Assembly (NCBI GenBank): GCA_035533435.1
Contig: DATLTX010000058.1
Span: forward strand, 27-64,026
DNA from: Candidatus Binataceae bacterium
GTDB taxonomy: Bacteria; Desulfobacterota; Binatia; Binatales; Binataceae
Direction: 5' to 3'
Length of the DNA stretch: 64,000 bases
Made by a program: the position numbers and the translations under genes. Numbering within the stretch: the stretch's first letter is position 1; each line of letters begins with the position of its first letter. The notes under the pieces are model-generated. The model saw nothing but the letters and a program-made list of their open reading frames with translations. It did not search any database and was not told where the DNA came from. Positions 1 to 64,000 of this stretch are shown piece by piece.

Positions 1-1
1 G

Positions 2-517
2 ATGCCGCCAGCGCTGCGATCTCCGGCGATTCCGCCAGGGTTTGTTGGATGCTGGAACGGAGATCCGGGGGGCTTCGACCGTGTTGCGACTGACAGAGGC
101 GATGTAGTAGGTACTCCGGTCCAAATTTATTTTTGCTACGGAAACCATGCGATCGAATTTCAAAGTGCGGATATAGTAATTTCACCGCGGGCGAGAGCTC
201 GCGATATCGCCCACCAATTGGGGCTGGGGTACACGACCCTCATGGCACGCGGCATCAAGACGGAAGTTTACCTCGTGACCGCCGATACGTTGCGCTCACG
301 GACTGACGTCGATGTCGAAGGCATCGAGCATCTGTTCTATCTGGTACCGATTAAGTTTCACGAACAGATGGTCGAAGATGAAGTTAGCAAACTGGTCGGC
401 CCGAACATGCTTACTATACATGCGTGTTTCGTGCTGACCGCGCCGCAGCAACATATGTGGGGAACGTGGCACGCCTACTTTCATCGTGTGGTAAACGTGC
501 CAGGCGTCACTGAATAA
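2..517 (+). CDS. hypothetical protein (no recognisable motifs; may be a remnant or edge gene)
   Basis: 171-aa ORF in a locally lower-GC stretch (approx 100-500). No catalytic or transmembrane signatures recognised. Confidence 0.25.
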   Translation: MPPALRSPAIPPGFVGCWNGDPGGFDRVATDRGDVVGTPVQIYFCYGNHAIEFQSADIVISPRARARDIAHQLGLGYTTLMARGIKTEVYLVTADTLRSRTDVDVEGIEHLFYLVPIKFHEQMVEDEVSKLVGPNMLTIHACFVLTAPQQHMWGTWHAYFHRVVNVPGVTE

Positions 518-721
518 ATGAAATACTCAATGTCGCACAGGAGCATTTCACGCGCGGCGGCGCCGCCGATATGCTGCCGGGGATGCGGCATCATCACCCG
601 CGCGTCACGGCGATTGCAATAATGAGCAATCGCCGCGCCACGCCCCCTCTCCCGGCGGGAGAGGGTATCGCAAAGGGCGTGGCTCGATGCTGGGGCTGGC
701 GAAGGCCTCGGGTTTTTTTGG

Positions 722-2620
722 CTAGGCTTCCAGGCGTTCGCTTGACGAGTCGCCGTGTAGAGCGGATGCGTCGAGCGTCAGGCCGCGGGTCTGCTCGGTG
801 AAGAGCCTTGCGTAGGTTCCGCCGCGGCGGAGCAGCTCGGTGTGCGTTCCGACTTCGACGACGCTGCCCTTGTCGAGCACGACGATCAGATCGGCGGTGA
901 TTGCGCTGCGCAGGCGATGCGCGATCAGGAAGACCGTGCGGCCGTCCATCAGACGCTCCATCGCTTCGTGAATCAGGTTCTCGGACTCGGAGTCAACCGC
1001 AGAGGTCGCCTCGTCGAGGATCACGATCTTCGAGTCTTTCAGGAAGGCGCGCGCGAGCGCCAGGCGCTGACGCTGTCCGCCGGAAATCTTCACGCCGCGC
1101 TCGCCGATAACGGTGTCGAGCCGCTCCGGCAGAGCCTCGACGAAGTCGTCCAGGTTAGCCATCTCGAGCGCTTCCCAGAGCATCGTTTCGCTGGCGTCCG
1201 GCCGCGCATAGAGCAGGTTGTCACGCACGCTGGCGCTGAACAGCAGCGCCTCCTGGGTCACCAGGCTCACGTTGTCGCGCAGCGACTTGAGCGTGAAATG
1301 GCGCACGTCTTTGCCGTCGATCAGAACCCTGCCGGTCGTGGTGTCGTAGAAGCGCGGAATCAGATTGGCCAGCGTCGTCTTGCCCGCGCCGGAACGGCCG
1401 ACCAGCGCCACGCGCGCACCACCCGGCACGCGCAGGTCAATCTGATTGAGCACGTTGCGGCGCTCGCCGCCTTCACGCGGAGTGTAGCTGAAGTTTACGC
1501 CTTCGAAATCGACCGAGCCCTTGCGCACCTTAAACGGACGGGCCAGAGGATGGTCGGTGATTTCGGGCTTGAGGTCCAGGAAGCCGAAGATACGCTCGAT
1601 CGCCGCCGTCGCCGCCGACACGACCACCGAAAGCTGCGCAAAGCGCTCCAGCGGCAGATATACGAATCCAAGATAAGTGAAGAAGGCGACGAGCGTGCCG
1701 AGCGTGATGCTCCCGCGCATGATCATCAGGGCGCCGAACCATACCACTACCACCGGCGCGCTCCGGGTCAGAAGCTGAATCAACATCTCCTGCTTGGCTG
1801 CCAGGCGGACCTTGTCAACCGAACGCGCGTAGAGCCGCTGGCCGCGGCCGCGGAACTGATCAACCTCGTGCGCCTCGCGCCCGAACGATTTGATAGTCGC
1901 CGCTCCGACCACGCGCTCGTGAACTTCGGCGTTGATGTCGGCGACCGCTTCCTGCATCCGATGGCTGACCGCCTTGATGCGCGGCGCAAAGACGCGCATG
2001 AACGTAACCCATACCGGCGCAATCGCGAGCGCAACCAGCGCCAGCCGCCAGTCCATCGCGAACAGCACCAGGATAACCAGGCCGAGCGAGATCGCGTCCA
2101 TCCAGACGTCGATCAGGGCCGAGCTGACGAGTTCGTTGGCCTGCGACACGTCATTGAGCACGCGTGAGACGACCGCACCCGAAGGATTACGGTCGAAGAA
2201 TGAATGCGGCAGCCGCTGCAGGTGCTCGAACAGCTTGCACTGGATGTCGAAGATCAGCCGGTTGCCGGCGATCCCGCCCCAATAATTGCGGTAGTAGCTC
2301 GCGACCGATTGAATCGCGTAAAGCACCAGCATCGCGATGCTCAGGACGGTAAGTTTCGCCTGCGGCGTGGCGCCCATTCCAAGGATCGCCGCGGCATGGA
2401 TGCATAGATGGTCGATCGTGCGGCTGATCGCGTCCATTTTCGGCTGCGAAGCCACCAGAACGTCGATGACGTATTTGAAAGCGAGAGGAAACGCGAGGGG
2501 AAGGGTGAACTTCCCGATGCCCATCAGGGCGGCGCCCGCGACATACCGCAAATGGGGCTGTATGTAGGCTAGAAATCTGACCAGAGGTCGGTCCGAAGCA
2601 GAAATAGTGCTCTTATCCAC
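722..2620 (-). CDS. ABC transporter permease/ATP-binding fusion, MsbA/lipid-exporter type
   Basis: N-terminal multi-TM domain followed by Walker A GRSGAGKTT, ABC signature LSGGQRQRLALARA and Walker B IVILDEATSAVD. Confidence 0.85.
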   Translation of the reverse strand: MDKSTISASDRPLVRFLAYIQPHLRYVAGAALMGIGKFTLPLAFPLAFKYVIDVLVASQPKMDAISRTIDHLCIHAAAILGMGATPQAKLTVLSIAMLVLYAIQSVASYYRNYWGGIAGNRLIFDIQCKLFEHLQRLPHSFFDRNPSGAVVSRVLNDVSQANELVSSALIDVWMDAISLGLVILVLFAMDWRLALVALAIAPVWVTFMRVFAPRIKAVSHRMQEAVADINAEVHERVVGAATIKSFGREAHEVDQFRGRGQRLYARSVDKVRLAAKQEMLIQLLTRSAPVVVVWFGALMIMRGSITLGTLVAFFTYLGFVYLPLERFAQLSVVVSAATAAIERIFGFLDLKPEITDHPLARPFKVRKGSVDFEGVNFSYTPREGGERRNVLNQIDLRVPGGARVALVGRSGAGKTTLANLIPRFYDTTTGRVLIDGKDVRHFTLKSLRDNVSLVTQEALLFSASVRDNLLYARPDASETMLWEALEMANLDDFVEALPERLDTVIGERGVKISGGQRQRLALARAFLKDSKIVILDEATSAVDSESENLIHEAMERLMDGRTVFLIAHRLRSAITADLIVVLDKGSVVEVGTHTELLRRGGTYARLFTEQTRGLTLDASALHGDSSSERLEA

Positions 2621-2849
2621 TAGCCTTTTCCTTCTTTAAGACGCAGCGTGCGCCTTTCGTCAATCCAAGTGATTGATACATCTGCAACAGTCGTACCCTG
2701 CTCGGGCGTCGAAAACCTCAAGAATTTCTCGGTCTTTTCTGAACGATCCGCAGGTCCGACCATACGGTTTCGTAGGTGGCTTGACCCATTTCGGAGAGTC
2801 GCCGAATTGCGTCTGTTGAACGATCTGCGTCCTCCCGCGTCTTCCCCTG

Positions 2850-4283
2850 TTGGCGGCGAGCGAATTAAGAGCGATAGTTATCCTTGCCGGCAGTGGTAAT
2901 CGGGCATCGACGGGGCGACGGATGGGGCAGACGACGGCGGAGCGGGCGGCAACCCAAGCGGACGAGCGTTCCGATAGCGCCGAACGTCCGCCTGCGGCGT
3001 CGTCGGCGATTATCGCCGCCACCGTCATCCTGCTCGTCTATCAGGGTTACACGCTGTCGATCGCCGGGGTTGCCTCGCCCTGGATCGCCAAGAGCTTCGC
3101 CCTCACCCAGCCTGAGCTCGCACGGCTGTTCGCGTGGATGTCGGTCTCGGCGTTTGGATCGCTGATGCTGGCGCGGCTGGCCGACCGGGTCGGGCGGCGC
3201 CGGATTATCGTCGCGAGCCTGTTTCTGACGCCGCTGTGTTCGGCCGGAGCGGCGCTGTCGCCGCATCCGATTTCTTTCGCCGTATTCCAGATCCTCATCT
3301 CGGCGCTCCTAGGCGGATCTGTTTCGTCGGCGATCGTTTTGCTCGCCGAGGAACTACCCGTCGATCGCCGTGCGCAGGGGCAGGGCTTCGCCGCTTTCGC
3401 CAGCGCGGTCGGCGGCGTGCTTGGATATCTGCTAATCCCTTTCCTGCTGAAGTGGGGATACTCGTGGCGATGGCTGTTCGCGCCGTCGGTGGCGGGCGCA
3501 GTCCTGGTTTGGCCGGTCACCCGGATGCTGCCGCCGGAGTTTCGTTTCGCACGCAAGGCCGCAGTCGAGTCGCGCAGCCAAAGTCATTTCTATGACATCC
3601 TGCATCCGCTATACCGGCGCCGATCGCTGACTCTGCTCGCGTGCGCCGCGCTCGACACGATGGCGGGGACGGCAGTCAACGGATGGCTGTATTTCGAGGC
3701 GGTCTCGATAATCGGCCTTGCGCCCGGCAATGCGAGCACGTTGGTCGTCGCGGGGATGGTGGTCGGAATGGTCGGCTTTCCGATTGGCGCATGGACCTCG
3801 GAACGTCTGGGACGGGTTCCGACCGTGGCATGGTTTGGCGGCGCGGCGTGGCTCGGAGCGATCGCCTTTTACTGGGGTCCCGCGGGCACCACGAACCATC
3901 CGATGTACTTTCTGCTTGCGGCGTATTGCTGGTTCAAGGTGGGTTCGTCGGTGATGACGGTGGGCGCCAACGCGGCGGCGACTGAGCTGTTCCCCGCCGA
4001 TCTGCGGACCACGATGGTTGGATGGCAGATGATAACCGGCGCGGTCTTTTCGATGCTGGCGCAGGTGGTGATAGCCGCGCTTATCGCGCCGCTGGGCGGC
4101 CTCGAGAACGTGATCCGCTACTTCGCGCTGCTTGGTATCCCAAGCGCGATCCTGTTCGGCATGTTTATCGACGAGACGCGCGGGATGAAACTCGCGCAGT
4201 CGTCAAAGGAAGCCGAGTGGGATCGGCTGCGCGGGCTTTCGCGAAACCGGCCCGAGGAGCGGGCGGAAAATTCCGGACAATAG
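2850..4283 (+). CDS. MFS transporter
   Basis: About 12 predicted hydrophobic helices. MFS-like loop motif LARLADRVGRRR between TM2 and TM3. The start could instead be the internal Met at 2922. Confidence 0.7.
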   Translation: MAASELRAIVILAGSGNRASTGRRMGQTTAERAATQADERSDSAERPPAASSAIIAATVILLVYQGYTLSIAGVASPWIAKSFALTQPELARLFAWMSVSAFGSLMLARLADRVGRRRIIVASLFLTPLCSAGAALSPHPISFAVFQILISALLGGSVSSAIVLLAEELPVDRRAQGQGFAAFASAVGGVLGYLLIPFLLKWGYSWRWLFAPSVAGAVLVWPVTRMLPPEFRFARKAAVESRSQSHFYDILHPLYRRRSLTLLACAALDTMAGTAVNGWLYFEAVSIIGLAPGNASTLVVAGMVVGMVGFPIGAWTSERLGRVPTVAWFGGAAWLGAIAFYWGPAGTTNHPMYFLLAAYCWFKVGSSVMTVGANAAATELFPADLRTTMVGWQMITGAVFSMLAQVVIAALIAPLGGLENVIRYFALLGIPSAILFGMFIDETRGMKLAQSSKEAEWDRLRGLSRNRPEERAENSGQ

Positions 4284-4350
4284 GAAATCGAGAATCAGAA
4301 CGAATCAATCCTGATCAACTTTCAAATAATCCATCGATTCAGAAAGCCCA

Positions 4351-5889
4351 ATGACGACCAGAGCCAAATTGCCCATCCGGATACCGCTCGCAGCCCTGGT
4401 CGCGCTCCTGCTGATTTGCGGTTTTACCGCATCGGGGAACGCCGCGCGCCGCCGCAAGACGGTGCGAATCACACCCACGCAAAGTCCGTCGCCGACCGCG
4501 ACTCCGACCGTCGCGATGCGACCGCTGGTGCTGGTGACGGGCGGCGTCGGCTCGCTGCGCGTGCTCACCGCGACCAGTCCGTCGGTCCTCGACACGGCGG
4601 AGGTTTACGATCCGGCGGCACAGATATTTATCCCGATTGATCACATGAAATCGCGCGGCGACCGGCAGTTCGCGGTCCGCCTCGGCGACGGCCGCGTGCT
4701 CATCGGCGGCGGCGTCGATACGATCATGGTCCCGTTGATCCTTTTTCCGGGTCCGCCGATGCCTTCGACGCTCGGCTCGACGGAGATCTTCGATCCCGCG
4801 GCCGGCGCGTTCAGCGCCTCCGCGCCGATGATCGATGCGCGCGACGAGCCGACCGGCACGCTGCTGCACGACGGCAAAGTCCTGATCGCTGGCGGCGGCA
4901 CCGCTGACGCGGAACTGTTCGATCCGGCGGCGAATAAATTTATCGCGACCGGAGCGATGCACTTCGCGCGCTTCGGACAAACCGCAACGCTTATTGCCAG
5001 CGGCAAGGTGCTGATGGCCGGGGGTGGCGGCGCCGATGCGGAAATTTACGACCCGGCCACCGGCACATTCGCGGCCGCCGGATCGATGAGCACCGATCGC
5101 ATCTACCATACCGCGACGCTGCTCCAAGACGGCCGCGTGCTGATCGCTGGCGGCAGCCCATACGCGCGCCGCGCGCCGCTGGACTCGACGGATTTATTCG
5201 ACCCGAAGAGCGGCAAGTTCAGTGCAGGACCGAAGATGACCAAGCAGCGCGCCGGTCAGACCGCGACGCTGCTCAAAGATGGCCGTGTGCTGATCGCGGG
5301 CGGCAGCGCGGATACCTCCTCCGAGATATTCGATCCGGCCTCCAACACGTTCACCGCCGCCGCGACGATGAACGAGCGCCGGTACGGGCATTCGGCCAAG
5401 CTCTTGCCCGACGGCCGCGTTCTAATCGCCGGGGGATGGAATGCGAGCTACAGCCCGATGGCGAGTGCCGAGTTGTTCGATCCCGCGACCGGACATTTCA
5501 CCCCGACCGGGGAAATGACGCATGCCCGCGCCGGAGAAACCGCGACGCTGATTTCAGCGCCGCTGCCGATCACCTGGTTCCGTCCAACACCAACCGCAAC
5601 CGCCACTCCAACTGCAACGGCGACCGCCACTGCGACAACCACTGCCACTGGCACTGCGACCGTCACGCCGACAGCCACCGCAACTGTTTCCGCAACGCCC
5701 ACTGCGACTGCATCATCGAGCCCGACGCCGAAGCCCTCGCGCTCGGCAACCCCGTCGCTAACCTCCACGCCTGAACCGACGAAGACCGCAACCGCGAGCC
5801 CGTCGCCTCGCGCGACGCCGTCCGCGACCTCGACACCCGCGCCAAGTCCGACTTCGGGAACGACCGCGACGGCCAGCCCTACCCCCTGA
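4351..5889 (+). CDS. secreted Kelch/galactose-oxidase-type beta-propeller repeat protein with C-terminal Pro/Thr/Ala-rich low-complexity tail
   Basis: N-terminal signal/TM segment. At least six repeats of the form E(L/I)(F/Y)DPA..F...G.M...R..HTATLL.DGRVLIAGG. The last ~120 aa are PTATATATPTATA... low complexity. Confidence 0.65.
   Translation: MTTRAKLPIRIPLAALVALLLICGFTASGNAARRRKTVRITPTQSPSPTATPTVAMRPLVLVTGGVGSLRVLTATSPSVLDTAEVYDPAAQIFIPIDHMKSRGDRQFAVRLGDGRVLIGGGVDTIMVPLILFPGPPMPSTLGSTEIFDPAAGAFSASAPMIDARDEPTGTLLHDGKVLIAGGGTADAELFDPAANKFIATGAMHFARFGQTATLIASGKVLMAGGGGADAEIYDPATGTFAAAGSMSTDRIYHTATLLQDGRVLIAGGSPYARRAPLDSTDLFDPKSGKFSAGPKMTKQRAGQTATLLKDGRVLIAGGSADTSSEIFDPASNTFTAAATMNERRYGHSAKLLPDGRVLIAGGWNASYSPMASAELFDPATGHFTPTGEMTHARAGETATLISAPLPITWFRPTPTATATPTATATATATTTATGTATVTPTATATVSATPTATASSSPTPKPSRSATPSLTSTPEPTKTATASPSPRATPSATSTPAPSPTSGTTATASPTP
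5586..5880 (+). repeat. coding low-complexity tandem region (ACN/GCN codon reiterations) encoding the PT/A-rich tail
   Basis: Reiterated acc-gca-acc-gcc-act-cca-act-gca... units inside the Kelch-repeat gene 3' end. Confidence 0.7.
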
Positions 5890-8158
5890 CTTCGACGGTG
5901 ACTGAGTGGTGCTTTTCGAGCACCTCGACGGCGACGGCGCCGTCGGAGCGGCGCATCAGGAGCGAGACTAATTCGGCGCCGACGCGGAGATCTTCGATCT
6001 TCAGCCATTCGAGCCACGATGGAATCGCGGGCGAGTCGATAATCACGCGCTTGTCGGCGCCGCTGACGCTCAGCCCAAGCATCGCCTGCACGATCGCGAA
6101 GACGCTCGCCGCGGACCACGCCTGCGGATGGCACGCGGTCGGATACGGTACCGGGCCGATTTCGGGACAGCGCTCGAAGCCGCACAGGAGTTCGGGCAGG
6201 CTGCCGATCTGGAGGCGCACGCCGGCATTGAACAGCGCCTCGAGAATTCTTATTACGCCCTGACGATCGCCGGCCCGCCCGATGCCCATCGCGGCGAGCG
6301 CATTGTCGTGCGGCCAGACGGAGCCGTTGTGATAGCTCATCGGATTGTAGCGGCGCTCATTGGCGCTGAGCGTGCGCACGCCCCATCCGGAAAACATATC
6401 GGCGGCGAGCAGCCGCTCGGCCATCGCGGTGGCGTGCTCGCCCTCGACCAGACCGGTAGCCATGCAATGCGCGCCGTTGGAAGCCATCACCTCGCACGGC
6501 CGCTTGTCACCGTCGAGCGCGAGCGCGATCATCGCGCGCCGCTCGATCCAAAAAGCGCGCGTAAAGGCGGCTTTGAGCGTCGCCGCGCGAGAAGTGAGCT
6601 TGGATGCCAGGTCACTCCGGCCCAGGCGCGTGGCCACGTCCGCGATCTTCGTATAGGCGGCGAAGGCGTAGCCCTGCACTTCGGCCAGCGCAATTGGCGC
6701 CTTGGCCAGCGATCCGTCGGCGTGCGAGATGGAATCGAAAGAGTCCTTCCAGCCCTGATTTGACAGCCCGCGCGGAGTCATGCGGCTGTATTCAATCAAG
6801 CCGTCGCCATCGATATCGCCCCATCGCTCGATCCATTCGAGCGCGCGCTCGACGTTGGGCCACAGCTCGCGGGCAATCCCGAGGTCGCCGGTGACGGCGA
6901 CATACTCGCCGACCAGCCACAGGAACAGCGGCGTGGAATCGACCGAGCCGTAATAGCGGCCGAAGGGAACTTCGCCGGTGGTGGCCATCTCTCCGGCGCG
7001 GACTTCATGCACGATCTTGCCGGGTTGCTCGTCGCGCGCGTCGTCGATTCGGGTCCCCTGCATCGCGGCCAGCGCGCGCAGGGTCTGGCCGGCGATATCC
7101 GGGTTGAACGTCAGGAGCGAGAGCGCCGTGATGATGCTGTCGCGGCCGAACAGAGTCGCGAACCACGGAATTCCCGCCATCATGAACGAGCCCGCCGAGT
7201 CGCGCCCGATGATCGAGGTCAGGTCGGCCGTCGAGGCTTTGAGCAAGCGGTTGAAGAGTTCGTCGCTCGAGCTGAGCTTGGCCCATTGGCGGTCGCGCAG
7301 AGCAATATCCTCGCGCCGCTGCTCGAGCGCGTGCTCGAGATTCGGCGCGAAACCGTCGTTTGAAGAAGAGGGCGCCGCGGTGACCCCGGAAACCGCGGCC
7401 GGCGGCGGCTCGAGGCCGCAGCTGATCCGCGTCTCCAAAACGAGCGACTCTTCGGGTTCGAGCTCGACGATGTACGACGCACCCTCGCCGGCGAGCTTGG
7501 TCGGCGGCGGATCGAAAGCAAGCTCGGTGGTTCGGGTCACGTTGTCGAGTCCGCGATAGCGCAGCACGACCGCGCCGCGAGTCACCCTGGTCCGCGCGCG
7601 TTTGCCCTTGTGCTTGCGTTTGACGCCGCGAACCTCGAACAAGTCGGCAAAATCCGAGCCGAATGAAAGATCGAGTGGAAAGCGCACACGCTCGCGCGTG
7701 TAATTGCGCGCCGTGATGCGATGATACAGCGCGGCGTCGACGAGTACCCAGCTTCGTTCGAGCTGGATCGAGGTGCGCGCCACCGAAATCGCGCCGTCGC
7801 GCTCGCGCAGATGCGGATTGGTCAGGTTGATGAGCAGTTCGGCGTTGTCATCGCTCAGGTACGAGTTGAGGAAGCAGGGCGCCTTGGCGTCGATCAGCAG
7901 CTCGAAGCGGGACAGAAAGCGGGTGTCGCGGTAAAACAGCCCCAGCGCCTCGAGCGGCGAGACCGCGATGTCGCCCGTGGTGTCGAATACGGCGAAGCTC
8001 TGCGCGTGGGCGAGCACGCGGCTGGCGCCGGTGGTGGCGCCCGACGAAGCGAGCACGTAATACTCCGAGCCGACCTTCAGCGTTATCGGCGCGGGACGGG
8101 AAGGGACGGCGCCACGGCGGCGCGGTTTCGCCGCGCGCGGCGCTTTGCGCTTTTTCAT
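5879..8158 (-). CDS. amylo-alpha-1,6-glucosidase family glycogen debranching enzyme
   Basis: GDE N-terminal region plus a GDE_C-like six-hairpin glucosidase region (MMAGIPWFATLFGRDSIITALSLL). The size of 759 aa is typical. Confidence 0.8.
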   Translation of the reverse strand: MKKRKAPRAAKPRRRGAVPSRPAPITLKVGSEYYVLASSGATTGASRVLAHAQSFAVFDTTGDIAVSPLEALGLFYRDTRFLSRFELLIDAKAPCFLNSYLSDDNAELLINLTNPHLRERDGAISVARTSIQLERSWVLVDAALYHRITARNYTRERVRFPLDLSFGSDFADLFEVRGVKRKHKGKRARTRVTRGAVVLRYRGLDNVTRTTELAFDPPPTKLAGEGASYIVELEPEESLVLETRISCGLEPPPAAVSGVTAAPSSSNDGFAPNLEHALEQRREDIALRDRQWAKLSSSDELFNRLLKASTADLTSIIGRDSAGSFMMAGIPWFATLFGRDSIITALSLLTFNPDIAGQTLRALAAMQGTRIDDARDEQPGKIVHEVRAGEMATTGEVPFGRYYGSVDSTPLFLWLVGEYVAVTGDLGIARELWPNVERALEWIERWGDIDGDGLIEYSRMTPRGLSNQGWKDSFDSISHADGSLAKAPIALAEVQGYAFAAYTKIADVATRLGRSDLASKLTSRAATLKAAFTRAFWIERRAMIALALDGDKRPCEVMASNGAHCMATGLVEGEHATAMAERLLAADMFSGWGVRTLSANERRYNPMSYHNGSVWPHDNALAAMGIGRAGDRQGVIRILEALFNAGVRLQIGSLPELLCGFERCPEIGPVPYPTACHPQAWSAASVFAIVQAMLGLSVSGADKRVIIDSPAIPSWLEWLKIEDLRVGAELVSLLMRRSDGAVAVEVLEKHHSVTVEVRG

Positions 8159-8244
8159 CGCGCGGCGCTCATCGCGCCGGCGAGGCAGGAAGGCGGGACG
8201 GATTGCCGCGGTGAAAGCATCGCGATACTCACTTCTTCGACTGG

Positions 8245-9339
8245 CTATTTGACTGAGGTTTGAGCCTGCGCTATCAGCCGCCGGTAGAGGCGCTCGTAGT
8301 TATCCACCTGCACCTCGACCGAGAAGCGCGCTTCGAATTCGGCGCGGCATGCCTGGCGCGAAAGTCCCGCCGCCTGCCGGACCCCCGCCGCAAGCTCTTC
8401 GACCGTGTTGGCGATTACGCCCGACACTCCCGGTTTGATGATTTCCGGCACCGAGCCGAACGGCCGCGCCACCACCGGAGTTCCGCACGCCATCGACTCG
8501 ATCATGGTCAGACCAAACGGCTCGGGCCAATCGATCGGGAACATCAGCGCAATCGCATTGCCCAGGAATTCGCTCTTCTCGACCTCGTTGATCTCGCCGA
8601 TATATTCGACATCTGGCGGCGACAGCCGCGGCTCGATAACCGCCTCGAAGTAAGCCCGATCGACGACATCGACTTTGGCCGCCATTTTCAGCGGAATTCC
8701 GACTTTGTGCGCGATCTCAATCGCGAGGTCGGGGCGCTTCTCCGGCGAGATCCGACCCAGAAACGCAAGGTATTTGCCGGGTCCCGGGCTGAAGCGCAGC
8801 AGGTCGCGCGGAAGTCCGTGGTAGATCGTCTCGACCCAGTTCATGAACTGGAGCGGAATGCGCTGCGCATCACTGATCGAGACCGCCGGGACAGCGCGGT
8901 AGCGATAATAGATCGGACGCAGGTCGTCGATATCGAGCCGCCCGTGCATCGTGCTCACGGTGGGCACCTTGACCAGTTCCGCAAACGGAAAGCTCCAGTA
9001 ATCGATATGGGAATGAATTATGTCGAAGCGCTTTTCCGCGCCATAGTACACGTCGCTGATCATCGGAAGCTGAATAAAGGTGCCAAGCTCGGGCTTGCCC
9101 GCCAGGCGCAGCGCGGTCGGATAACCGGGGGAAAGCTTGGCCTTGGTGACCGAATCGCCCGAGGCAAACAGCGTCACGTCATGGCCGCGGCGCACCAATT
9201 CCTCGGTGATATAGGAAACCACGCGCTCGGTGCCGCCGTAAAGCTTGGGAGGAACCCGCTCATAGAGCGGCGCGATCTGCGCGACGCGTAGCGGCCGGGC
9301 ATCGCGGCGGCCGCGCGCTGCATTATCTTTGTTTTCCAA
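8245..9339 (-). CDS. GT4 family glycosyltransferase
   Basis: GT-B fold. The C-terminal EPFGLTMIESMACGTPVV motif is typical of GT4 retaining glycosyltransferases. It sits adjacent to the debranching enzyme. Confidence 0.75.
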   Translation of the reverse strand: MENKDNAARGRRDARPLRVAQIAPLYERVPPKLYGGTERVVSYITEELVRRGHDVTLFASGDSVTKAKLSPGYPTALRLAGKPELGTFIQLPMISDVYYGAEKRFDIIHSHIDYWSFPFAELVKVPTVSTMHGRLDIDDLRPIYYRYRAVPAVSISDAQRIPLQFMNWVETIYHGLPRDLLRFSPGPGKYLAFLGRISPEKRPDLAIEIAHKVGIPLKMAAKVDVVDRAYFEAVIEPRLSPPDVEYIGEINEVEKSEFLGNAIALMFPIDWPEPFGLTMIESMACGTPVVARPFGSVPEIIKPGVSGVIANTVEELAAGVRQAAGLSRQACRAEFEARFSVEVQVDNYERLYRRLIAQAQTSVK

Positions 9340-9623
9340 TCTCCCCTACTCCTTGGTCCAGTATTACGCGGCACGCGAATGATTCGCCAGTGCGTCCGTT
9401 GGCTATCGCGGCACCGGCGCTATCGGGAAAATGAAATATACGGACTTGCGAGGGTGGTTGGCTAGCCCCTGTGCGCGGCGCCAACGCCCCACCCGGGTGC
9501 GCGTCGATCATGTCACCGGAGCGGACGCGTCGAGGTGGCCGCCGCTCTTCACACACCAGATGGCGGAGCGATTGCCGTCCATCACCGACGGCGAGCAGGC
9601 ACGCGCGCGTGCAAAGCCTCGGT

Positions 9624-10190
9624 TCAAGCGGGCTTGCGGGCGCGAAATCGAAATGCGTAGGGGTTCGTGTCCACCTTCGCGTCGATGAATCCGGCGGCTT
9701 CCAGGCGCGCCGGAAAAGTGCGCGGATCAGCCAGGACCATCGTGTCGAAAAGATGCAGAAGGCGCAGCGAAAAACTGTAAACGCTGTCGGAGCCTGCGAA
9801 TGTTCCGCCCGGGCGCAGCACGCGCGCGACTTCTGCCAGCAGGCGGTCTTGCAATTCCGGAGATTGCACGTGATGCAGCATCGTGAAGCTCACCGCGCCG
9901 TCGAAACTTGCCGCCGGAAGCGACATCGCCGTCGCGTCCTCGCGGAGCACCGTTACGTTTTGGCCGGCCATCCGCCGGGCCAGCTCGGCCGCGAGCGCGC
10001 GGTCGGTCTCGACGCAGGTCAGGTGCGCCACGCGGCCGCGCAAGAGATCGGTGGTGACGCCTGGACCCGGCCCGACTTCCAGGACATTTGCGCCGAGATC
10101 GATTCCGTCGAGCGCCCAGGGCAGCGCGAACTTCTCGACCGTATTCTTCCAACGCTTAGAGCGGCAAAGCCTTCGATGGATGAGATTCAT
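9624..10190 (-). CDS. class I SAM-dependent methyltransferase
   Basis: SAM-binding motif I VLEVGPGPGVTT and a Rossmann-fold pattern. Confidence 0.75.
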   Translation of the reverse strand: MNLIHRRLCRSKRWKNTVEKFALPWALDGIDLGANVLEVGPGPGVTTDLLRGRVAHLTCVETDRALAAELARRMAGQNVTVLREDATAMSLPAASFDGAVSFTMLHHVQSPELQDRLLAEVARVLRPGGTFAGSDSVYSFSLRLLHLFDTMVLADPRTFPARLEAAGFIDAKVDTNPYAFRFRARKPA

Positions 10191-10230
10191 AGCGCCTCAC
10201 GCGTCCAGGCAACCGCCGCGGGCGGAATAG

Positions 10231-10614
10231 CTACTTCGGCTGCTGAGTCAGCGACAGGGTATTGCCGTCAGGATCTTTGAACCAGCAAACCTTGGCCTTA
10301 CCGTCGGGGGTCGTCCAGATTCCGGCGTCGTCCTGCTGGAGTTCCGGGTATCGCTCGAACTTGACGCCTCGCCCTGCGAGCGCCGCGACGGCCGCGCCGA
10401 TGTCGGCAACCCTCCATCCGAGCGTCGTGAAAGGCAGCGGCACGAACTCGCGCACCTTTTGAACCATTAGGGTCCGGCCCGCCGCGGTGAAGACGATCGC
10501 GTGCCAGCCGTCTTCCACCAGCTCGAGACCAAGGACCTCGCAATAGAATGCCTTGGCTCGTTCGGGCTGCGTTGTCGCGACAAAACCGATCATCTCGTTT
10601 TCGGCGAGGATCAT
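10231..10614 (-). CDS. VOC (glyoxalase/bleomycin-resistance) family protein
   Basis: 127 aa with the paired beta-alpha-beta-beta-beta module pattern (HxxxxV...DPDGN). Confidence 0.6.
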   Translation of the reverse strand: MILAENEMIGFVATTQPERAKAFYCEVLGLELVEDGWHAIVFTAAGRTLMVQKVREFVPLPFTTLGWRVADIGAAVAALAGRGVKFERYPELQQDDAGIWTTPDGKAKVCWFKDPDGNTLSLTQQPK

Positions 10615-10706
10615 TGTTCCAGGCCTCCTGCGATTGCTTCTACTATCAAGTCAGATGTGAAATAGCATTTCCAGCCACTGGCAGTCTTGCGCTAAAGTGC
10701 CATTAG

Positions 10707-11480
10707 ATGACGAAAAAGCGCCATTGGTTCTTTGATGCAGTCAAGTATCAGGTCCGCGCTGGAACCGTGCCCGAATACGCCAACGGGCGGGTGATCAGGA
10801 CGCATTCGCATCCTTGGCATCAGCTCGTTTACGCGTCGCGGGGCGTGATGACGGTGCGGACCCCGGATGGCGCCTGGGTGGTGCCGCCGCATCGCGGGGT
10901 GTGGGTTCCCGCGCACACGCGCCACTCGATCCAGATGTCGGGCGCGGTGTCGATGCGGACGCTTTATCTGGTGCCGCGCCTGGGTGCTTCGATTCCCAAC
11001 CGATGCCGGGTCGTCGGCATCTCACCGCTGGTTCGGGAGTTGATCCTCCGCATCGTCGAGGTGGACAGCCTGAGCCTTCGCAATCCGGCACACGCGCGGC
11101 TGGTGTCGGTGCTGCTGGATCATTTGCATCCGATGGAGTTGCGGGCATTCCACCTTCCGCTTCCGCGCGACGCGCGCGCGAAACGAATCGCGGCGTTGCT
11201 TCAGGAACTGCCGTGCGACGCGCGATCCCTCGAAGAGCTGTCGAGCGTCGCCGGCGCCAGCAAGCGCACCATCGAACGGCTGTTTTCCCTCGAAACCGGG
11301 CTGGGATTCGGAAAATGGCGGCAGCAGCTCCGGCTGGGACACGCGCTCAGACTGCTGGCGGCGGGCGATGCGGTAACCAACGTTGCGCTCGATGTCGGCT
11401 ACGAGAGCACGAGCGCCTTCATCTCGGCCTTCCGGATGAGCTTCGGACAGACGCCTGGGCAATATTTCCGCGCGCCATGA
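10707..11480 (+). CDS. AraC family transcriptional regulator (cupin sensor + HTH)
   Basis: N-terminal cupin-like region with His-rich motifs. C-terminal dual AraC HTH (SLEELSSVAGASKRTIERLF ... AFISAFRMSFGQTPGQY). Confidence 0.8.
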   Translation: MTKKRHWFFDAVKYQVRAGTVPEYANGRVIRTHSHPWHQLVYASRGVMTVRTPDGAWVVPPHRGVWVPAHTRHSIQMSGAVSMRTLYLVPRLGASIPNRCRVVGISPLVRELILRIVEVDSLSLRNPAHARLVSVLLDHLHPMELRAFHLPLPRDARAKRIAALLQELPCDARSLEELSSVAGASKRTIERLFSLETGLGFGKWRQQLRLGHALRLLAAGDAVTNVALDVGYESTSAFISAFRMSFGQTPGQYFRAP

Positions 11481-11596
11481 ATAATACCGCGAATTTCAAA
11501 CCTGGCTGCTGGATACGCTTGCGCCGAATCGGCATTATGTAGCTTCGGAAGTCACGCTGATCTCGGCAGTCTTGGGCGCGAGGCGCGCCACCGGCC

Positions 11597-14104
11597 TTGC
11601 GGAAGTTCGAGCGCCGAGATGGCTTTTTTCGAGGTTGCGCAAGGATTAACGCAGGCATGGCCGCTCCTTCACTATCCGAAGCCAATAGCAACCTGTTCAA
11701 CGAGCTGATCGAGCATCACATCCGCTTCACCCTGGCGAAGCGGCGCATCGAGCTGACCAAGCACGATTGGTATCGCGCCACGGCGCTGGTGGTGCGCGAC
11801 ATACTGATCGAAAAGATGCTCGCAACCAGCAGGCGCTTCGCGCAGCATCGCTCGAAGAAGCTCTACTACCTTTCGCTCGAGTTTCTGATCGGGCGCTCGC
11901 TCGAGAATAATTTGTTCAATCTCGGCATCATCGATACCTGCCGCGATTTTCTGGCTGAAAACGGACTCGACCTGCAGAACTTGTTTGACGAAGAGCCCGA
12001 CGCGGCGCTCGGCAATGGCGGCCTAGGCCGTCTGGCCGCGTGCTTTCTGGATTCGCTCGCAACCCGCGACCTGCCGGGTTACGCCTACGGAATCAACTAC
12101 GAGTACGGACTGTTCCGGCAGGAGATCCGCGGCGGCTATCAGGTCGAACGGCCCGACGCGTGGCAGCGCGAGACCTCGCCGTGGATGCTGGCGCGGCCGG
12201 AGGAGCATTGCCGGATTCCGGTTTACGGCCGTATCGAGCATCAAATCGACCGCGGCGGCGAGTACGTGCCCGCGTGGGTGGATCAGCGCATCATCGTCGG
12301 CGTGCCGTCGGATTTGCCGATCGCGGGCTTCGGCGGGCGCACGGTCAACTTTGTCCGGCTCTACTCGGCGCACGCCTCGGACGAGTTCGACATGCAGATC
12401 TTCAACGCCGGCGATTATATGAAAGCGGTCGAACAGAAGATGCTCTCCGAGACCATCTCGAAGGTCCTCTACCCATCCGACGCGGTCGCGGCGGGACGCG
12501 AGCTCCGGCTCCTGCAGGAGTACTTCTTCGTGGCCTGCGCGGTGCGCGACATCGTGAGCGCGTTTCTGGGCCGTGGCGAGGACTTGATCGATTTTCCCGC
12601 GCGAGTGGCTATTCAACTCAACGACACGCATCCATCACTGACTATTGCCGAGCTGATGCGCACTTTTATCGATGACTATGATCTCCCGTGGGCCGTCGCC
12701 TGGGATATCACCCGCTCCGCGGTCGCATATACCAATCACACCCTGATGCCGGAGGCGCTCGAGCGATGGCCGGTGGATCTGCTCGGGCGCGTCGTCCCGC
12801 GCCATCTGCAAATCATCTACGAGATCAACCGCCGGTTTCTGGCCGACGCCGAAGCGCGATGGCCCGGCGATGCGGAGAGGTTGAAGCGGGTTTCGATTGT
12901 CGAGGATGGCCGCGAGAATCAGGTCCGGATGGCGCATCTCGCGATCGTCGGCAGCCATTCGGTCAACGGCGTATCGAAACTCCATTCTGAGCTGGTGCGG
13001 ACCCGGCTGGTGCCGGATTTCTACCAGATGTGGCCTGAGCGCTTCAGCAACAAGACCAACGGCGTCACCCAGCGCCGCTGGCTGCTGATGGCGAATCCGG
13101 GGCTCGCGAGCCTGCTCGACGCGTCGATCGGCGCGGGCTGGGTGACCGACCTCGAGCGGCTGCGCGCGGTCGAACGATTTGCCGGCGACAGCGAGTTCCA
13201 GCAAAGCTTCATCGCGATCAAGCGCGCCAACAAGGAGCGGCTCGCCCGGATTGTGAATCGAATCGCCGCCGTGGACTTCGATCCGGCTGCGATTTTCGAT
13301 ATCCAAGCCAAGCGAATTCACGAATACAAGCGGCAATTGCTGATGGCGCTCGGGATCGTGCACGAATATCTGCGCATCGTGGACGACGGCGTGGAAGCGC
13401 CGGCGCCGCGCGCCTATATTCTAGCGGGGAAAGCGGCGCCCGGTTATTGGGCCGCCAAGATGATTATCAAGTTGATCACCAGCCTCGGCGACACAATCAA
13501 TAGCGATCCTAAAGCCCGCGAACTGATCAAGGTGGCCTTTCTGCCGGACTATCGCGTCTCCCTGGCGGAGAAAATCATCCCGGCCGCCGACGTCTCGGAA
13601 CAGATTTCGACCGCCGGCCGCGAAGCCTCGGGCACCGGCAACATGAAATTCGCGCTCAACGGCGCGCTCACGATCGGAACCCTCGACGGCGCAAATATCG
13701 AAATTCGCGAAGCGGTAGGCGCCGAAAATATATTCATTTTCGGGCTGACCGCCGAACAGATAGAATCGGCGACCCTGAGAAATGAGTATCGGCCGCGTGA
13801 TTACTACGAATCCGATCCGCGGCTCAAACGGGTATTGGATGAACTCGCTTCCGATCGCTTCTGTCCGGGCGAGCCGGGGCTGTTCCGATGGGTTCGCGAT
13901 GCGCTGCTGAGCCGCGACGAATATTTTCTGATGGCCGATTTCGCTTCCTATATTGATACTCAGTCGGCAATATCGGAGCAGTATCAGGACCGCGAGCTAT
14001 GGAACCGCAAGGCTATTCTGAACCTCGCGCGAATCGGGCGATTTTCCAGCGACCGGGCGGTGGCGGAGTACGCGCGGGATATCTGGCGGATCACTCCAGC
14101 GTAA
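11597..14104 (+). CDS. glgP: glycogen/alpha-glucan phosphorylase (GT35)
   Basis: Pyridoxal-phosphate Lys motif EASGTGNMKFALNGALTIGTLDGANIEI and a conserved GT35 core. The start may instead be Met at 11657 (MAAPSLSE). Confidence 0.9.
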   Translation: MRKFERRDGFFRGCARINAGMAAPSLSEANSNLFNELIEHHIRFTLAKRRIELTKHDWYRATALVVRDILIEKMLATSRRFAQHRSKKLYYLSLEFLIGRSLENNLFNLGIIDTCRDFLAENGLDLQNLFDEEPDAALGNGGLGRLAACFLDSLATRDLPGYAYGINYEYGLFRQEIRGGYQVERPDAWQRETSPWMLARPEEHCRIPVYGRIEHQIDRGGEYVPAWVDQRIIVGVPSDLPIAGFGGRTVNFVRLYSAHASDEFDMQIFNAGDYMKAVEQKMLSETISKVLYPSDAVAAGRELRLLQEYFFVACAVRDIVSAFLGRGEDLIDFPARVAIQLNDTHPSLTIAELMRTFIDDYDLPWAVAWDITRSAVAYTNHTLMPEALERWPVDLLGRVVPRHLQIIYEINRRFLADAEARWPGDAERLKRVSIVEDGRENQVRMAHLAIVGSHSVNGVSKLHSELVRTRLVPDFYQMWPERFSNKTNGVTQRRWLLMANPGLASLLDASIGAGWVTDLERLRAVERFAGDSEFQQSFIAIKRANKERLARIVNRIAAVDFDPAAIFDIQAKRIHEYKRQLLMALGIVHEYLRIVDDGVEAPAPRAYILAGKAAPGYWAAKMIIKLITSLGDTINSDPKARELIKVAFLPDYRVSLAEKIIPAADVSEQISTAGREASGTGNMKFALNGALTIGTLDGANIEIREAVGAENIFIFGLTAEQIESATLRNEYRPRDYYESDPRLKRVLDELASDRFCPGEPGLFRWVRDALLSRDEYFLMADFASYIDTQSAISEQYQDRELWNRKAILNLARIGRFSSDRAVAEYARDIWRITPA

Positions 14105-14148
14105 TCGCGCTTCGGCGCGTCCGCTGGCGCGGCCCCTCAATAGTCACT

Positions 14149-14889
14149 TCAGCCGGAAAGCGGAGGAGCGACGTGCGCCTCGGGATAGAATGCCTGCGCA
14201 AATGACGGGCGGGCTTGTATTCGCTCGTACCAGTCCTGAAAGTGCGCCAGCCCCTCCCATACACTCTCGATCCGAAGGTCCGACATCCGGACGATTGTCG
14301 GCAATACGCACAGGTCGGCAAGCGAGATCTGCCCACCAGCCAGCCAGCGCGACTCGCCCCCGACCGCGGCGTCAATCCGCTCGACCGTCTGGCGCAGCCG
14401 CTCGAGCGATTCGTCCATCTGCTCCTTCGAAAAGCCCGCGGTCCCGAACCCGCGGTAATGGCCCTTGCGCAGCGGCGTCGCGGCGATATAGCGCGCCCGC
14501 GCCTGCTCGCTCATCGCGCTCCATCCGGCCAGGAACAGCCGGTTGAACGACGGGATTCGGATCGAGGCGGTCGGAACTTCCTCTATGTAGCGCAGCCACG
14601 CGCGCACCTTCGCGCGTCCGTACGGCGTCGCGGGCATCAGGCTGGTTCCCTGACGCGGGGCGATCTCTTCCAGGTATTCGCAGATCACCGAGGAATCGAT
14701 TACCGGGCGTCCGTCATCGACGAGCGTCGGCACCACGCCGTTGGGATTGAGTTTCAGGTAGGACGGCGACAGATGCGCGCCCGTGGCAAAATCGATCGCA
14801 TGGCCAGTCCAGGCGAGGCCTTTTTCGGCCAGGCACAGGCGCACCTTCTGGCTGCACGTTGAAATGTGCGCATGATAAAGCTCGAGCAT
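14149..14889 (-). CDS. glutathione S-transferase family protein
   Basis: N-terminal thioredoxin-like GST domain (LELYHAHISTCSQKVRLCLAEKGL...NPNGVVPTLVDDG) and a C-terminal helical domain. Confidence 0.75.
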   Translation of the reverse strand: MLELYHAHISTCSQKVRLCLAEKGLAWTGHAIDFATGAHLSPSYLKLNPNGVVPTLVDDGRPVIDSSVICEYLEEIAPRQGTSLMPATPYGRAKVRAWLRYIEEVPTASIRIPSFNRLFLAGWSAMSEQARARYIAATPLRKGHYRGFGTAGFSKEQMDESLERLRQTVERIDAAVGGESRWLAGGQISLADLCVLPTIVRMSDLRIESVWEGLAHFQDWYERIQARPSFAQAFYPEAHVAPPLSG

Positions 14890-14943
14890 CGTGTCCTCCG
14901 CATTTCCTCGCCGGCGATGGCGCGAATCGTTGCGGACGGGTCC

Positions 14944-16125
14944 CTAAAGGTTCCGGGCCTCGGGAAATATCCGCAGGAAATTCTCGGAATAGAATCCACT
15001 GCGTATCTGTTCGGAACGATTTCCGAGCGCGGTCTCGAAACGCGCAATCGGATTTCGCCCGCCTTCCGTATGAGGATAGTCACTCGAAAATAGATACAAC
15101 TCCGGATTTGACTGGTCGATCAGGCTGCCCACGTCCTCAAAGACAAAAGGAGTAAACGCCATCTGCCGCGTGAGCTGTTCGGACGGACTGCGCGTGAACC
15201 GCGCCAGGTTGGCGTCGGTTTTGCGCCAGTGCCGCACTACCCAGTCCAGGCGTACCAGCAGCGACGGCACCCATCCGGCGCCCAGTTCGACGCCGGCGCC
15301 GCGCAGATTCGGAAAGCGCTCGAAGACGCCGTCGATTAGCATCATCGACAGGAACGTCTCCGGCCCCTGATGCAGCACGGCGACATCCTTGGTGCGCAGA
15401 TTCTCGCCGCCGCCCATCCAGTCCCTGGTCGGCGCCCTGCCATTGTTCATCCACGCCTTGGCGAGCTGGAGCGGCGACCCGCCAACGTGCAGAACGAACG
15501 GCGTGCCCGACTCGGCAAGCGTTGCCCAGAAGCGATCGAAGGCGACATGGCCGGGCGACTTGTCGGCGCAGGGGCGATGCGGAATCCAAACGGCTTTCAA
15601 TCCGCACTTGAGCGCAAAGTTGAGTTCCTCGAGCGCTAGGTCCGGCTCGTCCAGCGGCACGATCGCGACGCCCAGCAGGCGACTGTCGCGCGAGCAGAAG
15701 TCGGCCATGTGCCGGTTGTGGGCGCGGGTTGCGCCGTAACGAAGCCGCGGCAATAGCTTCGAACTGGGCGAAAACGGCATCGCGACGCTGTGCGTGGCGA
15801 ACACGAGCTGGCTGCGGAAGCCCAGCATGTCGAGCGCGATCGAACGTTCGGGGCTGTCGAAGGCGCCCAATGCCTGAATCTCCTTGGCACGCTCGATCAA
15901 GCGATCGCCCAGACCCAGCAGCTCGGCGACATGCGCCTGGCTGTGGCGGCCGCCGCGGGCCATGATCTCGGCGACTTCCTCATCGGTGACAATCGAAGCG
16001 CTGTAGCTCACCGCCGGAAGCTCCTCGCGCAGTTCCGGATCGGCGTAGCGCTTGAGAAAATCCGGCAGCTCCATGATATGGCTATCGGCGTCGTAATAAG
16101 GCCGGTTGTCGGGTGCGTAGGCCAT
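14944..16125 (-). CDS. amidohydrolase-2 family metal-dependent hydrolase
   Basis: TIM-barrel amidohydrolase pattern (DADSH...H...D). Start corrected to the internal ATG at 16125, which is preceded by GGAGG-N8. The ORF-track start at 16176 lacks an RBS. Confidence 0.7.
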   Translation of the reverse strand: MAYAPDNRPYYDADSHIMELPDFLKRYADPELREELPAVSYSASIVTDEEVAEIMARGGRHSQAHVAELLGLGDRLIERAKEIQALGAFDSPERSIALDMLGFRSQLVFATHSVAMPFSPSSKLLPRLRYGATRAHNRHMADFCSRDSRLLGVAIVPLDEPDLALEELNFALKCGLKAVWIPHRPCADKSPGHVAFDRFWATLAESGTPFVLHVGGSPLQLAKAWMNNGRAPTRDWMGGGENLRTKDVAVLHQGPETFLSMMLIDGVFERFPNLRGAGVELGAGWVPSLLVRLDWVVRHWRKTDANLARFTRSPSEQLTRQMAFTPFVFEDVGSLIDQSNPELYLFSSDYPHTEGGRNPIARFETALGNRSEQIRSGFYSENFLRIFPEARNL

Positions 16126-16234
16126 CGCGCTACCTCCGGGCCCAAATCGCGGTGGGCGTCTCGGCGCCCGATTCAATCACTATCGCTCCGATCCGTCCAC
16201 TTGGCCGGCCGCCGGCGGCGCGCGGCGCGAGCCT

Positions 16235-17092
16235 TTAGCGGCGCTTCATCGCCTCGAATCCGCCGATCAGCTCCAGCACCTCAGTGGTGACCGCCTCCTG
16301 ACGCATCCGGCGCATGGTCCGATTGAGCTCCTTGGCTTTGTTGTCGATATTTTCGTGCGCCGCGTCCATCGTGCGAAACCGCGCCGCGTTCTCGCTTGCA
16401 AACGAATCCATGGCTCCCGCCTCGAGCATCGCGAACATATATTCCGCGGCGAGTTCGTCGAACAGGCGACGCGGGCTCAAGTTCACAATTGGCGGTAATC
16501 CGGGATGATTCGCTTCGACGGCCGGCGCTTCCAGGGGAAGTAGTTTCAGGCGATTGAGACTGGCGCGCTGCCCAGTTGCTTCGCGGGTGAAGATCATCTC
16601 GACGCTGGTCAACGCCTGCGCCATAAACCTGCGATACAACTCGGCGGCGACCTTGCGCGCAACCGCGGTGACCCCGCCGCTATGCGTCGCCATCGAAAGA
16701 GTGAGAGCCGGGCGCAGCCCGCGCTCAGAGGCTCGCTGGGCGCCGCGTGTGCCGACGAAGATGAGTTGAAGGTTCCGCTGGCTCTTTGCGGCGTCGGCGG
16801 CGGCGCGGATCAGCGGATCATTGAAGGACCCGCAAAATCCGTGTTCGGAGCAGAAAACCACAAGCCCGGGCCGGCGCGGATTGCCGACGGCCGAGCCGTC
16901 ACCGTCTTCGGGAAGCAGCGTGGCAGCTTCGGCCAGCGCGCGGCGAATTATTTCGGCGTAGTCGCGAATCGCATCTAGCGAGCGCTGGCTTTGCTGCATT
17001 TGCACCGCGGCGATAGCGCGCAGCGCCGCAACAATCTCCAGCAGCTCATTGAGCGAACCTATTTGCTCGGTGATTTCCTGTGCTCGCGCCAT
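16235..17092 (-). CDS. atpG: ATP synthase gamma subunit (N-ATPase operon)
   Basis: Gamma-subunit N- and C-terminal coiled-coil helices. Last gene of the atpDCQRBEFAG cluster. Confidence 0.9.
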   Translation of the reverse strand: MARAQEITEQIGSLNELLEIVAALRAIAAVQMQQSQRSLDAIRDYAEIIRRALAEAATLLPEDGDGSAVGNPRRPGLVVFCSEHGFCGSFNDPLIRAAADAAKSQRNLQLIFVGTRGAQRASERGLRPALTLSMATHSGGVTAVARKVAAELYRRFMAQALTSVEMIFTREATGQRASLNRLKLLPLEAPAVEANHPGLPPIVNLSPRRLFDELAAEYMFAMLEAGAMDSFASENAARFRTMDAAHENIDNKAKELNRTMRRMRQEAVTTEVLELIGGFEAMKRR

Positions 17093-17101
17093 CGAGGTCA
17101 G

Positions 17102-18655
17102 CTACCCCGCCGCAGCGCCGGCGGCGCCGCTGACCTGCGCGACCAATGCCGCCATCGAACGTTTCAACGCCGCCCGCGTCGCCCCGTCGAGTTCACCGGT
17201 CGATCTGATTCGTTCGATCGCCGCGGCGGCGTTTTCGCCGAGCCACTGGGCAAGCGAGTTGCGCAGCCCCGCCACCTTCTCCAGGGGCAACGAATCGAGC
17301 ATTCCCTCGCCGAGCGCGAGCAGCAGCGCCACCTGATGCGGCATCGCAAGCCCGGAACACTGCGGTTGGGTGAGCACGGCCCGGATCCGGCGGCCATGTT
17401 CGATTATGCGGTGCGTGCGGTCGTCCACCATCCCGCCGAAGCGGGTAAAGATTTCCAGTTCGAGGAACTGGGTGTATTCGAGGCGCAAATTTTCCGCCAG
17501 CTCACGCATCGCGGGCGCCTGGGTTTTGCCGCCAACGCGAGAGACGCTCTTGCCAACATTGATGGCGGGTTTTTGGCCCTCCTGGAACAGGCGCGGCTCC
17601 AGGACAATCTGGCCGTCGGTAATCGAAATGAGGTTGGTCGGAATGTAAGCCGAGATATTGCCCTCCTCGGTCGCGGCAATCGGCAGCGCCGTCAGCGAGC
17701 CGCCGCCGCGCTCATGGCTCAACCTGGCCGCGCGTTCGAGCAGGCGGGAATGAATGTAGAAGATATCGCCCGGATAGGCTTCACGCCCCGGCGGATTCCT
17801 CAGCAGCAATGAAAGCTGGCGGTAGATGACCGCATGGCTGGTCAGGTCGTCGATGACCAGGAGCGCGTCGCCGCCGCGTTCGCTGAAATACTCCGCCATC
17901 GTGCAGGCCGCGTACGGCGCGAGCCATTGCAGTCCGGGAGGATCATCCGAAGCGGCGACGACAAAGATGCATCGCTCGGGCGCGCCGAAACGGCGCACGG
18001 TTTCAATCACCTGGGTGACGGAAGAGGTCTTCTGCCCGACTGCGCAGTACACGCAGATCACGCCGGAATCGCGCTGGTTGACGATTGTATCGACGGCGAT
18101 CGCGGTCTTGCCGGTTTCGCGGTCGCCGATTATCAACTCGCGCTGACCCCGCCCCAACGCCAGCATCGAATCGATCGCGACCAGGCCGGTCTGGAGCGCC
18201 TGGCTGACGAGATCGCGCTCGATGATGCCAGGGGCGGGCCGTTCGACGGGTTCGAAACCTTTTTGGGCTAGTTCCGCGCCGCCATCGAGCGGTATTCCAA
18301 GTGGGTTGACCACGCGCCCGAGGAGCATCTCGCCAACTGGCACGCTGGCCACCAAACCCGTTCCATGCACGCGATTGCCGGCGGCAATTTCTTCCGCCGG
18401 ACCCAGCATCGCACAACCGATCAGTCCCGGATCGAGCGCGAGCACCATCGCGGTCACGGGTTCGCCACCGCCTTTGCGCTCGAATAGCAGCAGTTCATTG
18501 AGCCGCGCTCGTGGCAGGCCGGAGACGGTCGCGACGTCGTCGCCGATACTCTCGACGCGGCCGAGCATATCGAGCGCGGGTCCTGGCTTAAGCCGCTCGA
18601 CGCGCCGCACGGCTTCATCGAGCTTTAGCGCCAGGTTCTCAGCCAGGGTGCTCAT
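17102..18655 (-). CDS. atpA: ATP synthase alpha subunit
   Basis: Walker A GDRETGKTAIAV and an alpha-type catalytic core. 517 aa. Confidence 0.95.
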   Translation of the reverse strand: MSTLAENLALKLDEAVRRVERLKPGPALDMLGRVESIGDDVATVSGLPRARLNELLLFERKGGGEPVTAMVLALDPGLIGCAMLGPAEEIAAGNRVHGTGLVASVPVGEMLLGRVVNPLGIPLDGGAELAQKGFEPVERPAPGIIERDLVSQALQTGLVAIDSMLALGRGQRELIIGDRETGKTAIAVDTIVNQRDSGVICVYCAVGQKTSSVTQVIETVRRFGAPERCIFVVAASDDPPGLQWLAPYAACTMAEYFSERGGDALLVIDDLTSHAVIYRQLSLLLRNPPGREAYPGDIFYIHSRLLERAARLSHERGGGSLTALPIAATEEGNISAYIPTNLISITDGQIVLEPRLFQEGQKPAINVGKSVSRVGGKTQAPAMRELAENLRLEYTQFLELEIFTRFGGMVDDRTHRIIEHGRRIRAVLTQPQCSGLAMPHQVALLLALGEGMLDSLPLEKVAGLRNSLAQWLGENAAAAIERIRSTGELDGATRAALKRSMAALVAQVSGAAGAAAG

Positions 18656-19397
18656 TGTGATTCAAATCCCGTTGCGCATCGGCCAGAGTGTCGCGCCAAC
18701 TGAAGCGAAGGATCGCGTGAGGGAAGCCGAGTTCCGCGCCGGCAATAAGCTCCTTGTCGGTGGCAAAAGCAATTTGCGCGCGGGCGCCGAGTCGTTCGCC
18801 AAGCGTTGCGCGCCATTTGGATTCGGCGTCGGAGCTGAGCGGATGCGCGGTTGTGACGAGCAAACGCGCGCCGTCGCGTCCGAACTCGCCGAGCAATGCT
18901 GTACGCTCGGCCGCGGATAGATGATCCAGATGGTCGAGCACGCGGTCGAGGAATAGTTCTTCGAGGCGCGGCGCCGAAAATTGCTCGAGCAGGCGCTGCG
19001 CGAGCCGGACCGCAATTTGTATCGATCGCGCGAACACCTCGCGAGCGGCGGTTTCCCGCTCTTCGTCCACACGGGTCCGGGCGGCGGCTTTGAGTTTTTC
19101 GATATCGGCGCGCGCGTCTTCGATCATCCTGGCCCGTTCATCGCCAATCTGTGCGCGCGCCCGATCGATAATCTCCTGGCGCCCGGCTTCGATTTCGGCT
19201 TGGCGCGACTCGAAATCCTTGCGCGCCTGTTCGGCGCGCTGGCGCAGGCTCTCGGCGTCGGCCAGCGCGCGCGAAATCTCATCCTTGCGCTGAGCGATAA
19301 TCGCGGCGACCGGCTTGAACAGAAAGCGCTTGAGCAGCCACACCAGAACCAGAAAATTGACCGCCTGGAGCGCGAATGTGGTCCAGCTAAACGACAT
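18639..19397 (-). CDS. atpF: ATP synthase subunit b, long form with delta-like C-terminal region
   Basis: Single N-terminal TM followed by a long charged coiled coil. At 252 aa it is about 90 aa longer than canonical b. No separate atpH gene is present. Confidence 0.8.
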   Translation of the reverse strand: MSFSWTTFALQAVNFLVLVWLLKRFLFKPVAAIIAQRKDEISRALADAESLRQRAEQARKDFESRQAEIEAGRQEIIDRARAQIGDERARMIEDARADIEKLKAAARTRVDEERETAAREVFARSIQIAVRLAQRLLEQFSAPRLEELFLDRVLDHLDHLSAAERTALLGEFGRDGARLLVTTAHPLSSDAESKWRATLGERLGARAQIAFATDKELIAGAELGFPHAILRFSWRDTLADAQRDLNHNEHPG

Positions 19398-19642
19398 CAG
19401 CGTGTTGCGTATGGATTGGCGAACAGCAGCAGCAGAGCCACCACGAGGCAGTAAATCGCCATCGTTTCGATCATCGCAAGTCCGACAAACAGCGTGCGCG
19501 ACAGCGCGCCGGCCGATTCCGGCTGCCTTGCGATACCGTCCATCGCGGCGGCAATCGCGCGCCCTTCCGCCAGCGCCGGGCTGATCGACCCGACCACCAC
19601 GGCCAGCACGGCGCCAATTATGCTTATCATCTGCACGGTCAT
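19397..19642 (-). CDS. atpE: ATP synthase subunit c (two membrane carboxylates)
   Basis: 81-aa helical hairpin with the ARQPE loop. Glu is present in helix 2 (MIETMAIY) and also at the helix-1 position equivalent to Gln32 of Na+-binding c subunits. The start is an ATG preceded by GGAGG; the ORF-track start is too far upstream. Confidence 0.8.
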   Translation of the reverse strand: MTVQMISIIGAVLAVVVGSISPALAEGRAIAAAMDGIARQPESAGALSRTLFVGLAMIETMAIYCLVVALLLLFANPYATR

Positions 19643-19658
19643 ACCTGATCCTCCCTGA

Positions 19659-20327
19659 CTACTTCTCGATCGAACCGACGGCGCCGCCGATATAGACCGC
19701 GGCCAGCACCGTGAATATGTAGGCCTGCACCAGCCCGACCAGTATTTCGAACGCCATGAATGGAATCGGCACCAGCAGCCCGGCCAGCGCCACAACTATC
19801 GCGATTACCAGTTCGTCGCTCATGATGTTGCCGAACAGCCGCATCATCAAGGAGAACGAGCGGGTGAATTCAGAAAGTATGTTTAGCGGCAGGAGCATCG
19901 GGTTGGGTCTCAGATAGCCCTTGAGATAGCCACCGAGTCCGTGAAGCTTCACGCCGAAAACGTGCACCGAAAAAAAGACAATCGTAGTCAGCGCCGCCGG
20001 AGTTTCGAGCGAAGCGGTGGGCGCGCGGACCCCGGGCAGAATTCCCGAGAGATTGGCAACCACAAGGAAAATGAACAACGTTCCCAGCATCGGCAGAAAT
20101 TCCGACGGATCGTGATTGACTATTCCCCGAACCTGTTCCTCGATCTCCGTCACCAGCGTTTCAAGCATCGCCTGGAGACTATTTGGAACCACGCGCAAAT
20201 GACGTGTCGCGAGACGGCAGGCGATCGCGAGCGCCGCTATCAGCACCCAAGTCGTTACCACGGGACCGGTAATGATAACCGGACCGATATGAAACACGAC
20301 GGCTACTTCGAGCGGAGAACGACTCAT
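19659..20327 (-). CDS. atpB: ATP synthase subunit a
   Basis: Five-TM a-subunit with the conserved Arg in the penultimate helix (LSEFTRSFSLMMRLFGNI). Start corrected to the internal Met (MSRSPLEV), which overlaps the atpR stop as ATGA. Confidence 0.8.
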   Translation of the reverse strand: MSRSPLEVAVVFHIGPVIITGPVVTTWVLIAALAIACRLATRHLRVVPNSLQAMLETLVTEIEEQVRGIVNHDPSEFLPMLGTLFIFLVVANLSGILPGVRAPTASLETPAALTTIVFFSVHVFGVKLHGLGGYLKGYLRPNPMLLPLNILSEFTRSFSLMMRLFGNIMSDELVIAIVVALAGLLVPIPFMAFEILVGLVQAYIFTVLAAVYIGGAVGSIEK

Positions 20328-20608
20328 CGCACCGCCTCTGTCGCCGAAGCTTTTGCGCGAACGGCGAAGACCCTCGCCAACTGGAGCCCGGCCGCAACGC
20401 AAAGCAGAGGAGCCGCGCCGAATCTGGCGACCCCGGCCAATCCGGCGGCGACGCCGAATAGGCGCAGCGCGTGAATTGGCGCCGCAAGGCGAGATTGGGC
20501 GCTCCCGCAGTAGAGCCGAACGTTCCATTCGAGCGCGCCGAAGAATGCCGCACCGAGCGCCGTTCCCAGGACGAGAAAAAACCCCAGTTTGAGCCCCGCG
20601 ATATTCAT
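20324..20608 (-). CDS. atpR: N-ATPase-specific small membrane protein AtpR
   Basis: 94-aa protein with 3 predicted TMs and membrane-embedded Arg residues. Its position between atpQ and atpB is diagnostic of N-type ATPase operons. Confidence 0.55.
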   Translation of the reverse strand: MNIAGLKLGFFLVLGTALGAAFFGALEWNVRLYCGSAQSRLAAPIHALRLFGVAAGLAGVARFGAAPLLCVAAGLQLARVFAVRAKASATEAVR

Positions 20609-20913
20609 GCCTGCGTGTGCATCCTTTGCCAGACCAGGTAAAAGCCCGCCGCCACGCCAAGGAAAACCAGCGTCGCGCTCCAGAAAACCCCGGAGTCAAA
20701 AACCCCGTCCAGCCAGCGGCCGACGAACGCGCCCAACAGCGGCGGCCCGACGATGGTCCATCCGAACCTGCCCATCATCGCGAGTGCGCGTCCGAGCGGC
20801 CATTCTCCGGTTCGGTCCCAGTATTCGCTTCTGGCTCGCACTTTATCGACAGCCTTGGCGAGCTTGCGCTCCTCCTCGTCGGAAGGTCCGCCGTTCTTGG
20901 AGTCGCCGGTCAT
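20605..20913 (-). CDS. atpQ: N-ATPase AtpQ (AtpI/AtpZ-like) membrane protein
   Basis: About 100-aa protein with two predicted TM helices. It sits immediately after atpC and is translationally coupled (ATGA) on both sides. Confidence 0.5.
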   Translation of the reverse strand: MTGDSKNGGPSDEEERKLAKAVDKVRARSEYWDRTGEWPLGRALAMMGRFGWTIVGPPLLGAFVGRWLDGVFDSGVFWSATLVFLGVAAGFYLVWQRMHTQA

Positions 20914-21338
20914 GGTTTGCGCACCAGCGGATCCCACGGTTGTTCACCTGGACGCAGGTAGCGGTAGAGCTGCTGAATTACGGCTTGCTGAAGACCCAAC
21001 GCTCCGAGCCGCGCGGCCTGTTCCGTCTCTGCGTTTTTCGTCATCTGCGCAAGAACGACCTCGCGCAAAATTTTGAGGCCTTCGCCCAGAACCGCTTCCC
21101 GCGTAGCGACCTCGACCGATTTGCCCTCGCGCACGCGAAGAACGCCGCCACGAACCGCCGCATAGTGTTCCAGGCCGGAGCGGTCGCGCCAGACGAGCAC
21201 ACTGATCGCCAGCGCCGTCAGAAAATCCGCATGTCCCGGCTGTATTCCGAAAGCTCCAGTCGAATCTTCGGCGCGGACGTGGCGCACGTTGTCCGCGCTG
21301 ACGACGATCGCGGTGGGAGTGGTGATGACCAGTTTCAT
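20910..21338 (-). CDS. atpC: ATP synthase epsilon subunit
   Basis: N-terminal beta-sandwich (GAFGIQPGHADFLTAL) and a C-terminal helical hairpin. Confidence 0.8.
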   Translation of the reverse strand: MKLVITTPTAIVVSADNVRHVRAEDSTGAFGIQPGHADFLTALAISVLVWRDRSGLEHYAAVRGGVLRVREGKSVEVATREAVLGEGLKILREVVLAQMTKNAETEQAARLGALGLQQAVIQQLYRYLRPGEQPWDPLVRKP

Positions 21339-21347
21339 CGGCGCGCG

Positions 21348-25368
<4,021 letters not shown>

Positions 25369-25372
<4 letters not shown>

Positions 25373-26541
25373 CCAGACGAGAAAAGCACCCGGTAGGTAT
25401 GCCGGGCGATCATCAGGTCTTCGTTGGTCGGGATGACGCGAACCCGGCAGCGGCTGGCGATCGAGCTGACCGTGTCGGCGTTGGCTTCATTACGCTCGCG
25501 ATCGAGGCTGATACCCAAATGCTCCAGCCCGGCGCAAATCTCCCAGCGTACCGGGGCGGCGCGCTCGCCGATTCCACCGGTGAAAACCAGCAGATCGAGT
25601 CCCTCCAGTGCGGCGGTTAGCGCGCCGATTTGTTTGCGCACCTGGTAGCAGAACATCGCCACGGCCTGGGCGGCGTCGGGTTCCCTGTCTCTGCGTTCCA
25701 GCAGCGTCTTCATGTCCGAGCTGATGCCCGAGACGCCCAGCAGGCCGGACTGATCGTTGACGAGCAGTTCGAGTTGCCGGGAATCGAGATGTTTCGCACC
25801 CTGCAGATAGACCATGATTCCCGGATCAAGATCGCCGCTGCGGGTTCCCATCATGAAACCGCCGCTCGGTGAAAATCCCATCGTGGTATCCAGCGGCCGT
25901 CCGCCGCGCACGGCCGCCATGCTCGCGCCGTTTCCGAGATGAGCTATTATCACCCGCGGAGGAGGACTAATGCCCAGGGTCCGCATGATGTACTCATAGG
26001 AGATACCATGAAATCCGTAGCGGCGGATGCCGTCGTTCCAGAACGCGCGCGGCAGCGCGAAGCGCTCGGCCACTTCAGGCATCGCGCGATGAAAAGCCGT
26101 GTCGAAGCAAGCAACCTGCGGGAGATCGGGAAAGCGCGAAGCGACCGCTTCGATACCGGCAATCTCGTCAGGCAGGTGCAGGGGAGCAAACGGCACCAGA
26201 CTTCGCAGCTCGCCGATAAGAGCGTCGGTGATCCGTTCCGGCGCCGCATGAGCGGGGCCGCCATGTACTATTCGGTGGCCGACCGCGTCAGGAGGCCGAA
26301 TACTCAGTCGCTCGAGTCCGGCAAAGGCAGCCCGCACGCCCGCTTGTGGCTCGAAGAAATCCTCGCCGGTGCTCTCGCTTTTCCCGCTGCCGGAGCTAAT
26401 CCACAGACGGGCGCCGCGCGCGCCGGTGCGCTCGATTGCGCCTTGCGCGAGCAACTCTTCGCCTCCACCGTCAAGCCGATAGAGCGCGAATTTCCGCGAC
26501 GAAGAGCCGCTGTTCAGGCAGAATATATTTTTTGGCGCCAT
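25369..26541 (-). CDS. ackA: acetate kinase
   Basis: ASKHA fold with N-terminal LNSGSSSRKFAL and an acetokinase signature. Overlaps the downstream gene by 4 nt. Confidence 0.9.
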
Positions 26542-26569
26542 CGCACGCCCGCCAGCTCGCAGGTTGTCT

Positions 26570-28978
26570 TTAGTATGGCCATTTCCAGTGCTCGATTTCC
26601 GGCTTGTCGATTCCGTGCTCGAATGCGTATTTCAGGTTCTCGTATATCTGGTCGGTTAGCCATTTCTTGACATGCGCGCCGCTTCCCTGCAGACGCGGCA
26701 CGCGATTGATTACGTCGATCGCAAGATTGAAGCGGTCCACCTGATTACTGATAGCCAGTTGCAGGGGAGTATTGATGCTTCCGAATTCCTTGTAGCCGCG
26801 CACATGCAGGTTGGCGTGATTGGCGCGCCGGTATGCGAGCTTGTGAATCAGCCACGGATAGCCGTGAAAGTTGAATATGACCGGCTTGTCGATCGTGAAC
26901 AAGCTGTCGAAATCGCGATCGCTGAGGCCGTGCGGATGCTCGGTTGACGGTTCGAGCTTGAACAGATCGACGACGTTGACGAAACGAATCTTCAAATCGG
27001 GAAACCGTTCGCGCAGAATCGCGGTCGCCGCCAGCGCCTCAGTCGTCACCACGTCGCCCGCGCTGGCTATTACCACATCAGGCTCGGCGCCCTGATCGGT
27101 GGAAGCCCATTCCCACAGGCCCAGGCCCTGTGCGCAATGGCGCTCGGCCGACTGCATATCAAGAAATTGGATATGCGGCATCTTGTCGGCGACGATCACA
27201 TTTATGTAGTTGGTGCTGCGCAGGCAGTGATCGCCAACGGAGAGCAGGCAATTCGCGTCAGGCGGCAGATAGATTCGCGTCACCAATGCGCTCTTGTTGG
27301 TAACCACGTCGATAAAACCCGGGTCCTGATGGGTAAAGCCGTTGTGATCCTGACGCCAGACCGTCGAGCTGATCAGGATGTTGAGCGACGACACCGCCGC
27401 CCGCCACGCGACTTCGCTGCGGCATTTCTCGAGCCACTTGGCGTGCTGATTGACCATCGAGTCGATCACGTGCGCAAACGCCTCGTAGGTCGAGAACAGC
27501 GCGTGTCTGCCGGTCAGGACGTAGCCCTCCATCCAGCCCTCGAGGTTATGCTCGCTCAGCATTTCCATCACCCTGCCGTCGGGCGACAGGTCGCCGCCGT
27601 CGTCGTCTTCGGGCTTGCGCTCGGCGAGCCAGGTTTTTTTGCTCACTTCGTAGATTGCCTGAAGCCGGTTCGACGCGGTTTCATCGGGACCAAAGACGCG
27701 AAAGCTGTGCATGTTCTCGCGCATCACGTCGCGCAGAAAGGTTCCCAGCACATACGTATTCTCGGCTTCGACGCGGCCCGGATGCTCGACTTTGACGGCG
27801 TAGTCGCGAAATTCCGGCATCCGCAGCGGCTTTCGCAACAGCCCGCCGTTGGCGTGAGGGTTGGCGCTGATCCGGCGGGCGCCGCGTGGCGCAAGCTCGG
27901 CAAGTTCGGCGACGAGTTTTCCCGCGCGATCGAACAACTCCTCGGGACGATAACTGCGCATCCAGCTTTCCAGAATTTTCAGATGCGCGGGATTGGCGGC
28001 AACGTCCAGGATCGGAATCTGATGCGCGCGCCACGAACCCTCGATCCGATGCCCATCGAGCTCTTTTGGCGCCGTCCATCCTTTCGGCGACCGCAGAATT
28101 ATCATCGGCCAACGCGGTCGCCCCGCCACGCCGCTTTGTCGAGCCTGCTCCTGGATCGATCGGATATCGCCGATGCATCGTTCCAGCGTGGCCGCCATCT
28201 TCTGATGCATCGCAAGCGGATCGTCGCCCTCGACGACATGGGGCGCGTACCCATAGCCATTGAATAGCGCCTCGAGTTCCTCGTGCGGAATGCGCGCCAG
28301 CACGGTGGGGTTCGCGATTTTGTATCCGTTCAGATGCAGGATCGGCAAAACCGCGCCGTCGCGGATGGGGTCCAGAAATTTGTTCGAATGCCACGAGGTC
28401 GCGAGCGGGCCGGTCTCCGACTCGCCGTCGCCAACCATCGCAACCACGAGCAGGTCGGGATTGTCGAAGGCCGCGCCGAACCCATGCGAGAGGCTGTAGC
28501 CGAGTTCGCCACCCTCATGAATCGAGCCCGGGGTTTCAGGCGTGCAATGGCTGCCGATACCGCCGGGAAAGGAAAACAATTTGAAAAATTGACGCAGCCC
28601 CTCTTCGTCCTGGCTCCGATCGGGATAGATCTCGGAGTAGGTTCCTTCGAGGTAGCTGTTCGACAGCACCGCGGGCGCTCCGTGGCCCGGGCCGGAGATA
28701 TAGAGCACATTCAGATCGCGCGCTTTGATCAGGCGGTTCAGATGGACCAGGACCAGCGACTGGCCCGGATCGGATCCCCAATGTCCGAGCAGGCGGCGCT
28801 TGATATGTTCGGCGCGAAGCGGCTCCCGCAGAAGAGGATTGTCGCGCAGATACAGCATCCCGACGCACAGGTAATTGCAGGCGCGCCAGTAAGCGTCGAT
28901 CTTGCGCAATTCGTCGGCGCTCAGCGGCGATGCGCCCGCTTTCGGATCGATCTTCTCTCCGTCAGCCATCTGATTCAC
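26570..28978 (-). CDS. xfp: phosphoketolase (xylulose-5-P/fructose-6-P phosphoketolase)
   Basis: 802 aa with the XFP N-terminal signature ([27 protein letters not shown]), TPP-binding motifs, and a C-terminal XFP domain. Confidence 0.9.
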
Positions 28979-29099
28979 CTTTCCGCTCGCGATTCGCCAG
29001 AGATCGTCGATACTATCATTAACGATAGTCCCCGGAGCTGATGTCCAAAACCATTAATCGGTGTGACGCGCCGGAGATTGAGAGCGACGATGTATCGAG

Positions 29100-29115
29100 A
29101 GCAATCGGCGTGCCG
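29100..29115 (-). promoter_or_regulatory. candidate sigma54 -24/-12 promoter for xfp-ackA-phosphorylase-atp unit
   Basis: Minus-strand cGGCACGccgaTTGCt with exact GG-N10-GC spacing, ~120 nt upstream of the xfp ATG. Confidence 0.55.
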
Positions 29116-29268
29116 CTGGTTCGCGCGCGAATTGCGATGTCTCGCAAAGCCGACGGCGCCGCCGCGAACCGACCAAACGGCACAACCGCCAGTCAAGCGA
29201 TGCACCCAAAAGACGCATCGCGCCGCTTGCGCAAGCTCATCGGCACGTGAAACCGCCTTCGTTCGAGT

Positions 29269-29284
29269 TGGCTCGATTTTAGCT
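29269..29284 (+). promoter_or_regulatory. candidate sigma54 promoter for CBS-Dx-metal-ABC operon
   Basis: TGGCtCGatttTaGCt with GG-N10-GC, 50 nt upstream of ATG 29335. It overlaps a 14/15-nt tandem direct repeat. Confidence 0.4.
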
Positions 29285-29300
29285 CCTCGATTCTAGCTCG
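29272..29300 (+). repeat. tandem direct repeat CTCGATTTTAGCTC / CTCGATTCTAGCTCG
   Basis: Two adjacent 14/15-nt copies with a single mismatch, overlapping the -12 element of the 29269 promoter candidate. Confidence 0.6.
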
Positions 29301-29334
29301 ATGATGAGAGTGCAAAGCAACGGAGGATGACGCG

Positions 29335-29817
29335 ATGAAAGTCGAAAACATGATGAATCGCGAGGTCAAAACCTGTCATCCGCAGGACCGCCTCAACCAG
29401 GGCGCCCAAGTCATGTGGGAAAATACCTGTGGCGCCGTTCCGGTCGTTGACCAGCAATCCCGCCCGGTCGGATTCCTCACCGACCGCGACATCTGCATGG
29501 CCGCCTACACGCAGGGCAAGCGCCTTCAGGAGATGACCGTCGAGGGCGCGATGTCGCATAAGATTGTCACCTGCCACGCCGATGACGACCTGTCGGCCGC
29601 GATGAGAACGATGGCCGAGACGGGACTTCGCAGGCTGCCGGTGACCGGCCAGGACGGCTCACTGGTCGGGATCCTGTCGCTCGATGATATTGCTTGCGAA
29701 GCGGGAAGAACGATGCGGGGCGGCGTGAATTTGGAGTTGCGCTCGCAGGTCGCCGACATCACAATCGCGGTCTGTCGAGGCCGGGTTAAGGCCCGTGCTC
29801 CAATCAAATCTGACTGA
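29335..29817 (+). CDS. CBS domain pair protein
   Basis: Two CBS motifs (VKTCHPQDRLNQGAQVMWENTCGAVPVVD... and IVTCHADDDLSAAMRTMAETGLRRLPVTG...). Confidence 0.8.
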   Translation: MKVENMMNREVKTCHPQDRLNQGAQVMWENTCGAVPVVDQQSRPVGFLTDRDICMAAYTQGKRLQEMTVEGAMSHKIVTCHADDDLSAAMRTMAETGLRRLPVTGQDGSLVGILSLDDIACEAGRTMRGGVNLELRSQVADITIAVCRGRVKARAPIKSD

Positions 29818-29825
29818 GGGTACTT

Positions 29826-29966
29826 ATGCCGACGCTTGGAAAACGGTATCTATGCGAGAAGTGCGGAACCGAAGTTCTGTGCAACAAGGCCGGCGCCGGC
29901 ACCCTCGAATGCTGCGACGCGCCGATGAAGATCAAAGAAGCAAAGCCACTGCCCTCGTCCGACTAG
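29826..29966 (+). CDS. desulforedoxin-like small metal-binding protein (not in ORF track, 46 aa)
   Basis: The ORF is MPTLGKRYLCEKCGTEVLCNKAGAGTLECCDAPMKIKEAKPLPSSD. The motif C-x2-C ... GTLxCC matches the Cys4 pattern of desulforedoxin. A GAGGG RBS lies 7 nt upstream. Confidence 0.55.
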   Translation: MPTLGKRYLCEKCGTEVLCNKAGAGTLECCDAPMKIKEAKPLPSSD

Positions 29967-30003
29967 GCGCGCGCAAATCCCGACTTGCCGGGGCATCCGC
30001 AGC

Positions 30004-30714
30004 GTGAAGAATTCGACGATTCTCGAGGTTGAGCGGCTGGCGGTCCGTTTCGGCTCGGCTGAAGTTTTCTCCAATCTGACCTTTCAGGTCGCGCGCGGCA
30101 GTTCTTTGGCGGTCATCGGACCCAACGGCGCGGGCAAGACGGTCCTGTTCCGGGCGCTGATCGGAGTTCAGCAGTACGCGGGATCCGTACGCTGGACGCC
30201 GGGAACCAAAATCGGTTACGTGCCGCAGAAGCTTGATATCGAGCGCGATCTTCCCATCACCGCGAACGATTTTCTGCGCGCAAGAACTTCTGTCGCGCGC
30301 GCAAGCAGGGACGAGCCGCTGCGCGTGCTGGCTCGGGTAGGGTTGGAACCCGCCCTGCTCCATCAGCAGATCGGCACGATGTCGGGCGGACAGTTTCAGC
30401 GGCTGCTCATTGCGTTCGCGCTAATTGGGCATCCCGATGCATTGCTGCTCGACGAACCTGCAGCCGGGATGGACGCGCCCGGGCAGGAGAAGCTCAATGA
30501 TACGCTGCGTTCGCTCCAGACCGATGACGGGGTGACGATCCTGTTCATCTCCCATGACTTGAGCGTCGTTTACGGCTACGCCTCACAGGTGCTGTGCCTG
30601 CGACGCGGAGACTCTCGTATGGGCCCACCCGAAGAAGTTCTTACCCCCGATCGACTGAAAGAAATCTACGGCACGCCGATCGCCTTCCACATTCACGAGA
30701 GCAATGGAAACTAG
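30004..30714 (+). CDS. metal (Zn/Mn) ABC transporter ATP-binding protein
   Basis: Walker A GPNGAGKT, signature MSGGQFQRLLIA, Walker B LLLDEP. ZnuC/MntA-like size. GTG start. Confidence 0.8.
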   Translation: MKNSTILEVERLAVRFGSAEVFSNLTFQVARGSSLAVIGPNGAGKTVLFRALIGVQQYAGSVRWTPGTKIGYVPQKLDIERDLPITANDFLRARTSVARASRDEPLRVLARVGLEPALLHQQIGTMSGGQFQRLLIAFALIGHPDALLLDEPAAGMDAPGQEKLNDTLRSLQTDDGVTILFISHDLSVVYGYASQVLCLRRGDSRMGPPEEVLTPDRLKEIYGTPIAFHIHESNGN

Positions 30715-31456
30715 GGCACTGGTGCTTTCAACCGAGATGGCAGTCGCGGCCGGGACGGTCGGATGCTTTGCCGTGATGCGCAAAATGACGCTGGCAGCCG
30801 ACGCGTTTTCGCACGTCGCCCTGCCCGGCATCGGTTTGGCCCTTGTCATGCGGCTTAATCCGCTGCTCGGCGCGGTCGCGGCCCTGATGCTCGGCGCGTT
30901 AATCATTTGGGGAGTCGAGAACCGCACCGGAATATCGACCGAAACCATCACCGGTGTGGTGTTTTCGCTCGCGCTGGCGATCGGCAGCATGATGGCTTCG
31001 GGTGAGGAGTTGATCGATGCGTTGTTTGGCGCCCCGGGCGCGCTGTCGAACACCGAGGCGACGGTGGGTCTGGTGGGCGGAGCGGCAGTCATCGCGTTCA
31101 TGCTGTTCGCCAGAGATCGACTGCTGATCTCGATGGTCTCGGCGGAAGTCGCGGCCACCTCCGGAATCAACGTGCGACGCCTGAACCTGGCCTATCTTGC
31201 CGCTTTCGCGCTGACCGTCGCACTCGGTCTGCGTTACCTTGGGGTTCTGCTGATGGGTTCGTTAATAATCATCCCGGCCGCAACCGCAAAGCGCATCGCC
31301 CGCAACATCAATGGAATGCTGGCGATCGCCGTGGGTGTTTCGGTCGCTTCCACGCTTCTCGGAACCTTGATCGCCGCTTCGATTCATCGCCCGACCGGCC
31401 CGATAATCATCACGATCGCGGGCGCGCTGTTTTTCCTGAGCCTTGCATGGCGCTGA
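30704..31456 (+). CDS. metal ABC transporter permease (ZnuB/MntB family)
   Basis: Eight-TM ABC-3 permease pattern (DAFSHVALPGIGLAL). Overlaps the ATPase gene. Confidence 0.8.
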   Translation: METRALVLSTEMAVAAGTVGCFAVMRKMTLAADAFSHVALPGIGLALVMRLNPLLGAVAALMLGALIIWGVENRTGISTETITGVVFSLALAIGSMMASGEELIDALFGAPGALSNTEATVGLVGGAAVIAFMLFARDRLLISMVSAEVAATSGINVRRLNLAYLAAFALTVALGLRYLGVLLMGSLIIIPAATAKRIARNINGMLAIAVGVSVASTLLGTLIAASIHRPTGPIIITIAGALFFLSLAWR

Positions 31457-31592
31457 AAGCGGTCGTCGCGGCGGCCGCCAGGTCCCCGATCTCGAGTGCA
31501 TTGGATGTATCGATCGGAGTCATCGGACGGTTTGATCCGCGATTGAAGGGCGTCGGGCCGGCGCTTATTGCACCGGCGACCAGTCACGCCAT

Positions 31593-31608
31593 TGGCATCG
31601 CCGTTGCT
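31593..31608 (+). promoter_or_regulatory. candidate sigma54 promoter for HlyD/ABC-2 efflux operon
   Basis: TGGCATcgccgTTGCT, ~15-25 nt upstream of the HlyD start codons. Confidence 0.4.
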
Positions 31609-31621
31609 CCTCTTGACCGAT

Positions 31622-32737
31622 ATGGACGTTCCCATGAGTCCCGAAACGGCTCAGGAATCCCGATTCAGCCGACGTCGAGTGGTGTTGTCGATCGCGGCGG
31701 CGGCGATCCTGGCGGGCGCTGCGACTTACGGGTTCCTGATTTGGCAGTATGCCGGAGCGCAGAAGTCGCTGACGCTTTACGGCAATGTCGATATCCGCGA
31801 AGCCCAGCTCGCATTCAACGACAACGAACGCATCACGCGGATGCTGGTGCAGGAAGGCGATTATGTCCATCCGGGTGAGTTGATCGCCGAACTGGAAACC
31901 GTGCGCTACGCGGCCGCCGCGCAGCAGGCCGAAAAGCAGGCGGCCAACCAGCGCCAGGTTCTGACCCGGATGCTAAACGGCTCGCGCCCGGAAGAGATTG
32001 TACAGGCGCGCTCAACGATGCAGGCGCTGGAGGCGACGCTTCGCGACGCCGAGATTACCTATCATCGCAATCTCGAACTCCGGCGGCATCTTGTCATCCC
32101 GGAGCAGACCCTCGACGACTCGATCGCGCAGATGAATTCGGCTCGGGGAAATTACGAAGCCGCGCACCAAGCCTATATCCTGGCCGTCAAAGGACCGCGG
32201 ATCGAAGATATCAACGCCGCCAGCGAGCTGCTCAAAGCCGACGAGGCGGCGCTGGCGCTGGCTGAGCGCGAACTCCACGACACGAAACTTTACGCGCCGT
32301 CGGTCGGCGTAATCGAAGACCGCATCCTCGAGCCGGGCGATATGGCGTCGCCGGGAGTGCCGGTCTTCACGATGGCGCTGACCAATCCGCTATGGGTGCG
32401 CGCATACGTTCCGGAGATTTACCTGGGCAGAATCTATCTGGGTATGAAGGCGTCGATCACGACCGACAGCTTTCCCGGCAAGATTTTTAATGGATGGATC
32501 GGCTACATATCGCCGACCGCCGAATTCACGCCCAAGAACGTCGAGACGCCCGAGCTGCGGACGCGGCTCGTTTACCAAGTGCGCGTATACGCCTGCAATC
32601 CGCAAAATGAACTCAGGCTCGGGATGCCCGCGACGGTGACGGTCGCGCTCGATCAACCGATCCCGAACGCAAACCAGGTAAACGGCCTTGGATGCGGAAA
32701 CCAAAGTCAGCGCGACGGACAAGCCGAAATCCGCTGA
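31622..32737 (+). CDS. HlyD-family membrane fusion protein
   Basis: N-terminal TM, a biotinyl/lipoyl-like hairpin and a long coiled coil, followed by a beta-barrel C-terminal domain. The start is uncertain (31622 or 31634). Confidence 0.7.
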   Translation: MDVPMSPETAQESRFSRRRVVLSIAAAAILAGAATYGFLIWQYAGAQKSLTLYGNVDIREAQLAFNDNERITRMLVQEGDYVHPGELIAELETVRYAAAAQQAEKQAANQRQVLTRMLNGSRPEEIVQARSTMQALEATLRDAEITYHRNLELRRHLVIPEQTLDDSIAQMNSARGNYEAAHQAYILAVKGPRIEDINAASELLKADEAALALAERELHDTKLYAPSVGVIEDRILEPGDMASPGVPVFTMALTNPLWVRAYVPEIYLGRIYLGMKASITTDSFPGKIFNGWIGYISPTAEFTPKNVETPELRTRLVYQVRVYACNPQNELRLGMPATVTVALDQPIPNANQVNGLGCGNQSQRDGQAEIR

Positions 32738-34493
32738 AGTCGCGCTGCGGCTCGAGTCCGTCAGCAAGCGTTTTCAGGAAGCCGCGCACACGGCTCAGGC
32801 GCTCGACCAGGTTAGTATCGTGGCCAAGCGCGCGATCATAACCGGACTGATTGGTCCCGACGGCGCGGGCAAAACCACCCTGATGCGCCTGGCCGCCGGG
32901 CTGCTCGCTGCCGACGCCGGAAAAATCACGGTGCTCGGAATAGACGTCGCCGCCGAGCCGCAGCGTGTTCAATCGATAATCGGATACATGCCGCAACGCT
33001 TCGGCCTGTACGATGACCTGAGCGTGCAGGAGAACCTTGACCTGTACGCCGACCTGCACGGCGTCGGCCCCGCCGAGCGGCCTGATCGATACGCCGATCT
33101 GATGCGGATGACCGGGCTTGCACCTTTCACAACCCGGCTTGCCGGCCGTCTGTCCGGTGGAATGAAGCAGAAGCTGGGCCTTGCCTGCGCGCTGGTCGGC
33201 TCGCCGCCGCTGCTGCTGCTGGACGAACCCACGGTTGGCGTCGATCCGGTCTCGCGCCGCGAACTGTGGGCGATAATCCATCGCCTCGTCGCCGATCGCG
33301 GCGCAACGGTCCTGCTCAGCACCGCGTACCTTGACGAAGCCGAGCGCTGTACCGAGGTCATCCTGATGCATGACGGCAAGCTGCTCGGCCAGGACGATCC
33401 GGCCGCGTTCACGAGCAAGCTCGCGGGCCGGAGCTTTCAAGTCTTCGCGCCGGGCATCTCAAAGCGCGCGCTCCAGGAGCGGGTGAGCAGAGCGCCGGGA
33501 GTTCTGGACGCGATAATTCAGGGCTCTCGAGTTCGCGTCGTTACCGAACAGGCGACGCCGCCAACCGCCGAGCAATTGGTCGGTGGCGAATACGCGGTCG
33601 AGATCGCGCCGGTTGCCCCGCGCTTCGAAGACAGCTTCGTAAGCCTGCTCAAAGGACCCGACGGTCGTGACATACCCGTCGCGAATCACGCGCCCGGCGC
33701 AGCGCCGCGAGCGAGCGGAGCTGGGGCGCCTGACGTGATCGCGGTGCGCAACCTGACCCGCCGCTTCGGGGATTTTTACGCCGTCCGCGACGTAACTTTC
33801 ACGGTCCGGCGCGGGGAAATTTTCGGTCTTTTGGGCGCCAACGGCGCTGGCAAATCGACCACGTTCCGGATGCTGTGCGGTCTGCTGCCGGCTTCGGAAG
33901 GCACCGTGCAGGTTGCGGGGCTCGATCTGCGCCGCGCGGCGGCGCGCGCGCGCGGGCGCATTGGTTACATGGCGCAGAAATTCTCGCTGTATGGCGACCT
34001 TTCGGTGTTGCAGAACCTGCGCTTCTTCAGCAGCGTCTATGGACTTTCCGGAGACCATCAGCGCGCGCGTCTCGCATGGGCGCTCGAGGAATTCGAGCTC
34101 GCTCCGTTCGCCGACGCGACCAGCCGCGATCTTCCGCTTGGTTTCAAGCAGCGCCTCGCGCTCGCGGTGGCGCTGATGCACCAGCCCGACATCCTGTTTC
34201 TCGACGAGCCGACCTCCGGCGTCGATCCGCTCGGACGGCGCGACTTCTGGCGCCGGATCAACGCGCTCGCCGAGAGCGGAATCACGATCATGGTCACTAC
34301 TCACTTCATGGAAGAAGCCGAGTATTGCGACCGATTAGTCATAATGGCGCAGGGCCGGATTCTCGCCGAAGGAACCTCCGAGGAAATGAAGGCGCGCTTC
34401 ACCACCGATGCGCTCCCGAACCCGACCATGGAGGACGCCTTTGTCGCGCTCATTACCGAGTCCGAGAGTCATCGCGTCGAGGCCGCCGCATGA
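32688..34493 (+). CDS. ABC transporter ATP-binding protein with duplicated ATPase domains (RbbA/YhiH-like)
   Basis: Two Walker A motifs (GPDGAGKTT, GANGAGKST) and two ABC signatures. The start may be a non-ATG codon downstream of 32688, since the called start overlaps the HlyD gene by 50 nt. Confidence 0.85.
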   Translation: MDAETKVSATDKPKSAEVALRLESVSKRFQEAAHTAQALDQVSIVAKRAIITGLIGPDGAGKTTLMRLAAGLLAADAGKITVLGIDVAAEPQRVQSIIGYMPQRFGLYDDLSVQENLDLYADLHGVGPAERPDRYADLMRMTGLAPFTTRLAGRLSGGMKQKLGLACALVGSPPLLLLDEPTVGVDPVSRRELWAIIHRLVADRGATVLLSTAYLDEAERCTEVILMHDGKLLGQDDPAAFTSKLAGRSFQVFAPGISKRALQERVSRAPGVLDAIIQGSRVRVVTEQATPPTAEQLVGGEYAVEIAPVAPRFEDSFVSLLKGPDGRDIPVANHAPGAAPRASGAGAPDVIAVRNLTRRFGDFYAVRDVTFTVRRGEIFGLLGANGAGKSTTFRMLCGLLPASEGTVQVAGLDLRRAAARARGRIGYMAQKFSLYGDLSVLQNLRFFSSVYGLSGDHQRARLAWALEEFELAPFADATSRDLPLGFKQRLALAVALMHQPDILFLDEPTSGVDPLGRRDFWRRINALAESGITIMVTTHFMEEAEYCDRLVIMAQGRILAEGTSEEMKARFTTDALPNPTMEDAFVALITESESHRVEAAA

Positions 34494-35614
34494 ATCGCGA
34501 GTTGATAATGAGACTGCGCGGACTGCTGCGCAAGGAGTCGCTCCAGATACTGCGCGATCCCTCGAGCATCGCGATCGCCTTCGTGATGCCGGTGGTGCTG
34601 CTTCTGCTTTTCGGCTATGGCGTTTCGCTCGATGCCAAGCGGGTGCCGCTCGCGCTGGTGGTTGAGCAGCCCAATCGCGACACTGCGAACTTCATCGCGG
34701 GATTCTTTCAGTCGCCCTACTTCGTGCCGGTCCGCTTCGCGACCATCCAGGAGGCCGACGCCGCGATGAACACGCGACGCGTCGAAGGGATCGTATGGCT
34801 GCGCAGCAACTTCAGCCGCCAGATGCTGAGCGGGGGCAATGCCCCGATTGGGCTGATCGTCAACGGCGTTGACGCCAACAACGCGCGCATTATCGAGGGC
34901 TACATCCAGCAGGTCTGGGCTAACTGGATCGCGCAGTTCTATGCCAGCCAGGGGCTGCGGCTGAAGACCCCGGTCCAGGCCGACGTGCGGATCTGGTTCA
35001 ACCCCGCCGTGGCCAGCACCGACTTTATCGTCCCCGGCCTCATCGCGGTCATCATGACTCTGACCGGAGCACTGCTGACCGCGATGGTGGTGGCACGCGA
35101 ATGGGAACGCGGCACGATGGAGGCACTGCTGGTCACTCCCGCCAGCATTCACGAGATTATCCTGAGCAAGCTCGTTCCATACTTCGTTCTCGGCATGGGC
35201 GGAATGATTCTGTCGGTAATGATGGCGTTGTGGCTATTCGCGGTCCCGTTGCGCGGCTCGATATGGGTATTGATGGCGTCGTCGGGAGCGTTTCTGTTGT
35301 GCGCGCTCGGGATGGGGCTGGTGATATCGACGGTCAGCAAGAACCAGTTCGTGGCCGGTCAAATCGCGATCATAGTAACCTACCTGCCGGCGTTCATGCT
35401 GTCCGGTTTCATATTCGATCTCCACAGCATGCCTGTCGTTATACAGTGGATTACTCATATTGTCGCGGCGCGCTATTTCGTGACTATCCTGCAGAGTGTA
35501 TTCCTTGCCGGCAACGTATGGTCCGTGACCGTGCCGAATATCATCGCATTGCTGGTAATGGCGGCGATCTTCCTCGGTATGGCGCGGCTTATGGCCCGCA
35601 AGAGTCTCGAGTGA
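34490..35614 (+). CDS. ABC-2 family transporter permease
   Basis: Six-TM ABC-2 permease. The start ATGA overlaps the ATPase gene stop. Confidence 0.8.
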   Translation: MNRELIMRLRGLLRKESLQILRDPSSIAIAFVMPVVLLLLFGYGVSLDAKRVPLALVVEQPNRDTANFIAGFFQSPYFVPVRFATIQEADAAMNTRRVEGIVWLRSNFSRQMLSGGNAPIGLIVNGVDANNARIIEGYIQQVWANWIAQFYASQGLRLKTPVQADVRIWFNPAVASTDFIVPGLIAVIMTLTGALLTAMVVAREWERGTMEALLVTPASIHEIILSKLVPYFVLGMGGMILSVMMALWLFAVPLRGSIWVLMASSGAFLLCALGMGLVISTVSKNQFVAGQIAIIVTYLPAFMLSGFIFDLHSMPVVIQWITHIVAARYFVTILQSVFLAGNVWSVTVPNIIALLVMAAIFLGMARLMARKSLE

Positions 35615-36732
35615 TGAAGGCGATGCTGAACCGGGTCGTCGCACTGGTCATCAAGGAACTGCTCGCCCTGCTAAGGGATTCCAGGAGCCGCTTCGTCCTG
35701 CTGGCGCCGCCGATCATCCAGCTCATGGTGTTCGGTTACGCGGCTACGTTTGACCTGAACCACGTCCCGTTCGCGATCTACAACGAGGATCCAAGCGAGG
35801 CGTCGCGCGATCTGGTCGCACGCTTCGAGGGCGCCCCGACGTTCCAGGAGATCGCGCGCCTCCACAGCGACGCCGAAGTCGCGCCGCTAATCGACCGGCG
35901 CCAGGCGCTGATGGTCTTGCACATCGACCGGCGCTTCAGCCGCGATCTGCTGACCGGCACGCCGGGTCGCGTGCAGATTATCCTTGACGGGCGCAACTCC
36001 AACACCGCGCTCTTGGTGATGGGCTACGCGAGCACGATCCTCGCCGATTTCGACACCCAATGGGCTGCAGACCATGGCGGATTCAATCCGCCGGCCACAC
36101 TGGATATTCGCGCCCGCTACAACGCGAATCTCGAATCGCGATGGTTCATCATTCCCGGCATCGTGGCGCTCCTGACCCTGGTGGTTACGCTCGTCGTCAT
36201 CGCGCTCTCGGTTGCGCGCGAGCGCGAAGCCGGGACCTTCGATCAATTGCTGGTAACACCGTTGCGCCCGATCGACATCCTGCTCGGCAAAAGCATCCCG
36301 GGCTTTCTCATCGGAAGCTTCGAGGCGAGCGTCATCATCGCCGCTGGCGTGCTGTGGTTCGGCGTGCCGCTGCGCGGAGGATTTGCACCGCTGTACATCG
36401 GGATGTTCCTGTTCCTGCTGTCAGTAATCGGGGTTGGGCTGATGATCTCGTCACTCGCGGTGACACAGCAGCAAGCGTTGCTCGGCACTTTCATGTTCCT
36501 GGTGCCCGCGGTCATCCTTTCGGGCTTCGCCACTCCGATCGCCAACATGCCGCCGGCGGTGCAGTATATGACCTACATCAATCCGATGCGCTACTTCCTG
36601 ATAGTGGTACGGGGGGTCTTTTTGGAGCGCGCTTCGACCTATTCGCTCTTGCCATTGTACTGGCCGATGTTGCTAATCGGGCTCGCGACCCTGACGATGG
36701 CGGGATGGCTCTTTCGCAGGCGGCTTTACTAA
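35614..36732 (+). CDS. ABC-2 family transporter permease (paralogue)
   Basis: Paralogous to the preceding permease. The TGATG overlap indicates translational coupling. Confidence 0.8.
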   Translation: MKAMLNRVVALVIKELLALLRDSRSRFVLLAPPIIQLMVFGYAATFDLNHVPFAIYNEDPSEASRDLVARFEGAPTFQEIARLHSDAEVAPLIDRRQALMVLHIDRRFSRDLLTGTPGRVQIILDGRNSNTALLVMGYASTILADFDTQWAADHGGFNPPATLDIRARYNANLESRWFIIPGIVALLTLVVTLVVIALSVAREREAGTFDQLLVTPLRPIDILLGKSIPGFLIGSFEASVIIAAGVLWFGVPLRGGFAPLYIGMFLFLLSVIGVGLMISSLAVTQQQALLGTFMFLVPAVILSGFATPIANMPPAVQYMTYINPMRYFLIVVRGVFLERASTYSLLPLYWPMLLIGLATLTMAGWLFRRRLY

Positions 36733-36754
36733 GATCGAGACGATGCGGCGAATT

Positions 36755-38770
36755 TTACTTCACTTGCCGGACGGACTCCGGACGCGCGCGCTGCGCGGGT
36801 TCATCCGCCGCTGGCCGGGCACCGAGGATCTGAGCTAACTCCTCGGGACCGACGGTCTCTTCGCGCAGCAGCGCCGCGGCCAGCGCGTCGAGCAGCGCTC
36901 GCGCATCAGTCAGTCGGCGGCGAACGTCGTCGTGAGCTTCCTCGATCAGGCGTTGAACGTCCTGGTCGATACGGGCCGCGGTGGCTTCGCTGTAGTCGCG
37001 ACCCTGCGAAATCTCATAGCCCAGAAACGGCTGCTGCTCGTCGGTCTTGAACGCCACCGGGCCAAGTGTGCCCATACCCCATCGCGTGACCATCCGCCGC
37101 GCAAGCCGGGTAGCCTCAACGAGGTCGTTCTCGGCTCCGGTGGTCACCTCGTTGAATACTAACTCCTCGGCCGAGCGTCCGCCGAGCATCACCGCCAGCC
37201 GCGCCTTGAGGTAGGCGAGGCTGAGGTTGTGCCGCTCCTCGCCGGGAATCTGCTCGGTCAGGCCCAGCGCCTGCCCGTGAGGTACGATCGTAATCTTGTG
37301 TACGGCGTCGGCCTGGGGCGTGAGCCACGCCACGAGTGCGTGCCCCGATTCGTGATAGGCGATAACGCGGCGCTCCGCGGGATCGACCAGATGCGGCTGC
37401 GCGGCGCCGAGGCGGACCTGATCTTGCGCCTCTTCGAAATCCGCCATGGTGACGGTTTCGTGATTGTGCCTGGCGGCGGTAAGCGCGGCCTCGTTACAGA
37501 GATTGCCCAGGTCGGCGCCGCTCATCCCGATCGTGCTGCGGGCCAGAGTAGCGAGATCCACGCTTGCGTCCAGATGCAGCCTGCGCGAGTGGATGCGCAA
37601 AATGCCTTCGCGCCCTTTGCGATCCGGCAATCCGATAACCACCTGGCGATCAAAGCGCCCCGGCCGCAGCAGCGCCGGATCGAGAACGTCGGGCCGATTG
37701 GTGGCGGCCAGAATGATCACCTCGATTCGCTCATCGAAGCCATCGAGTTCGCCGAGCAACTGGTTAAGAGTCTGTTCGCGCTCGTCGTTGACGGTGCCAA
37801 GGCCCGCGCCGCGCCGCCGTCCGACCGCATCGAGTTCGTCGATAAATACGATTGCGGGAGCGGATGCCTTGGCCTGGCGAAACAAATCCCGCACGCGGCT
37901 GGCGCCCACTCCAACGAACATCTCGACGAACTCCGAAGCGTTCAGGCTGAAGAATGGAACTCCCGCTTCTCCGGCGACAGCGCGCGCCAGCAGCGTTTTT
38001 CCAGTCCCGGGCGCTCCGACCAGCAGGACTCCTTTTGGGATGCGCGCTCCGAGGTCATGGTATTTCTTCGGGTGCTTTAGAAAATCGACCTCCTCCTGCA
38101 ACTCGGCTTTGGCTTCGTCGGCACCGGCCACGTCGTCGAAGGTCACCTTCGGAGCTTCGCTACTATAGCGTCGGGCCTTCATCCGGCCGATGCCGAACAT
38201 TCCGGATTGTCCGCGACCCGCGCGGCTGCTCATCCACCAGAAAAATCCAATCAACAGCATTACGGGCAGCCATTCGAGCAGGAATCCGACAAACCATGGC
38301 GCAGAGCTCGGCGACACGTCGACCAGGACCTTGTGGCTTAAGAACAGCGCCATCAGGCCGGGATCGCCGACCGCAACAGGGAAGGTGGTATGAAAGGCGA
38401 GGTAGGAAATCGCGGGTTCCGATGGTGTCGGCGGGGGCGCAGGCTTCGCCGGTACCGCAGGCTCGGGAGCAGGCGCGGGCTCGACCTTTGGCGGCTGCGC
38501 CGCTTTAGGCGCGGGCGAGAGCACAGGTTTCAAGAATGTGCCGGTGATCGAATCACCAACAATATGTACCTTTGCAACGTTATCGGCACGCACCTGCGCG
38601 ACAAACCCCGAGTAGGGAATTTCAAGTTCGGGTTTCGAGCGCGGCCACAGCGAAATCGCGTTCCAAATCAGGAACGCGGTCAGAATCAGCCACCACCACC
38701 AGACCCCCTGGGGAGGCGTCTGGCGCGGCGCCGGTGGCTTTGGCGCGGTATCGTCTTGCTGGACTGCCAT
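36755..38770 (-). CDS. ftsH: ATP-dependent zinc metalloprotease FtsH
   Basis: N-terminal TMs, AAA+ Walker A GAPGTGKT and SRH, and the HEXXH zinc motif (HESGHA). Confidence 0.9.
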
Positions 38771-38877
38771 GCGCGTCTGCTGAACGTTACCATTTCATCG
38801 CAAACGCACAATCCGCACCACTGCCATGCGCCAATGATTTTTCAGCGAGGCTCCGAGATTGCTCGCGAACTGGCGGT

Positions 38878-39807
38878 TCAGGCCGCCGCCCAGCGGGGAC
38901 TCGCGCCGATACGGGCTAGCACCTCCATCACGCGATGCGGCTCGCCCAGATCGCTCCAGTCCACTCCGCGCATCGGCAGCACCCCCAGGTTGAATGATGT
39001 GCGCTCAAGTATCTGCTTGGAGAAGTTGATGGGCTCCAGGCTGGCATAGAGCGCGGCAATTGCGCGCTCCTCGAACGGCGTGCCAAGGCGGCTGCGAATC
39101 TGTGCGAACGAGGCATACAGCGGCGGCGCCGCCACCATGATCAAGCCCAGCAGGGTCGAGACGCGCGCCACGATCACAAAGCTGTTCCACAGGCATCCGC
39201 GGTTGAACAACTCCAGCGCGAGTTCGCGCGACGGCTTTTCCCAGAAACGCCGGACCCGGAACACCGCCGCCGCATCTCCTCCAAACGACTGCGCGGGTTC
39301 GATCCATCCATACCCGATCTCTGGTCCGGTTGGCGCGACACCGATCAACACGGTCAACTCCGGTCGAACCCGGGTGGCGTTGAATGCGAGCGCGATCTGT
39401 TCGGCGAATTTGCGGTCGTCGCTGACGTAATGATCCGACGGGAGCAGCGCGACGGTCGCGGCCGGCATCGTTCGCGCTATGCGCAGCAGCGCGTAGAGAA
39501 TCGCCGGCGCGGTGCCGCGATTCTCGGGCTGTATCACCATGCTATCAGCCAGAGCATCGGCGAGAATCGGCGCGTAGAAGCGTTCGTGCGCGCGGGTAAG
39601 CACCGTCAACGTCCGCGACCGTCCTGCTATCAGGGACGCGCGATGACGCGTCTGCTCGAGCAGCGTGGTTGCGCCGAGCACCGGGCAGAATTGTTTAGGC
39701 ACCTCCTGACCCGAAATTTTCCTGGTCAGAGACCGCAGCCGCGTCCCGTCACCGCCCGCCAGGATAATCGCCACATTATCCGCCGCTCGGTTACCCGACG
39801 CTTCCAT
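38878..39807 (-). CDS. sugar-phosphate nucleotidyltransferase (mannose-1-P guanylyltransferase-like)
   Basis: N-terminal AIILAGGDGTRLRSLT pyrophosphorylase signature. Confidence 0.7.
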   Translation of the reverse strand: MEASGNRAADNVAIILAGGDGTRLRSLTRKISGQEVPKQFCPVLGATTLLEQTRHRASLIAGRSRTLTVLTRAHERFYAPILADALADSMVIQPENRGTAPAILYALLRIARTMPAATVALLPSDHYVSDDRKFAEQIALAFNATRVRPELTVLIGVAPTGPEIGYGWIEPAQSFGGDAAAVFRVRRFWEKPSRELALELFNRGCLWNSFVIVARVSTLLGLIMVAAPPLYASFAQIRSRLGTPFEERAIAALYASLEPINFSKQILERTSFNLGVLPMRGVDWSDLGEPHRVMEVLARIGASPRWAAA

Positions 39808-39997
39808 GAGATGTACCTCGGCTTATCCCGGGCAGTCAGACGCAAGGAGTCTGCCAATTGCAATAGTGCCGCGGCGCACGATTCCGCGTGGTGCGTATTG
39901 CAGGGTGAGAGCGATGGCTGTGGCGATCAGCGCCACAGTGTGGCTCCATTCTGTAGCTGTAAGAGGCAGCTCGACCGAAAAATCTCCACGCTCGCGA

Positions 39998-40013
39998 TGG
40001 CACGACCTTCGCT
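39998..40013 (+). promoter_or_regulatory. candidate sigma54 promoter for Usp-CBS gene 1
   Basis: TGGCACGaccTTcGCt. Shares CGATGGCACGAC with the paralogue promoter. Confidence 0.55.
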
Positions 40014-40041
40014 CACTTCGAGATTGAAGGAGTTCGTCAGG

Positions 40042-40845
40042 ATGCCGAGCTTGAGGAAAATTCTTTGCCCCGTTGATCTGGACGACAACGTCGCGATTGC
40101 CCTCGATATCGCCGAGCCGCTCGCGCGCCAGAACGACGCGAAGATCGTCGTTCTTCATGTGGTTCCTGTCGTGCTCAGGCCGGAGGCCATTGCGTTATCC
40201 GCTGAATTGTACAAGTCGCAAGTGGACGCCGCCCGCTGGAAGCTCGCCGAACTGGCGCACAAGCATCTCGGCGGCCTCAAAAGCGAGATCGTCGTCGAGC
40301 TTGGCGATCCGGCCGCGATAATCATCGCGACCGCGAATCAACTTCCCGCCGACCTGCTGGTGATGACCACGCACGGACGGCGCGGACTCTCGCGCCTGAT
40401 ACTCGGCAGCGTCGCCGAGACGGTGATGCGCAGGGTTCGGTGCCCAATCATGACGGCCAGAGATTCGCACATCGACCGGCTCGCAGTCGGCCACTGGATG
40501 ACCGCGCATCCGGTCACCGCCTCGCCAGACGATAACTTGTCCACGGTCTCGGTAAAGATGCACGAGGGACGATTCCGCACGATGCCGGTCGTGAGCGCGG
40601 GTAAGCTGGTCGGCGTCATCACCGATCGCGACGTGAGGGCAAATCACAGCCAAACGATACCCATTAAAGTCGGAAAGGTTATGACCCGCGAAGTTCTGAC
40701 CGTAACACCGTCAACTTCAATTCTGGATGCGGCGCGGCTGGTCAGCGAACGCAAGATCGGCGCGCTGCCGGTCCTGAAGGATGGAGATCTGGTGGGAATT
40801 ATCTCGACTGGAGATCTCCTCCATGCGTTCGTTGAGATGCAGTGA
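40042..40845 (+). CDS. universal stress protein (UspA) domain fused to CBS pair
   Basis: Usp ATP-binding motif region (VMTTHGRRGLSRLILGSVAE) followed by two CBS motifs. The start is an ATG with AGGAG-N9; the ORF-track start at 39430 is antisense-overlapping and rejected. Confidence 0.8.
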   Translation: MPSLRKILCPVDLDDNVAIALDIAEPLARQNDAKIVVLHVVPVVLRPEAIALSAELYKSQVDAARWKLAELAHKHLGGLKSEIVVELGDPAAIIIATANQLPADLLVMTTHGRRGLSRLILGSVAETVMRRVRCPIMTARDSHIDRLAVGHWMTAHPVTASPDDNLSTVSVKMHEGRFRTMPVVSAGKLVGVITDRDVRANHSQTIPIKVGKVMTREVLTVTPSTSILDAARLVSERKIGALPVLKDGDLVGIISTGDLLHAFVEMQ

Positions 40846-40852
40846 ACGCTGA

Positions 40853-40876
40853 TGCCGATTGAGGCATCGCATAGCG
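40853..40876 (+). terminator. hairpin downstream of Usp-CBS gene 1
   Basis: GATGCC-gattga-GGCATC stem-loop (6-7 bp stem) 8 nt after the stop codon. No U-tract, which is usual in high-GC genomes. Confidence 0.3.
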
Positions 40877-41036
40877 CGCGAAATGTCGCCATCGGCAACA
40901 TCTCATGAGAGATTTGCACTTTAGCATGATCGATTTTGTTGATGTTTCAACGTCCAATCAGTATAGCTGGGCAACATCAGCAAGCGATTTCTTTCGGGAC
41001 CGTGAAACGCGCAAGCAACTGTAATGATCCGGGGGA

Positions 41037-41052
41037 AGGCACGGTTGTTGCT
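41037..41052 (+). promoter_or_regulatory. candidate sigma54 promoter for porin/cytochrome/Rieske-cyt b operon
   Basis: aGGCACGgttgTTGCT, near-perfect consensus, 47 nt upstream of ATG 41099. Confidence 0.6.
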
Positions 41053-41098
41053 CCCCCCGGCAGTGAGCCAAATCCATGATCGCCACGGGGGAGTCAGT

Positions 41099-42661
41099 AT
41101 GCGAACAAGGCGCTTTCTCATCACGCTTTCGATGGTATTGAGCCTCGCCGTTTTCGCGGGAGCGGGGCGCGCACTGGCGCAGGATTCAGGCGCGGGCGAT
41201 GCGGCCTCGCTTAAGGAGATCCAGCGCGAGATGCGTCAGATGCGCGCGGAGCGCAAAACCGATCGCGCACTGATCCAGCATCTCGAATCGCAGGTGAACG
41301 AACTCGAAACGCACAACGCGAAAACTCAGCCGACGGCCGATCAGTTGCGCAACACCGATCAAAAGCTGCAGGCGACGACCCTCGAGCTGCAGCAGACCAC
41401 CGCGCAGGTCAAGACTCTGCAAGCCAAGGTTAACGCGCCGATTCCGCCGGCCGACTTCAGTGAAGCGTTCAACCGCTACGTCGGCTCTCATTCGTTCACA
41501 ATAACCGGCGCCGCGGCGGGGCAGTTCGTCTATGATCAGCAGAGCAGCTCGATCGACGGTCTTCATCACGCCAGTCAGAACACTTTCATGTTCGACTGGG
41601 AGCCGATGATTCTGTACCGGCCAACCGACTGGATACTGTTCCAGGGTGTTTTTAGCGCTGGCTTCGGAAGCAGTGGAACCGGAACCGATCTTTCGACCGC
41701 CGACTTCCAGATTTTTCTCAACAAGTACATGACGCTGGTCGCGGGTCTCTACGATCAACCGTTCGGCGATTGGTACGAAGCGCAAAGCCCAATGTGGGTG
41801 AACCGCTTTATCACAGCCCCGCTCCCGTTCGGCGTTGAAGCGGTCGTTCCGGGCGGCGAGATCGGGCTCCAGCTCCGCGGCGGGATGCAGTGGGGAAAGC
41901 TCGGCCAGGATTTCGACTACACGGTCTGGGGCGGAAACGGTCCGACCTTCAGCGAGCCGGTGATGGGCGCGGCGGTCGGCGGACCTTCGTCGGTGGCGTC
42001 GAGCCAGACTAACGGCAAATCAATCGGCGCGCGGTTGCGCGTTTATCCGTTGCCGATCGAGGCCGAGATGGGCCGGCTCGAGCTGGGCGCATCGACCTAT
42101 AACGGCAAATGGATGAATGGCAACTGGTTCAATTCCTGGGGTGTCGATTTCAATTACTTCAAGGACTCTTTCCAGGCTCGCGGCGAATGGCTCGAGGCAT
42201 ACCGGCAGATGCCCTCCGGAATGGGCACGGATCATCGCCAGGGATGGTACCTGCAATTCGGCTACTTCCTGAACCAGGTTAATGCACCGATGGTTCCGAC
42301 CGAGGTCAACGACTTTATTCATCGGCTGGAACCGCTGGTACGCTACTCGGGCGTCAATCAACGCGGCGTTGCCAGCGACGATATCGCGGGCGCGACCGGG
42401 ACCGGATTCGGCGGCACCCAAGTGGGCCTTGTCCCCGACTTTGGAATAACCGGATCGCCGGCGTTGTACGCTCCCCATTCGCGCGAAGTTGCGCTCGGAC
42501 TTGACTATTGGATCGCACCTTCGATCGTGTGGCAGAACGAATTCGATATCGAACTACCGCACGCGGGTGGTCTGTTCGTCTCCTCGACCGGAGTCGAGAC
42601 GCCGGTCGGTTCGGTGCCCAACGATCGCGCATTCCTGAGCCAGTTCACGATCGGATTCTGA
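41099..42661 (+). CDS. putative outer-membrane porin with N-terminal coiled coil
   Basis: Signal peptide (ALA-QD), an ~90-aa coiled coil, then alternating amphipathic beta-strand pattern ending in a C-terminal Phe (TIGF). The start has GGGGAG-N6-ATG. Confidence 0.5.
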   Translation: MRTRRFLITLSMVLSLAVFAGAGRALAQDSGAGDAASLKEIQREMRQMRAERKTDRALIQHLESQVNELETHNAKTQPTADQLRNTDQKLQATTLELQQTTAQVKTLQAKVNAPIPPADFSEAFNRYVGSHSFTITGAAAGQFVYDQQSSSIDGLHHASQNTFMFDWEPMILYRPTDWILFQGVFSAGFGSSGTGTDLSTADFQIFLNKYMTLVAGLYDQPFGDWYEAQSPMWVNRFITAPLPFGVEAVVPGGEIGLQLRGGMQWGKLGQDFDYTVWGGNGPTFSEPVMGAAVGGPSSVASSQTNGKSIGARLRVYPLPIEAEMGRLELGASTYNGKWMNGNWFNSWGVDFNYFKDSFQARGEWLEAYRQMPSGMGTDHRQGWYLQFGYFLNQVNAPMVPTEVNDFIHRLEPLVRYSGVNQRGVASDDIAGATGTGFGGTQVGLVPDFGITGSPALYAPHSREVALGLDYWIAPSIVWQNEFDIELPHAGGLFVSSTGVETPVGSVPNDRAFLSQFTIGF

Positions 42662-42675
42662 GGGGAGCAACGATC

Positions 42676-42960
42676 ATGAGAAAGATATTCTTTGCGATTG
42701 TGCTAATGGTGGTGACCGTTGGTTCTCTCGGTGGTATCGTTTGGGCTGACGAACCGATATCTCCGGCGGAACATCGAAAGCTGTTCCGCGAGGGCGCGGA
42801 GTTGTGGCCGATCTATTGCAACCAGTGCCACAACGCGCGTCCCGGTTCCGAAAAGGCGCCTTATGAATGGGACCAAATCATGATGCACATGCGGACGCTC
42901 GGAAATCTCCCGCCGGAAGATGCGCAGGCGATCCTCGAGTACCTCAAAGCCGGCCGCTGA
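42676..42960 (+). CDS. small monohaem c-type cytochrome
   Basis: Signal peptide plus a single CNQCH haem-binding motif. 94 aa. AGGGGAG RBS. Confidence 0.6.
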   Translation: MRKIFFAIVLMVVTVGSLGGIVWADEPISPAEHRKLFREGAELWPIYCNQCHNARPGSEKAPYEWDQIMMHMRTLGNLPPEDAQAILEYLKAGR

Positions 42961-42987
42961 ACCGACCGCGGTCAATTCAACCCTTCG

Positions 42988-43356
42988 ATGGAGGATATAG
43001 TGAAGCGACTGATCCCAATCCTTGCCGCCGCCGCAATCGTCGCATGTGCAAGCGCTTCCGTGCGCGCCGCTGACATGGCCGCGGCCAAGCAGAACTACGA
43101 AACCTTTTGCGTCAAATGCCACGGCCCCGGCGGCAAGGGCGACGGACCCGCCGCGGCGACGCTGAGCACGCATCCGCGCGATTTCACCGATTGCGCGCGG
43201 ATGGAAAAGGAATCCGACGACAAACTGTTCAACGTAATCAAGAACGGCGGCGCCGCCAACGGCTTGAGCGCCGATATGCAGGCCTGGAGCAACGGCTTCG
43301 AGGACAGCGAGATCAAAGACCTGGTCGCGTACGTACGCACCTTCTGCAAGAAGTAG
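42988..43356 (+). CDS. class I c-type cytochrome
   Basis: Signal peptide and a CVKCH haem motif, with a distal Met ligand region (ADMQAW). Confidence 0.7.
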   Translation: MEDIVKRLIPILAAAAIVACASASVRAADMAAAKQNYETFCVKCHGPGGKGDGPAAATLSTHPRDFTDCARMEKESDDKLFNVIKNGGAANGLSADMQAWSNGFEDSEIKDLVAYVRTFCKK

Positions 43357-43358
43357 CG

Positions 43359-45272
43359 ATGAGTGCGGCGGCGAAGATCGATGCGCGGCCACGCGACCTG
43401 TGGTGGTTCCGGAAAAATGTCCCGTGCCTTGACGCCTGCCCGGTCAAGACCGACGCGGGCCGCTACGTGCAGTTGATTGCCGAGGGGCGCTTCGCCGAAG
43501 CTTACCGCGTCGCGCGCGCTCCCAACCCTATCGCCTCGATCTGCGGCCACGCGTGCGGCGCCCCGTGCGAGGACGCGTGCCGACGCGGCAAGATCGACGC
43601 GCCGGTAACGATTCGCGCGCTCAAGCGATTCGTCGCCGAGCAGTTCGGCCCCGAGTCTCTTTCCGCGAGCGATCTGCGCGAAATCCTGGCCGGCTCGATG
43701 GGCGGCGGCAGCACGACCCCGGGCCATGCCAGGATGTCCGCGGCGGCTCCCGCAGCCGACGCCGCGAAAGTCGCAGTAGTCGGCGCAGGCCCGTCGGGAC
43801 TCGCGTGCGCGCATGATCTCGCGATGCTCGGGTGGCGCGTCACGATCTTCGAAGCGATGCCGCATCCGGGCGGGATGCTGCGCTACGGAATTCCCGCCTA
43901 CCGGCTGCCACGCGACGTAATCGACTATCAGGTCGCGGAAATCGAATCGCTCGGAGTCGAGATTCGCTACTCGACGCCGCTTGGCCCGGGCTTCGGAATC
44001 GCTGAGCTGCGCGCGCAGGGCTTCGCCGCGGTGTTCCTCGCGGTCGGCGCCGGCCGCGGACGCGCGGTGAAAATCGACGGCTCCGACGCCGACGGCGTGA
44101 TCAAGGCAATCGATTATCTGCTCAACATCAATCGCGGCTATCGCACCCGGATCGGCAAACGCGTCGTCGTCATCGGCGGAGGCCTGGTTGCGATCGATGC
44201 CGCGCGCATCGCCGTGCGCGCGATGGTTCCGGGACTCGCGATGGCTTCCGACGACGAACACGTCGTCGAAATTGGCACCATGCGGGTCGCACTCGACGCC
44301 GCGCGCGAGGCGGCAAGGCGCGGCGCGCTCGAAGTTACCGTGGTCAGTCTGGAATCTGGCGCGGAGATGCCGGCGATGAAATCGGCGCAGGGCCGCGAAG
44401 AACTCGATATCGCCCGCGACGAAGGGGTCAAGTTCCTGGCCGGATGGGGCCCCAGGCGCGTGCTGGTGAAAGAGCGCAGCGCGACCGGAATCGAGCTGGT
44501 CCGATGCACCCGCGTGTTCGATGACGCGGGCCGGTTCCATCCGGAGTTCAACGACGCCGACCGTATGACCCTCGACACGGATACGGTCATTCTGGCGATT
44601 GGCCAGGCGCCGGATTTGTCGTTTCTGGGCGCTGCCGACGGCGTGGGTGCGACGCCCGGCGGAACGATCAAAATCGATCCGCTGACGCTCGCAACCGAGG
44701 CGCCCGGGATCTTTGCCGGCGGCGACGCCGCGTTTCCACCCGGGATGCTGATTACCGCCGCCCAGCAGGGCAAGCTCGCCGCGCGATCGATCGACGCGTA
44801 TCTGCGCGGAGCTCCAGCCGGAACACCGCATCTCCATGTGAATATAGAAGAGCTGCCCACTGATACGTATTCGATGATTCCGCAGTACGAGCAGATTGCG
44901 CGCGAAATTCCGATCGTCGAGCTTGGGCGGCGGACCGGAATTACCGAAGTCGAGTCGCGGCTCTCGGTCGAGCAGGCGCGCGAGCAGGCCTCGCGATGCC
45001 TCTACTGCCACGTGCATCCGATCTATAACTCGCAGGCCTGCATCCTGTGCAACCGATGCGTTGACGTGTGCCCCGAGCACTGTCTGCACTTCGGCGACGC
45101 GGCCAATATCGCCGACCCGGGCCTGCTCGCGGGCGTCGCGGTGGCGCCGGTGGCGAGCCTGTTTTTGTATGACGAGGCCAAATGCATCCGCTGCGGGCTG
45201 TGCGCGGTGCGATGTCCGACCTCGGCCATAAAAATGGAACGCTTTGAGTTCGAGGAGACTAACGAGCGGTGA
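43359..45272 (+). CDS. GltD-like FAD/NAD(P)H oxidoreductase with N- and C-terminal iron-sulfur cluster domains
   Basis: N-terminal Cys cluster (CGHACGAPCEDACRRG), a dinucleotide motif VAVVGAGPSGLACAH and a second GGGLVAID motif. The C-terminus carries 2x[4Fe-4S] ferredoxin motifs (CLYCHV..CILCNRCVDVCP ; CIRCGLCAVRCP). Starts 3 nt after the preceding stop. Confidence 0.75.
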   Translation: MSAAAKIDARPRDLWWFRKNVPCLDACPVKTDAGRYVQLIAEGRFAEAYRVARAPNPIASICGHACGAPCEDACRRGKIDAPVTIRALKRFVAEQFGPESLSASDLREILAGSMGGGSTTPGHARMSAAAPAADAAKVAVVGAGPSGLACAHDLAMLGWRVTIFEAMPHPGGMLRYGIPAYRLPRDVIDYQVAEIESLGVEIRYSTPLGPGFGIAELRAQGFAAVFLAVGAGRGRAVKIDGSDADGVIKAIDYLLNINRGYRTRIGKRVVVIGGGLVAIDAARIAVRAMVPGLAMASDDEHVVEIGTMRVALDAAREAARRGALEVTVVSLESGAEMPAMKSAQGREELDIARDEGVKFLAGWGPRRVLVKERSATGIELVRCTRVFDDAGRFHPEFNDADRMTLDTDTVILAIGQAPDLSFLGAADGVGATPGGTIKIDPLTLATEAPGIFAGGDAAFPPGMLITAAQQGKLAARSIDAYLRGAPAGTPHLHVNIEELPTDTYSMIPQYEQIAREIPIVELGRRTGITEVESRLSVEQAREQASRCLYCHVHPIYNSQACILCNRCVDVCPEHCLHFGDAANIADPGLLAGVAVAPVASLFLYDEAKCIRCGLCAVRCPTSAIKMERFEFEETNER

Positions 45273-45727
45273 ATACCGATCGACGCAGACTGTTGCGAAT
45301 CGTCGGCAAGGGTTCCGTGCTCGCGGCCTTTCTGGCGCAAATTGGCGCCGCCGGGCGCGCGTTTTTTCCTAATGTGCTCTACGAGCCGCCGCGCAAGTTC
45401 AAGCTCAAGCGGCCGCAGGACTATCCGCCCGGATACACCTTTGACGCAACGCATCGCCTGTACGTGATCCGCGATGCCAACGCGTTCCACGTCATCTCGG
45501 CGATCTGTACTCATCTCGGATGCAACGTGCAGTGGAAGGGCACCGAGTTCGATTGCCCATGCCACGGCAGCCGCTTCAATCCCGATGGCACTGTGATCGG
45601 CGGTCCCGCGCCCGCGCCGCTGCCGTGGTTCGAAGCCAATGAGTCGCCCGATGGATTCCTGCAAGTTGATACCGCCGAACCGGTCGCACGCGGCTTCCGC
45701 TTCGTGCCGCCAACCCTGAAGGCATAG
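45269..45727 (+). CDS. Rieske [2Fe-2S] iron-sulfur protein (Tat-exported)
   Basis: Twin-arginine RRRLLRIV, with box I CTHLGC and box II CPCHGS. Confidence 0.85.
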   Translation: MNTDRRRLLRIVGKGSVLAAFLAQIGAAGRAFFPNVLYEPPRKFKLKRPQDYPPGYTFDATHRLYVIRDANAFHVISAICTHLGCNVQWKGTEFDCPCHGSRFNPDGTVIGGPAPAPLPWFEANESPDGFLQVDTAEPVARGFRFVPPTLKA

Positions 45728-45733
45728 CCGGCG

Positions 45734-47035
45734 ATGCGCGAACGAATGGCGAAATTGTGGCGTATGGTTTCGTGGTCGTGGTCTCCGGCCAGTGACCGCG
45801 AGTCGTCTGAGGCGATCGTCAGCAACTTCTGGCTGCACTGGTTTCCGGCCAAAGTCGCGCGCGCCAGCATGGACTTCAACTACTCGTTCTGGCTCGGAAC
45901 CGCGTCGGCGGCGTTATTCGCGATCCTGACAATCACCGGCGTGATGCTGATGTTCTTCTACGTGCCGTCAACCGAACGCGCGTACGGAAGCATCAAGGAT
46001 CTCGAGTACGCGGTCAGCTTCGGCCGCCTGCTCCGCAATCAGCATCGTTGGGCCGCCGAAGGGATGGTCGCGGTGGTGTTCATCCATATGGCGCGGGTGT
46101 TCTTCACCGGGGCCTATCGCGGACCGCGCGCGATGAACTGGCTGATGGGAATCGCGCTGTTGTTCGCGACGCTGCTGCTCTCATTCACCGGCTATCTGCT
46201 GCCGTGGGATCAGCTCGCCTACTGGGCGGTCACGGTAGGGACCGGAATCGCGCGGCAGGCGCCCGTCGTCGGTAATACGCTCGCGCTGATTCTCCTGGGC
46301 GGCACCGAGATCGGCCAGCAGACGCTGCTCCGATTCTATGTGATGCACGTATTCTTTCTGCCCGTATTCGCGTGGATCCTGTTTGGCTATCACATGTGGC
46401 GAGTGCGCAAGGACGGGGGCCTTGCCGCAATCGAGCCGCTGCGCCACGCCCGCGTTTCAGCGCCGCGCGAAACTCCGGCGGCGAAGAGCTATTCAATCTT
46501 CGGAGTCACTCCCGGCACCTCGCTCGCGGTACGCAGCTCGATGCAGCTCGAGGAGCGCGATCAGGTCGCGTCGTCGCCGAATCTTACCCGGCGCCTGATG
46601 CTGGTGTTCCTGGGGGTGTTCAACCTGACGCTGGCCGCCGCGCTGCTGTTCAACGCGCCGCTCGAGGGGCCGGCAAATCCCTCCGTGACGCCCAACCCCG
46701 CCAAGGCGCCGTGGTATTTCGTGTGGCTGCAGGAGCTAGTCGCCTCAACGACGATCCATCTGGGCCCTTACACTGTAAGCGGCGCGCTGCTGGGCGGCAT
46801 CCTGGTGCCGGGAATCCTGTTCGCGGTGCTTGCGATATGGCCCTTCCTTGACCGCGCGCCGCTCACGGCCGAGGGCGTGTGGTTCGCACGGACGCGGCGC
46901 CGCCAGAACCTGATCTTTGCCGCGATCTCGGTCCTAGTCATCATCCTGATATTCGTCGGCGTGTTTCTGCGGGGACCGTACTGGCGGCTGTATTGGCTGG
47001 GGACGCCCCGACCCGTAATGCCGACCATGATGTAA
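45734..47035 (+). CDS. cytochrome b (b6/bc-type, long form)
   Basis: Haem-ligand histidines in helices B and D (HRW...H ; YVMHVFFLP) and the PWDQ motif. 433 aa. Confidence 0.85.
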   Translation: MRERMAKLWRMVSWSWSPASDRESSEAIVSNFWLHWFPAKVARASMDFNYSFWLGTASAALFAILTITGVMLMFFYVPSTERAYGSIKDLEYAVSFGRLLRNQHRWAAEGMVAVVFIHMARVFFTGAYRGPRAMNWLMGIALLFATLLLSFTGYLLPWDQLAYWAVTVGTGIARQAPVVGNTLALILLGGTEIGQQTLLRFYVMHVFFLPVFAWILFGYHMWRVRKDGGLAAIEPLRHARVSAPRETPAAKSYSIFGVTPGTSLAVRSSMQLEERDQVASSPNLTRRLMLVFLGVFNLTLAAALLFNAPLEGPANPSVTPNPAKAPWYFVWLQELVASTTIHLGPYTVSGALLGGILVPGILFAVLAIWPFLDRAPLTAEGVWFARTRRRQNLIFAAISVLVIILIFVGVFLRGPYWRLYWLGTPRPVMPTMM

Positions 47036-47060
47036 CCAGATTCGAGGCGCACATCAATTC

Positions 47061-48032
47061 ATGGAACAGCCGCAAAAGTCACCTCCGGAATCTTACGAGT
47101 CGCGCGACTTCGGATGGTTAGTCGCAATGTCGCTGCTTTTTTTTGGACTGGTCGTGATCGGTTTCTGGCACGAGTACGACACGCAGTGGGCTCCGTATCA
47201 GCGCGAATTCCCCGCCATGCTCGGCCACTATGGCAAGGGCGATGAGGCGCGCAAATTCACCGCCGGAATCAAGCAAATCTGGATTCCGCAGATCGGCGTC
47301 ACCGACCGTTGCATCACCTGCCATCTCGGCTACGACTGGAGCGCGGTGCTGCCGCCGACGCTCGGACAGCCACTAACGCCTCATCCAGCCGGCGATCTGA
47401 TTGCGCGGCATCCGTTTGAAAAATTCGGATGCACTCCGTGCCACGGCGGCCAGGGATGGGCGACCAACGCGCAAGCCGCTCACGTCGGCGGCGCGGGATG
47501 GATCGATCCGATGATCTCGCCGGCGCTGGCCGCCTCTGCCGGGCTGACGATGAGCGAGATGATGCAGATGCGGTGCAATTTCTGTCACCGCCACGACGAA
47601 GCCACCCCGGGCATGGACGAGATCAATCGGGCCAAGCTGCTGCTGCGCAAGCGCAAATGCATGCTCTGCCACAGTATCGAGGGACGCGGAGGCAACGCCG
47701 GGCCGGAGCTGACCTATGAAGGCGACGCCAACCCGGAGCTCTACGATTTCTCGCACGTGACCGGACCCAAGACGTTTTTCAACTGGAACGTGCAGCATCT
47801 GATGCACGCGAGCCGGATTTCACCGGCCACGCAGATGCCCGACTACAACATGCCAGTCGAAGACGCGCGGGCGCTGACCTTGCTCTTGCTAAGCTGGCGG
47901 CGGCAGACTTTCCCGCCCGACTATATTCCCGCGGCGGCGGAGGCGGCCGCCGCTATGCAACCGACGCCGACTCCCGCTCCGACTCCCGCTCCGACTCCCG
48001 CGCCGGCATCGCCCGCACCGGAGCATCACTGA
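47061..48032 (+). CDS. membrane-anchored tetrahaem c-type cytochrome with C-terminal (PTPA)n tail
   Basis: N-terminal TM and four CxxCH motifs (CITCH, CTPCH, CNFCH, CMLCH). The C-terminal low-complexity tail is PTPTPAPTPAPTPAPASPAPEHH. Confidence 0.75.
   Translation: MEQPQKSPPESYESRDFGWLVAMSLLFFGLVVIGFWHEYDTQWAPYQREFPAMLGHYGKGDEARKFTAGIKQIWIPQIGVTDRCITCHLGYDWSAVLPPTLGQPLTPHPAGDLIARHPFEKFGCTPCHGGQGWATNAQAAHVGGAGWIDPMISPALAASAGLTMSEMMQMRCNFCHRHDEATPGMDEINRAKLLLRKRKCMLCHSIEGRGGNAGPELTYEGDANPELYDFSHVTGPKTFFNWNVQHLMHASRISPATQMPDYNMPVEDARALTLLLLSWRRQTFPPDYIPAAAEAAAAMQPTPTPAPTPAPTPAPASPAPEHH
47967..48002 (+). repeat. 12-nt x3 tandem repeat ccgactcccgct encoding (PTPA)3
   Basis: Three adjacent copies with 1 mismatch in the last, at the 3' end of the tetrahaem cytochrome gene. 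Confidence 0.8.
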
Positions 48033-48034
48033 GC

Positions 48035-48065
48035 GGCGGGCGTCCAATCGCCAAGGACGCCCGCC
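48035..48065. terminator. bidirectional intrinsic-terminator-like hairpin between convergent genes
   Basis: Perfect 11-bp stem GGCGGGCGTCC / GGACGCCCGCC with a 9-nt loop. A second 7-bp stem CTGAGCC-GG-GGCTCAG follows at 48088..48103. Confidence 0.5.
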
Positions 48066-48099
48066 GCGAGTGTGAATGGTGCCGGAGCTGAGCCGGGGC

Positions 48100-48585
48100 T
48101 CAGTGGACGGTTGCGGATTCGGCGACCGGCTCGGAGCGCCCGGCGCCGTCGAAAAATTCCTGCAGGTTCTGCTGATAGCGATAGAATAAATCCGCGTCGA
48201 GCTGATTGTCCGCCTCGATCCGCAGGGGAGTGTCGAGCAGCGTAAGCGTGTTCAGCGTATGCCCGAGATCGGCGTGTCCGTTGGCGGCGATATTCTCGAT
48301 CATTTCACGCCATCCCGAATACGGCCCCGAGACGACAATCGAGCCCTTGGCGGCGTCCGCGACGCTGGCCAGATGGCGCACACCGGTGCAGCGATAGCCG
48401 CTGAACACGATCTCGAAGCAGTCGCTCGAATCGTCGTAATCGATCTTCACGACCAGAGTCATGTCCACCGTGCCGAGGCGCCGGAAGAGATCGGGGTCGG
48501 CGTTGACGCGCGTGCGCAGCTCTTCAAAAAACTCTTTCGAGGGATACCAGGTCATAGTCGTTGCCTCCGTAAGCGGATAACCCAT
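48100..48585 (-). CDS. hypothetical small protein, partner of the diiron protein (possibly SCP2/NTF2-like)
   Basis: 161-aa acidic ORF. Its start is 11 nt downstream of the diiron gene stop. No motif recognised. Confidence 0.4.
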   Translation of the reverse strand: MGYPLTEATTMTWYPSKEFFEELRTRVNADPDLFRRLGTVDMTLVVKIDYDDSSDCFEIVFSGYRCTGVRHLASVADAAKGSIVVSGPYSGWREMIENIAANGHADLGHTLNTLTLLDTPLRIEADNQLDADLFYRYQQNLQEFFDGAGRSEPVAESATVH

Positions 48586-48596
48586 TCGCCAGGCGT

Positions 48597-49676
48597 TCAG
48601 ATTGGCAGCTCGAGTGGAATCGCGAGGCGGCTCGTGCGATCGATTCCCGCCATCTTGAGCCGATGCAGGTACTCGTGGATCTGCTTCTTGAACAGGTAGC
48701 CCAGCTTCGCAAAGCCTTCGTCAATATGCTCGAGGCCGCCGCCGGCCAGAATCGCGCGCGCTTCGACGGTGTCCTGGGTCTGGTTGAGGCTGAATGTCGC
48801 TTCCTCTCCGCGTTGCAGGATGTCATGAATCTCGGGCTCGCGCTCGGGATGCTTCTCGAGGAAATACTTCAGATGCATCGTGCCGTACGCGACGTGGCGC
48901 GCTTCGTCCTGCATGCAGAGCCGGAAGATTTTCTTTTCCACCGCGGACAGCGCAAACATCTCGCCGTTGCGGAACAGGGTCAGCACAAAGCCCTCGCCCA
49001 GGATGTGCATCAGCGCGCTGGCGGTGGTGAAGTTCGGCGCTTCCAGGATCACGCGCAGCAATTCCTCGGAGTCGGGTGAGGAGCGCAGCAGGCCGCCGCC
49101 GTTGGCCAGCGCGCGTTTGCGGAACACCTCCATATGCCGCGCCTCATCGAAGATTTGCGAGGCCAAAAACAATTTCACTTCGTGAAAGTCGTGGTTGATG
49201 CGATGCAGCCATTTGGCGGGCATGTCGCCGGCGACGAACTCGATCTCGGCAAGGTTGGTGCACACCTGGCACATCGCCTTCTCGAGATCATCGCGCTGCG
49301 GCCGAAGCTCATCCCACGGAATGTCGCGCGCCGAACTCCATTGCCGCGCCACCGCTTCGTCGTAAAGGTGGGCAACGTTTTCGGCCCATACCAGGGATTT
49401 GTCGTTGATGTCGTAGCAGCCGAGCGAGGGCATATCGTCGGGAATCTCTGAACCGCGCGGCGCCATGCTGCCGTATATCGATCCGTGGTCCGGCACGGCG
49501 CCATACTGTCCGACCAGGTTGATGTCTTCCAGCCCGAGGCCGCGCTCGTCGCGCGGCGTCGCCCTGACGCCCCAACCGGTGGGATTCGAGTTCATCCAGC
49601 TCAAATCCAGCTTCCCCTTGCGTACGTCGCTCAGGGTATCAAGGGCTTTCTCGACGCTTGGACTGACATGCGGCAT
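48597..49676 (-). CDS. ferritin-like diiron-carboxylate protein (AurF/CmlI-like oxygenase family, tentative)
   Basis: Two E-x(~30)-DEARH motifs (AEIEF...DEARHMEVF ; GEGF...QDEARHVAYG), typical of carboxylate-bridged di-iron four-helix-bundle enzymes. Confidence 0.5.
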   Translation of the reverse strand: MPHVSPSVEKALDTLSDVRKGKLDLSWMNSNPTGWGVRATPRDERGLGLEDINLVGQYGAVPDHGSIYGSMAPRGSEIPDDMPSLGCYDINDKSLVWAENVAHLYDEAVARQWSSARDIPWDELRPQRDDLEKAMCQVCTNLAEIEFVAGDMPAKWLHRINHDFHEVKLFLASQIFDEARHMEVFRKRALANGGGLLRSSPDSEELLRVILEAPNFTTASALMHILGEGFVLTLFRNGEMFALSAVEKKIFRLCMQDEARHVAYGTMHLKYFLEKHPEREPEIHDILQRGEEATFSLNQTQDTVEARAILAGGGLEHIDEGFAKLGYLFKKQIHEYLHRLKMAGIDRTSRLAIPLELPI

Positions 49677-49724
49677 GGCACTGCTCTCCTTGGCGGTAAT
49701 CGGAATAGATGCGTTTCCCGATAA

Positions 49725-49740
49725 CGCAAAGGACGTGCCA
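49725..49740 (-). promoter_or_regulatory. candidate sigma54 promoter for diiron-protein operon
   Basis: Minus-strand TGGCACGtcctTTGCg, perfect consensus. The adjacent 6-bp inverted repeat TGCGTT-N7-AACGCA (49710..49728) overlaps -12/+1. Confidence 0.6.
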
Positions 49741-49907
49741 TCGCGATTACGTCCGGCCTCGGCAGCTGGCGGGGGAACCGCCCGCTTTATCCGAACTTAC
49801 TAACCGTTCGGTAGATTACCGCGCCAATTGCGACGATGCCGGGATGACGCCGATCGAATCAAGTGTGTCCGATCGAACCGCCCGCCGCCCGATCGTCTCT
49901 GGACCTT

Positions 49908-50732
49908 TCAATCGTTCGCCACGGTCTCCTCGTCGCCGGCCAGCGCCTCAAGCACGTCGGTGGTGGTGATAATGCCGGCCAGCGTGCCGTCTTCGATCAC
50001 GAGCAATGCGCCGATTTTGCGTTCGCGCAACAGTCGTGCCGCATCGCGGATCGAGCTGTCGGGCGCCACCGTGATTAGCTGCTGAGTCATCGCCTTTGCC
50101 GCCTCGACACTATCGAGGCGGCCGGTATGGCTGCGCACATCGCGGTCGGTCACGATCCCGACCGGCTTCCCGTCCTTGACGATCGGAATGCTTCGGAAGC
50201 CGCCTTCGATCATCTTGTTTTCGAGTTCGGACAGTTTGTCCCCGGGAGCGCCGACGATCGGGTTGGCCGTCATCCAGGTCCTGACCCGGTCGCGATCGGG
50301 CGCTTCCTGGCGAGTGGTCAGAACGGGGCAATTCGCTTCGCGCAGGACGATTTCTGCAATACTGCCGAGAAAGAAATGCTTGAACCCGCGCCGCCCGTGC
50401 GTTGCCATCACGATCACGTCGGCGCGCACCTTGCGCGCGGCCTTGAGGATCGCGCCGGCCGGTTCGCCGATCTGGGTCATCAGTTCGTACTTCAATCCGG
50501 CCAGCCGCTTGCGCGCGATTTCCAGGAGTTTGCGATGCGCCGCGTCCTCCTGGCCCTTGTACAAATCCACATAGACCGGCATCGCAGTCGGCTGCACGAT
50601 CAGCGGAACCACGTGAAGTACGTACACCGTTCCATCATGCTCGCGGGCCAGCTCGGCCGCGGTCGAGAGCGCCGATAGCGAGTTTTCGTCGAAATCAATC
50701 GGGCAAAGAATTCTGCGATATGGAAAAGGCAT
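49908..50732 (-). CDS. universal stress protein domain fused to CBS pair (paralogue of 40042..40845)
   Basis: Same Usp(VMATHGRRGFKHFFLGSIAE)+2xCBS architecture as the first Usp-CBS protein. The N-termini are near-identical (ILCPVDLDDN / ILCPIDFDEN). Confidence 0.8.
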   Translation of the reverse strand: MPFPYRRILCPIDFDENSLSALSTAAELAREHDGTVYVLHVVPLIVQPTAMPVYVDLYKGQEDAAHRKLLEIARKRLAGLKYELMTQIGEPAGAILKAARKVRADVIVMATHGRRGFKHFFLGSIAEIVLREANCPVLTTRQEAPDRDRVRTWMTANPIVGAPGDKLSELENKMIEGGFRSIPIVKDGKPVGIVTDRDVRSHTGRLDSVEAAKAMTQQLITVAPDSSIRDAARLLRERKIGALLVIEDGTLAGIITTTDVLEALAGDEETVAND

Positions 50733-50787
50733 TGTCGTGCCTCCTTGATGGCATTCAGCTCGTCTCTGTCATCACAATAGTAGTGAT

Positions 50788-50803
50788 AGCGATTGTCGTG
50801 CCA
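50788..50803 (-). promoter_or_regulatory. candidate sigma54 promoter for Usp-CBS gene 2
   Basis: Minus-strand TGGCACGacaaTcGCt. Identical 12-mer CGATGGCACGAC as the 39998 site. Confidence 0.55.
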
Positions 50804-50975
50804 TCGAGGACGTGCGCGAGCAAAGGCGCAGCACACGAATCTTGCTCGCAATTCAGCGACTCGCCCAGTCAGGCGCAGCCTCCAAGCCAGAAATGTATCC
50901 GAACGCGCCAGTTATCGCGACGCTTGCTGATTCCAACCGGCCCCGGGATCCTCCTCCTCCGGACAAGCAGGCTCT

Positions 50976-52253
50976 TCACCCCAGATAAGCAAAGTCGCCA
51001 TGAGCATTGATGCTGAGCGTGTTCGCGATTGGAGAACCGGCAAAACCCATGCGCTGTTCGTTGTACTCGATTTGGTAAATCACGCCGCTCGAACCCGGAA
51101 CGAACAGCCCGCCCTCTGGCGCGAGCACGAAGATCTTGTTCCTCCCATCCGAATCGGAAGCCCCCAAATAGAGCGCTCCAGCGTCGGTCAGGGAAGGATC
51201 GCCGAGCCATCGGAACTCGGATCCGAATGGTGTGAGTTGCCCGCGCTGGATGGGAAGACTCAGACTGCCGTCGCGAATGGTGATAATTGCAGGCAGCCGG
51301 GCGCACACGGCAAGCACGGCCATCATCCCGCCCGGAGTCAGAGCAGGCCGGTCCAACGACAGATGCGAAATTGGCGCAAGAGCGGTGAGAGTGCCTGTCG
51401 TAAGTACCCGGGTCATCTCGCCTTCGTGGTACAGAAACAGCGCCTGACCTGTGGGCGTGTTGCTCACAAAGGCAACCTTCACGCCATTGGGAGAGGAAAC
51501 CGCGCGGGGAAGTCCAAACGCATCGAAACGAGTCCGATCAGGCCCGAGTTTCCCTTGTACTGCCACTTCGCTGGTGCCCGCCGATGACGCGAGCAGCACC
51601 GCCTGCCGTTCCGCGGAATCGCTCGCGCCCGCATCGGCGCCGATCCAGGCGTTGAATGCAACCGCGCCATTTCCGGCGGGTCCTTGACTACCATATCCGA
51701 TTACCCGGATCCGGTGATGCTGGAGTGTGTAGTCACCGGCATGCGCAAGGCAGGAGATAACACCCTTCGAATACAGGAACAGGGTGTCCGCGCCGGATGC
51801 CTCGGTGGCCATGAAAGCGATCTCACCTGAGCCGCCGGCGGTGGGACGGGGATCCACCCGCAGGACCGGAGAGCATCCCGACTTCGCGTGAACCGAATCC
51901 AACAACCGCCGGAGCCGGAAGGGTGGCGAGTCAGCAGGCTTGGCGATAAAGATTTCCCAATGCGGAGCTTTAGGGGCCGCGCGTAACTCGGCGGCGAACA
52001 CCACGCTTCCGTCCGGCATCATCGAGGGCAAGCCCAGGTCGTCAATTGTTTCGCCGGCGATTTGTGTTACTCCAGTCGACGCGACTGCGGCGATCTTTCC
52101 GTTAGCATCGCTGGCATAGAGCACTTGACCGATTTTCCTGCTGAGCCCGGCACCGTCGAGGCCCTGCAGGGAGAGAACAAAGGCACTGGCGGTGGCAGCC
52201 CATACGAGCACCGCCACCGTCACGATACCGACCAATCCGCGCTTGATACTCAT
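50976..52253 (-). CDS. secreted repeat (beta-propeller-like) protein of unknown function
   Basis: Signal peptide (AATASA). Repeating Gly/aromatic beta-strand units. No catalytic motif. Confidence 0.45.
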   Translation of the reverse strand: MSIKRGLVGIVTVAVLVWAATASAFVLSLQGLDGAGLSRKIGQVLYASDANGKIAAVASTGVTQIAGETIDDLGLPSMMPDGSVVFAAELRAAPKAPHWEIFIAKPADSPPFRLRRLLDSVHAKSGCSPVLRVDPRPTAGGSGEIAFMATEASGADTLFLYSKGVISCLAHAGDYTLQHHRIRVIGYGSQGPAGNGAVAFNAWIGADAGASDSAERQAVLLASSAGTSEVAVQGKLGPDRTRFDAFGLPRAVSSPNGVKVAFVSNTPTGQALFLYHEGEMTRVLTTGTLTALAPISHLSLDRPALTPGGMMAVLAVCARLPAIITIRDGSLSLPIQRGQLTPFGSEFRWLGDPSLTDAGALYLGASDSDGRNKIFVLAPEGGLFVPGSSGVIYQIEYNEQRMGFAGSPIANTLSINAHGDFAYLG

Positions 52254-52288
52254 CAGTTACTCCTGGCTCGAGCCGCCACCGCGTCCGC

Positions 52289-53626
52289 TTAGTTTCCCGT
52301 AACCCAGCGGCCGCCTTCGGCGCTTGCCGCTACCTGCTCGGGCAGGAACCAGTTGCGCTGTACCGCTCCCATGTTGATGAACCATGAATCGTGGGCTTGT
52401 TCGTCGCGCGACGGATGATAACAGACGCTCGAGAAGCCGGTCTGGATGTTGACCGTCGAGGAACCAACCTGGAACTCGCGCTTGAACGGGTAGATCGCGA
52501 TCCGGGCGCCCGGCTCCGGCCGATCGCTATAGGCCATCCACGAAGTGTAATTCAGGAACAACTGGCCAGTACGGTCGTAGAGATCCACGGACATCGGAAA
52601 GTCGGCCTCTGAATCGACGTAAATGATTTCCTTCGAGTAGAGACTTTGATTGAACCGCGCCACGGCCTGCACGATATAGTAATGGCGTGGGGCCCACTCG
52701 TCGGGGCAGTGACTGGCGCCGCCGTCGGTTGGGCATCGGCGATCCGGCACTTCAGAGACCGCCACCGCGCCGAGCATCGTCTTCTCGCCCAGGAACTTGA
52801 AGTCGTAGAATTGGTTTTTGCCGCTCCATCCTTCCCAATGATTTGGATCGTAAATGTTTGGGCCTGACGCGGTGTCGCTCAACTGGTAATTGAGGCGGCG
52901 CAGACGCCGTGATCCGGGCGTCCAGCTCCAGATATCGTCGGAACGTTTCGCGTCGGCGTAGCGGAACTTCAACTCCAGGCCGCCGCGGTCGGTCGCGGGC
53001 GCGAGAATTGGCCCGTTGAAGGTCATGTACAAGCGCCCGGTTGTCAGGAAGTCCGGGTCGGTGGGAATAGGATCGACCTCGGTGCGGCCAACCTCGTTGT
53101 AGCCGGCATAGTGGCCCACCGCGACGTCATAAATGGAAAAGTGAGGCTTGTTTCTGCCCCAATTCACACTGTCGCAGTCATAGTAGCGAAGGTCGTAATC
53201 ATCGGTCGAAATTGGGCGGAACATTTCGTTCCACATGACCTTTACGCCCGCGTCCCGATCGTTGGCGTCCACCGCGGGGAAGGGTTCGCCCGAGACGTAT
53301 CCGATCAGGCTTCGCCGATCGGGAGAGAGCCGGACCTGGCTTGCGTATTTCTCGGTTGCCTCCTGGTAAGGCGGCGGCCAGTCAATCCGCGCCGACGGAA
53401 CAACTTTGATCGTCATCCCGTTCAGCACGCGCGGATATTGGCCTGGGCTGAGCAGGTCTTTTACCTTGTAAGCGTTATCCGGGGTAATGAAATCACCCGG
53501 CTTCACCTGCGCAAGCGCGCTCTTGACCGGAAGGCCGATTAACATAACCAGCGCCACAGCCAAGGCGATGGTCCAATCGATCGCACCCCGCGCTCGCCAC
53601 GAATCTGATATGTCCATTCGGTGCAT
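52289..53626 (-). CDS. DUF1329-like (LolA-fold) periplasmic protein
   Basis: Start corrected to ATG at 53626, preceded by AAGGAGG-N8. N-terminal signal/TM. The ITPDNAYKVKDLLSPGQY region resembles the DUF1329 N-terminal motif as remembered. Confidence 0.5.
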   Translation of the reverse strand: MHRMDISDSWRARGAIDWTIALAVALVMLIGLPVKSALAQVKPGDFITPDNAYKVKDLLSPGQYPRVLNGMTIKVVPSARIDWPPPYQEATEKYASQVRLSPDRRSLIGYVSGEPFPAVDANDRDAGVKVMWNEMFRPISTDDYDLRYYDCDSVNWGRNKPHFSIYDVAVGHYAGYNEVGRTEVDPIPTDPDFLTTGRLYMTFNGPILAPATDRGGLELKFRYADAKRSDDIWSWTPGSRRLRRLNYQLSDTASGPNIYDPNHWEGWSGKNQFYDFKFLGEKTMLGAVAVSEVPDRRCPTDGGASHCPDEWAPRHYYIVQAVARFNQSLYSKEIIYVDSEADFPMSVDLYDRTGQLFLNYTSWMAYSDRPEPGARIAIYPFKREFQVGSSTVNIQTGFSSVCYHPSRDEQAHDSWFINMGAVQRNWFLPEQVAASAEGGRWVTGN

Positions 53627-53684
53627 GTTTTTCGCCTCCTTGGAGAGTTGGCGCCTCGTCACACGCATTAGGGTCAATACCGCG

Positions 53685-53700
53685 AGCATCGGCTGTGCCA
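53685..53700 (-). promoter_or_regulatory. candidate sigma54 promoter for DUF1329/secreted-protein operon
   Basis: Minus-strand TGGCACagccgaTGCt, ~60 nt upstream of the corrected ATG 53626. Confidence 0.45.
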
Positions 53701-54030
53701 ATACCGCCGGCCGGGATTTATCCAGATTCTAACGGGTGTTAGATTGACTCGGCGGCGCGCTCTGCACTGCGACGATGGCGCATTTAGCGTCACTTTTCGC
53801 CGACCTGATTCCTCCGGTTACACCTTTGCGCCGCAAAGCTGGGCGCGCCGGCTCGATCGCGCGATGATCGCCCTCGACCGCGGGATGCGGCCCGGCGCTC
53901 GTTACAGCGCGCCGCCGATGTATCCGAATGCACCATCGCGGGTTGAACTCGCTGATTCCGACCGGCATCCTAATCTCAGCCTGTCCCTCTGCCAGCCTCG
54001 GAATCCTATGGGTTCGTCATCCGCCGTCGG

Positions 54031-54046
54031 TGGCAGCCTAATTGCT
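54031..54046 (+). promoter_or_regulatory. candidate sigma54 promoter for CBS/P-type ATPase 7-gene operon
   Basis: TGGCAGcctaaTTGCT with GG-N10-GC, 36 nt upstream of ATG 54082. Confidence 0.55.
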
Positions 54047-54081
54047 CTGTATGATCGCGTTCTCGACCGGAGGTGGCTGTA

Positions 54082-54474
54082 ATGAGAATCGCAAACCTGA
54101 TGACGCGGGAGCCGGTGAGGGTTGGCCCGCGTGATACGCTGGAAAAGGTTCAAGGCCTGATGAAGCAAGGCGGCTTTCGCCGCGTGCCAGTGGTCGATAA
54201 CGACTCGATAGTTGGAATCCTGACTGAACGTGACCTGCGCGCGCATCACAGCACCATGGCGGAAACGCGGGTCAACGCCGTGATGAGCGCACCGGTGGTG
54301 ACGCTCGAATCGGGCGCTTCAGTCGAGGAAGCCGCGCGCGTGATGCTGCGCAACAAGATCGGCGGGCTGCCGATTGTCGAGCGGGGAAAACTCGTCGGGA
54401 TTCTGACCTCGAGCGACGTTCTGAAGGCGTTTCTGCATGTTGTTGATGCGGCAAAAAAGATCATGGAGCCGTGA
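54082..54474 (+). CDS. CBS domain pair protein
   Basis: Two CBS motifs. ATG start with GGAGG-N8 RBS, so 54082 is preferred over the GTG at 54073. Confidence 0.8.
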   Translation: MRIANLMTREPVRVGPRDTLEKVQGLMKQGGFRRVPVVDNDSIVGILTERDLRAHHSTMAETRVNAVMSAPVVTLESGASVEEAARVMLRNKIGGLPIVERGKLVGILTSSDVLKAFLHVVDAAKKIMEP

Positions 54475-54537
54475 CCGGTCCCGGAATATCGTCAGGAATC
54501 GGCGGCACGAACCAGCAAAACAACTAAAGAGGACTCT

Positions 54538-55068
54538 GTGATGACAGGCGAGCGACTCGAAACCGGCAAGGGAAAAATCCGCAGTCTCAACAGGCGCGGC
54601 ACGCGCTCGGACAAGAGTCCGCCCGTGGTGCGCAAGGCGCGCAGCTACTCTGACCCTTCGATCTGCGAAAAGTGCGGCTCGGTTTATACCTCGAAAACCT
54701 GGCGCGAGCGCCGCCCCCTTACGCGTGCGCTGATGAATCAGGCCACCTGGGCGACCTGTCCCGCCTGCGAACAAGTGGACAAGGGACAGTACTTTGGCCG
54801 AGTCTCGCTGTCCGGGCCGTATCTGATCGGCCACGTCGATGCGATCCGCGCGCGTATCGCGAACGTCGAGCGGCGGGCGCGCTTCACGCAACCCGAACGC
54901 CGCGTGGTCGCGGCGGACTTCGACGGATCGACCCTCGAGGTGCTGACCAGCTCGCAGAAGCTGGCGCATCGCATCGCCCACGAAATCGAGAAAGCTTTCG
55001 GTGGCAGCGTGACCTATTCGTGGTCGGATAGCGACGGCACCCTGGCGGCGACCTGGCATCGAGAGTAG
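54538..55068 (+). CDS. zinc-ribbon (2x CxxC) protein of unknown function
   Basis: CEKCG...(24 aa)...CPAC Cys4 ribbon at the N-terminus with a conserved-looking C-terminal domain. No family assignment possible by eye. Confidence 0.45.
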   Translation: MMTGERLETGKGKIRSLNRRGTRSDKSPPVVRKARSYSDPSICEKCGSVYTSKTWRERRPLTRALMNQATWATCPACEQVDKGQYFGRVSLSGPYLIGHVDAIRARIANVERRARFTQPERRVVAADFDGSTLEVLTSSQKLAHRIAHEIEKAFGGSVTYSWSDSDGTLAATWHRE

Positions 55069-57668
55069 TGGCCGACGTGGGCGCGGCGGGCGAATCGGGC
55101 GAGCTTGCGCGCGCAGCCACGCGAACCGGCGACCAACGCTCGTATCGCGGCCTTGACCGTGCCGAGGCCGCGCGCCGCCTTGCGCGACTGGGCCCCAATG
55201 AGTTCGTGCGGCTTCGATGGTGGGATCCGGTGGTGCGTTTTCTTCGCACCGCTGCGGATCCGATGGCGCTGATGCTGGCCGCCGCCGCCGCCGCGTACTA
55301 TGCGCTCGGCGAGCGCACCGATTCATATGTCCTTCTCGCGGCGATTGTTCCGGTGCTGGCGGTCGATGTGCTCCTTGCGGCGCGCTCGCGGGCGGCGCTG
55401 CGCAAACTGGCCGGCGCGGTCGCGGCGCGCGCACGCGTCATCCGCGACGGAACCGAAGTGGATATTCCCACCCGGGAAGTCGTTCCCGGCGACGCGTTGC
55501 TGCTCGAACAGGGCGACGTGGTGCACGCCGACGCGATCGTCCGCGCCAGCTCGAATCTGATCGCCGATGAGTCCCAATTGAGCGGCGAATCCGAGCCGGT
55601 CGCCAAGCTGCCGATTGCCGGCGCACCCGGCGACCCGAACCGCGTGTACGCGGGTTCGCGCGTCCTCGAGGGCAATGCACTGGTCGAAGTCACCGCAACC
55701 GGACCGAAAACCCGCTATGGCGATCTCGCGCGACTGACCGCCGCGGTTACGCGCCGCTCGACCCCGCTCGAGCGCAGGACCGCGCGGATCGTCGGCTGGA
55801 TGATCGCGGCGGCGATCGTTGTCGCGACGCTCGTGTTCGCGTTGCGAATACTGGCAGGCGTGCCCGCGGCGAGCGCGTTCCTCTACGCGATCAGCCTTGC
55901 GATGTCCGCCGCCGGCGAAGAATTCCTGCTCGTGCTGACCCTGTTCCTCAGCCTTGGCGCGTACCGGCTCGGCCGTCACGGAGTTCTGGTGCGCCGGTTG
56001 GCGAGCGTTGAAACCCTCGGTTCCACAACCGTCATATGCCTGGACAAAACCGGTACGCTGACCGCTGGCGAGTTCGCGCTCGAGACACATGATGCTCTCG
56101 ACCGCGACGGCACCGACGCGGCACTCTTGGAAGCCGCCGCGCTGGCGTGCGAGGCGCGTCCCGCCGATGCAATGGAACGCGAGATTCTGGCGCATTGCGT
56201 AACGCACGGAGTTGACGCGGACGCGTTGCATGCGCGATGGCGGCTGGTCCACGATTACTCATTCGATCCGGCCGGCAAACACATGTCGCACGTCTGGATC
56301 GAACGCGCGCAAAGCTCCGCCGCGGCCGCCGGGAAAATCGTGGCCAAAGGAGCGCTCGAGGGTATCCTCGAGCACTGCGACATCGCACCTGATCAAGCTG
56401 ACCGCGCCAAACGCGAAAACGCCCGGATGGCCTCGGTCGGGATGCGCGTGCTGGCGGTCGCCGGACGTGACGGACTGGCGCGCGAGTTCACCGGCGCACG
56501 CTGGCAAGACGAACGCGGGCTGCATCTGTTCGGACTGCTGGGATTTCGCGATCCATTGCGGCCCGCGGTTCCCGCCGCAGTCGCGCTATGCTACCGCGCG
56601 GGTATCAAGCTCAAGTTGATCACGGGGGACCATGCGCTAACCGCGCACGCGGTTGCCGAAGCCGCCGGGATGGGCGGCCACGCGTCGGAGATCATCACCG
56701 GATCGCAGCTCGACGCGCTGAGCCCGTCCGCTTTCGATCGCGCCGTGGACCGCTGCACGATTTTCGCGCGCACCCGGCCCGAGCAGAAGTACGCAATTGT
56801 CGAGGCGCTCAGACGCGCCGGCGAAGTGGTCGCGATGACCGGCGACGGGATCAATGACGCGCCGGCTCTCAGGCGCGCCGACCTGGGCGTTGCGATGGGG
56901 CGGCGCGGCACCGAAATCGCCCGTACAGCGGCGGATATCGTCCTGCTCGACGACGATTTCTCGGCGTTGGCGGTCACGATCCGCGAAGGCCGCAGGCTGC
57001 TCGAATCTATTCAGCGCGCGTTCCTATATCTGATCGGCTTCAAAGTGATGCTGGTGCTGGTTGCTTTCAGCGCGCCGATTCTGGGCCTGCCGCTGCTGCT
57101 CGTGCCAGTGACTCTTGTGTGGCTCGAACTAATTGTCCATCCGGTTTCCGCGCTGGCCTTCGAGGGCGGTATCCCCGACGAAGACGTGATGGCGCGGCCG
57201 CCGACTCGGCCCTCGGCTCCGCTGGTCGATCGATCGAGCGCCATCCGCGCTGCTATCGCGGGCGCGCTGCTCGCGGCGGCGGCGCTGAGCCTGTTCGCGA
57301 TGCGGATGCGTGCGGGAGAGAATTATGCGCGGACCGTTGCGATGGTGGTAATCGTGGCGGGCAGCGTGATGCTGGTAATTGCCGAGATGGCGGGTGCGCA
57401 GCCCTGGTCGCGTCTGCACGTGCCGCGGAGCCTTCGCTTCTGGACCGTGATGCTTGCCGTCGCGGCGAGCCTGCCCATCTTCATTTCGATCAAACCGATC
57501 GCGTCGCTGTTGATGCTACAATCGATTAGGCCGGCGGATTGGTCTATAGCATTGGCCGCCGCGGCCGCCGCCGTCGGCTGGCGCGCATGCGGCGCTCCCT
57601 CCTCCCGAGACTCGAGCGACGCACGATATGACGCCTCGGTCGCGAGTAGTCGCGGGGATGTCCGCTGA
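55068..57668 (+). CDS. P-type cation-transporting ATPase (P2/Ca2+-Mg2+-like)
   Basis: Phosphorylation motif DKTGTLT, hinge MTGDGINDAPAL, and 8-10 TMs. The GTG start overlaps the preceding stop. Confidence 0.85.
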   Translation: MADVGAAGESGELARAATRTGDQRSYRGLDRAEAARRLARLGPNEFVRLRWWDPVVRFLRTAADPMALMLAAAAAAYYALGERTDSYVLLAAIVPVLAVDVLLAARSRAALRKLAGAVAARARVIRDGTEVDIPTREVVPGDALLLEQGDVVHADAIVRASSNLIADESQLSGESEPVAKLPIAGAPGDPNRVYAGSRVLEGNALVEVTATGPKTRYGDLARLTAAVTRRSTPLERRTARIVGWMIAAAIVVATLVFALRILAGVPAASAFLYAISLAMSAAGEEFLLVLTLFLSLGAYRLGRHGVLVRRLASVETLGSTTVICLDKTGTLTAGEFALETHDALDRDGTDAALLEAAALACEARPADAMEREILAHCVTHGVDADALHARWRLVHDYSFDPAGKHMSHVWIERAQSSAAAAGKIVAKGALEGILEHCDIAPDQADRAKRENARMASVGMRVLAVAGRDGLAREFTGARWQDERGLHLFGLLGFRDPLRPAVPAAVALCYRAGIKLKLITGDHALTAHAVAEAAGMGGHASEIITGSQLDALSPSAFDRAVDRCTIFARTRPEQKYAIVEALRRAGEVVAMTGDGINDAPALRRADLGVAMGRRGTEIARTAADIVLLDDDFSALAVTIREGRRLLESIQRAFLYLIGFKVMLVLVAFSAPILGLPLLLVPVTLVWLELIVHPVSALAFEGGIPDEDVMARPPTRPSAPLVDRSSAIRAAIAGALLAAAALSLFAMRMRAGENYARTVAMVVIVAGSVMLVIAEMAGAQPWSRLHVPRSLRFWTVMLAVAASLPIFISIKPIASLLMLQSIRPADWSIALAAAAAAVGWRACGAPSSRDSSDARYDASVASSRGDVR

Positions 57669-57708
57669 TGGCGAACCTGGATTCACGAATGCGCGAGGAG
57701 AATTCGGC

Positions 57709-58173
57709 ATGCCGAAAAAAGTTTTCGAAAATGCGAGTCATAAACCGCACGCCGCAAACGCGGCGCGAAGGTGTGCGACCGGCGCTATCGCAGTAGCCGC
57801 GATCCTGGCGATTGCGATCGGCTCCGCACGCGCCGCCCAACCCGCCGGGCAGGCCGACTATCAGCAGTATTGCTCCGACTGCCACGGCAAGGACGCGAGG
57901 GGCAATGGCCCACTGGTGAAGCAAATCCCGATGGCGCCGCCACCGAGCGACCTGACCCTGCTCGCGAGCGCGCGCGGCGGAAAGTTTCCGTTCGATGACG
58001 TGGTCGATGTAATCGACGGGCGCAAGGCAATACCGTCCCACGCGCGTATCCAGATGCCGTTTTGGGGCGTTACGCTGCAGAAACCCGGTCAGGAATTTTC
58101 GCCTGCGAGCGACGCCGCGGTAAAGCAACGGATTCAGGCAATCGCGCGCTATCTCGAAGGCCTTCAGCGATGA
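57709..58173 (+). CDS. periplasmic monohaem c-type cytochrome
   Basis: Signal peptide and a CSDCH haem motif. GAGGAG RBS. Confidence 0.65.
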   Translation: MPKKVFENASHKPHAANAARRCATGAIAVAAILAIAIGSARAAQPAGQADYQQYCSDCHGKDARGNGPLVKQIPMAPPPSDLTLLASARGGKFPFDDVVDVIDGRKAIPSHARIQMPFWGVTLQKPGQEFSPASDAAVKQRIQAIARYLEGLQR

Positions 58174-59054
58174 CGAGCCGTGCTGCGCGAGTGCACTGCT
58201 TTCCCCGCGACGCCCGTCTGGCGCGCAGGGTCGCGGCACGCGCAGGTCTGGCCTGCGCGAAGATTCGCGTGCACCGCTTCCCCGACGGCGAGTCGATGCC
58301 GCTGGTTGCGTCAGCGCCGGGCAAGAATGCGATCCTGGTGCGCGCGCTCGACGGTCAGGGCGCCAACCTGTTCGATACTCTTCTGGCCGCCGACGCGTTG
58401 CGGCGCGCGGGCGCGCGGCGCGTAACGCTGGTCGCGCCGTATCTTCCCTACATGCGCCAGGACAAGGTCTTCCGCCCGGGCGAACCGATCTCGCAACGCG
58501 TGATTGGCGACTTGCTCGGCCGCTCTTTCGACCGCGTGATCACGGTCGAGCCGCATCTGCATCGCATCGCGCGCCTGGGAGAGGTCGTCGCCTGCCAGGC
58601 GGATTCAATCACGGCGGCGCCGGCGATTGCCGAGTGGGTAAAGCGCAATCGGCGCGACAGCCTGGTGGCCGGCCCGGATGCGGAATCACGTTCCTGGATT
58701 GAATCGATCGCGCGCCAGGCGGACACGGCGTCAGCGGTTGGCGTAAAGCATCGCGATAGCGACCGGCGGGTGCGGGTGCGCTTCGCCGCGCTCGCGCGTC
58801 GCTCGCGCGCGATTATTGTCGACGATATTGCAAGTTCGGGAGCGACGCTCGCCGCCGCCGCGCGGGCATTGCGCACGCGGGGAATCGCGGCGATCGATGT
58901 AATCGTGGTGCACGCGATTTTCGCCCCGGGCGCCATCGCGCGGATTCGGCGCGCGGGCGTGCGCCGGATCATCTCGTGCGACACGATCCGCCATCCGACC
59001 AACGCCATCAGCATCGCGCCGCTGCTGGCGGCGGCGCTCGAGAGGAAGACTTGA
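58170..59054 (+). CDS. ribose-phosphate pyrophosphokinase-like phosphoribosyltransferase
   Basis: Prs-like N-domain and PRPP-binding motif IIVDDIASSGATL. Start ATG overlaps the preceding stop (ATGA). Confidence 0.7.
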   Translation: MTSRAARVHCFPRDARLARRVAARAGLACAKIRVHRFPDGESMPLVASAPGKNAILVRALDGQGANLFDTLLAADALRRAGARRVTLVAPYLPYMRQDKVFRPGEPISQRVIGDLLGRSFDRVITVEPHLHRIARLGEVVACQADSITAAPAIAEWVKRNRRDSLVAGPDAESRSWIESIARQADTASAVGVKHRDSDRRVRVRFAALARRSRAIIVDDIASSGATLAAAARALRTRGIAAIDVIVVHAIFAPGAIARIRRAGVRRIISCDTIRHPTNAISIAPLLAAALERKT

Positions 59055-60458
59055 ATGCGCGAGCAAGGCACCGGCCATCCCTCCATTCTGCGCTTTCTGG
59101 GCGCGGCCGGCACGGTTACGGGAAGCAGGTTTTTGCTCACTGGCGGCGGACGCAGGGTACTGATCGATTGCGGCTTGTTCCAGGGACTCAAGGAACTTCG
59201 GCTGCGCAACTGGGAGCGGTTTGCGGCGGATCCGAAGAGCCTCGATGCGATCGTGATTACGCATGCGCATCTTGATCACAGCGGATACCTTCCGTCGATC
59301 GTGCGCGACGGCTATCGCGGGCGGATTCACGCCACGGCTTCGACCGTTGATCTGTGCCGAATCCTGTTGCCCGACAGCGGACACTTGCAGGAAGAGGAAG
59401 CGGAATACGCCAATCACGCGGGCTATTCCAAACACGCGCCGGCGCTGCCGCTGTACACTGAAGAAGACGCGCTTCGCACTCAGCAATATTTCACGCCGGC
59501 GCAGTTCGCTGAGCGCGTAGAAGTGGCAAACCGCATTCACGCGACGTTTCGCAGCGCGGGGCACATTCTCGGCTCCGCCAGCATCCTGCTTGAAACCCCT
59601 TCGCGCCGCCTGCTATTCAGCGGCGATCTCGGGCGCCCCAGCCATCCGCTGATGCGGCCACCCGCGCCGCTGCCCGAGGCGGAAATCGTCGCCGTCGAAT
59701 CGACTTACGGCGATCGGATCCACGAGGATCAGAAGTCCCTCGACGCGTTCGCCGAATCGATCGCGCAGACCGCCGCGCGCGGCGGTGTGATCGTTATCCC
59801 GTCGTTCGCCGTCGATCGCACTGAGGTTCTGCTGTTCCATTTGCGCGCGATGATCCAATCCGGCCGCATTCCGGGATTGCCCATTTACGTCGATAGTCCA
59901 ATGGCGCTGGCCGCGCTCAAGCTGTACAAGCGAGCCATCCTGAGCGGCGGCGCCGAGATTCGCCCTGAAGTCGCCGGCCGGCCCGAGGTGCTCGATCCCG
60001 GCCTGACCTCGGAAGTAACCTCGCGCGACGAATCGATCGCGCTCAACGGCCTCGACGGACCGATGATCATCATCTCGGCGTCCGGGATGGCCACCGGCGG
60101 CCGGGTGTTGCATCATCTTTCGCGCCGCCTGCCCGACGCGCGCAACGCGGTCATCCTGGTTGGCTACCAGGCCGAAGGAACCCGCGGGCGCGCGCTGCTC
60201 GAGGGTGCATCGTCGGTGAAGATGCTGGGCCGCTATGTCCCGGTGCGCGCGCAGGTGGTTAACGTGCCGGCGTTTTCGGTGCACGCCGACCGCGCTGAAA
60301 TTCTGGCGTGGCTCGCGACCGCTCCGCGGCGCCCGGAGCTGGCGTTTATCGTGCACGGCGATCCGGCCGCGGCGCAGTCGCTGTGCGCGGCGGTGCGCAA
60401 GGAGCTCGGCTGGAACGCCGTGGTTCCACGCCATCTCGAACAGGTTCGAATCGACTGA
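59055..60458 (+). CDS. MBL-fold metallo-hydrolase of the beta-CASP family
   Basis: HxHxDH motif (ITHAHLDHSG), beta-CASP motifs, and a C-terminal RNA-specificity-like domain. Confidence 0.75.
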   Translation: MREQGTGHPSILRFLGAAGTVTGSRFLLTGGGRRVLIDCGLFQGLKELRLRNWERFAADPKSLDAIVITHAHLDHSGYLPSIVRDGYRGRIHATASTVDLCRILLPDSGHLQEEEAEYANHAGYSKHAPALPLYTEEDALRTQQYFTPAQFAERVEVANRIHATFRSAGHILGSASILLETPSRRLLFSGDLGRPSHPLMRPPAPLPEAEIVAVESTYGDRIHEDQKSLDAFAESIAQTAARGGVIVIPSFAVDRTEVLLFHLRAMIQSGRIPGLPIYVDSPMALAALKLYKRAILSGGAEIRPEVAGRPEVLDPGLTSEVTSRDESIALNGLDGPMIIISASGMATGGRVLHHLSRRLPDARNAVILVGYQAEGTRGRALLEGASSVKMLGRYVPVRAQVVNVPAFSVHADRAEILAWLATAPRRPELAFIVHGDPAAAQSLCAAVRKELGWNAVVPRHLEQVRID

Positions 60459-60468
60459 GGAGGACGCG

Positions 60469-61974
60469 ATGTTTCGGCTGCGGCATCTATGCCTGGATAC
60501 TCTGCGCGAGCACGTGATCGTGATTCACGAACACGCGGTGCGAGCGGGCAATCTTGGCTTCAGTCCGCTGGATCGCGCGGTAGTGATGGGCCTGGTACCG
60601 GGCGGCGGCGCGCGCCACGAGATCACCGGCGTACTGAATTTCTGCCTCGACGACCTGATCGCGCCCGATGAAATCGGCGTCTCGGACCAGGCCTTTCGCG
60701 ATCTCGGCCTGCCCGAAGGAGCGCCGGTCGAAGCGACGCTGGCGGCCGCGCCGCGCAGCGTCGATCATGTGCGCGCGAAACTTGGCGGTACGCGGCTCGA
60801 CCGCGCCGCGTTTGACGCGATCCTGTCCGACGTCGTGCGGCATCGGTACTCGCGCGTCGAGCTCACGATGTTCGTGCTGGCGTGCGCGCTCAGACGCCTC
60901 GACCTCGACGAGCTCTGCTATTACACGCAGGCGATGATCGCGACCGGCGAGTCGCTGGATTTCGGCGGTGCGAAGGTCGCCGACAAGCACTCGATCGGCG
61001 GAGTTCCAGGCAATCGGACCACGATGATCGTGGTTCCGATCGTCGCGGCGCTCGGAGTCCTGATGCCCAAAACCTCGTCGCGCGCGATCACCAGCCCGGC
61101 GGGCACCGCGGACACGATGGGTGCAATCGCCATTGTCGAACTGAACCCGGCGCGGATGCGCGAGATCGTCGGCCGCGTCGGCGGCTGCATCGGATGGGGC
61201 GGTTCGCTCAGCCTTGCGCCCGCCGACGATATTCTGATCACCGTCGAGCGGCCGATGGAGATCGATACGGAAGCGCAGATGGTGGCTTCAATTCTGGCCA
61301 AGAAGAAAAGCGTCGGCGCAACCGATGTCGTGATCGATATTCCCGTCGGACCCACCGCCAAGGTTCGCAGCCAGGCCGCTGCCGAGCATCTGGCGGGGCT
61401 GTTCCACAGCATCGCCGAGCGGATCGGATTGCGTATCGAGGTCGAGAGCACGCTCGCACTTGGGCCGATCGGACGCGGAATCGGGCCGCGGCTCGAGGCG
61501 CTGGACGTGCTCTCGGTGCTTGGCGGCGAAAGCGTTCAGCTTGCCGATCTGCGGGAAAAATCGCTCTACCTTGCCGCGCGGATTCTCGAGATGACTGGCG
61601 CGGTCGCGCCGCACGGCGGTTACCGTGCGGCCCAGCGCACGCTCGACTCGGGAGCGGCGCGCAAAAAATTCCAGGAAATCGTCGCCGCGCAAGGCGCGCG
61701 CGAGCTGGCGCCCGAGGCTCCATATCGATGCGAGATCGCGTCGGAAGCCGACGGCAGAATCAGGGACATCGATTGCCTCGAGATCGCGCGAGTGGCAAAA
61801 CGCGCCGGGGCGCCAGCCAATATCAGCGCGGGAATCAGGCTTTTGAAGACCGTCGGAGAAGTGGTTGGCCGCGCCGAGCCGCTGTTTGAGATTCATGCCG
61901 CAAGCGCGGCGCAATTGGAGTTTGCACGGCAATACGCGGCGTCGCATCCGGGGATGTTCAGATTCGGTTTTTGA
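60469..61974 (+). CDS. thymidine/AMP phosphorylase family protein (glycosyl transferase family 3 fold)
   Basis: DKHSIGGVPGNRTT and TSSRAITSPAGTADTM motifs of pyrimidine-nucleoside phosphorylases. Start ATG with GAGGAGGA RBS. Confidence 0.75.
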   Translation: MFRLRHLCLDTLREHVIVIHEHAVRAGNLGFSPLDRAVVMGLVPGGGARHEITGVLNFCLDDLIAPDEIGVSDQAFRDLGLPEGAPVEATLAAAPRSVDHVRAKLGGTRLDRAAFDAILSDVVRHRYSRVELTMFVLACALRRLDLDELCYYTQAMIATGESLDFGGAKVADKHSIGGVPGNRTTMIVVPIVAALGVLMPKTSSRAITSPAGTADTMGAIAIVELNPARMREIVGRVGGCIGWGGSLSLAPADDILITVERPMEIDTEAQMVASILAKKKSVGATDVVIDIPVGPTAKVRSQAAAEHLAGLFHSIAERIGLRIEVESTLALGPIGRGIGPRLEALDVLSVLGGESVQLADLREKSLYLAARILEMTGAVAPHGGYRAAQRTLDSGAARKKFQEIVAAQGARELAPEAPYRCEIASEADGRIRDIDCLEIARVAKRAGAPANISAGIRLLKTVGEVVGRAEPLFEIHAASAAQLEFARQYAASHPGMFRFGF

Positions 61975-61992
61975 GCGTTTGACCGTGCGGCG

Positions 61993-63498
61993 CTATTCGA
62001 GACCGTACTTAGCGATCTTCGCATAGAGCTTCTTGCGCGAGATCTTGAGCAGCTTGGCCGCGGCGACTTTGTTGCCGCCGGTGCTCTCGATCGCGCGGCC
62101 AATCAGATCGCGCTCGGCGTCGGCGAAGCTACCCACGCTTTCACCGCCGAACCCGGCGGGAGCCGCCGCGCGCACCCCGGAGATCGCTTCGGGCAAATCA
62201 ACCAGGCGCAGCTCGGATGCGCGGCCAAAGGTAAAGGCGCTCTCGATCGCGTTGGCCAGTTCGCGCACGTTTCCCGGCCACTGATATGCGCTCATCGCCT
62301 CGAGCGCCGCTCGCTCGATTCCCACCACCGGCGCCAGGCGCATCCCGCGTTCGTTCATCACCTCGACAAAGTGATCGACGAGCAGCCCTATGTCCTCGAG
62401 CCGGTCGCGCAGCGGAGGCACCGCAAGCACGCTGGCCTGAAGCCGGTAGTACAGATCTTGCCGCAAGAGACCCACGCGGAGGGCTTCTTCAGGATCGCGA
62501 TTGGTCGAGGCGATCAGCCGCGCGTTGACTGCAATCTCGCGGGTTGCGCCGACAGGACGCACAGTCCGTTCCTGCAGGACGCGCAAGAGCTTGCTCTGGG
62601 TCTCGGCGCTCATCTCGGTAACTTCATCGAGCAGCAGCGTCCCACCCTCAGCGGCGCGAAACAGGCCCTCGTACTCGTTGTTCGCGCCGCTGAACGCGCC
62701 GCGTTTGTAGCCGAACAATTCGCTTTCGATCAGATCGCGCGGAATCGCGGCGCAATTCAGCGCGACGAACGGCGCGTTCGGCTTGGCGCCGCATTCGTGA
62801 ATTGCGCGCGCCACCAATTCTTTCCCCGTCCCGCTCTCCCCCACGATCAGCACGGTCCCGCGCGTCGCGCCCACCGCCTCGATCCGCTCGTACAGCTTGC
62901 GCATCGCAGGGCTCGCGCCGACCAGGCCGTGAAAGCGCGTGCGCTCGCCGGCGGGCAGCGCTGTCGCCTCGCGCTCGAGCGCCTGGATTCGCGCACCCGA
63001 GACCGCGGTGGTCGAGCGAAAGTAGGTGTCCGCCAGGATGATCATCCGGCAATGACTCAGCTTGTCGAAGGAAAGGTAGGTCTTGGGCAGCGACGGTGGA
63101 AAGACCGGAAACACCGCGGTCGCGCTTTCCTCGAACAGATGCATCGAAATGATCAGCTCGGAAAACGGAACTCCCCGGTCGGCCAGCGTGCGCCCAACCC
63201 GGCGGATATCCGCGGCGAAGCCCTCCATGTCGCGGGCCAGCAGATCGCGCAAAGTAGTGTCCAGCTCGGAGCCGAAGATCTCGAGGAACTCGGTCCTGGT
63301 CAGGGCGCGTGAATCACCGAAGTGCAGTACATAGAGGTTGTACCAGTTGGCCATCACTTCGTCGCGGTGGCGGCGAATCGACTCGAAGACTGGCGTCAGA
63401 GCCTCCAGCTCCTCGTCCCATAGAAGGTGGAAATATCGGGGCGCGGTGGACTGCGTTTTTGCGGGGTTTGAAGATTCAGACGGTGGCTTCATGCGCAA
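61993..63498 (-). CDS. sigma54-dependent transcriptional activator (bEBP) with non-receiver N-terminal sensory domain
   Basis: AAA+ Walker A GESGTGKE, GAFSGA (GAFTGA variant) sigma54-contact loop, and a C-terminal Fis-type HTH. The N-terminal ~190 aa lack the receiver Asp signature. Confidence 0.85.
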   Translation of the reverse strand: MRMKPPSESSNPAKTQSTAPRYFHLLWDEELEALTPVFESIRRHRDEVMANWYNLYVLHFGDSRALTRTEFLEIFGSELDTTLRDLLARDMEGFAADIRRVGRTLADRGVPFSELIISMHLFEESATAVFPVFPPSLPKTYLSFDKLSHCRMIILADTYFRSTTAVSGARIQALEREATALPAGERTRFHGLVGASPAMRKLYERIEAVGATRGTVLIVGESGTGKELVARAIHECGAKPNAPFVALNCAAIPRDLIESELFGYKRGAFSGANNEYEGLFRAAEGGTLLLDEVTEMSAETQSKLLRVLQERTVRPVGATREIAVNARLIASTNRDPEEALRVGLLRQDLYYRLQASVLAVPPLRDRLEDIGLLVDHFVEVMNERGMRLAPVVGIERAALEAMSAYQWPGNVRELANAIESAFTFGRASELRLVDLPEAISGVRAAAPAGFGGESVGSFADAERDLIGRAIESTGGNKVAAAKLLKISRKKLYAKIAKYGLE

Positions 63499-63673
63499 GT
63501 CTCAATGGTGACGGGGAGTGCCGTGTCCAACGGCTTAGTGTCGCCGATCGTAACACGCGACGCGCTCGTTGTACCCATCGAACGCATGTGACGCAACGAC
63601 AACATGTTCGTCCGAGGTAATCTTGCGCAAATGCATGCCGATTTTCGGACTCGCTTCAATCGGACCGCCATGC

Positions 63674-63689
63674 TGGCACGATTCGCGCA
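63674..63689 (+). promoter_or_regulatory. candidate sigma54 promoter divergent from bEBP gene
   Basis: TGGCACGattcgcGCa. -24 perfect, -12 GC only. 22 nt upstream of ATG 63711. Confidence 0.35.
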
Positions 63690-63710
63690 TCCCATGATTG
63701 CGTAGAGTAT

Positions 63711-64000
63711 ATGCAAGCCGCGCGAAAACGAACAGTGACCGATCAGGTGGCTACAACACACCATCTTGTTCGGGGCCGAGCCGCAAAACGCGGCGGGCAG
63801 GAGTTGGAGGCGGGGCTTGGACCGACCTTGGTCGTGCTGTCCGAAGACGACTCGGTACTGGCAATCGTCGGCGAGGCCGACTTTCGCAATTGGCGTGTCG
63901 AAGGCCACGGCGCATCGCCAGACGGCCGCGATCTACTGACCCTTCCAAATATCAGGTTGGTCATCTTCGATGACGAGAAGGTCGAGTTGAGCGATCGCGG
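63711..64000 (+). CDS. hypothetical protein, 5' partial (runs off window end)
   Basis: Open frame from ATG 63711 to the window end with no stop (MQAARKRTVTDQV...LVIFDDEKVELSDR). It is missed by the ORF track and is preceded by a sigma54-like promoter. Confidence 0.3.
   Translation, partial: MQAARKRTVTDQVATTHHLVRGRAAKRGGQELEAGLGPTLVVLSEDDSVLAIVGEADFRNWRVEGHGASPDGRDLLTLPNIRLVIFDDEKVELSDR

Follow-up and report, generated by a model that had tools for sequence, protein, structure and literature searches.

What does an N-type ATPase do in a bacterium where its genes follow directly upon those for phosphoketolase, acetate kinase and an alpha-glucan phosphorylase? The question is raised by a locus of Candidatus Binataceae, an uncultured soil bacterium, lying within the 64-kb stretch of DNA analysed here (the window). 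No prior description of such an N-ATPase linkage was found in the literature, and a linkage to substrate-level phosphorylation genes appears in neither N-ATPase paper (PMC2881411, PMC5376962). It yields a testable idea of what N-ATPases are for.

Gene content and packing of the unit

Gene identities were checked against Pfam and NCBIfam profiles, and gene starts were corrected with the help of aligned orthologues and of a deposited protein of 100% identity (Table 1). Read along the minus strand, the string runs from 28969 to 16235: xfp comes first, then ackA, a DUF3417-type glgP and the complete N-ATPase operon, atpDCQRBEFAG. Gene order, strand and identities agree with the initial annotation, but three starts were moved: xfp begins at ATG 28969 instead of 28978, glgP occupies 22832..25345 instead of 22832..25372, and atpD begins at GTG 22799. 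The ATG of glgP is kept in the orthologue alignment, and the identical deposited protein is a Candidatus Binataceae sequence of 837 aa; xfp orthologues are likewise called as 799 aa, and the GTG start of atpD lines up with the ATG of two related Binataceae contigs, L081 and L082. With these starts the xfp/ackA, ackA/glgP and glgP/atpD spacers are 28, 23 and 32 nt; of the gaps given earlier (28, -4 and about 50 nt), only the first stands. The distance between neighbouring genes along the whole string ranges from -4 to +32 nt.

Table 1. Features of the unit and its surroundings, with corrected gene starts.
Feature	Position	Strand	Length and basis
Sigma-54 enhancer-binding protein (EBP)	61993..63498	-	501 aa; Sigma54_activat + HTH_8
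CBS-pair protein, divergently transcribed	29335..29817	+	PF00571
Inverted repeat GCGATGC-N11-GCATCGC, candidate activator (UAS) site	29197..29221	-	Read from sequence
Sigma-54 -24/-12 element CGGCACGCCGATTGCT	29100..29115	-	One mismatch to TGGCAC-N5-TTGCW
xfp, phosphoketolase	26570..28969	-	799 aa from ATG 28969; XFP_N, XFP, XFP_C; NF003617
ackA, acetate/propionate kinase	25369..26541	-	390 aa; PF00871; TIGR00016
glgP, alpha-glucan phosphorylase, DUF3417/TIGR02094 type	22832..25345	-	837 aa from ATG 25345; DUF3417 + Phosphorylase domains
N-ATPase operon atpDCQRBEFAG	16235-22799	-	Complete
atpD, beta subunit	21348..22799	-	483 aa from GTG 22799; Pfam domains
atpC, epsilon subunit	20910..21338	-	PF02823; aligned with 25 N-type epsilon subunits
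atpQ (ATPase_gene1)	20605..20913	-	About 102 aa (length per orthologues); PF09527
atpR, N-ATPase-specific subunit	20324..20608	-	94 aa; PF12966
atpB, a subunit	19659..20327	-	222 aa (length per orthologues); PF00119
atpE, c subunit	19397..19642	-	81 aa; PF00137; NF009998
atpF, b subunit	18639..19397	-	252 aa; PF00430
atpA, alpha subunit	17102..18655	-	
atpG, gamma subunit, last gene of the operon	16235..17092	-	
Second glgP	11597-14104		As in the initial annotation
GT4 gene	8245-9339		As in the initial annotation
GDE-type (debranching) enzyme	5879-8158		As in the initial annotation

The three enzymes encoded ahead of the ATPase scored above their profile cut-offs: 1520 bits for Xfp against NF003617 (cut-off 1143), 358 bits for AckA against TIGR00016 (cut-off 293) and 777 bits for GlgP against TIGR02094 (cut-off 192). 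The beta subunit shares 63-72% identity with its counterparts in other atpDCQR-type operons; with ordinary F-type betas the figure is about 55%. AtpE matched NF009998 with 130 bits (cut-off 116), and AtpR matched PF12966 with 41.6 bits (cut-off 26) and TIGR03165 with 37.9 bits, under the cut-off of 55.5. The translated c subunit has a Glu in both helices and, on helix 2, ETMAIY in place of ESTxxY, with one Na+ ligand of that motif missing. A separate delta gene is absent from the operon, and the C-terminus of AtpF is weakly OSCP-like (E = 3e-4, under the Pfam cut-off).

Known N-ATPases have the same gene order, AtpR and AtpQ, no delta and Glu in both c-subunit helices (PMC5376962). Compared with them, the Binataceae operon lacks a separate promoter region, being fused behind glgP and under a sigma-54 promoter, and in this contig it also has xfp and ackA in front. 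It differs further in its c-subunit motif and in subunits that fall under the NCBIfam 'alternate F1F0' cut-offs, a point that counts against the function proposed below. The second glgP, debranching enzyme and GT4 gene earlier placed at 5.9-14 kb are present, while PGM, PGI, transketolase and transaldolase, which the full pathway needs, are absent from the window.

Probable sigma-54 control

The window contains nine sites of the sigma-54 type where 1.7 are expected, and none of 100 shuffles reached nine. The site noted earlier upstream of xfp is the sole minus-strand site with at most one mismatch between 16000 and 29400, and orthologous promoters keep it (CGGCATGACGATTGCT in L081, CGGCATAGCGATTGCT in L082). 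About 95 nt upstream of its -24 element lies the inverted repeat, a candidate activator site. The block GCGATG[CT]GTCTTTTGGG..CA is kept in L081 and in L082 and L083, in an intergenic region that has otherwise diverged. Beyond it, the CBS-pair neighbour occupies the same place in all three contigs (84-90% identity).

The region shows no excess of sigma-70-like or terminator-like sites over shuffled controls, and a sigma-70-type promoter in the 3' end of glgP would, in this uncultured phylum, escape the tools used. A hairpin with a T-run lies within the 3' end of ackA (25387-25408), but the L082 orthologue is without it; the statement that no obvious terminator precedes atpD is thus borne out, in that no conserved one was found. 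The tight packing, the gene identities and the conserved sigma-54 promoter are established, and the whole unit is probably a sigma-54-dependent operon read as a single 12.9-kb transcript.

Most of the nine sites are followed, after 40-130 nt, by a ribosome-binding site and a start codon, and the genes that begin there encode USP-CBS, CBS, DUF1329 and HlyD proteins or are of no known kind. The xfp-N-ATPase unit belongs to this larger sigma-54 regulon, whose other members in the window include USP, CBS and transporter genes. The EBP is a candidate activator of the regulon and may act at the xfp promoter; its residues 1-190 contain no recognised sensor domain and have no Pfam match. An EBP gene likewise lies near the glgP-N-ATPase unit of L180, another Binataceae contig.

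Distribution of the linkage

The physical coupling of xfp, ackA and glgP with the N-ATPase is real: the 12 genes recur in the same order behind the sigma-54 promoter in three Binataceae contigs, L081, L082 and L083, with glgP identities of 87% in L081 and 74% in the other two. The linkage is therefore kept in related genomes, a point on which the initial annotation had made its proposal depend. In three further Binataceae contigs xfp and ackA are missing from the unit and glgP adjoins atpD directly, overlapping it by 13 nt behind the sigma-54 site CGGCATAGGGATTGCT in L180 and lying 4 nt from it in L181 and L182. Two metagenome loci carry glgP divergent from atpD (L111) or just downstream of atpG (L109). 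A distant MAG, L047, has the order glgP-HAD-ackA-xfp-PMM-atpDC... with an N-type atpD just 56% identical, and is a rearranged, independent assembly of the linkage. The conserved core is phosphorylase plus N-ATPase; of the three enzyme genes, the one for the DUF3417 phosphorylase is the tightest and most widespread partner, ahead of xfp and ackA. The enzyme genes also occur in other groupings: consecutive USP, P-type ATPase, xfp and glgP genes without ackA (Binataceae contig L085), and an xfp-ackA-glgP cluster on its own behind a sigma-54 site (NC10 MAG L086).

In a survey of about 48 other N-ATPase loci, L047 alone showed linkage to xfp. An xfp/ackA link was seen at one of the 15 N-type genome loci; none of the 11 plasmid loci showed it, nor did any of the 24 metagenome loci that extend 3 kb or more upstream of atpD. 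The closest metagenome relatives (atpD 77-87% identical) are without it. By this survey, of the kind that the initial annotation called for, the xfp/ackA link is confined to a narrow clade and one MAG and fails as a general property of N-ATPases. Across 142 upstream ORFs at 39 loci no common partner emerged; neighbourhoods elsewhere are varied, with USP the commonest neighbour. Some proteobacterial plasmids offer analogues: those of sphingomonads have pta-ackA upstream of the N-ATPase, and those of Paraburkholderia have the arginine deiminase genes arcDABC and four USP genes beside it.

Proposed function and comparison with known systems

We put at about an even chance the reading that the unit joins a redox-neutral ATP-generating branch, independent of respiration, to an N-type ATPase, which would most likely work in the direction of hydrolysis and use ATP to pump H+ (or Na+). 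The DUF3417 phosphorylase would use Pi to free glucose-1-phosphate from stored alpha-glucan, and housekeeping mutase and isomerase, encoded outside the operon, would convert it to fructose-6-phosphate. Acetyl-phosphate would arise as Xfp splits this or xylulose-5-phosphate with Pi, and AckA would turn it, together with ADP, into acetate and ATP. Because the unit has no pta, acetyl-phosphate appears destined for ATP and not acetyl-CoA. The N-ATPase would hydrolyse this ATP, and the ADP and Pi set free would go back to the three enzymes ahead of it. The membrane would stay energised, or the cell would keep its ion and pH homeostasis, where respiration cannot provide for this. It is plausible that glycogen-derived, redox-neutral ATP drives the ion pump in energy stress.

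Alternatively, the adjacency could stem from a clustering of stress genes under sigma-54 in this lineage, the genes sharing an island and regulon without direct metabolic coupling. The N-ATPase would then have an unrecognised promoter of its own and draw on the general ATP pool. The window as a whole, a patchwork of sigma-54-preceded stress genes, would be consistent with this, as would the heterogeneous, USP-rich N-ATPase neighbourhoods elsewhere and the lack of xfp and ackA upstream of glgP-atp in L180, L181 and L182. However, gaps of at most 32 nt, the overlap in L180 and the 4 nt in L181 leave no room for a sigma-54 promoter and UAS before atpD, and the strand has no second sigma-54 site. 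Moreover, glgP and the N-ATPase are paired in four different arrangements, L047 independently, which is unlikely by chance for a single-copy gene. We regard this explanation as unlikely.

Co-expression and glycogen fuelling could also serve Na+ extrusion or pH homeostasis under salt, acid or desiccation, not anoxic energisation of the membrane. The first role proposed for N-ATPases was Na+ extrusion (PMC2881411), and the Burkholderia pseudomallei enzyme, with a c17 ring, has been put forward as a proton pump for acid survival (PMC5376962). A P2-type cation ATPase, FtsH and several exporters are also encoded in the window, and no oxygen sensor was identified in the EBP N-terminus. Against this, the c subunit is missing the full ESTxxY ligand set for Na+, and the neighbouring families (USP-CBS, CBS pair, nitroreductase, DUF2267, APH/AAA_33 and, in relatives, hemerythrin) appear to resemble hypoxia or dormancy regulons, a comparison drawn in part from the lxa paper (PMC3721108). 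Such homeostasis in place of anoxic energisation is likewise unlikely, although both roles can coexist.

That the ATPase is instead a synthase running on an ion gradient, with Xfp-AckA serving acetate assimilation or acetyl-phosphate signalling and adjacency reflecting general energy metabolism, is very improbable: F-type enzymes are in principle reversible, as is AckA, and acetyl-phosphate is a known phosphodonor, but neither pta nor acs is in the unit to tie acetyl-phosphate to acetyl-CoA, and the glycogen-degrading partner points to catabolic flux. N-ATPases have, in addition, been argued not to synthesise ATP (PMC2881411).

For the glycogen-fuelled pump, the surrounding USP, CBS and dormancy-regulon-type genes suggest energy or oxygen limitation as the inducing signal. 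CBS-pair proteins, cation P-type ATPase and phosphoribosyltransferase-type genes are features typical of DosR, the mycobacterial dormancy regulon. The Binataceae island is rich in USP genes, like DosR and like the lxa locus of Burkholderia cenocepacia, a USP-rich island with acetate kinase and phosphate acetyltransferase (PMC3721108); the sphingomonad and Paraburkholderia N-ATPase plasmid islands look lxa-type. Control differs, by sigma-54 here as against the regulators described for lxa or DosR, and phosphoketolase and glycogen phosphorylase are part of neither as described. In the lxa study the canonical ATP synthase (BCAL0029-0037) was down-regulated, and no second ATPase is named among the lxa genes (PMC3721108).

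The proposed branch resembles the phosphoketolase-acetate kinase pathway and non-oxidative glycolysis, which likewise give ATP from sugar phosphate with no net redox change; phosphoketolase cycling is described in PMC4609045, citing Bogorad et al. 2013, as able to convert sugar phosphate fully to acetyl-phosphate. In contrast to that pathway, its genes here form one string with an ATP-consuming rotary pump. Pairs of xfp and ackA as such occur in many bacteria.

Cells that do not respire maintain their proton-motive force by letting F1Fo hydrolyse ATP that AckA or the arginine deiminase pathway supplies, as in anaerobic survival of Pseudomonas aeruginosa and in fermentative streptococci. The logic is shared: a rotary ATPase consumes substrate-level ATP and thereby energises the membrane. 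Those cases, however, involve the housekeeping F-ATPase and unlinked genes, whereas the Binataceae string would represent a dedicated second ATPase hard-wired to ATP-producing genes in one predicted operon.

Gene content and architecture of the unit

Pfam and NCBIfam searches bore out the gene identities of the initial annotation, in which xfp, ackA, a glucan phosphorylase gene and an N-ATPase operon were read as one sigma-54-driven unit. The predicted phosphoketolase contains XFP_N (PF09364), XFP (PF03894) and XFP_C (PF09363) and scores 1520 bits against NF003617 (cut-off 1143), the ackA product matches the acetate/propionate kinase family over its full length (TIGR00016; 358 bits, cut-off 293), and the predicted alpha-glucan phosphorylase (glgP; TIGR02094; 777 bits, cut-off 192) joins an N-terminal DUF3417 (PF11897) to the catalytic phosphorylase domain PF00343. 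The window takes in nearly all of a 64.4-kb contig from a Candidatus Binataceae MAG, and its phosphorylase is 100% identical to a protein deposited from such a contig. From 22799 to 16235 on the minus strand, Pfam matches follow the order atpD-atpC-atpQ-atpR-atpB-atpE-atpF-atpA-atpG, with identical gene calls in two contigs from Binataceae relatives (L081 and L082) and overlaps of 1-4 nt at most junctions within the atp genes. Orthologue gene calls and alignments revised the starts: xfp begins at an ATG at 28969 instead of 28978, the glgP ATG at 25345 leaves a 23-nt gap after ackA in place of the 4-nt overlap first described, and the GTG of atpD at 22799 shortens the spacer after glgP from ~50 to 32 nt; the 28-nt gap between xfp and ackA holds.

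N-ATPases are defined by the gene order atpDCQRBEFAG, the presence of AtpR and AtpQ and the lack of a delta gene, and always occur as a second copy next to a canonical F- or A-type ATP synthase (PMC2881411, Dibrova et al. 2010). In the window, the tell-tale subunit AtpR (urf2) matches PF12966 at 41.6 bits (cut-off 26) and AtpQ matches PF09527 at 56 bits; Pfam detected no separate delta (OSCP) gene in the operon, and the b subunit carries only a sub-threshold OSCP-like tail. The atpD beta subunit shares 63-72% pairwise identity with betas of atpDCQR-type operons, against 54-58% with ordinary F-type betas. The window subunits fall under the NCBIfam 'alternate F1F0' cut-offs, including atpD against TIGR03305 (627 bits, cut-off 752) and AtpR against TIGR03165 (37.9 bits, cut-off 55.5), and this N-ATPase is therefore a divergent member of its family. 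Both transmembrane helices of the c subunit carry Glu (ALAEGR, IETMAIY), and the ETMxxY motif of this subunit (ETMAIY) differs from ESTxxY in that Thr replaces Ser and Met replaces Thr. Loss of a Na+ ligand in this subunit would point to H+ coupling (rule in PMC2881411); because ETMAIY misses the ESTxxY ligand set, the sequence suggests that the window enzyme is H+- rather than Na+-coupled. The motif is compatible with N-ATPase membership, since Burkholderia N-ATPases are also H+-coupled, as reported for B. pseudomallei (PMC5376962).

The absence of an obvious terminator before atpD, part of the original claim, was upheld: none is conserved in the unit, terminator-like and sigma-70-like sites inside it show no excess over shuffled controls, and the glgP-atpD spacer has generic GC-rich folding only, without a T-run. 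A hairpin followed by a T-run in the 3' end of ackA was rejected as a terminator because it is not conserved in L082. No Rfam match was obtained for the xfp leader at E values up to 1, or for the whole window at gathering thresholds. With gaps of at most 32 nt, a conserved gene order and no internal sigma-54 site or conserved terminator, xfp through atpG probably forms one transcription unit. An Amidohydro_2 gene on the same strand, 58 nt 3' of atpG, may be a variable 3' extension; its position is kept in the relatives L082 and L083 (84% identity) and not in L081.

The predicted sigma-54 promoter and its probable regulon

The sigma-54 element named earlier as promoter of the unit was likewise confirmed. 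It lies 131 nt 5' of the xfp ATG, is the sole site with at most one mismatch on the minus strand between 16000 and 29400, and keeps its -24/-12 element in the orthologous promoters, as CGGCATGACGATTGCT in L081 and CGGCATAGCGATTGCT in L082 and L083. An inverted repeat ~95 nt upstream of the element is also kept in the orthologues, and its flanks have diverged.

The window contains nine sites that match the sigma-54 consensus this closely against 1.7 expected, a number reached by 0 of 100 shuffles. Most of the others are placed 40-130 nt before a ribosome-binding site and start codon, and the genes behind them are two encoding universal stress protein (USP)-CBS proteins, a CBS gene, a DUF1329 gene, an HlyD/ABC exporter and two without known family. 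A sigma-54 enhancer-binding protein (EBP), a candidate activator of the window promoters, is also encoded; its N-terminal 190 residues match no Pfam or NCBIfam family, nor do several of the ORFs behind sigma-54 sites, and rpoN was not found in the window. Because of the excess of sites, their position before start codons and the encoded EBP, the predicted xfp promoter is taken to be one member of a sigma-54 regulon, and the contig looks like a single sigma-54 stress regulon, since most of the eight further sites precede the genes just listed. For three of the ORF calls (Table), the true start is probably later than that of the longest ORF.

A candidate activator site common to all sigma-54 promoters of the window was rejected: GCGTTCGGATACAT, with at most one mismatch, occurs only at two window promoters and at the glgP promoter of the relative L180, and matches with three mismatches are at chance level. 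Since a different inverted repeat is conserved at the xfp promoter, no single upstream motif was established. The motif GC[GA]TTCGGATACAT, found upstream of two window promoters and ~90 nt 5' of the L180 sigma-54 site, may be bound by an activator or by IHF.

Table. Positions of features in the window and in compared loci
Sequence	Positions	Strand	Feature
Window	29100-29115	-	sigma-54 -24/-12 element of xfp, CGGCACGCCGATTGCT; one mismatch to TGGCAC-N5-TTGCW
Window	625-640	-	-24/-12 match
Window	49725-49740	-	-24/-12 match
Window	50788-50803	-	-24/-12 match
Window	53685-53700	-	-24/-12 match
Window	31593-31608	+	-24/-12 match
Window	39998-40013	+	-24/-12 match
Window	41037-41052	+	-24/-12 match
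Window	54031-54046	+	-24/-12 match
Window	29197-29221		inverted repeat
Window	50893-50906	-	GC[GA]TTCGGATACAT
Window	53918-53931	-	GC[GA]TTCGGATACAT
L180	7924-7939		sigma-54 site of glgP-N-ATPase
Window	25387-25408		hairpin and T-run in ackA
Window	61993-63498		EBP gene
Window	14944-16176	-	Amidohydro_2 gene
Window	~29826-29966	+	small ORF, MPTLGKRYLCEKCGTEVLCNKAGAGTLECCDAPMKIKEAKPL...
Window	39430-40845		start probably later
Window	41024-42661	+	no Pfam family; start probably later
Window	52289-53701		start probably later
Window	43107-48032	+	possible electron-transfer cluster
Window	48100-48585	-	no Pfam family
Window	48597-49676	-	no Pfam family
Window	63489-63908	-	no Pfam family
Window	58062-59054	+	PRPP-synthetase-like gene
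Window	60235-61974	+	thymidine-phosphorylase-family gene
L091/L097	21917-24336		same pair and MBL-fold gene
L098	1241-11774		arcDABC, four USP, MBL-fold and flavodoxin genes
L085	3493-12517		USP, P2-type cation ATPase, xfp, His_Phos_1, glgP
L181	4529-6673		714-aa membrane protein
L182	860-3004		714-aa membrane protein

Distribution of the linkage

The linkage was found to be conserved in related genomes, where its absence would have counted against the initial annotation. L081 (phosphorylase identity 87%), L082 and L083 (both 74%) have the same order, a divergent CBS gene followed by xfp-ackA-glgP-atpDCQRBEFAG. In three further relatives, L180 (80%), L181 and L182 (both 73%), glgP is fused to atpD without xfp or ackA; the two genes overlap by 13 nt in L180 and are 4 nt apart in L181 and L182. 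L180 has a sigma-54 site 62 nt 5' of glgP, and genes for an EBP, USP, CBS protein and hemerythrin nearby; in L181 and L182, a 714-aa multi-pass membrane protein without a Pfam family is encoded directly upstream of glgP-atpD.

Phosphorylase homologues of at most 70% identity occur in other contexts: beside PGM (L084, L087), with a sigma-54 site, rhodanese, ackA and xfp in an NC10 MAG (L086), in an unrelated setting (L088), and in a Binataceae contig (L085) with USP, P-type ATPase, xfp and His_Phos genes in one direction, followed downstream by an isoamylase gene into which an IS element has inserted. That a cation-pump gene immediately precedes xfp and glgP in L085 gives a second hint of pairing between this ATP-yielding branch and ion pumps. 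A distant MAG labelled as a delta proteobacterium (L047), whose N-type atpD is 56% identical to that of the window, has YflT, 6PGD-like, glgP, HAD, ackA, xfp, PMM-type HAD and atpDC... on one strand; judged from this arrangement, it is probably an independent, differently ordered assembly of the same parts, to which it adds two candidate sugar-phosphate mutases.

A scan of GTDB species genomes with atpD gave, among the matches listed, 80 loci (65 ordinary F-type and 15 N-type); xfp, ackA and glgP occurred together in one of the 15 (L047), and ackA lay near three sphingomonad loci. None of the 11 plasmid loci examined, out of 41 tblastn matches, had the three genes. Sphingomonad plasmids carry pta-ackA-fabI upstream of the N-ATPase, and arcDABC with four USP genes is divergent from it on pOLGA1 of Paraburkholderia phytofirmans OLGA172, a culturable strain in which MBL-fold and flavodoxin genes also adjoin the N-ATPase (L098). 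A hyf-type hydrogenase is divergent at the Methylovirgula locus and a CBS gene at that of B. pyrrocinia; nothing comparable was found at the Azospirillum, Methylocystis, Methylosinus and S. panacis plasmid loci. Downstream of the operon, the sphingomonad plasmids have PRPP-synthetase-like, thymidine-phosphorylase-like and MBL-fold genes, and the first two are also paired in the window.

An alignment of N-type epsilon subunits, run against metagenomes, returned at least 80 loci; among the matches listed, 24 had 3 kb or more of sequence before atpD, none of these 24 combined xfp, ackA and glgP, and ackA, pta and arc were not found nearby. In one metagenome locus (L111) glgP is divergent from the operon, and in another (L109) it lies just downstream of atpG. 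In a census of the 142 ORFs found upstream of the operon at 39 N-type loci, Pfam matches fell into 199 families; no partner was shared in common, and USP, the commonest family, had 4 members. On the metagenome loci listed and this census, a general association of xfp/ackA with N-ATPases is rejected, and the recurrence by which the initial annotation proposed to judge its operon was not general among the surveyed loci. Since the genome, plasmid and metagenome surveys revealed xfp, ackA and glgP in L047 only, the full fusion is, on these comparisons, lineage-restricted; the recurrent specific partner of the N-ATPase is the DUF3417 phosphorylase. An ATP-yielding fermentative pathway lies near the N-ATPase in a minority of loci.

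Proposed role and its alternatives

In the proposed mechanism, the phosphorylase would use Pi to release glucose-1-phosphate, Xfp would use Pi to form acetyl-phosphate, and AckA would transfer its phosphate to ADP, so that ATP is made without an electron acceptor; the N-ATPase would spend this ATP on ion pumping and return ADP and Pi. In the account of Bogorad 2013 given in PMC4609045, phosphoketolase cycling with carbon-rearranging enzymes converts sugar phosphate completely to acetyl-phosphate. The phosphoketolase route yields ATP without net redox change and is therefore suited to cells that lack an electron acceptor.

Among the sigma-54 targets of the window and their neighbours are USP-CBS genes, a CBS pair, a P2-type ATPase and FtsH, joined in the relatives by nitroreductase, DUF2267, APH/AAA_33 and hemerythrin. 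These genes resemble those of hypoxia and dormancy islands, of which lxa (PMC3721108) is an example, a likeness which suggests energy or oxygen limitation as the trigger; no second ATPase is named among the lxa genes in that paper.

Alternatively, the N-ATPase might be a salt- or acid-stress pump with no part in anoxic energisation. This explanation agrees with most of the data. The roles proposed so far for N-ATPases, from sequence and one c-ring structure, are Na+ extrusion and acid survival. That the genes are merely uncoupled neighbours in a regulon is less likely, given the overlap of glgP with atpD in L180 and the repeated association of glgP with N-ATPases in different arrangements. Operation as an ATP synthase is unlikely because pta is absent from the unit and the literature views N-ATPases otherwise.

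A broader reading of the coupling between glucan breakdown and ion pumping, which we offer tentatively and regard as rather doubtful, is that N-ATPases are 'maintenance' pumps of non-growing, starved cells, and that the Binataceae operon is a self-contained glucan-to-ion-motive-force unit under one sigma-54 activator. On this view, the pta-ackA and arginine-deiminase clusters next to the N-ATPases of proteobacterial plasmids would be variants of the same logic. Each component of the unit is already known, and bacteria that ferment or survive anaerobically offer precedents for its physiological logic. Our literature searches found no paper linking N-ATPases to phosphoketolase or describing such an operon, and none joining Binatota with phosphoketolase; the papers found to name both N-ATPase and acetate kinase draw no link between them, no paper was found that brings hypoxia and universal stress protein together with phosphoketolase, acetate kinase and ATP synthase, and the locus tags of the B. 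pseudomallei N-ATPase led to nothing relevant.

The anatomy of the unit, as predicted, is well supported and conserved within the clade, and may be informative, as a proposal, on the role of N-ATPases. The reach is limited by the narrow phylogenetic range of the full fusion and the uncultured organism; the fusion of glgP, in some lineages with xfp and ackA, would nevertheless tie the N-ATPase to stored-carbon catabolism and a respiration-independent ATP supply. It yields a testable hypothesis on how the membranes of aerobic soil bacteria stay energised in anoxia or dormancy, and would extend the known anaerobic-survival strategies by a redox-neutral phosphoketolase route. Culturable test beds are provided by plasmids of sphingomonads such as Novosphingobium capsulatum and Rhizorhabdus, where pta-ackA adjoins the N-ATPase, and of Paraburkholderia, where arcDABC does.

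Other genes of the window were also noted. The same island may contain an alternative electron-transfer module, in the form of a cluster with genes for a Fer4/pyridine-nucleotide-disulphide oxidoreductase, a Rieske protein, a cytochrome b and a multihaem c7-like protein. Among the four ORFs without a Pfam family that are preceded by or adjacent to sigma-54 sites (Table), the 359-aa one faintly resembles R2-like ligand-binding oxidases (ferritin-like). A small ORF lies between the CBS gene and ABC-3 transporter genes, and its orthologues in L081 and L083 were called as 46-aa Desulfoferrodoxin_N-like proteins.

Follow-up and report, generated by a model that had tools for sequence, protein, structure and literature searches.

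The closest described regulatory scheme to the one considered here is NmpRSTU of Myxococcus xanthus, a hypoxia-induced sigma-54 regulon of CBS, universal stress protein (USP), and respiratory genes with a globin-based oxygen sensor (PMC11841059). Nmp is a multicomponent phosphorelay, running from the heme protoglobin histidine kinase NmpU to NmpR, a response regulator with a receiver domain. A second relevant system, the low-oxygen-activated (lxa) locus of Burkholderia cenocepacia, is a compact multi-operon island in which one regulatory motif, an Anr/FNR-type box (TGA-N6-TCA), recurs at most intergenic points; no role for sigma-54 is reported for this locus (PMC3721108).

Here, we analyzed a 64-kb stretch of Binataceae DNA (the window). 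Our main reading, to which we assign a probability of roughly 0.6, is that a survival and energy-conservation island spans 16 to 64 kb, with most of its operons read from sigma-54 (-24/-12) promoters that have a shared upstream site and a globin-fold activator. Like Nmp, it would combine sigma-54 promoters of several operons under an NtrC-family AAA+ activator, a globin-fold sensor, and paired enhancer sites upstream of promoters (two at each promoter in Nmp), with respiratory genes, universal stress protein genes, and the operon of a CBS-domain protein among its targets. The Binataceae gene set is larger, however, including phosphoketolase, acetate kinase, and N-ATPase, and the Nmp enhancer GCGCA-N5-TGCGC is not enriched here. 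Gene content overlaps with lxa in universal stress proteins, acetate kinase, an FtsH-type protease (BCAM0309), a BCAM0308-family protein, a metal-dependent RNase, a cation ATPase, ABC transport genes, and cytochromes b and c. In contrast to lxa, the recurring elements are -24/-12 promoters and a different upstream motif, and FNR-type boxes occur here at chance level. Given these two systems, the statement in the first-pass annotation of this DNA that the regulon is not a described system was too strong.

Promoter candidates and their placement

The first-pass annotation had proposed ten 16-mers as sigma-54 promoters at operon starts. All ten were found in the window with the positions, strands, and letters that it gave, and nine have T or A at position 16, as claimed. 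As bare patterns, such sequences are statistically weak: GG-N10-GC occurs 1,189 times in the window (1,155 expected), and TGGCAC-N5-TTGC with up to two mismatches occurs 78 times (65.6 expected). With at most one mismatch there were 11 matches (4.5 expected; 0 of 100 shuffles reached 11), 10 of them between 29 and 54 kb. Weaker sites are at chance level as patterns, and the real signal is position.

We scored the window with a matrix trained on 27 foreign sites only, upstream of one gene's orthologues in other genomes; its best score upstream of about 60 orthologues of the operon's second gene was 3.5 bits, indicating specificity. A match counted as being in promoter position if it was intergenic, shared the strand of the gene that followed, and lay no more than 200 nt from that gene's start. 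Matches of 10 bits or more numbered 13, and 11 were in promoter position, a count for which we chose several start codons ourselves and which becomes at least 6 of 13 with the longest open reading frames. Since only 3.3% of positions qualify, 11 of 13 corresponds to a binomial P of 4 × 10−15. The non-island part (1 to 16 kb) contained no qualifying match, and no sigma-70 consensus promoter was found in the gaps between 38.7 and 54.2 kb. The promoter-like elements and their placement are direct observations, and the reading of the sites as a group of sigma-54-type promoters located where operons begin is supported (Table 1).

Table 1. Candidate promoters, upstream sites, and genes in the window
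Feature	Coordinates	Strand	Sequence	Details
Putative P1 operon	16235..28978	-		Phosphoketolase, acetate kinase, DUF3417 alpha-glucan phosphorylase, N-type F-ATPase; Pfam matches, one strand, short gaps
P1, sigma-54-type -24/-12 element	29100..29115	-	CGGCACGCCGATTGCT	121 nt upstream of phosphoketolase start; 18.0 bits, foreign-trained matrix
P2, doubtful	29269..29284	+	TGGCTCGATTTTAGCT	Upstream of CBS protein gene; <8 bits
Candidate enhancer, P3	31506..31522	.	TGACTCCGATCGATACA	Near-palindromic; 20.8 bits; 71-87 nt upstream of P3
P3	31593..31608	+	TGGCATCGCCGTTGCT	Upstream of HlyD/ABC-2 exporter genes, in 174-nt gap after ABC-3 gene; 13.4 bits
P4, doubtful	38805..38820	-	TGGTGCGGATTGTGCG	34 nt upstream of FtsH; 10.6 bits; absent from first-pass list
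P5	39841..39856	-	TGGCAGACTCCTTGCG	33 nt upstream of nucleotidyl transferase gene 38878-39807; 14.4 bits; absent from first-pass list
Weak candidate enhancer pair, P6	39919-39935 + 39952-39968			
P6	39998..40013	+	TGGCACGACCTTCGCT	27 nt upstream of Usp-CBS gene 40041-40845; 14.0 bits
Candidate enhancer pair, P7	40850..40900	+	TGATGCCGATTGAGGCA + TGTCGCCATCGGCAACA	Starts 34 nt apart; 17.6 and 15.3-17.4 bits
P7	41037..41052	+	AGGCACGGTTGTTGCT	46 nt upstream of secreted 520-aa protein gene (start 41099); 11.6 bits
P8	49725..49740	-	TGGCACGTCCTTTGCG	48 nt upstream of R2-like protein gene (operon 48100-49676); exact consensus match
Candidate enhancer sites, P8	49845..49880	+	TGACGCCGATCGAATCA + TGTGTCCGATCGAACCG	19.9 and 17.6 bits
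P9	50788..50803	-	TGGCACGACAATCGCT	55 nt upstream of Usp-CBS gene 49908-50732; 13.2 bits
Candidate enhancer pair, P9	50894..50944	+	TGTATCCGAACGCGCCA-N17-TGATTCCAACCGGC	Exact composite element, only twice in window
P10	53685..53700	-	TGGCACAGCCGATGCT	43 nt upstream of DUF1329-DUF7453 genes (50976-53641); 15.1 bits
Weak candidate enhancer pair, P10	53776-53792 + 53806-53822			
Candidate enhancer pair between divergent P10 and P11	53919..53969	+	TGTATCCGAATGCACCA-N17-TGATTCCGACCGGC	Pair search
P11	54031..54046	+	TGGCAGCCTAATTGCT	35 nt upstream of CBS gene, first of operon 54082-61974; kept in relatives
Sigma-54 activator	61993..63498	-		501 aa; globin-fold N-domain (~22-178), AAA+ with GAFSGA loop, C-terminal Fis-type HTH; domain matches
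Candidate enhancer pair, activator gene/small gene gap	63539..63586	+	TGTCGCCGATCGTAACA + TGTACCCATCGAACGCA	Starts 31 nt apart; 41-88 nt upstream of activator start codon
P12	63674..63689	+	TGGCACGATTCGCGCA	57 nt upstream of small receiver-like protein gene; 10.5 bits
Small gene, 5' part, divergent from activator gene	63747..64000	+		Receiver-like product; orthologue alignment; 115-145 aa in relatives

Nine of the ten proposed sites kept some support, P2 being the one that failed: no equivalent was found upstream of the CBS1 orthologues in four compared loci (L102, L104, L117, L121). P2 overlaps a direct repeat (CTCGATTTTAGCT / CTCGATTCTAGCT). Two sites were added, the conserved P5 and the doubtful P4. 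Among about 60 FtsH orthologue upstream regions outside the source population, one reaches 10 bits and most stay below 6 bits; P4 is not conserved. The sites had also been said to cover essentially every transcription unit; this did not hold, since no site precedes the activator gene or the ABC genes at 30004 and 34924, and FtsH has a weak, nonconserved one.

Within the putative P1 operon, the N-type F-ATPase genes are ordered atpD-C-Q-R-B-E-F-A-G. The matrix score is the one piece of evidence that marks P1 as a candidate promoter, and no sigma-54 site precedes the orthologous xfp genes of L124, L129, and L139. The respiratory operon behind P7 extends to 48032 and begins with the 520-aa protein gene, followed by genes for two small c-type cytochromes (42676-42960 and 42988-43356), an FeS flavoprotein, a Rieske protein, cytochrome b, and a multiheme cytochrome c. 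The P11 operon encodes the CBS protein, a BCAM0308-like protein (93.9 bits, just under the curated cutoff of 100), a P-type ATPase, cytochrome c, a PRPP-synthase-like protein, a beta-CASP hydrolase, and an AMP/thymidine-phosphorylase-like protein. Response_reg matches of the small gene behind P12 are weak (E of 0.005 to 0.007, below the Pfam cutoff), and the HlyD start codon behind P3 is uncertain.

Conservation of the promoter candidates

Conservation of the elements was likewise observed directly. An equivalent of P8 lies upstream of the R2-like orthologue in 27 other genomes, where the flanks are not conserved. At P11, TGGCMGCCKAATTGCT is kept in L081, L083, and L085 despite diverged flanks, and L088 and L117 have sites at the same -41/-42 position. 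The P9 orthologues in L081, L085, and L088 have TGGCACRRGAATCGCT-like sites at -54 to -71, the P10 orthologue in L083 has TGGCACGCCCGATGCT upstream, and the P12 element shows little or no change in L081, L083, and L085. The P5 equivalent in L017 scores 16.1 bits and lies 35 nt upstream of the orthologue's start. P6 has an unusual -12 element, TCGC, as in other Usp-CBS promoters. Overall, five families of candidate promoters are conserved in other Binataceae despite diverged flanks.

We therefore consider it highly improbable that most matches are chance or nonfunctional sigma-54-like sequences and that the operons use other promoter types. The placement enrichment, the conservation of sites in diverged upstream regions (up to 27 genomes), the lack of sigma-70 consensus sequences in the gaps, the sigma-54 activator encoded in the island, and the co-occurrence with a second, independently enriched motif (see below) all argue against this explanation, whereas the chance-level two-mismatch counts and the nonconserved P2 and P4 would fit it. 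Also in its favor, no rpoN gene was found in the window or in any compared locus; we infer that the host has sigma-54 and uses these sites, its presence being suggested only by the many sigma-54 activators of the lineage.

A paired motif upstream of most promoter candidates

A second, 17-bp element of approximate form TGTNNCCGATCGNNNCA, usually paired with starts 31 to 34 bp apart, lies 60 to 190 bp upstream of most sigma-54 sites; this common motif is a direct observation. Motif pairs occur four times in the window (0.17 expected), all four in sigma-54 gaps, and one of the four was not used to define the motif. The enhancer matrix was built from sites in the window. The P7 pair was picked up by the pair rule before its use in motif definition. 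At foreign loci, motif matches number 1.16 per kb upstream of sigma-54 sites versus 0.070 per kb overall, a 16-fold enrichment. Of 14 orthologous promoters from Binataceae, 12 have sites equivalent to those of P8, at -100 to -140. Both blocks of the P10/P11 pair are conserved in L081 and L085 (the first also in L088 and L117), and both blocks of the activator/small gene pair are conserved in L081, L083, and L085. Sites of the form TGTNNCCGATCG are candidate enhancer sites at P8, P9, and P11.

On this sequence evidence, the TGTNNCCGATCGNNNCA-type element is likely an activator-binding site. Sites for enhancer-binding proteins usually occur as pairs about three helical turns apart and 60 to 190 bp upstream of -24/-12 promoters. 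The layout seen here follows this arrangement, and the NmpR sites provide published support for it (PMC11841059). Activator sites had been anticipated upstream of the promoters; candidates were found for most, although the motif is only loosely palindromic and none was found for P4 or, in 28979-29334, for P1.

The loose symmetry would also suit another regulator, a repressor or Crp-type protein, with the activator's true enhancer elsewhere. Some foreign promoters have the motif as near as 52 to 75 nt upstream of the -24 element, and in L004 one such promoter precedes the gene for a Crp-like regulator. We regard this explanation as improbable, given the paired layout and its distance from the promoters and the presence of the motif in the activator gene's own upstream region.

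The activator and the extent of its proposed regulon

The first-pass annotation had identified a sigma-54 activator with a GAFSGA loop, AAA+ domain, and Fis HTH between P11 and P12, and our searches confirmed it (Sigma54_activat, PF00158, 215.6 bits; HTH_8). The domain make-up, observed directly, is that of a real sigma-54 activator. Its N-terminal domain, previously undescribed, has a globin-like fold of the kind seen in sensor globins and RsbR; its sequence matches no globin in Pfam or the PDB. The predicted F helix lacks histidine, which leaves heme-based oxygen sensing unproven, but His58, His119, and His148 are invariant. Like the domains of globin-coupled sensors and the nonheme globin domain of RsbR, this one is modular, being also fused to a PAS-histidine kinase-receiver protein, GAF proteins, and a hemerythrin protein; a sigma-54 AAA+ output is absent among globin architectures in the literature searched. 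Unlike in Nmp, the globin-fold domain is fused directly to AAA+, without a receiver domain.

The linkage of the activator gene to part of the island extends to relatives, where it is syntenic with the CBS operon at 72 to 91% identity. This linkage agrees with the proposal of a single regulon, as does the candidate enhancer shared by most sites, an expected feature of one regulon under one activator; P1 may fall outside it. The common enhancer is missing at the largest operon (xfp, ackA, glucan phosphorylase, N-ATPase), whose -24/-12 match is strong; this operon may be under a different activator. Extending this, the promoters could be real but belong to several regulons, with the island activator controlling only its neighbors (the CBS operon, Usp-CBS genes, and small receiver-like gene). 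Besides P1, the weak enhancers of P5, P6, and P10 would fit such a division, as would the independent movement of modules between genomes, the R2-like promoter that outside Binataceae keeps the sigma-54 element and not this enhancer, and the many activator paralogues (65 to 74% identity), of which the 74%-identical one adjoins Hsp20 in L087, a different context. Nevertheless, the recurrence of one 17-bp motif with one pair spacing at P3, P7, P8, P9, P10/P11, and P12, and its occurrence in relatives at promoters of varied island-type genes, make several regulons the less likely explanation. Our preferred reading remains a common activator for most operons; proximity links the motif to the island activator, and with close paralogues present we infer, rather than observe, that this protein binds it.

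Proposed mechanism and implications

Under the single-activator reading, sigma-54 RNA polymerase would form a closed complex on TGGCAC-N5-TTGC-type elements 22 to 121 nt upstream of first start codons, and a dedicated enhancer-binding protein, most likely the product of 61993-63498, would occupy the 17-bp sites. Its N-terminal globin-fold sensor domain would then release the AAA+ domain, so that the activator oligomerizes, hydrolyzes ATP, and opens the promoters. By likeness to lxa and Nmp, the inducing signal may be low oxygen or low energy. The genes switched on would provide substrate-level ATP formation from stored glucan via glucan phosphorylase, phosphoketolase, and acetate kinase, together with an N-type ion-pumping ATPase, an alternative Rieske/cytochrome b chain, Usp and CBS nucleotide-sensing proteins, a P-type ATPase, and nucleotide salvage.

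The regulatory scheme itself is known; the novelty is its wiring in Binataceae, where the globin-fold activator is a single component and the enhancer sequence differs. This uncultured soil bacterium appears to carry a survival and energy gene cluster that resembles known low-oxygen islands and is switched on via sigma-54 promoters sharing an upstream activator site.

Candidate sigma-54 promoters of the island

The first-pass annotation had listed ten candidate sigma-54 (−24/−12) promoters, and all ten occur in the window exactly as written. Our analysis shows that the promoter set is real, comprising about ten credible promoters, and that it is more structured than could be seen by eye. The GG-N10-GC spacing occurs in the window at chance level, and the TGGCAC-N5-TTGC consensus with at most two mismatches gave 78 matches (65.6 expected). 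With at most one mismatch, 11 matches were found (4.5 expected), 10 of them within 29 to 54 kb. Because circular reasoning was to be avoided, we trained a sigma-54 matrix on other genomes only, using 27 non-identical sites upstream of orthologues of the R2-like gene. Scanning the window with this matrix returned 13 matches of at least 10 bits, 11 of which are intergenic, share the strand of the gene that follows, and lie within 200 nt of its start, a placement for which 3.3% of positions qualify (binomial P = 4 × 10−15). Several start codons were chosen by us from ribosome-binding sites, signal peptides, domain boundaries, and orthologue lengths; when the longest open reading frames were taken as starts, at least 6 of the 13 matches still qualified. 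None of the competent matches lies at 1 to 16 kb, outside the island.

The matrix was specific. For the gene that comes second in the R2-like operon, the upstream regions of ∼60 orthologues scored 3.5 bits at best. Those of ∼60 FtsH orthologues from outside the source population mostly stayed below 6 bits, with one reaching 10. A sigma-70 consensus scan of the relevant gaps, a type of search that yields weak evidence, found no such promoter. The sigma-54 gene itself (rpoN) was found by tblastn neither in the window nor in the 167 comparison loci; since many sigma-54 activators are annotated in Binataceae, it is presumably present in the genome.

The 12 candidates considered here (P1 to P12; see the table) have GG and GC exactly 10 nt apart and score 10.0 to 23.2 bits, except P2, which falls below 8 bits and is missing from orthologues; this member of the original ten is therefore not retained. 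At P5, P8, P9, P10, P11, and P12, and also at P6 when it is grouped with P9 by gene family, the element is kept upstream of orthologues even though the flanks have diverged. The earlier claim that such sites cover essentially every transcription unit was overstated: most operons do have one, but the activator gene has none, and neither do the ABC genes at 30004 and 34924.

Features of the window. P1 to P12 are candidate sigma-54 promoters, "enhancer" is a 17-bp upstream motif taken as a candidate activator site, and L numbers denote comparison loci from other genomes.
Feature	Position	Strand	Description or evidence	Assessment
Housekeeping-type genes	1-16 kb		unrelated to the island	
Phosphoketolase, acetate kinase, DUF3417 alpha-glucan phosphorylase, N-type ATPase operon (atpD-C-Q-R-B-E-F-A-G)	28978 down to 16235	−		
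CBS protein	29335	+		
ABC, HlyD, ABC-2 export genes	30004-36732	+		
FtsH paralogue	36755-38770	−		
Nucleotidyl transferase	38878-39807	−		
Usp-CBS protein	40041-40845	+		
Secreted protein without assigned function (520 aa), two c-type cytochromes, FeS flavoprotein, Rieske, cytochrome b, multihaem cytochrome c	41099-48032	+		
R2-like protein and 161-aa protein	48100-49676	−	two-gene module	
Usp-CBS protein	49908-50732	−		
DUF1329, DUF7453	50976-53641	−		
CBS protein, BCAM0308-like protein, P-type ATPase, cytochrome c, PRPP-synthase-like, beta-CASP hydrolase, AMP/thymidine-phosphorylase-like	54082-61974	+		
Sigma-54 activator	61993-63498	−		
P1	29100	−	18.0 bits	supported by score alone
P2	29269	+		not retained
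P3	31593	+		supported by score and enhancer
P4	38805	−	upstream of FtsH; absent from the first ten; 10.6 bits, not conserved	doubtful
P5	39841	−	upstream of nucleotidyl transferase; absent from the first ten; 14.4 bits; the orthologue in L017 carries a site of 16.1 bits, 35 nt ahead of its start	
P6	39998	+	Usp-CBS promoter; unusual TCGC −12 element shared with P9; orthologous sites in L081, L085, L088	well supported
P7	41037	+		supported by score and enhancer
P8	49725	−	23.2 bits, exact consensus, conserved in 27 genomes	well supported
P9	50788	−	Usp-CBS promoter; as P6	well supported
P10	53685	−	conserved in L083	well supported
P11	54031	+	TGGCMGCCKAATTGCT kept in L081, L083, L085, flanks diverged; same −41/−42 position in L088, L117	well supported
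P12	63674	+	element unchanged or almost unchanged in L081, L083, L085	well supported
Enhancer at P3	31506-31522		single, near-palindromic	strong
Enhancers at P8	49845 and 49864			strong
Enhancer pairs at P5/P6 and at P10				weak
Enhancer pair	40850-40900		independent of motif definition	
Enhancer pair	50894-50944			
Enhancer pair	53919-53969			
Enhancer pair	63539-63586			

Several other sequences were recorded besides these sites. A strong sigma-54-like match beyond the island at 625 to 640 (−; TGGCGCGGCGATTGCT, 14.1 bits) has no discernible gene downstream on its strand and is oriented antisense to an open reading frame at 2 to 517 (+) that lacks a Pfam match. Two intragenic matches, at 50026 to 50041 (−) in a Usp-CBS gene (8.5 bits, one mismatch to consensus) and antisense within the R2-like gene at 49267 to 49282 (+; 11.4 bits), are probably due to chance. 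A tandem direct repeat, CTCGATTTTAGCT / CTCGATTCTAGCT, at 29273 to 29300 overlaps the weak P2. A perfect inverted repeat, CTAAC-N4-GTTAG (53729 to 53742), lies ∼28 to 30 nt upstream of the P10 −24 element; the same distance is kept in L083 (about 19595 to 19610), and a degenerate copy occurs at P8 near 49800. A bending protein or a second regulator may bind at this repeat.

Gene content and relatives

Gene layout was established from Pfam and NCBIfam scans. The nearest relatives of the window are metagenome-assembled genomes (MAGs) of Candidatus Binataceae/Binatus, phylum Binatota, and two JGI metagenome contigs are identical to the window over 22 kb. GC content runs evenly from 59 to 66% along the window without a compositional break, and we therefore rejected recent foreign insertion as the origin of the island. 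The N-type F-ATPase operon (16235 to 22955, −) has the characteristic order beta-epsilon-AtpQ-AtpR-a-c-b-alpha-gamma and immediately follows the genes for phosphoketolase, acetate kinase, and alpha-glucan phosphorylase. An apparent 445-nt intergenic gap is occupied by two small genes for secreted monohaem c-type cytochromes (42676 to 42960 and 42988 to 43356, +), which link the gene for the 520-aa protein to the FeS-flavoprotein, Rieske, and cytochrome b genes in what is likely one operon.

The R2-like/161-aa module was found (L001 to L080) in Binatia, Myxococcota, gammaproteobacterial, Actinomycetota, and Chloroflexota MAGs and hardly ever lies in synteny with the remaining island genes. A sigma-54 promoter is kept by many of the copies in Binatia and Myxococcota.

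An FtsH-anchored metagenome scan, which served as a negative control, recovered almost no syntenic islands; it also showed that the site at FtsH is not conserved. The FtsH paralogue and the phosphoketolase gene adjoin again at L124, L129, and L139, where neither sigma-54 sites nor the enhancer motif was found, and the sigma-54 wiring therefore appears specific to one lineage. Many FtsH orthologues (L099, L105, L107, and L113 to L115) have a common upstream block, TTGTGAACGTTGCAA-GGGCGAAGGATGCGG, which may be a different regulatory element for this gene.

A shared element upstream of the promoters

Sites for an activator upstream of the promoters had been proposed as something to look for. Comparison of the window with its relatives revealed blocks of conservation preceding the CBS and Usp-CBS promoters, and these reduce to a 17-bp motif, roughly TGTNNCCGATCGNNNCA (also described as TGTNNCCGATCG sites). 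A search for pairs of TG[TA]NNCC[AG][AT] with starts 29 to 36 nt apart gave 4 pairs in the window (0.17 expected; maximum of 2 in 200 shuffles), all of them in gaps that contain a sigma-54 site. Paired sites about three helical turns apart, 60 to 190 bp upstream of a −24/−12 promoter, are the standard layout for an enhancer-binding protein. The NmpR sites of Myxococcus xanthus offer a comparison for such pairing (PMC11841059). Other approaches were discarded: a comparison of 9-mers shared between upstream regions was dominated by GC-rich words and by divergent promoters that lie on the same DNA, TTGC-Nx-GCAA palindromes were not specific, and TTCGGATAMA and two longer blocks turned out to be particular instances of the more general 17-bp motif.

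An enhancer matrix was built from the window sites and then applied to foreign loci with a threshold of 13 bits. In the 37.2 kb lying 10 to 250 nt upstream of 155 foreign sigma-54 sites, 43 matches of at least 13 bits were found, a density of 1.16 per kb compared to 0.070 per kb over 2.16 Mb (16-fold). The motif lies at −100 to −140 in 12 of 14 Binataceae R2-like promoters; in other orders and phyla, the R2-like gene retains the sigma-54 promoter and the motif is absent, a distribution that would fit a lineage-specific activator. In relatives, promoter and motif also occur together upstream of genes for Hsp20, a PRPP-synthase-like protein, an FtsX-type permease, a Crp-like regulator, and an acyl-CoA dehydrogenase.

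Within the window, a candidate activator site thus stands at most promoters, and the enhancer matrix found nothing at P1, P2, or P4. Since P1 is the promoter of the largest operon, the possibility that several activators serve these sigma-54 promoters, which would then not form one regulon, carries real weight alongside the single-activator reading suggested by the shared motif.

The activator and its globin-fold domain

The gene at the end of the island had been read as a sigma-54 activator with a GAFSGA loop, an AAA+ domain, and a Fis-type helix-turn-helix, and profile searches bore this out (PF00158, 215.6 bits with a cut-off of 20.2; AAA+ lid; HTH_8). The 501-aa protein has Walker A and B motifs (GESGTGKE and LLLDEV), and its GAFTGA loop is present as GAFSGA: G266, F268, G270, and A271 never vary across 46 family members, in at least 90% of which A267 and S269 are also retained. 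An exact-sequence look-up of the activator returned no match. Homologues of 65 to 91% identity are numerous in Binataceae, are all ∼500 aa long, and contain no Pfam domain in the first 190 residues. In orthologues of 72 to 91% identity, the gene is still convergent with the CBS operon or its remnants and still divergent from a small gene of 106 to 145 aa, whereas a paralogue (74%) adjoins Hsp20 instead. The small divergent gene gave weak receiver-domain matches below threshold, and a DD...D...KP pattern is visible by eye.

The activator has a C-terminal HTH_8 domain, and by its enrichment and conservation the 17-bp motif is a candidate activator site; the pairing of this motif with this activator is putative and is suggested by proximity and co-distribution. 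No sigma-54 site was found upstream of the activator gene. The enhancer pair nearest to it lies 41 to 88 nt upstream of its start codon, and autoregulation is possible.

The N-terminal domain of the activator has a sensor-type globin fold. When PDB sequences were searched with a profile of this domain, only chance matches were returned (e.g., S100-A9), and the single match obtained with hhalign against HemAT was weak, covering 15 columns in the G helix. His58, His119, and His148 are invariant; no histidine is found in the predicted F helix (residues 90 to 106, MEGFAADIRRVGRTLAD) or at that position in the family consensus. Judging from this prediction, the protein seems to lack the canonical haem ligand (proximal histidine), as RsbR does.

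With 214 clusters among 1.84 billion representative proteins, this is a small family, and it is modular. Most full-length members are sigma-54 activators; the others are a PAS-histidine kinase-receiver protein, GAF proteins, and a DUF2249-hemerythrin fusion. In one protein of 506 aa (P0138), the globin-like domain (237 to 418) lies downstream of DUF2249 and hemerythrin domains, an architecture that may point to a connection with the sensing of oxygen or iron.

Comparison with known systems

The arrangement had been called, as a whole, not a described system. Systems of this kind are in fact known, both as sigma-54 oxygen or energy-stress regulons and as lxa-like islands; the wiring is new. In the library searched, which was incomplete, we found no paper on sigma-54 regulation in Binatota or on a globin-fold/sigma-54 activator fusion.

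The lxa locus of Burkholderia cenocepacia is a multi-operon low-oxygen island with one motif, an Anr/FNR-type TGA-N6-TCA box, at 17 intergenic points (PMC3721108). Its gene content partly resembles that of the window: both have Usp proteins, acetate kinase, FtsH, the BCAM0308 family, an RNase, a cation ATPase, ABC genes, and cytochromes (PMC3721108), with the BCAM0308-family match in the window at 93.9 bits, just under the cut-off of 100. In contrast to lxa, FNR-type boxes occur in the window at chance level (TTGAT-N4-ATCAA with at most two mismatches, 20 versus 14.9 expected). The sole match in a sigma-54 gap, at 50745, is downstream of the P9 element and precedes the start codon.

The closest regulatory scheme is the NmpRSTU regulon of M. 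xanthus, in which NmpR activates seven sigma-54 promoters covering 23 genes (PMC11841059). Its targets include a CBS-protein operon, a USP, a cbb3 oxidase, and hemN-hemerythrin, and hypoxia raises their expression (PMC11841059). Both systems place sigma-54 promoters before CBS-domain and USP genes (P6, P9, and P11 in the window). However, the target set of the window is larger, and the sensory input differs. NmpR is a receiver-domain regulator fed by a haem protoglobin histidine kinase, whereas the activator described here has a globin-fold domain fused directly to AAA+; we found no receiver domain in its N-terminal domain and no histidine kinase in the window. The Nmp enhancer, GCGCA-N5-TGCGC, is likewise not enriched in the window (130 matches versus 162 expected) and is not concentrated at promoters.

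A proposed one-component regulon for oxygen or energy shortage

The island thus combines a gene set of the hypoxia or dormancy type with an adjacent one-component activator that has a globin-fold sensor; by analogy, the inducing signal would be low oxygen or energy. We tentatively propose, with a probability of roughly one in three, that an undescribed family of one-component sigma-54 activators, whose globin-fold domain lacks the canonical proximal histidine, senses oxygen, redox, or an energy-related ligand directly and commands a dormancy/hypoxia regulon of Binatota via a lineage-specific enhancer, TGTNNCCGATCGNNNCA. If this is true, a gene set that elsewhere is under FNR/Anr (lxa) or a globin kinase phosphorelay (Nmp) would have been rewired independently, placing the same survival genes under three different control devices in three lineages. 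The work points to a small, hitherto uncharacterised family of globin-fold sensors, whose interest would rise if the domain were a new type of direct sensor. The promoter/enhancer pairs are short and well defined and are thus amenable to work in a heterologous host without culturing.

For an uncultured phylum widespread in soil and peat, these data provide a concrete regulatory map of promoters, enhancer motif, activator, and target modules. The map predicts how presumed aerobes would survive a shortage of oxygen or energy: by glucan breakdown, a phosphoketolase/acetate kinase route, the N-ATPase, an alternative electron chain, and Usp and CBS proteins.

Follow-up and report, generated by a model that had tools for sequence, protein, structure and literature searches.

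A gene of 46 codons at positions 29826–29966 encodes a tailed desulforedoxin-like protein, which on sequence grounds belongs to a distinct, widespread and uncharacterised subfamily of desulforedoxin (Dx) domains, set up in this analysis as tailed Dx. The gene is located on the forward strand, as are all the features described below, of a stretch of 64,000 nucleotides from a soil Binataceae genome; the whole stretch is referred to here as the window. The copy in the window represents a minor paralogue class, whose members lie in metal(loid) modules, and the best overall explanation, offered tentatively, is that this tailed Dx paralogue may be a metal(loid) accessory of transport ATPases.

The ORF starts with an ATG at 29826 and stops with a TAG at 29964–29966, and its product is MPTLGKRYLCEKCGTEVLCNKAGAGTLECCDAPMKIKEAKPLPSSD. 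A Shine-Dalgarno-like GAGGG (29816–29820), read from the sequence, is located 5 nt upstream of the ATG and overlaps the TGA (29815–29817) of the preceding CBS gene. The CBS ORF ends at 29817, with the ATG 9 nt further on, and 37 nt separate the stop codon from the GTG (30004) of the downstream ABC ATPase gene. The ORF, its ribosome-binding site and both spacings were as given in a preliminary description of this DNA. The presence of so short an ORF is by itself no evidence, since 80 ORFs reach 30 aa or more in the surrounding 6.5 kb. When the gene was compared with nine relatives, pN/pS was 0.05–0.14 at a pS of 0.72–0.95, with synonymous sites near saturation, and its GC content was 0.72 at the third codon position versus 0.53 and 0.49 at the first and second. 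It was also the sole sensible CxxC...CC ORF in a six-frame translation of the window. The gene had been described as unannotated, which does not hold for public databases: the identical protein is recorded as GenBank HVA76918.1, ‘hypothetical protein VNF27_03440 [Candidatus Binataceae bacterium]’. The gene was also predicted by gene callers on the contigs of relatives. With the ORF, the PF06397 match, the AF2 model, the pN/pS values and the exact GenBank match combined, 29826–29966 is a real gene with near certainty.

The domain assignment was supported by Pfam, by PDB sequence, by the predicted fold and by the invariance of the four cysteines, all of which agreed with the desulforedoxin-type domain proposed earlier. 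The comparison with PF06397 (Desulfoferrod_N) that the preliminary description had recommended gave 31.3 bits (E = 1.6e-7), above the gathering cut-off of 23, and aligned residues 6–35 with profile positions 5–34 of 36. The cysteines C10, C13, C29 and C30 form the pattern Cys-x2-Cys-x15-Cys-Cys, with the same ligand spacing as C9/C12/C28/C29 of D. gigas Dx; the D. gigas sequence quoted for this comparison agreed with PDB entry 1cfw. The first ligand pair, Cys10-x-x-Cys13 (29853–29864), aligns with C9/C12, and the second, the vicinal Cys29-Cys30 (29910–29915), aligns with C28/C29. Loss of the four cysteines from homologues had been named beforehand as evidence against the assignment, and all four were invariant in 55/55 close relatives. 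The best PDB match was D. gigas Dx both by sequence and by fold. When the AF2 model of the 46-aa protein (pLDDT 75) was searched with Foldseek, the top match was 1dxg_A (rmsd 1.3 Å, target TM 0.79, probability 1.0; 34 aligned columns, 41% identity), followed by N-terminal domains of desulfoferrodoxin (Dfx). Judging from the model, a Dx fold with a metal site is highly probable, and the intact Cys4 site would be expected to bind a single metal ion, coordinated tetrahedrally by thiolates.

The protein has a Dx-type domain and is not a plain desulforedoxin. Its score against NCBIfam TIGR00319 (desulf_FeS4) was 25.1 bits, below the cut-off of 36.05, and its 46 aa exceed the ~36 aa of desulforedoxin proper, which consists of the domain alone. 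Desulforedoxin is the textbook Fe(Cys)4 mini-protein from sulfate reducers, a redox-active homodimer with iron in a distorted tetrahedral S4 centre. The protein described here resembles D. gigas Dx (1dxg, 1cfw) in fold, ligand spacing, similar size and stand-alone gene, but it is ~10 residues longer at the C-terminus, with a KPLPSSD end where classical Dx has no tail, and it carries a conserved G-K-R-Y and, in place of Val18 of Dx, a fifth Cys. Unlike Dx, the tailed proteins also extend beyond sulfate reducers, are usually paired or fused with an untailed Dx-like protein, and often lose ligands in relatives. Rubredoxin is likewise a small Fe(Cys)4-type mini-protein, known as an accessory to larger enzymes and built on two CxxC knuckles; the second pair of the present protein is instead a vicinal CC, and no match to a rubredoxin family was found with Pfam.

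Three sequence motifs define tailed Dx: G-K-R-Y close to the N-terminus, L-C-(N/T)-K with a fifth Cys, and a C-terminal end ...(K/R)-P-L-P-S-S-D-COOH. All three features are present in the 46-aa protein, where the fifth Cys is Cys19 (29880–29882), equivalent to Val18 of classical Dx, and the tail K-P-L-P-S-S-D (29943–29963), conserved across the subfamily, ends at the C-terminus; the preliminary description had picked up neither the invariant tail nor the fifth Cys. Within the family, GKRY and the tail occur at frequencies of 94–100% and the fifth Cys at 74–84%. Homologues were found in at least 134 close clusters, and across the wider family clustering at 50% identity left ~1,040 representatives and clustering at 90% identity gave 2,412 clusters or more; in the metagenome scan for Dx relatives, an alignment was used as the query. 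Members are ~46–47 aa long and occur in Binataceae, Chloroflexota, Acidobacteriota and Acidimicrobiia, and a literature search on desulforedoxin-like proteins returned nothing on the subfamily.

Conservation within the subfamily is centred on these features. Cys19 is invariant in the Binataceae set, and a fifth Cys was present in 84% of tailed versus 32% of untailed domains. In the distant set of 196 tailed domains, every sequence ended in Asp (100%), 96% had Pro44 and 99.5% had Ser, Ala or Gly at position 46; the AF2 confidence on the tail was low (mean pLDDT 55). The first ligand pair CxxC was retained in 85–87% of the distant tailed domains, and the second position of the vicinal pair was occupied by Cys in 50.5% of cases and by His in 25.5%, all four Cys being kept in 47% of distant members. 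No more than two ligands were left in 8% of all tailed domains, with the tail retained throughout. In the distant members the tail, GKRY and the fifth Cys are thus conserved more than the Cys4 ligands, and this frequent ligand loss with the tail kept suggests that the core function may not need metal. The invariant tail, and probably Cys19 as well, would serve to dock the protein onto a partner.

A candidate partner is found in the usual genomic context. In 158 of 181 family instances, the tailed gene was located in an acyl-CoA operon together with an untailed Dx of 39 aa (Dx39); L050, a locus from a MAG with three copies, was left out of the locus analysis. The main enzymes of this context across phyla are Amidohydro_3, ECH and an acyl-CoA ligase or CoA-transferase. 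Dx39 is the last gene of the operon in Binataceae, and in other phyla it precedes the tailed gene by 23–37 nt; fusions of the two also occur in some cases, and 51 two-domain proteins were found. In most genomes, tailed Dx may work with Dx39, either as a heterodimer (compare the Dx homodimer) or as one fused chain, and the pair would act inside the acyl-CoA operon. At the present locus these canonical features are absent, the neighbours being the CBS gene and an ABC transporter, and six-frame translation of the 64-kb window revealed no second CxxC...CC ORF that could represent Dx39, a partner that the preliminary description had also missed.

Downstream of the tailed Dx gene are an ABC transporter ATPase gene (30004–30714; PF00005, ZnuC/AztA-like, below equivalog cut-offs) and an ABC-3 family (metal-type) permease gene (30704–31456; PF00950, 166 bits), which begins just before the ATPase gene ends. 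The pair had been described as a Zn/Mn uptake system, an assignment that was not borne out: the best NCBIfam matches were ZnuC for the ATPase (144.4 bits, cut-off 306) and ZnuB for the permease (111.3 bits, cut-off 284), both below their cut-offs, and no substrate-binding protein gene of the ZnuA/TroA family was found among the Pfam-scanned subset of ORFs of the window. Nor was a ZnuA/TroA-type gene found among the called genes of three related loci (L001, L090 and L091), although one may be encoded in another part of the genome.

The paralogue class was sampled in ~10 independent lineages, and its modules comprise Dx–ABC ATPase–ABC-3 permease in four lineages, Dx–ArsA in two and an ars island in one. 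The four transporter lineages are the window (identical in L102/L103), L001/L104, L090/L091 and L147; their gaps are 5–37 nt and their transporter orthologues are 63–68% identical, the ATPase and permease of the window being 63 and 68% identical to those of the transporter beside Dx in L001. In L001, CDF efflux genes were found on the flanks of the Dx-transporter unit. In L092 and L187 the order is OEP, Dx, ArsA, and the ArsA scored 733 bits, above its cut-off of 650, with its three metalloid cysteines retained. The ars island (L012) consists of ArsR, ArsM, ArsA, CBS, IS, Dx and OsmC. The class has its own conserved loop, AGTGTLECCGEPM, and is 80–89% identical to the canonical copies of the CoA-ester operons, which argues for one shared activity that need not be metal trafficking. 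The N-terminal length (‘MP.L’ versus ‘MAN.L’) was rejected as a marker of the class on account of P0005, whose first 21 residues are exactly as in the window protein and whose gene lies in a canonical operon.

Upstream, the CBS gene (29335–29817) encodes a stand-alone CBS-pair protein of 160 aa (PF00571, two CBS stretches, E = 1.8e-24) and is probably co-transcribed with the Dx gene across the 8-nt gap. The order CBS-Dx-znuCB had been put forward as a candidate for conservation, and only its second half stood: Dx–ATPase–ABC-3 recurs in the four lineages, whereas the CBS genes beside Dx in other lineages encode non-orthologous proteins with 24% identity to the one here, so that CBS and Dx were rejected as a conserved pair, and 158 of the 181 instances are elsewhere, in acyl-CoA operons. 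The window contains at least four CBS genes. No hidden conserved ORF was found in the CBS-Dx spacer of L107, L110, L012 and L111. In the spacer alignment, the Dx genes of L012 and L111 were observed to start with GTG.

Beyond the permease gene lies an efflux-type unit (31568–36732; Pfam) composed of an HlyD-family adaptor (31568–32737), a double ABC ATPase (32688–34493) and two ABC-2 permeases (34490–35614 and 35611–36732). A unit of this type also adjoins Dx in L092, where its ATPase and HlyD protein are 75 and 55% identical to those of the window, and in L187, which has the same layout.

Within the 64-kb window, no ars genes, ArsA or OEP were found. When the complete window was searched against Rfam with gathering thresholds applied, there were no matches, and so no riboswitch or leader to account for the region; the scan of 28900–31700 for sigma-70 promoters and terminators gave counts at the level of shuffled sequence, with nothing 5′ of the CBS gene; and no common operator emerged when inverted repeats were sought in five regions upstream of paralogue-class operons. 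These scans provided no promoter, operator or riboswitch linking the operon to a metal regulon.

Based on this arrangement, we infer that the window copy is a duplicated paralogue recruited into metal(loid)-handling modules and that it would be co-transcribed with the metal-type ABC ATPase and the ABC-3 permease. The protein would most likely be a cytoplasmic, thiolate-rich metal(loid)-binding accessory (a chaperone, buffer or sensor) interacting with P-loop transport ATPases, which would be the ZnuC-like ATPase at this locus and ArsA in relatives. Functional coupling of Dx to the downstream transporter is rated somewhat more probable than its absence, and a specific metal(loid)-accessory role is held with less than even confidence. 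The metal-redox sensor or chaperone suggested in the preliminary description is compatible with the evidence, with some support from the ArsA-adjacent relatives. Counting against the accessory role are the lack of ars genes, ArsA and a substrate-binding gene in the window, and the missed ZnuC and ZnuB cut-offs, which leave the specificity of the transporter unassigned. Hitch-hiking is also possible, given that the ~10 lineages include some beside IS or integrase scars.

ArsD offers a working analogy. It has a thioredoxin-like fold and ~120 aa, and tailed Dx resembles it in being small, presumably cytoplasmic and Cys-rich, with a vicinal Cys pair and a nearby Cys. ArsD coordinates As(III) with three Cys, the vicinal C12 and C13 and a further one, C18, and passes it to ArsA (PMC12415280), and arsD and arsA are often adjacent (PMC2963123). 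In L092 and L187, Dx is located directly upstream of a bona fide arsA, in the usual slot of arsD (PMC2963123), and no arsD gene was called at either locus; in L012, Dx is near arsA and not immediately upstream. The two proteins are nevertheless unrelated in sequence and fold: Dx gave no match to the ArsD models of Pfam and NCBIfam at E ≤ 1, and the window copy precedes an ABC ATPase rather than ArsA. A stronger version, in which tailed Dx would constitute a new class of docking metallochaperones whose vicinal Cys pair and adjoining Cys capture soft metal(loid)s such as As(III), Zn or Cd and whose invariant tail docks on ArsA or ZnuC-like ABC ATPases so that the ion can be passed on, is considered quite improbable.

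Of the alternatives to a metal(loid) accessory, the one that survives best is a one-electron carrier with an Fe(Cys)4 centre, acting as a homodimer or with a Dx39 encoded elsewhere and feeding a reductase or an oxidative-stress enzyme; adjacency to the transporter would then reflect co-regulation in a stress island and not metal trafficking. This is rated somewhat unlikely. It would account for the Dx-identical ligand pattern and predicted fold and for the invariance of the four Cys in Binataceae, and several associations point the same way, namely the fusion of a relative (P0250) to a 2Fe-2S ferredoxin domain, an NMO-family flavoenzyme gene after the tailed gene outside Binataceae as a possible electron acceptor, an OsmC-type peroxiredoxin directly downstream in L012 and L111, and the richness of the 64-kb window in Usp/CBS stress genes. 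However, about half of the distant tailed members, and the 8% of the family with at most two ligands, have given up the full Cys4 site and kept the tail, which is hard to square with an obligatory redox centre. Moreover, no reductase or oxidoreductase partner was found in the window's operon, and characterised Dx proteins have no counterpart of the invariant tail or the fifth Cys.

A structural adaptor with a zinc-ribbon-like site, whose tail plugs into CoA-ester enzymes, is likewise judged unlikely; here the window copy would be drifting and unlinked to the transporter. The conservation of the tail and GKRY beyond the ligands and the dominance of the CoA-ester enzyme context across phyla are in line with such an adaptor, and drift of the paralogue would fit its proximity to IS and integrase remnants and the non-orthologous CBS neighbours. 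Against it, Dx–ATPase–ABC-3 is retained in four lineages with short gaps despite the divergence of the transporters, the paralogue itself is under strong purifying selection, and its class has a conserved loop of its own.

The remaining readings were rejected. One holds that the protein is the N-terminal part of a desulfoferrodoxin (2Fe superoxide reductase, SOR) that has been split, with the SOR domain encoded separately; it is very improbable and effectively refuted. The sequence does match Dfx N-terminal domains, some relatives are named ‘desulfoferrodoxin’ by NCBI, and centre I of Dfx (1dfx, 2ji1, 1vzg) is a homologous domain with 37–39% identity and a Foldseek probability of ~1.0, but the TIGR00320 score was 25.6 bits against a cut-off of 146.9 with the match limited to residues 5–40 and to 36 profile positions at the N-terminal end, no SOR-domain gene, fused or adjacent, was found in any neighbourhood inspected, the protein has its tail where Dfx has the linker to centre II, and both this tail and the partner Dx39 are particular to the subfamily. 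That the ORF arose by chance, or encodes the precursor of a ribosomally synthesised peptide (RiPP) and not a folded metalloprotein, as its small size and the many spurious ORFs of like length around it might suggest, is scarcely credible in view of the low pN/pS with saturated synonymous sites, the thousands of homologues, the confidently predicted Dx fold, conservation over the full length instead of a leader/core pattern, and the lack of RiPP-modifying enzymes among the Pfam-scanned genes of the window.

If the metal(loid)-accessory reading is wrong, the protein is an ordinary family member, listed as a ‘hypothetical protein’ in GenBank; docking metallochaperones, if real, would match ArsD in function and in addition serve ABC-3 transporters that lack a substrate-binding protein. 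Thousands of Dx-fold genes form a subfamily marked by a tail and a fifth Cys rather than by iron ligands, and tailed Dx, its partner and the acyl-CoA operon provide a testable handle on the roles of Dx-type domains outside superoxide reductases. The recurring place of the paralogue immediately upstream of metal-type ABC ATPases or genuine ArsA genes suggests a possible new accessory of metal(loid) transport.

The desulforedoxin (Dx) gene of the window runs on the forward strand from an ATG at 29826 to a TAG at 29966, and its 46 codons encode a protein with a C-terminal KPLPSSD tail, hereafter tailed Dx (MPTLGKRYLCEKCGTEVLCNKAGAGTLECCDAPMKIKEAKPLPSSD). A GAGGG sequence (29816-29820, +) lies 5 nt 5' of the ATG and overlaps the TGA of the upstream gene, and 37 nt separate the Dx stop from the GTG (30004) of the next gene. 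Four cysteines (C10, C13, C29 and C30) form a Cys-x2-Cys-x15-Cys-Cys motif with the spacing of the D. gigas desulforedoxin. The ORF, GAGGG, spacing and Cys4 motif of the preliminary description are all present in the window sequence, and the D. gigas sequence quoted there is that of the PDB. The length of 46 codons alone is not evidence for a gene, since the surrounding 6.5 kb is overlapped by 80 ORFs of at least 30 aa. In a six-frame scan of the window, this was the only meaningful ORF with the CxxC...CC motif. When the gene was codon-aligned with nine relatives of its own paralogue class (the minority copies described below), pS was 0.72-0.95, which is near saturation, pN was 0.04-0.11, and pN/pS was 0.05-0.14 (pooled, 0.077). 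Its GC content by codon position was 0.53 (GC1), 0.49 (GC2) and 0.72 (GC3), in a window of 62.7% GC. The ORF is a real gene, and its mini-protein is under strong purifying selection. GenBank holds an identical protein, HVA76918.1 (“hypothetical protein [Candidatus Binataceae bacterium]”, from a 643-kb contig); the gene, earlier taken to be unannotated and missed by gene callers, is thus picked up by current pipelines and only lacks a name. Two metagenome contigs (L102 and L103) bear the same locus as the window.

The proposed desulforedoxin-like identity was supported by the Pfam score, the sequence relatives in the PDB and the predicted structure. The protein matched PF06397 (the desulfoferrodoxin N-terminal/Dx domain) with 31.3 bits, above the gathering score of 23; it fell below the cut-off of the stricter NCBIfam domain model TIGR00319 (25.1 vs 36.05) and far below that of the full desulfoferrodoxin model. 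By sequence, the closest solved structures were D. gigas Dx and 2Fe superoxide reductases, the latter through their N-terminal domains. An AF2 model built with 55 homologues (mean pLDDT 75) had three short strands, and its best Foldseek match in the PDB was 1dxg (41% identity and rmsd 1.3 Å over 34 columns; target-normalised TM 0.79; probability 1.0), with Dfx N-terminal domains next. The C-terminal tail is probably flexible, because the model confidence is low there.

A word-indexed search gave at least 134 clusters with 77-91% identity, nearly all of 46-47 aa, and the named members were Candidatus Binataceae. Within an aligned subset of 55 close relatives, the four ligand cysteines were invariant, as were G5, K6, R7, Y8, the fifth cysteine (C19) and the majority of the ten C-terminal residues. 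An exhaustive profile search extended the tailed subfamily to about 1,040 representatives at 50% identity, and a profile word search to at least 2,412 clusters at 90% identity, from Chloroflexota, Acidobacteriota, Deltaproteobacteria/Syntrophales, WOR-3 and Acidimicrobiia, with the database names “desulfoferrodoxin”, “desulforedoxin” and “hypothetical”. All matching domains collected were aligned and sorted into 330 tailed and 108 untailed ones. Among the 196 tailed domains less than 70% identical to any Binataceae copy, the terminal Asp was kept in 100%, Ser, Ala or Gly at position 46 in 99.5%, Pro44 in 96% and G-K-R-Y in 94-97%, while all four cysteines were present in 47%, a His at the fourth ligand position in 25.5% and the fifth cysteine in 73.5%. 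The fifth cysteine occurred in 84% of the 330 tailed domains versus 32% of the untailed ones, and 8% of the 330 kept two or fewer ligands. The window protein is not a plain Dx: unlike characterised Dx, its subfamily has a tail, a fifth cysteine, an untailed partner (Dx39, below) and fusions, and genomic contexts of its own. The gene thus belongs to a known Pfam family, but the tailed subfamily itself has not been described before; neither Pfam nor NCBIfam has a curated model for it, and a literature search found no paper on it. Two long proteins (P0379, 604 aa; P0392, 508 aa) share 90%-identity clusters with Dx proteins of 47 aa; they probably reflect gene calls that read through into, or were fused with, the downstream amidohydrolase.

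At the stage of 89 genome or assembly loci and 80 metagenome contigs, 181 family instances were classified, and in 158 the tailed Dx lay between a GCV_T/YgfZ-like gene and an acyl-CoA operon. The order of this canonical operon is Amidohydro_3, enoyl-CoA hydratase (ECH), acyl-CoA ligase, ECH and, last, Dx39, a second, untailed PF06397 gene of 39 aa; preceded by the GCV_T/YgfZ-like gene and the tailed Dx (Dx47), it is strictly conserved in Binataceae (L002:4964-11333, L006-L009, L010-L089 and most of L102-L181). Outside Binataceae the order is ECH, ECH, ligase or CoA-transferase, Dx39, 23-37 nt, tailed Dx and an NMO-family flavoenzyme, and loci L095-L101 of other phyla carry the variant with CoA-transferase A/B and the NMO flavoenzyme. 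A Dx39-like domain is fused to the tailed domain in 51 proteins (two-domain examples are P0121, P0145, P0273 and P0280), and many two-domain fusions have lost all Cys ligands and kept the tail. The tailed domain is also fused to an N-terminal domain of about 60 aa with no Pfam or NCBIfam match (P0181, P0195, P0197, P0204 and others) and, once, to a 2Fe-2S ferredoxin domain (P0250). Dx is a homodimer. Given the fusions and this analogy, the simplest reading is that the tailed Dx and Dx39 would form a heterodimer. Divergent from the canonical operon and upstream of it, L002 carries a conserved 47-aa hydrophobic ORF (MGAFLFGFICGVGATVFAFVYDEGEIFLKL..., 4658-4801, -) and a gene (2714-4639, -) whose product of about 641 aa has no Pfam match; both occur in most Binataceae loci, adjoining EF-P.

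The window copy is of a minority paralogue class. The window has none of the canonical CoA genes, and its six-frame motif scan found no Dx39. Its neighbours are a phosphoketolase gene (26570-28978, -) and a 160-aa CBS-pair gene (29335-29817) before it, and an ABC ATPase (30004-30714) and an ABC-3 permease (30704-31456) after it. The minority copies are paralogues, because a single MAG has three family copies, one of them canonical; the third (L050, MAG MFD02416.bin.1.126, CAWAKE010000010.1) is 80% identical to the window protein. Paralogue copies share the loop ...AGTGTLECCGEPM..., which reads CCDAPM in the window. The N-terminus was rejected as a class marker, as P0005 has the first 21 residues of the window protein and lies in a canonical operon. 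Copies with this loop also lie by integrase remnants (L185 and L186).

The preliminary description suggested a check of whether a CBS-Dx-znuCB arrangement is conserved. The part that stood is Dx, ABC ATPase and ABC-3, which recur with gaps of 5-37 nt in four lineages (the window and L102/L103; L001/L104; L090/L091; L147); the window and L001 transporters are 63-68% identical, and CDF efflux genes flank the L001 unit. The CBS part did not stand: the CBS proteins beside Dx in L012, L107 and L110 are only 24% identical to that of the window, which has at least three further CBS-domain genes, so CBS-Dx is not a conserved orthologous pair. Nor was a Zn/Mn uptake system upheld, as the best NCBIfam matches of the ABC-3 pair (ZnuC/AztA and ZnuB/AztB) scored less than half of the curated cut-offs, and no substrate-binding protein gene was found among the window ORFs scanned or in L001, L090 and L091. 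By sequence, the pair is a putative metal transporter of the ABC-3 family, for uptake or efflux. No promoter, operator or riboswitch tying the operon to a known metal regulon was found. The counterpart pairs (L001:6147-7644 and L090:6147-7698) are followed by an 82-aa YkoF/Thiamine_BP-like gene and by SAM methyltransferases with weak similarity to ArsM.

The window resembles an island of stress or energy-reserve genes (17102-28978 and 36755-55434). Besides the phosphoketolase gene (26570-28978), it contains F-type ATPase genes (17102-22955), acetate kinase (25369-26541), two glycogen phosphorylase-type genes (11597-14104 and 22832-25372), a debranching enzyme (5879-8158), FtsH (36755-38770), two Usp+CBS genes (39430-40845 and 49908-50732) and another CBS gene near 54082-54459. 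Real genes for cytochrome b and a multihaem cytochrome c-like protein lie near 45734-48032. Six long ORFs (8260-9291, 9471-10280 and 41024-42661, +; 43095-45089, 48597-49676 and 54319-55434, -) had no Pfam match at E<=1e-4; given their overlap with other ORFs in this GC-rich DNA, some of them may be spurious.

Other paralogues adjoin arsenic genes. In two lineages (L092 and L187) an outer-membrane factor (OEP), Dx and ArsA stand beside a divergent HlyD/ABC/ABC-2 unit, and the ABC ATPase of L092 shares 75% identity with the double ABC ATPase of the window. Such an efflux unit (HlyD adaptor, double ABC ATPase and two ABC-2 permeases, 31568-36732) also follows the ABC-3 pair of the window. In L092:1-8087 and L187:196-7842, the genuine ArsA adjoins the outer-membrane factor and efflux unit in place of ArsB/Acr3. 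The ars island of a Binataceae MAG (L012:1-8586) has ArsC-like, rhodanese and ArsR genes on one strand at one side, then ArsM, ArsA, CBS, IS, Dx and OsmC. Insertion of the IS transposase gene (5959-7278) separates CBS from Dx, and no arsD, arsB or acr3 turned up in the 16 kb. In L111, Dx is likewise followed by OsmC. The ArsA proteins of Dx-linked loci scored 749 and 733 bits (NCBIfam equivalog cut-off, 650) and keep the three metalloid-binding cysteines. With a vicinal Cys pair and one more Cys, ArsD captures As(III), which it passes on to ArsA (PMC12415280); arsD commonly adjoins arsA (PMC2963123). In L092 and L187, where no arsD was called, Dx fills the slot of arsD beside arsA.

At the window locus, the gene for a Dx-fold mini-protein whose Cys4 site is intact closely precedes those for a metal-type ABC ATPase and its permease. 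For its function there, we infer that C10, C13, C29 and C30 would bind one metal ion and that the invariant tail and C19 would form a docking element, whose target in the window paralogue would be a P-loop transport ATPase. By analogy with ArsD, the window Dx may tentatively be read as a metal(loid)-binding accessory, a reading that falls somewhat short of even chances; the main argument against it is the 80-89% identity between the paralogue and copies that operate within CoA-ester operons. That it is a classical Fe(Cys)4 electron carrier is rather unlikely. A purely structural adaptor, linked to the transporter by accident, is somewhat more doubtful still. The Dx of the window is a solid observation that opens onto a large uncharacterised mini-protein family.
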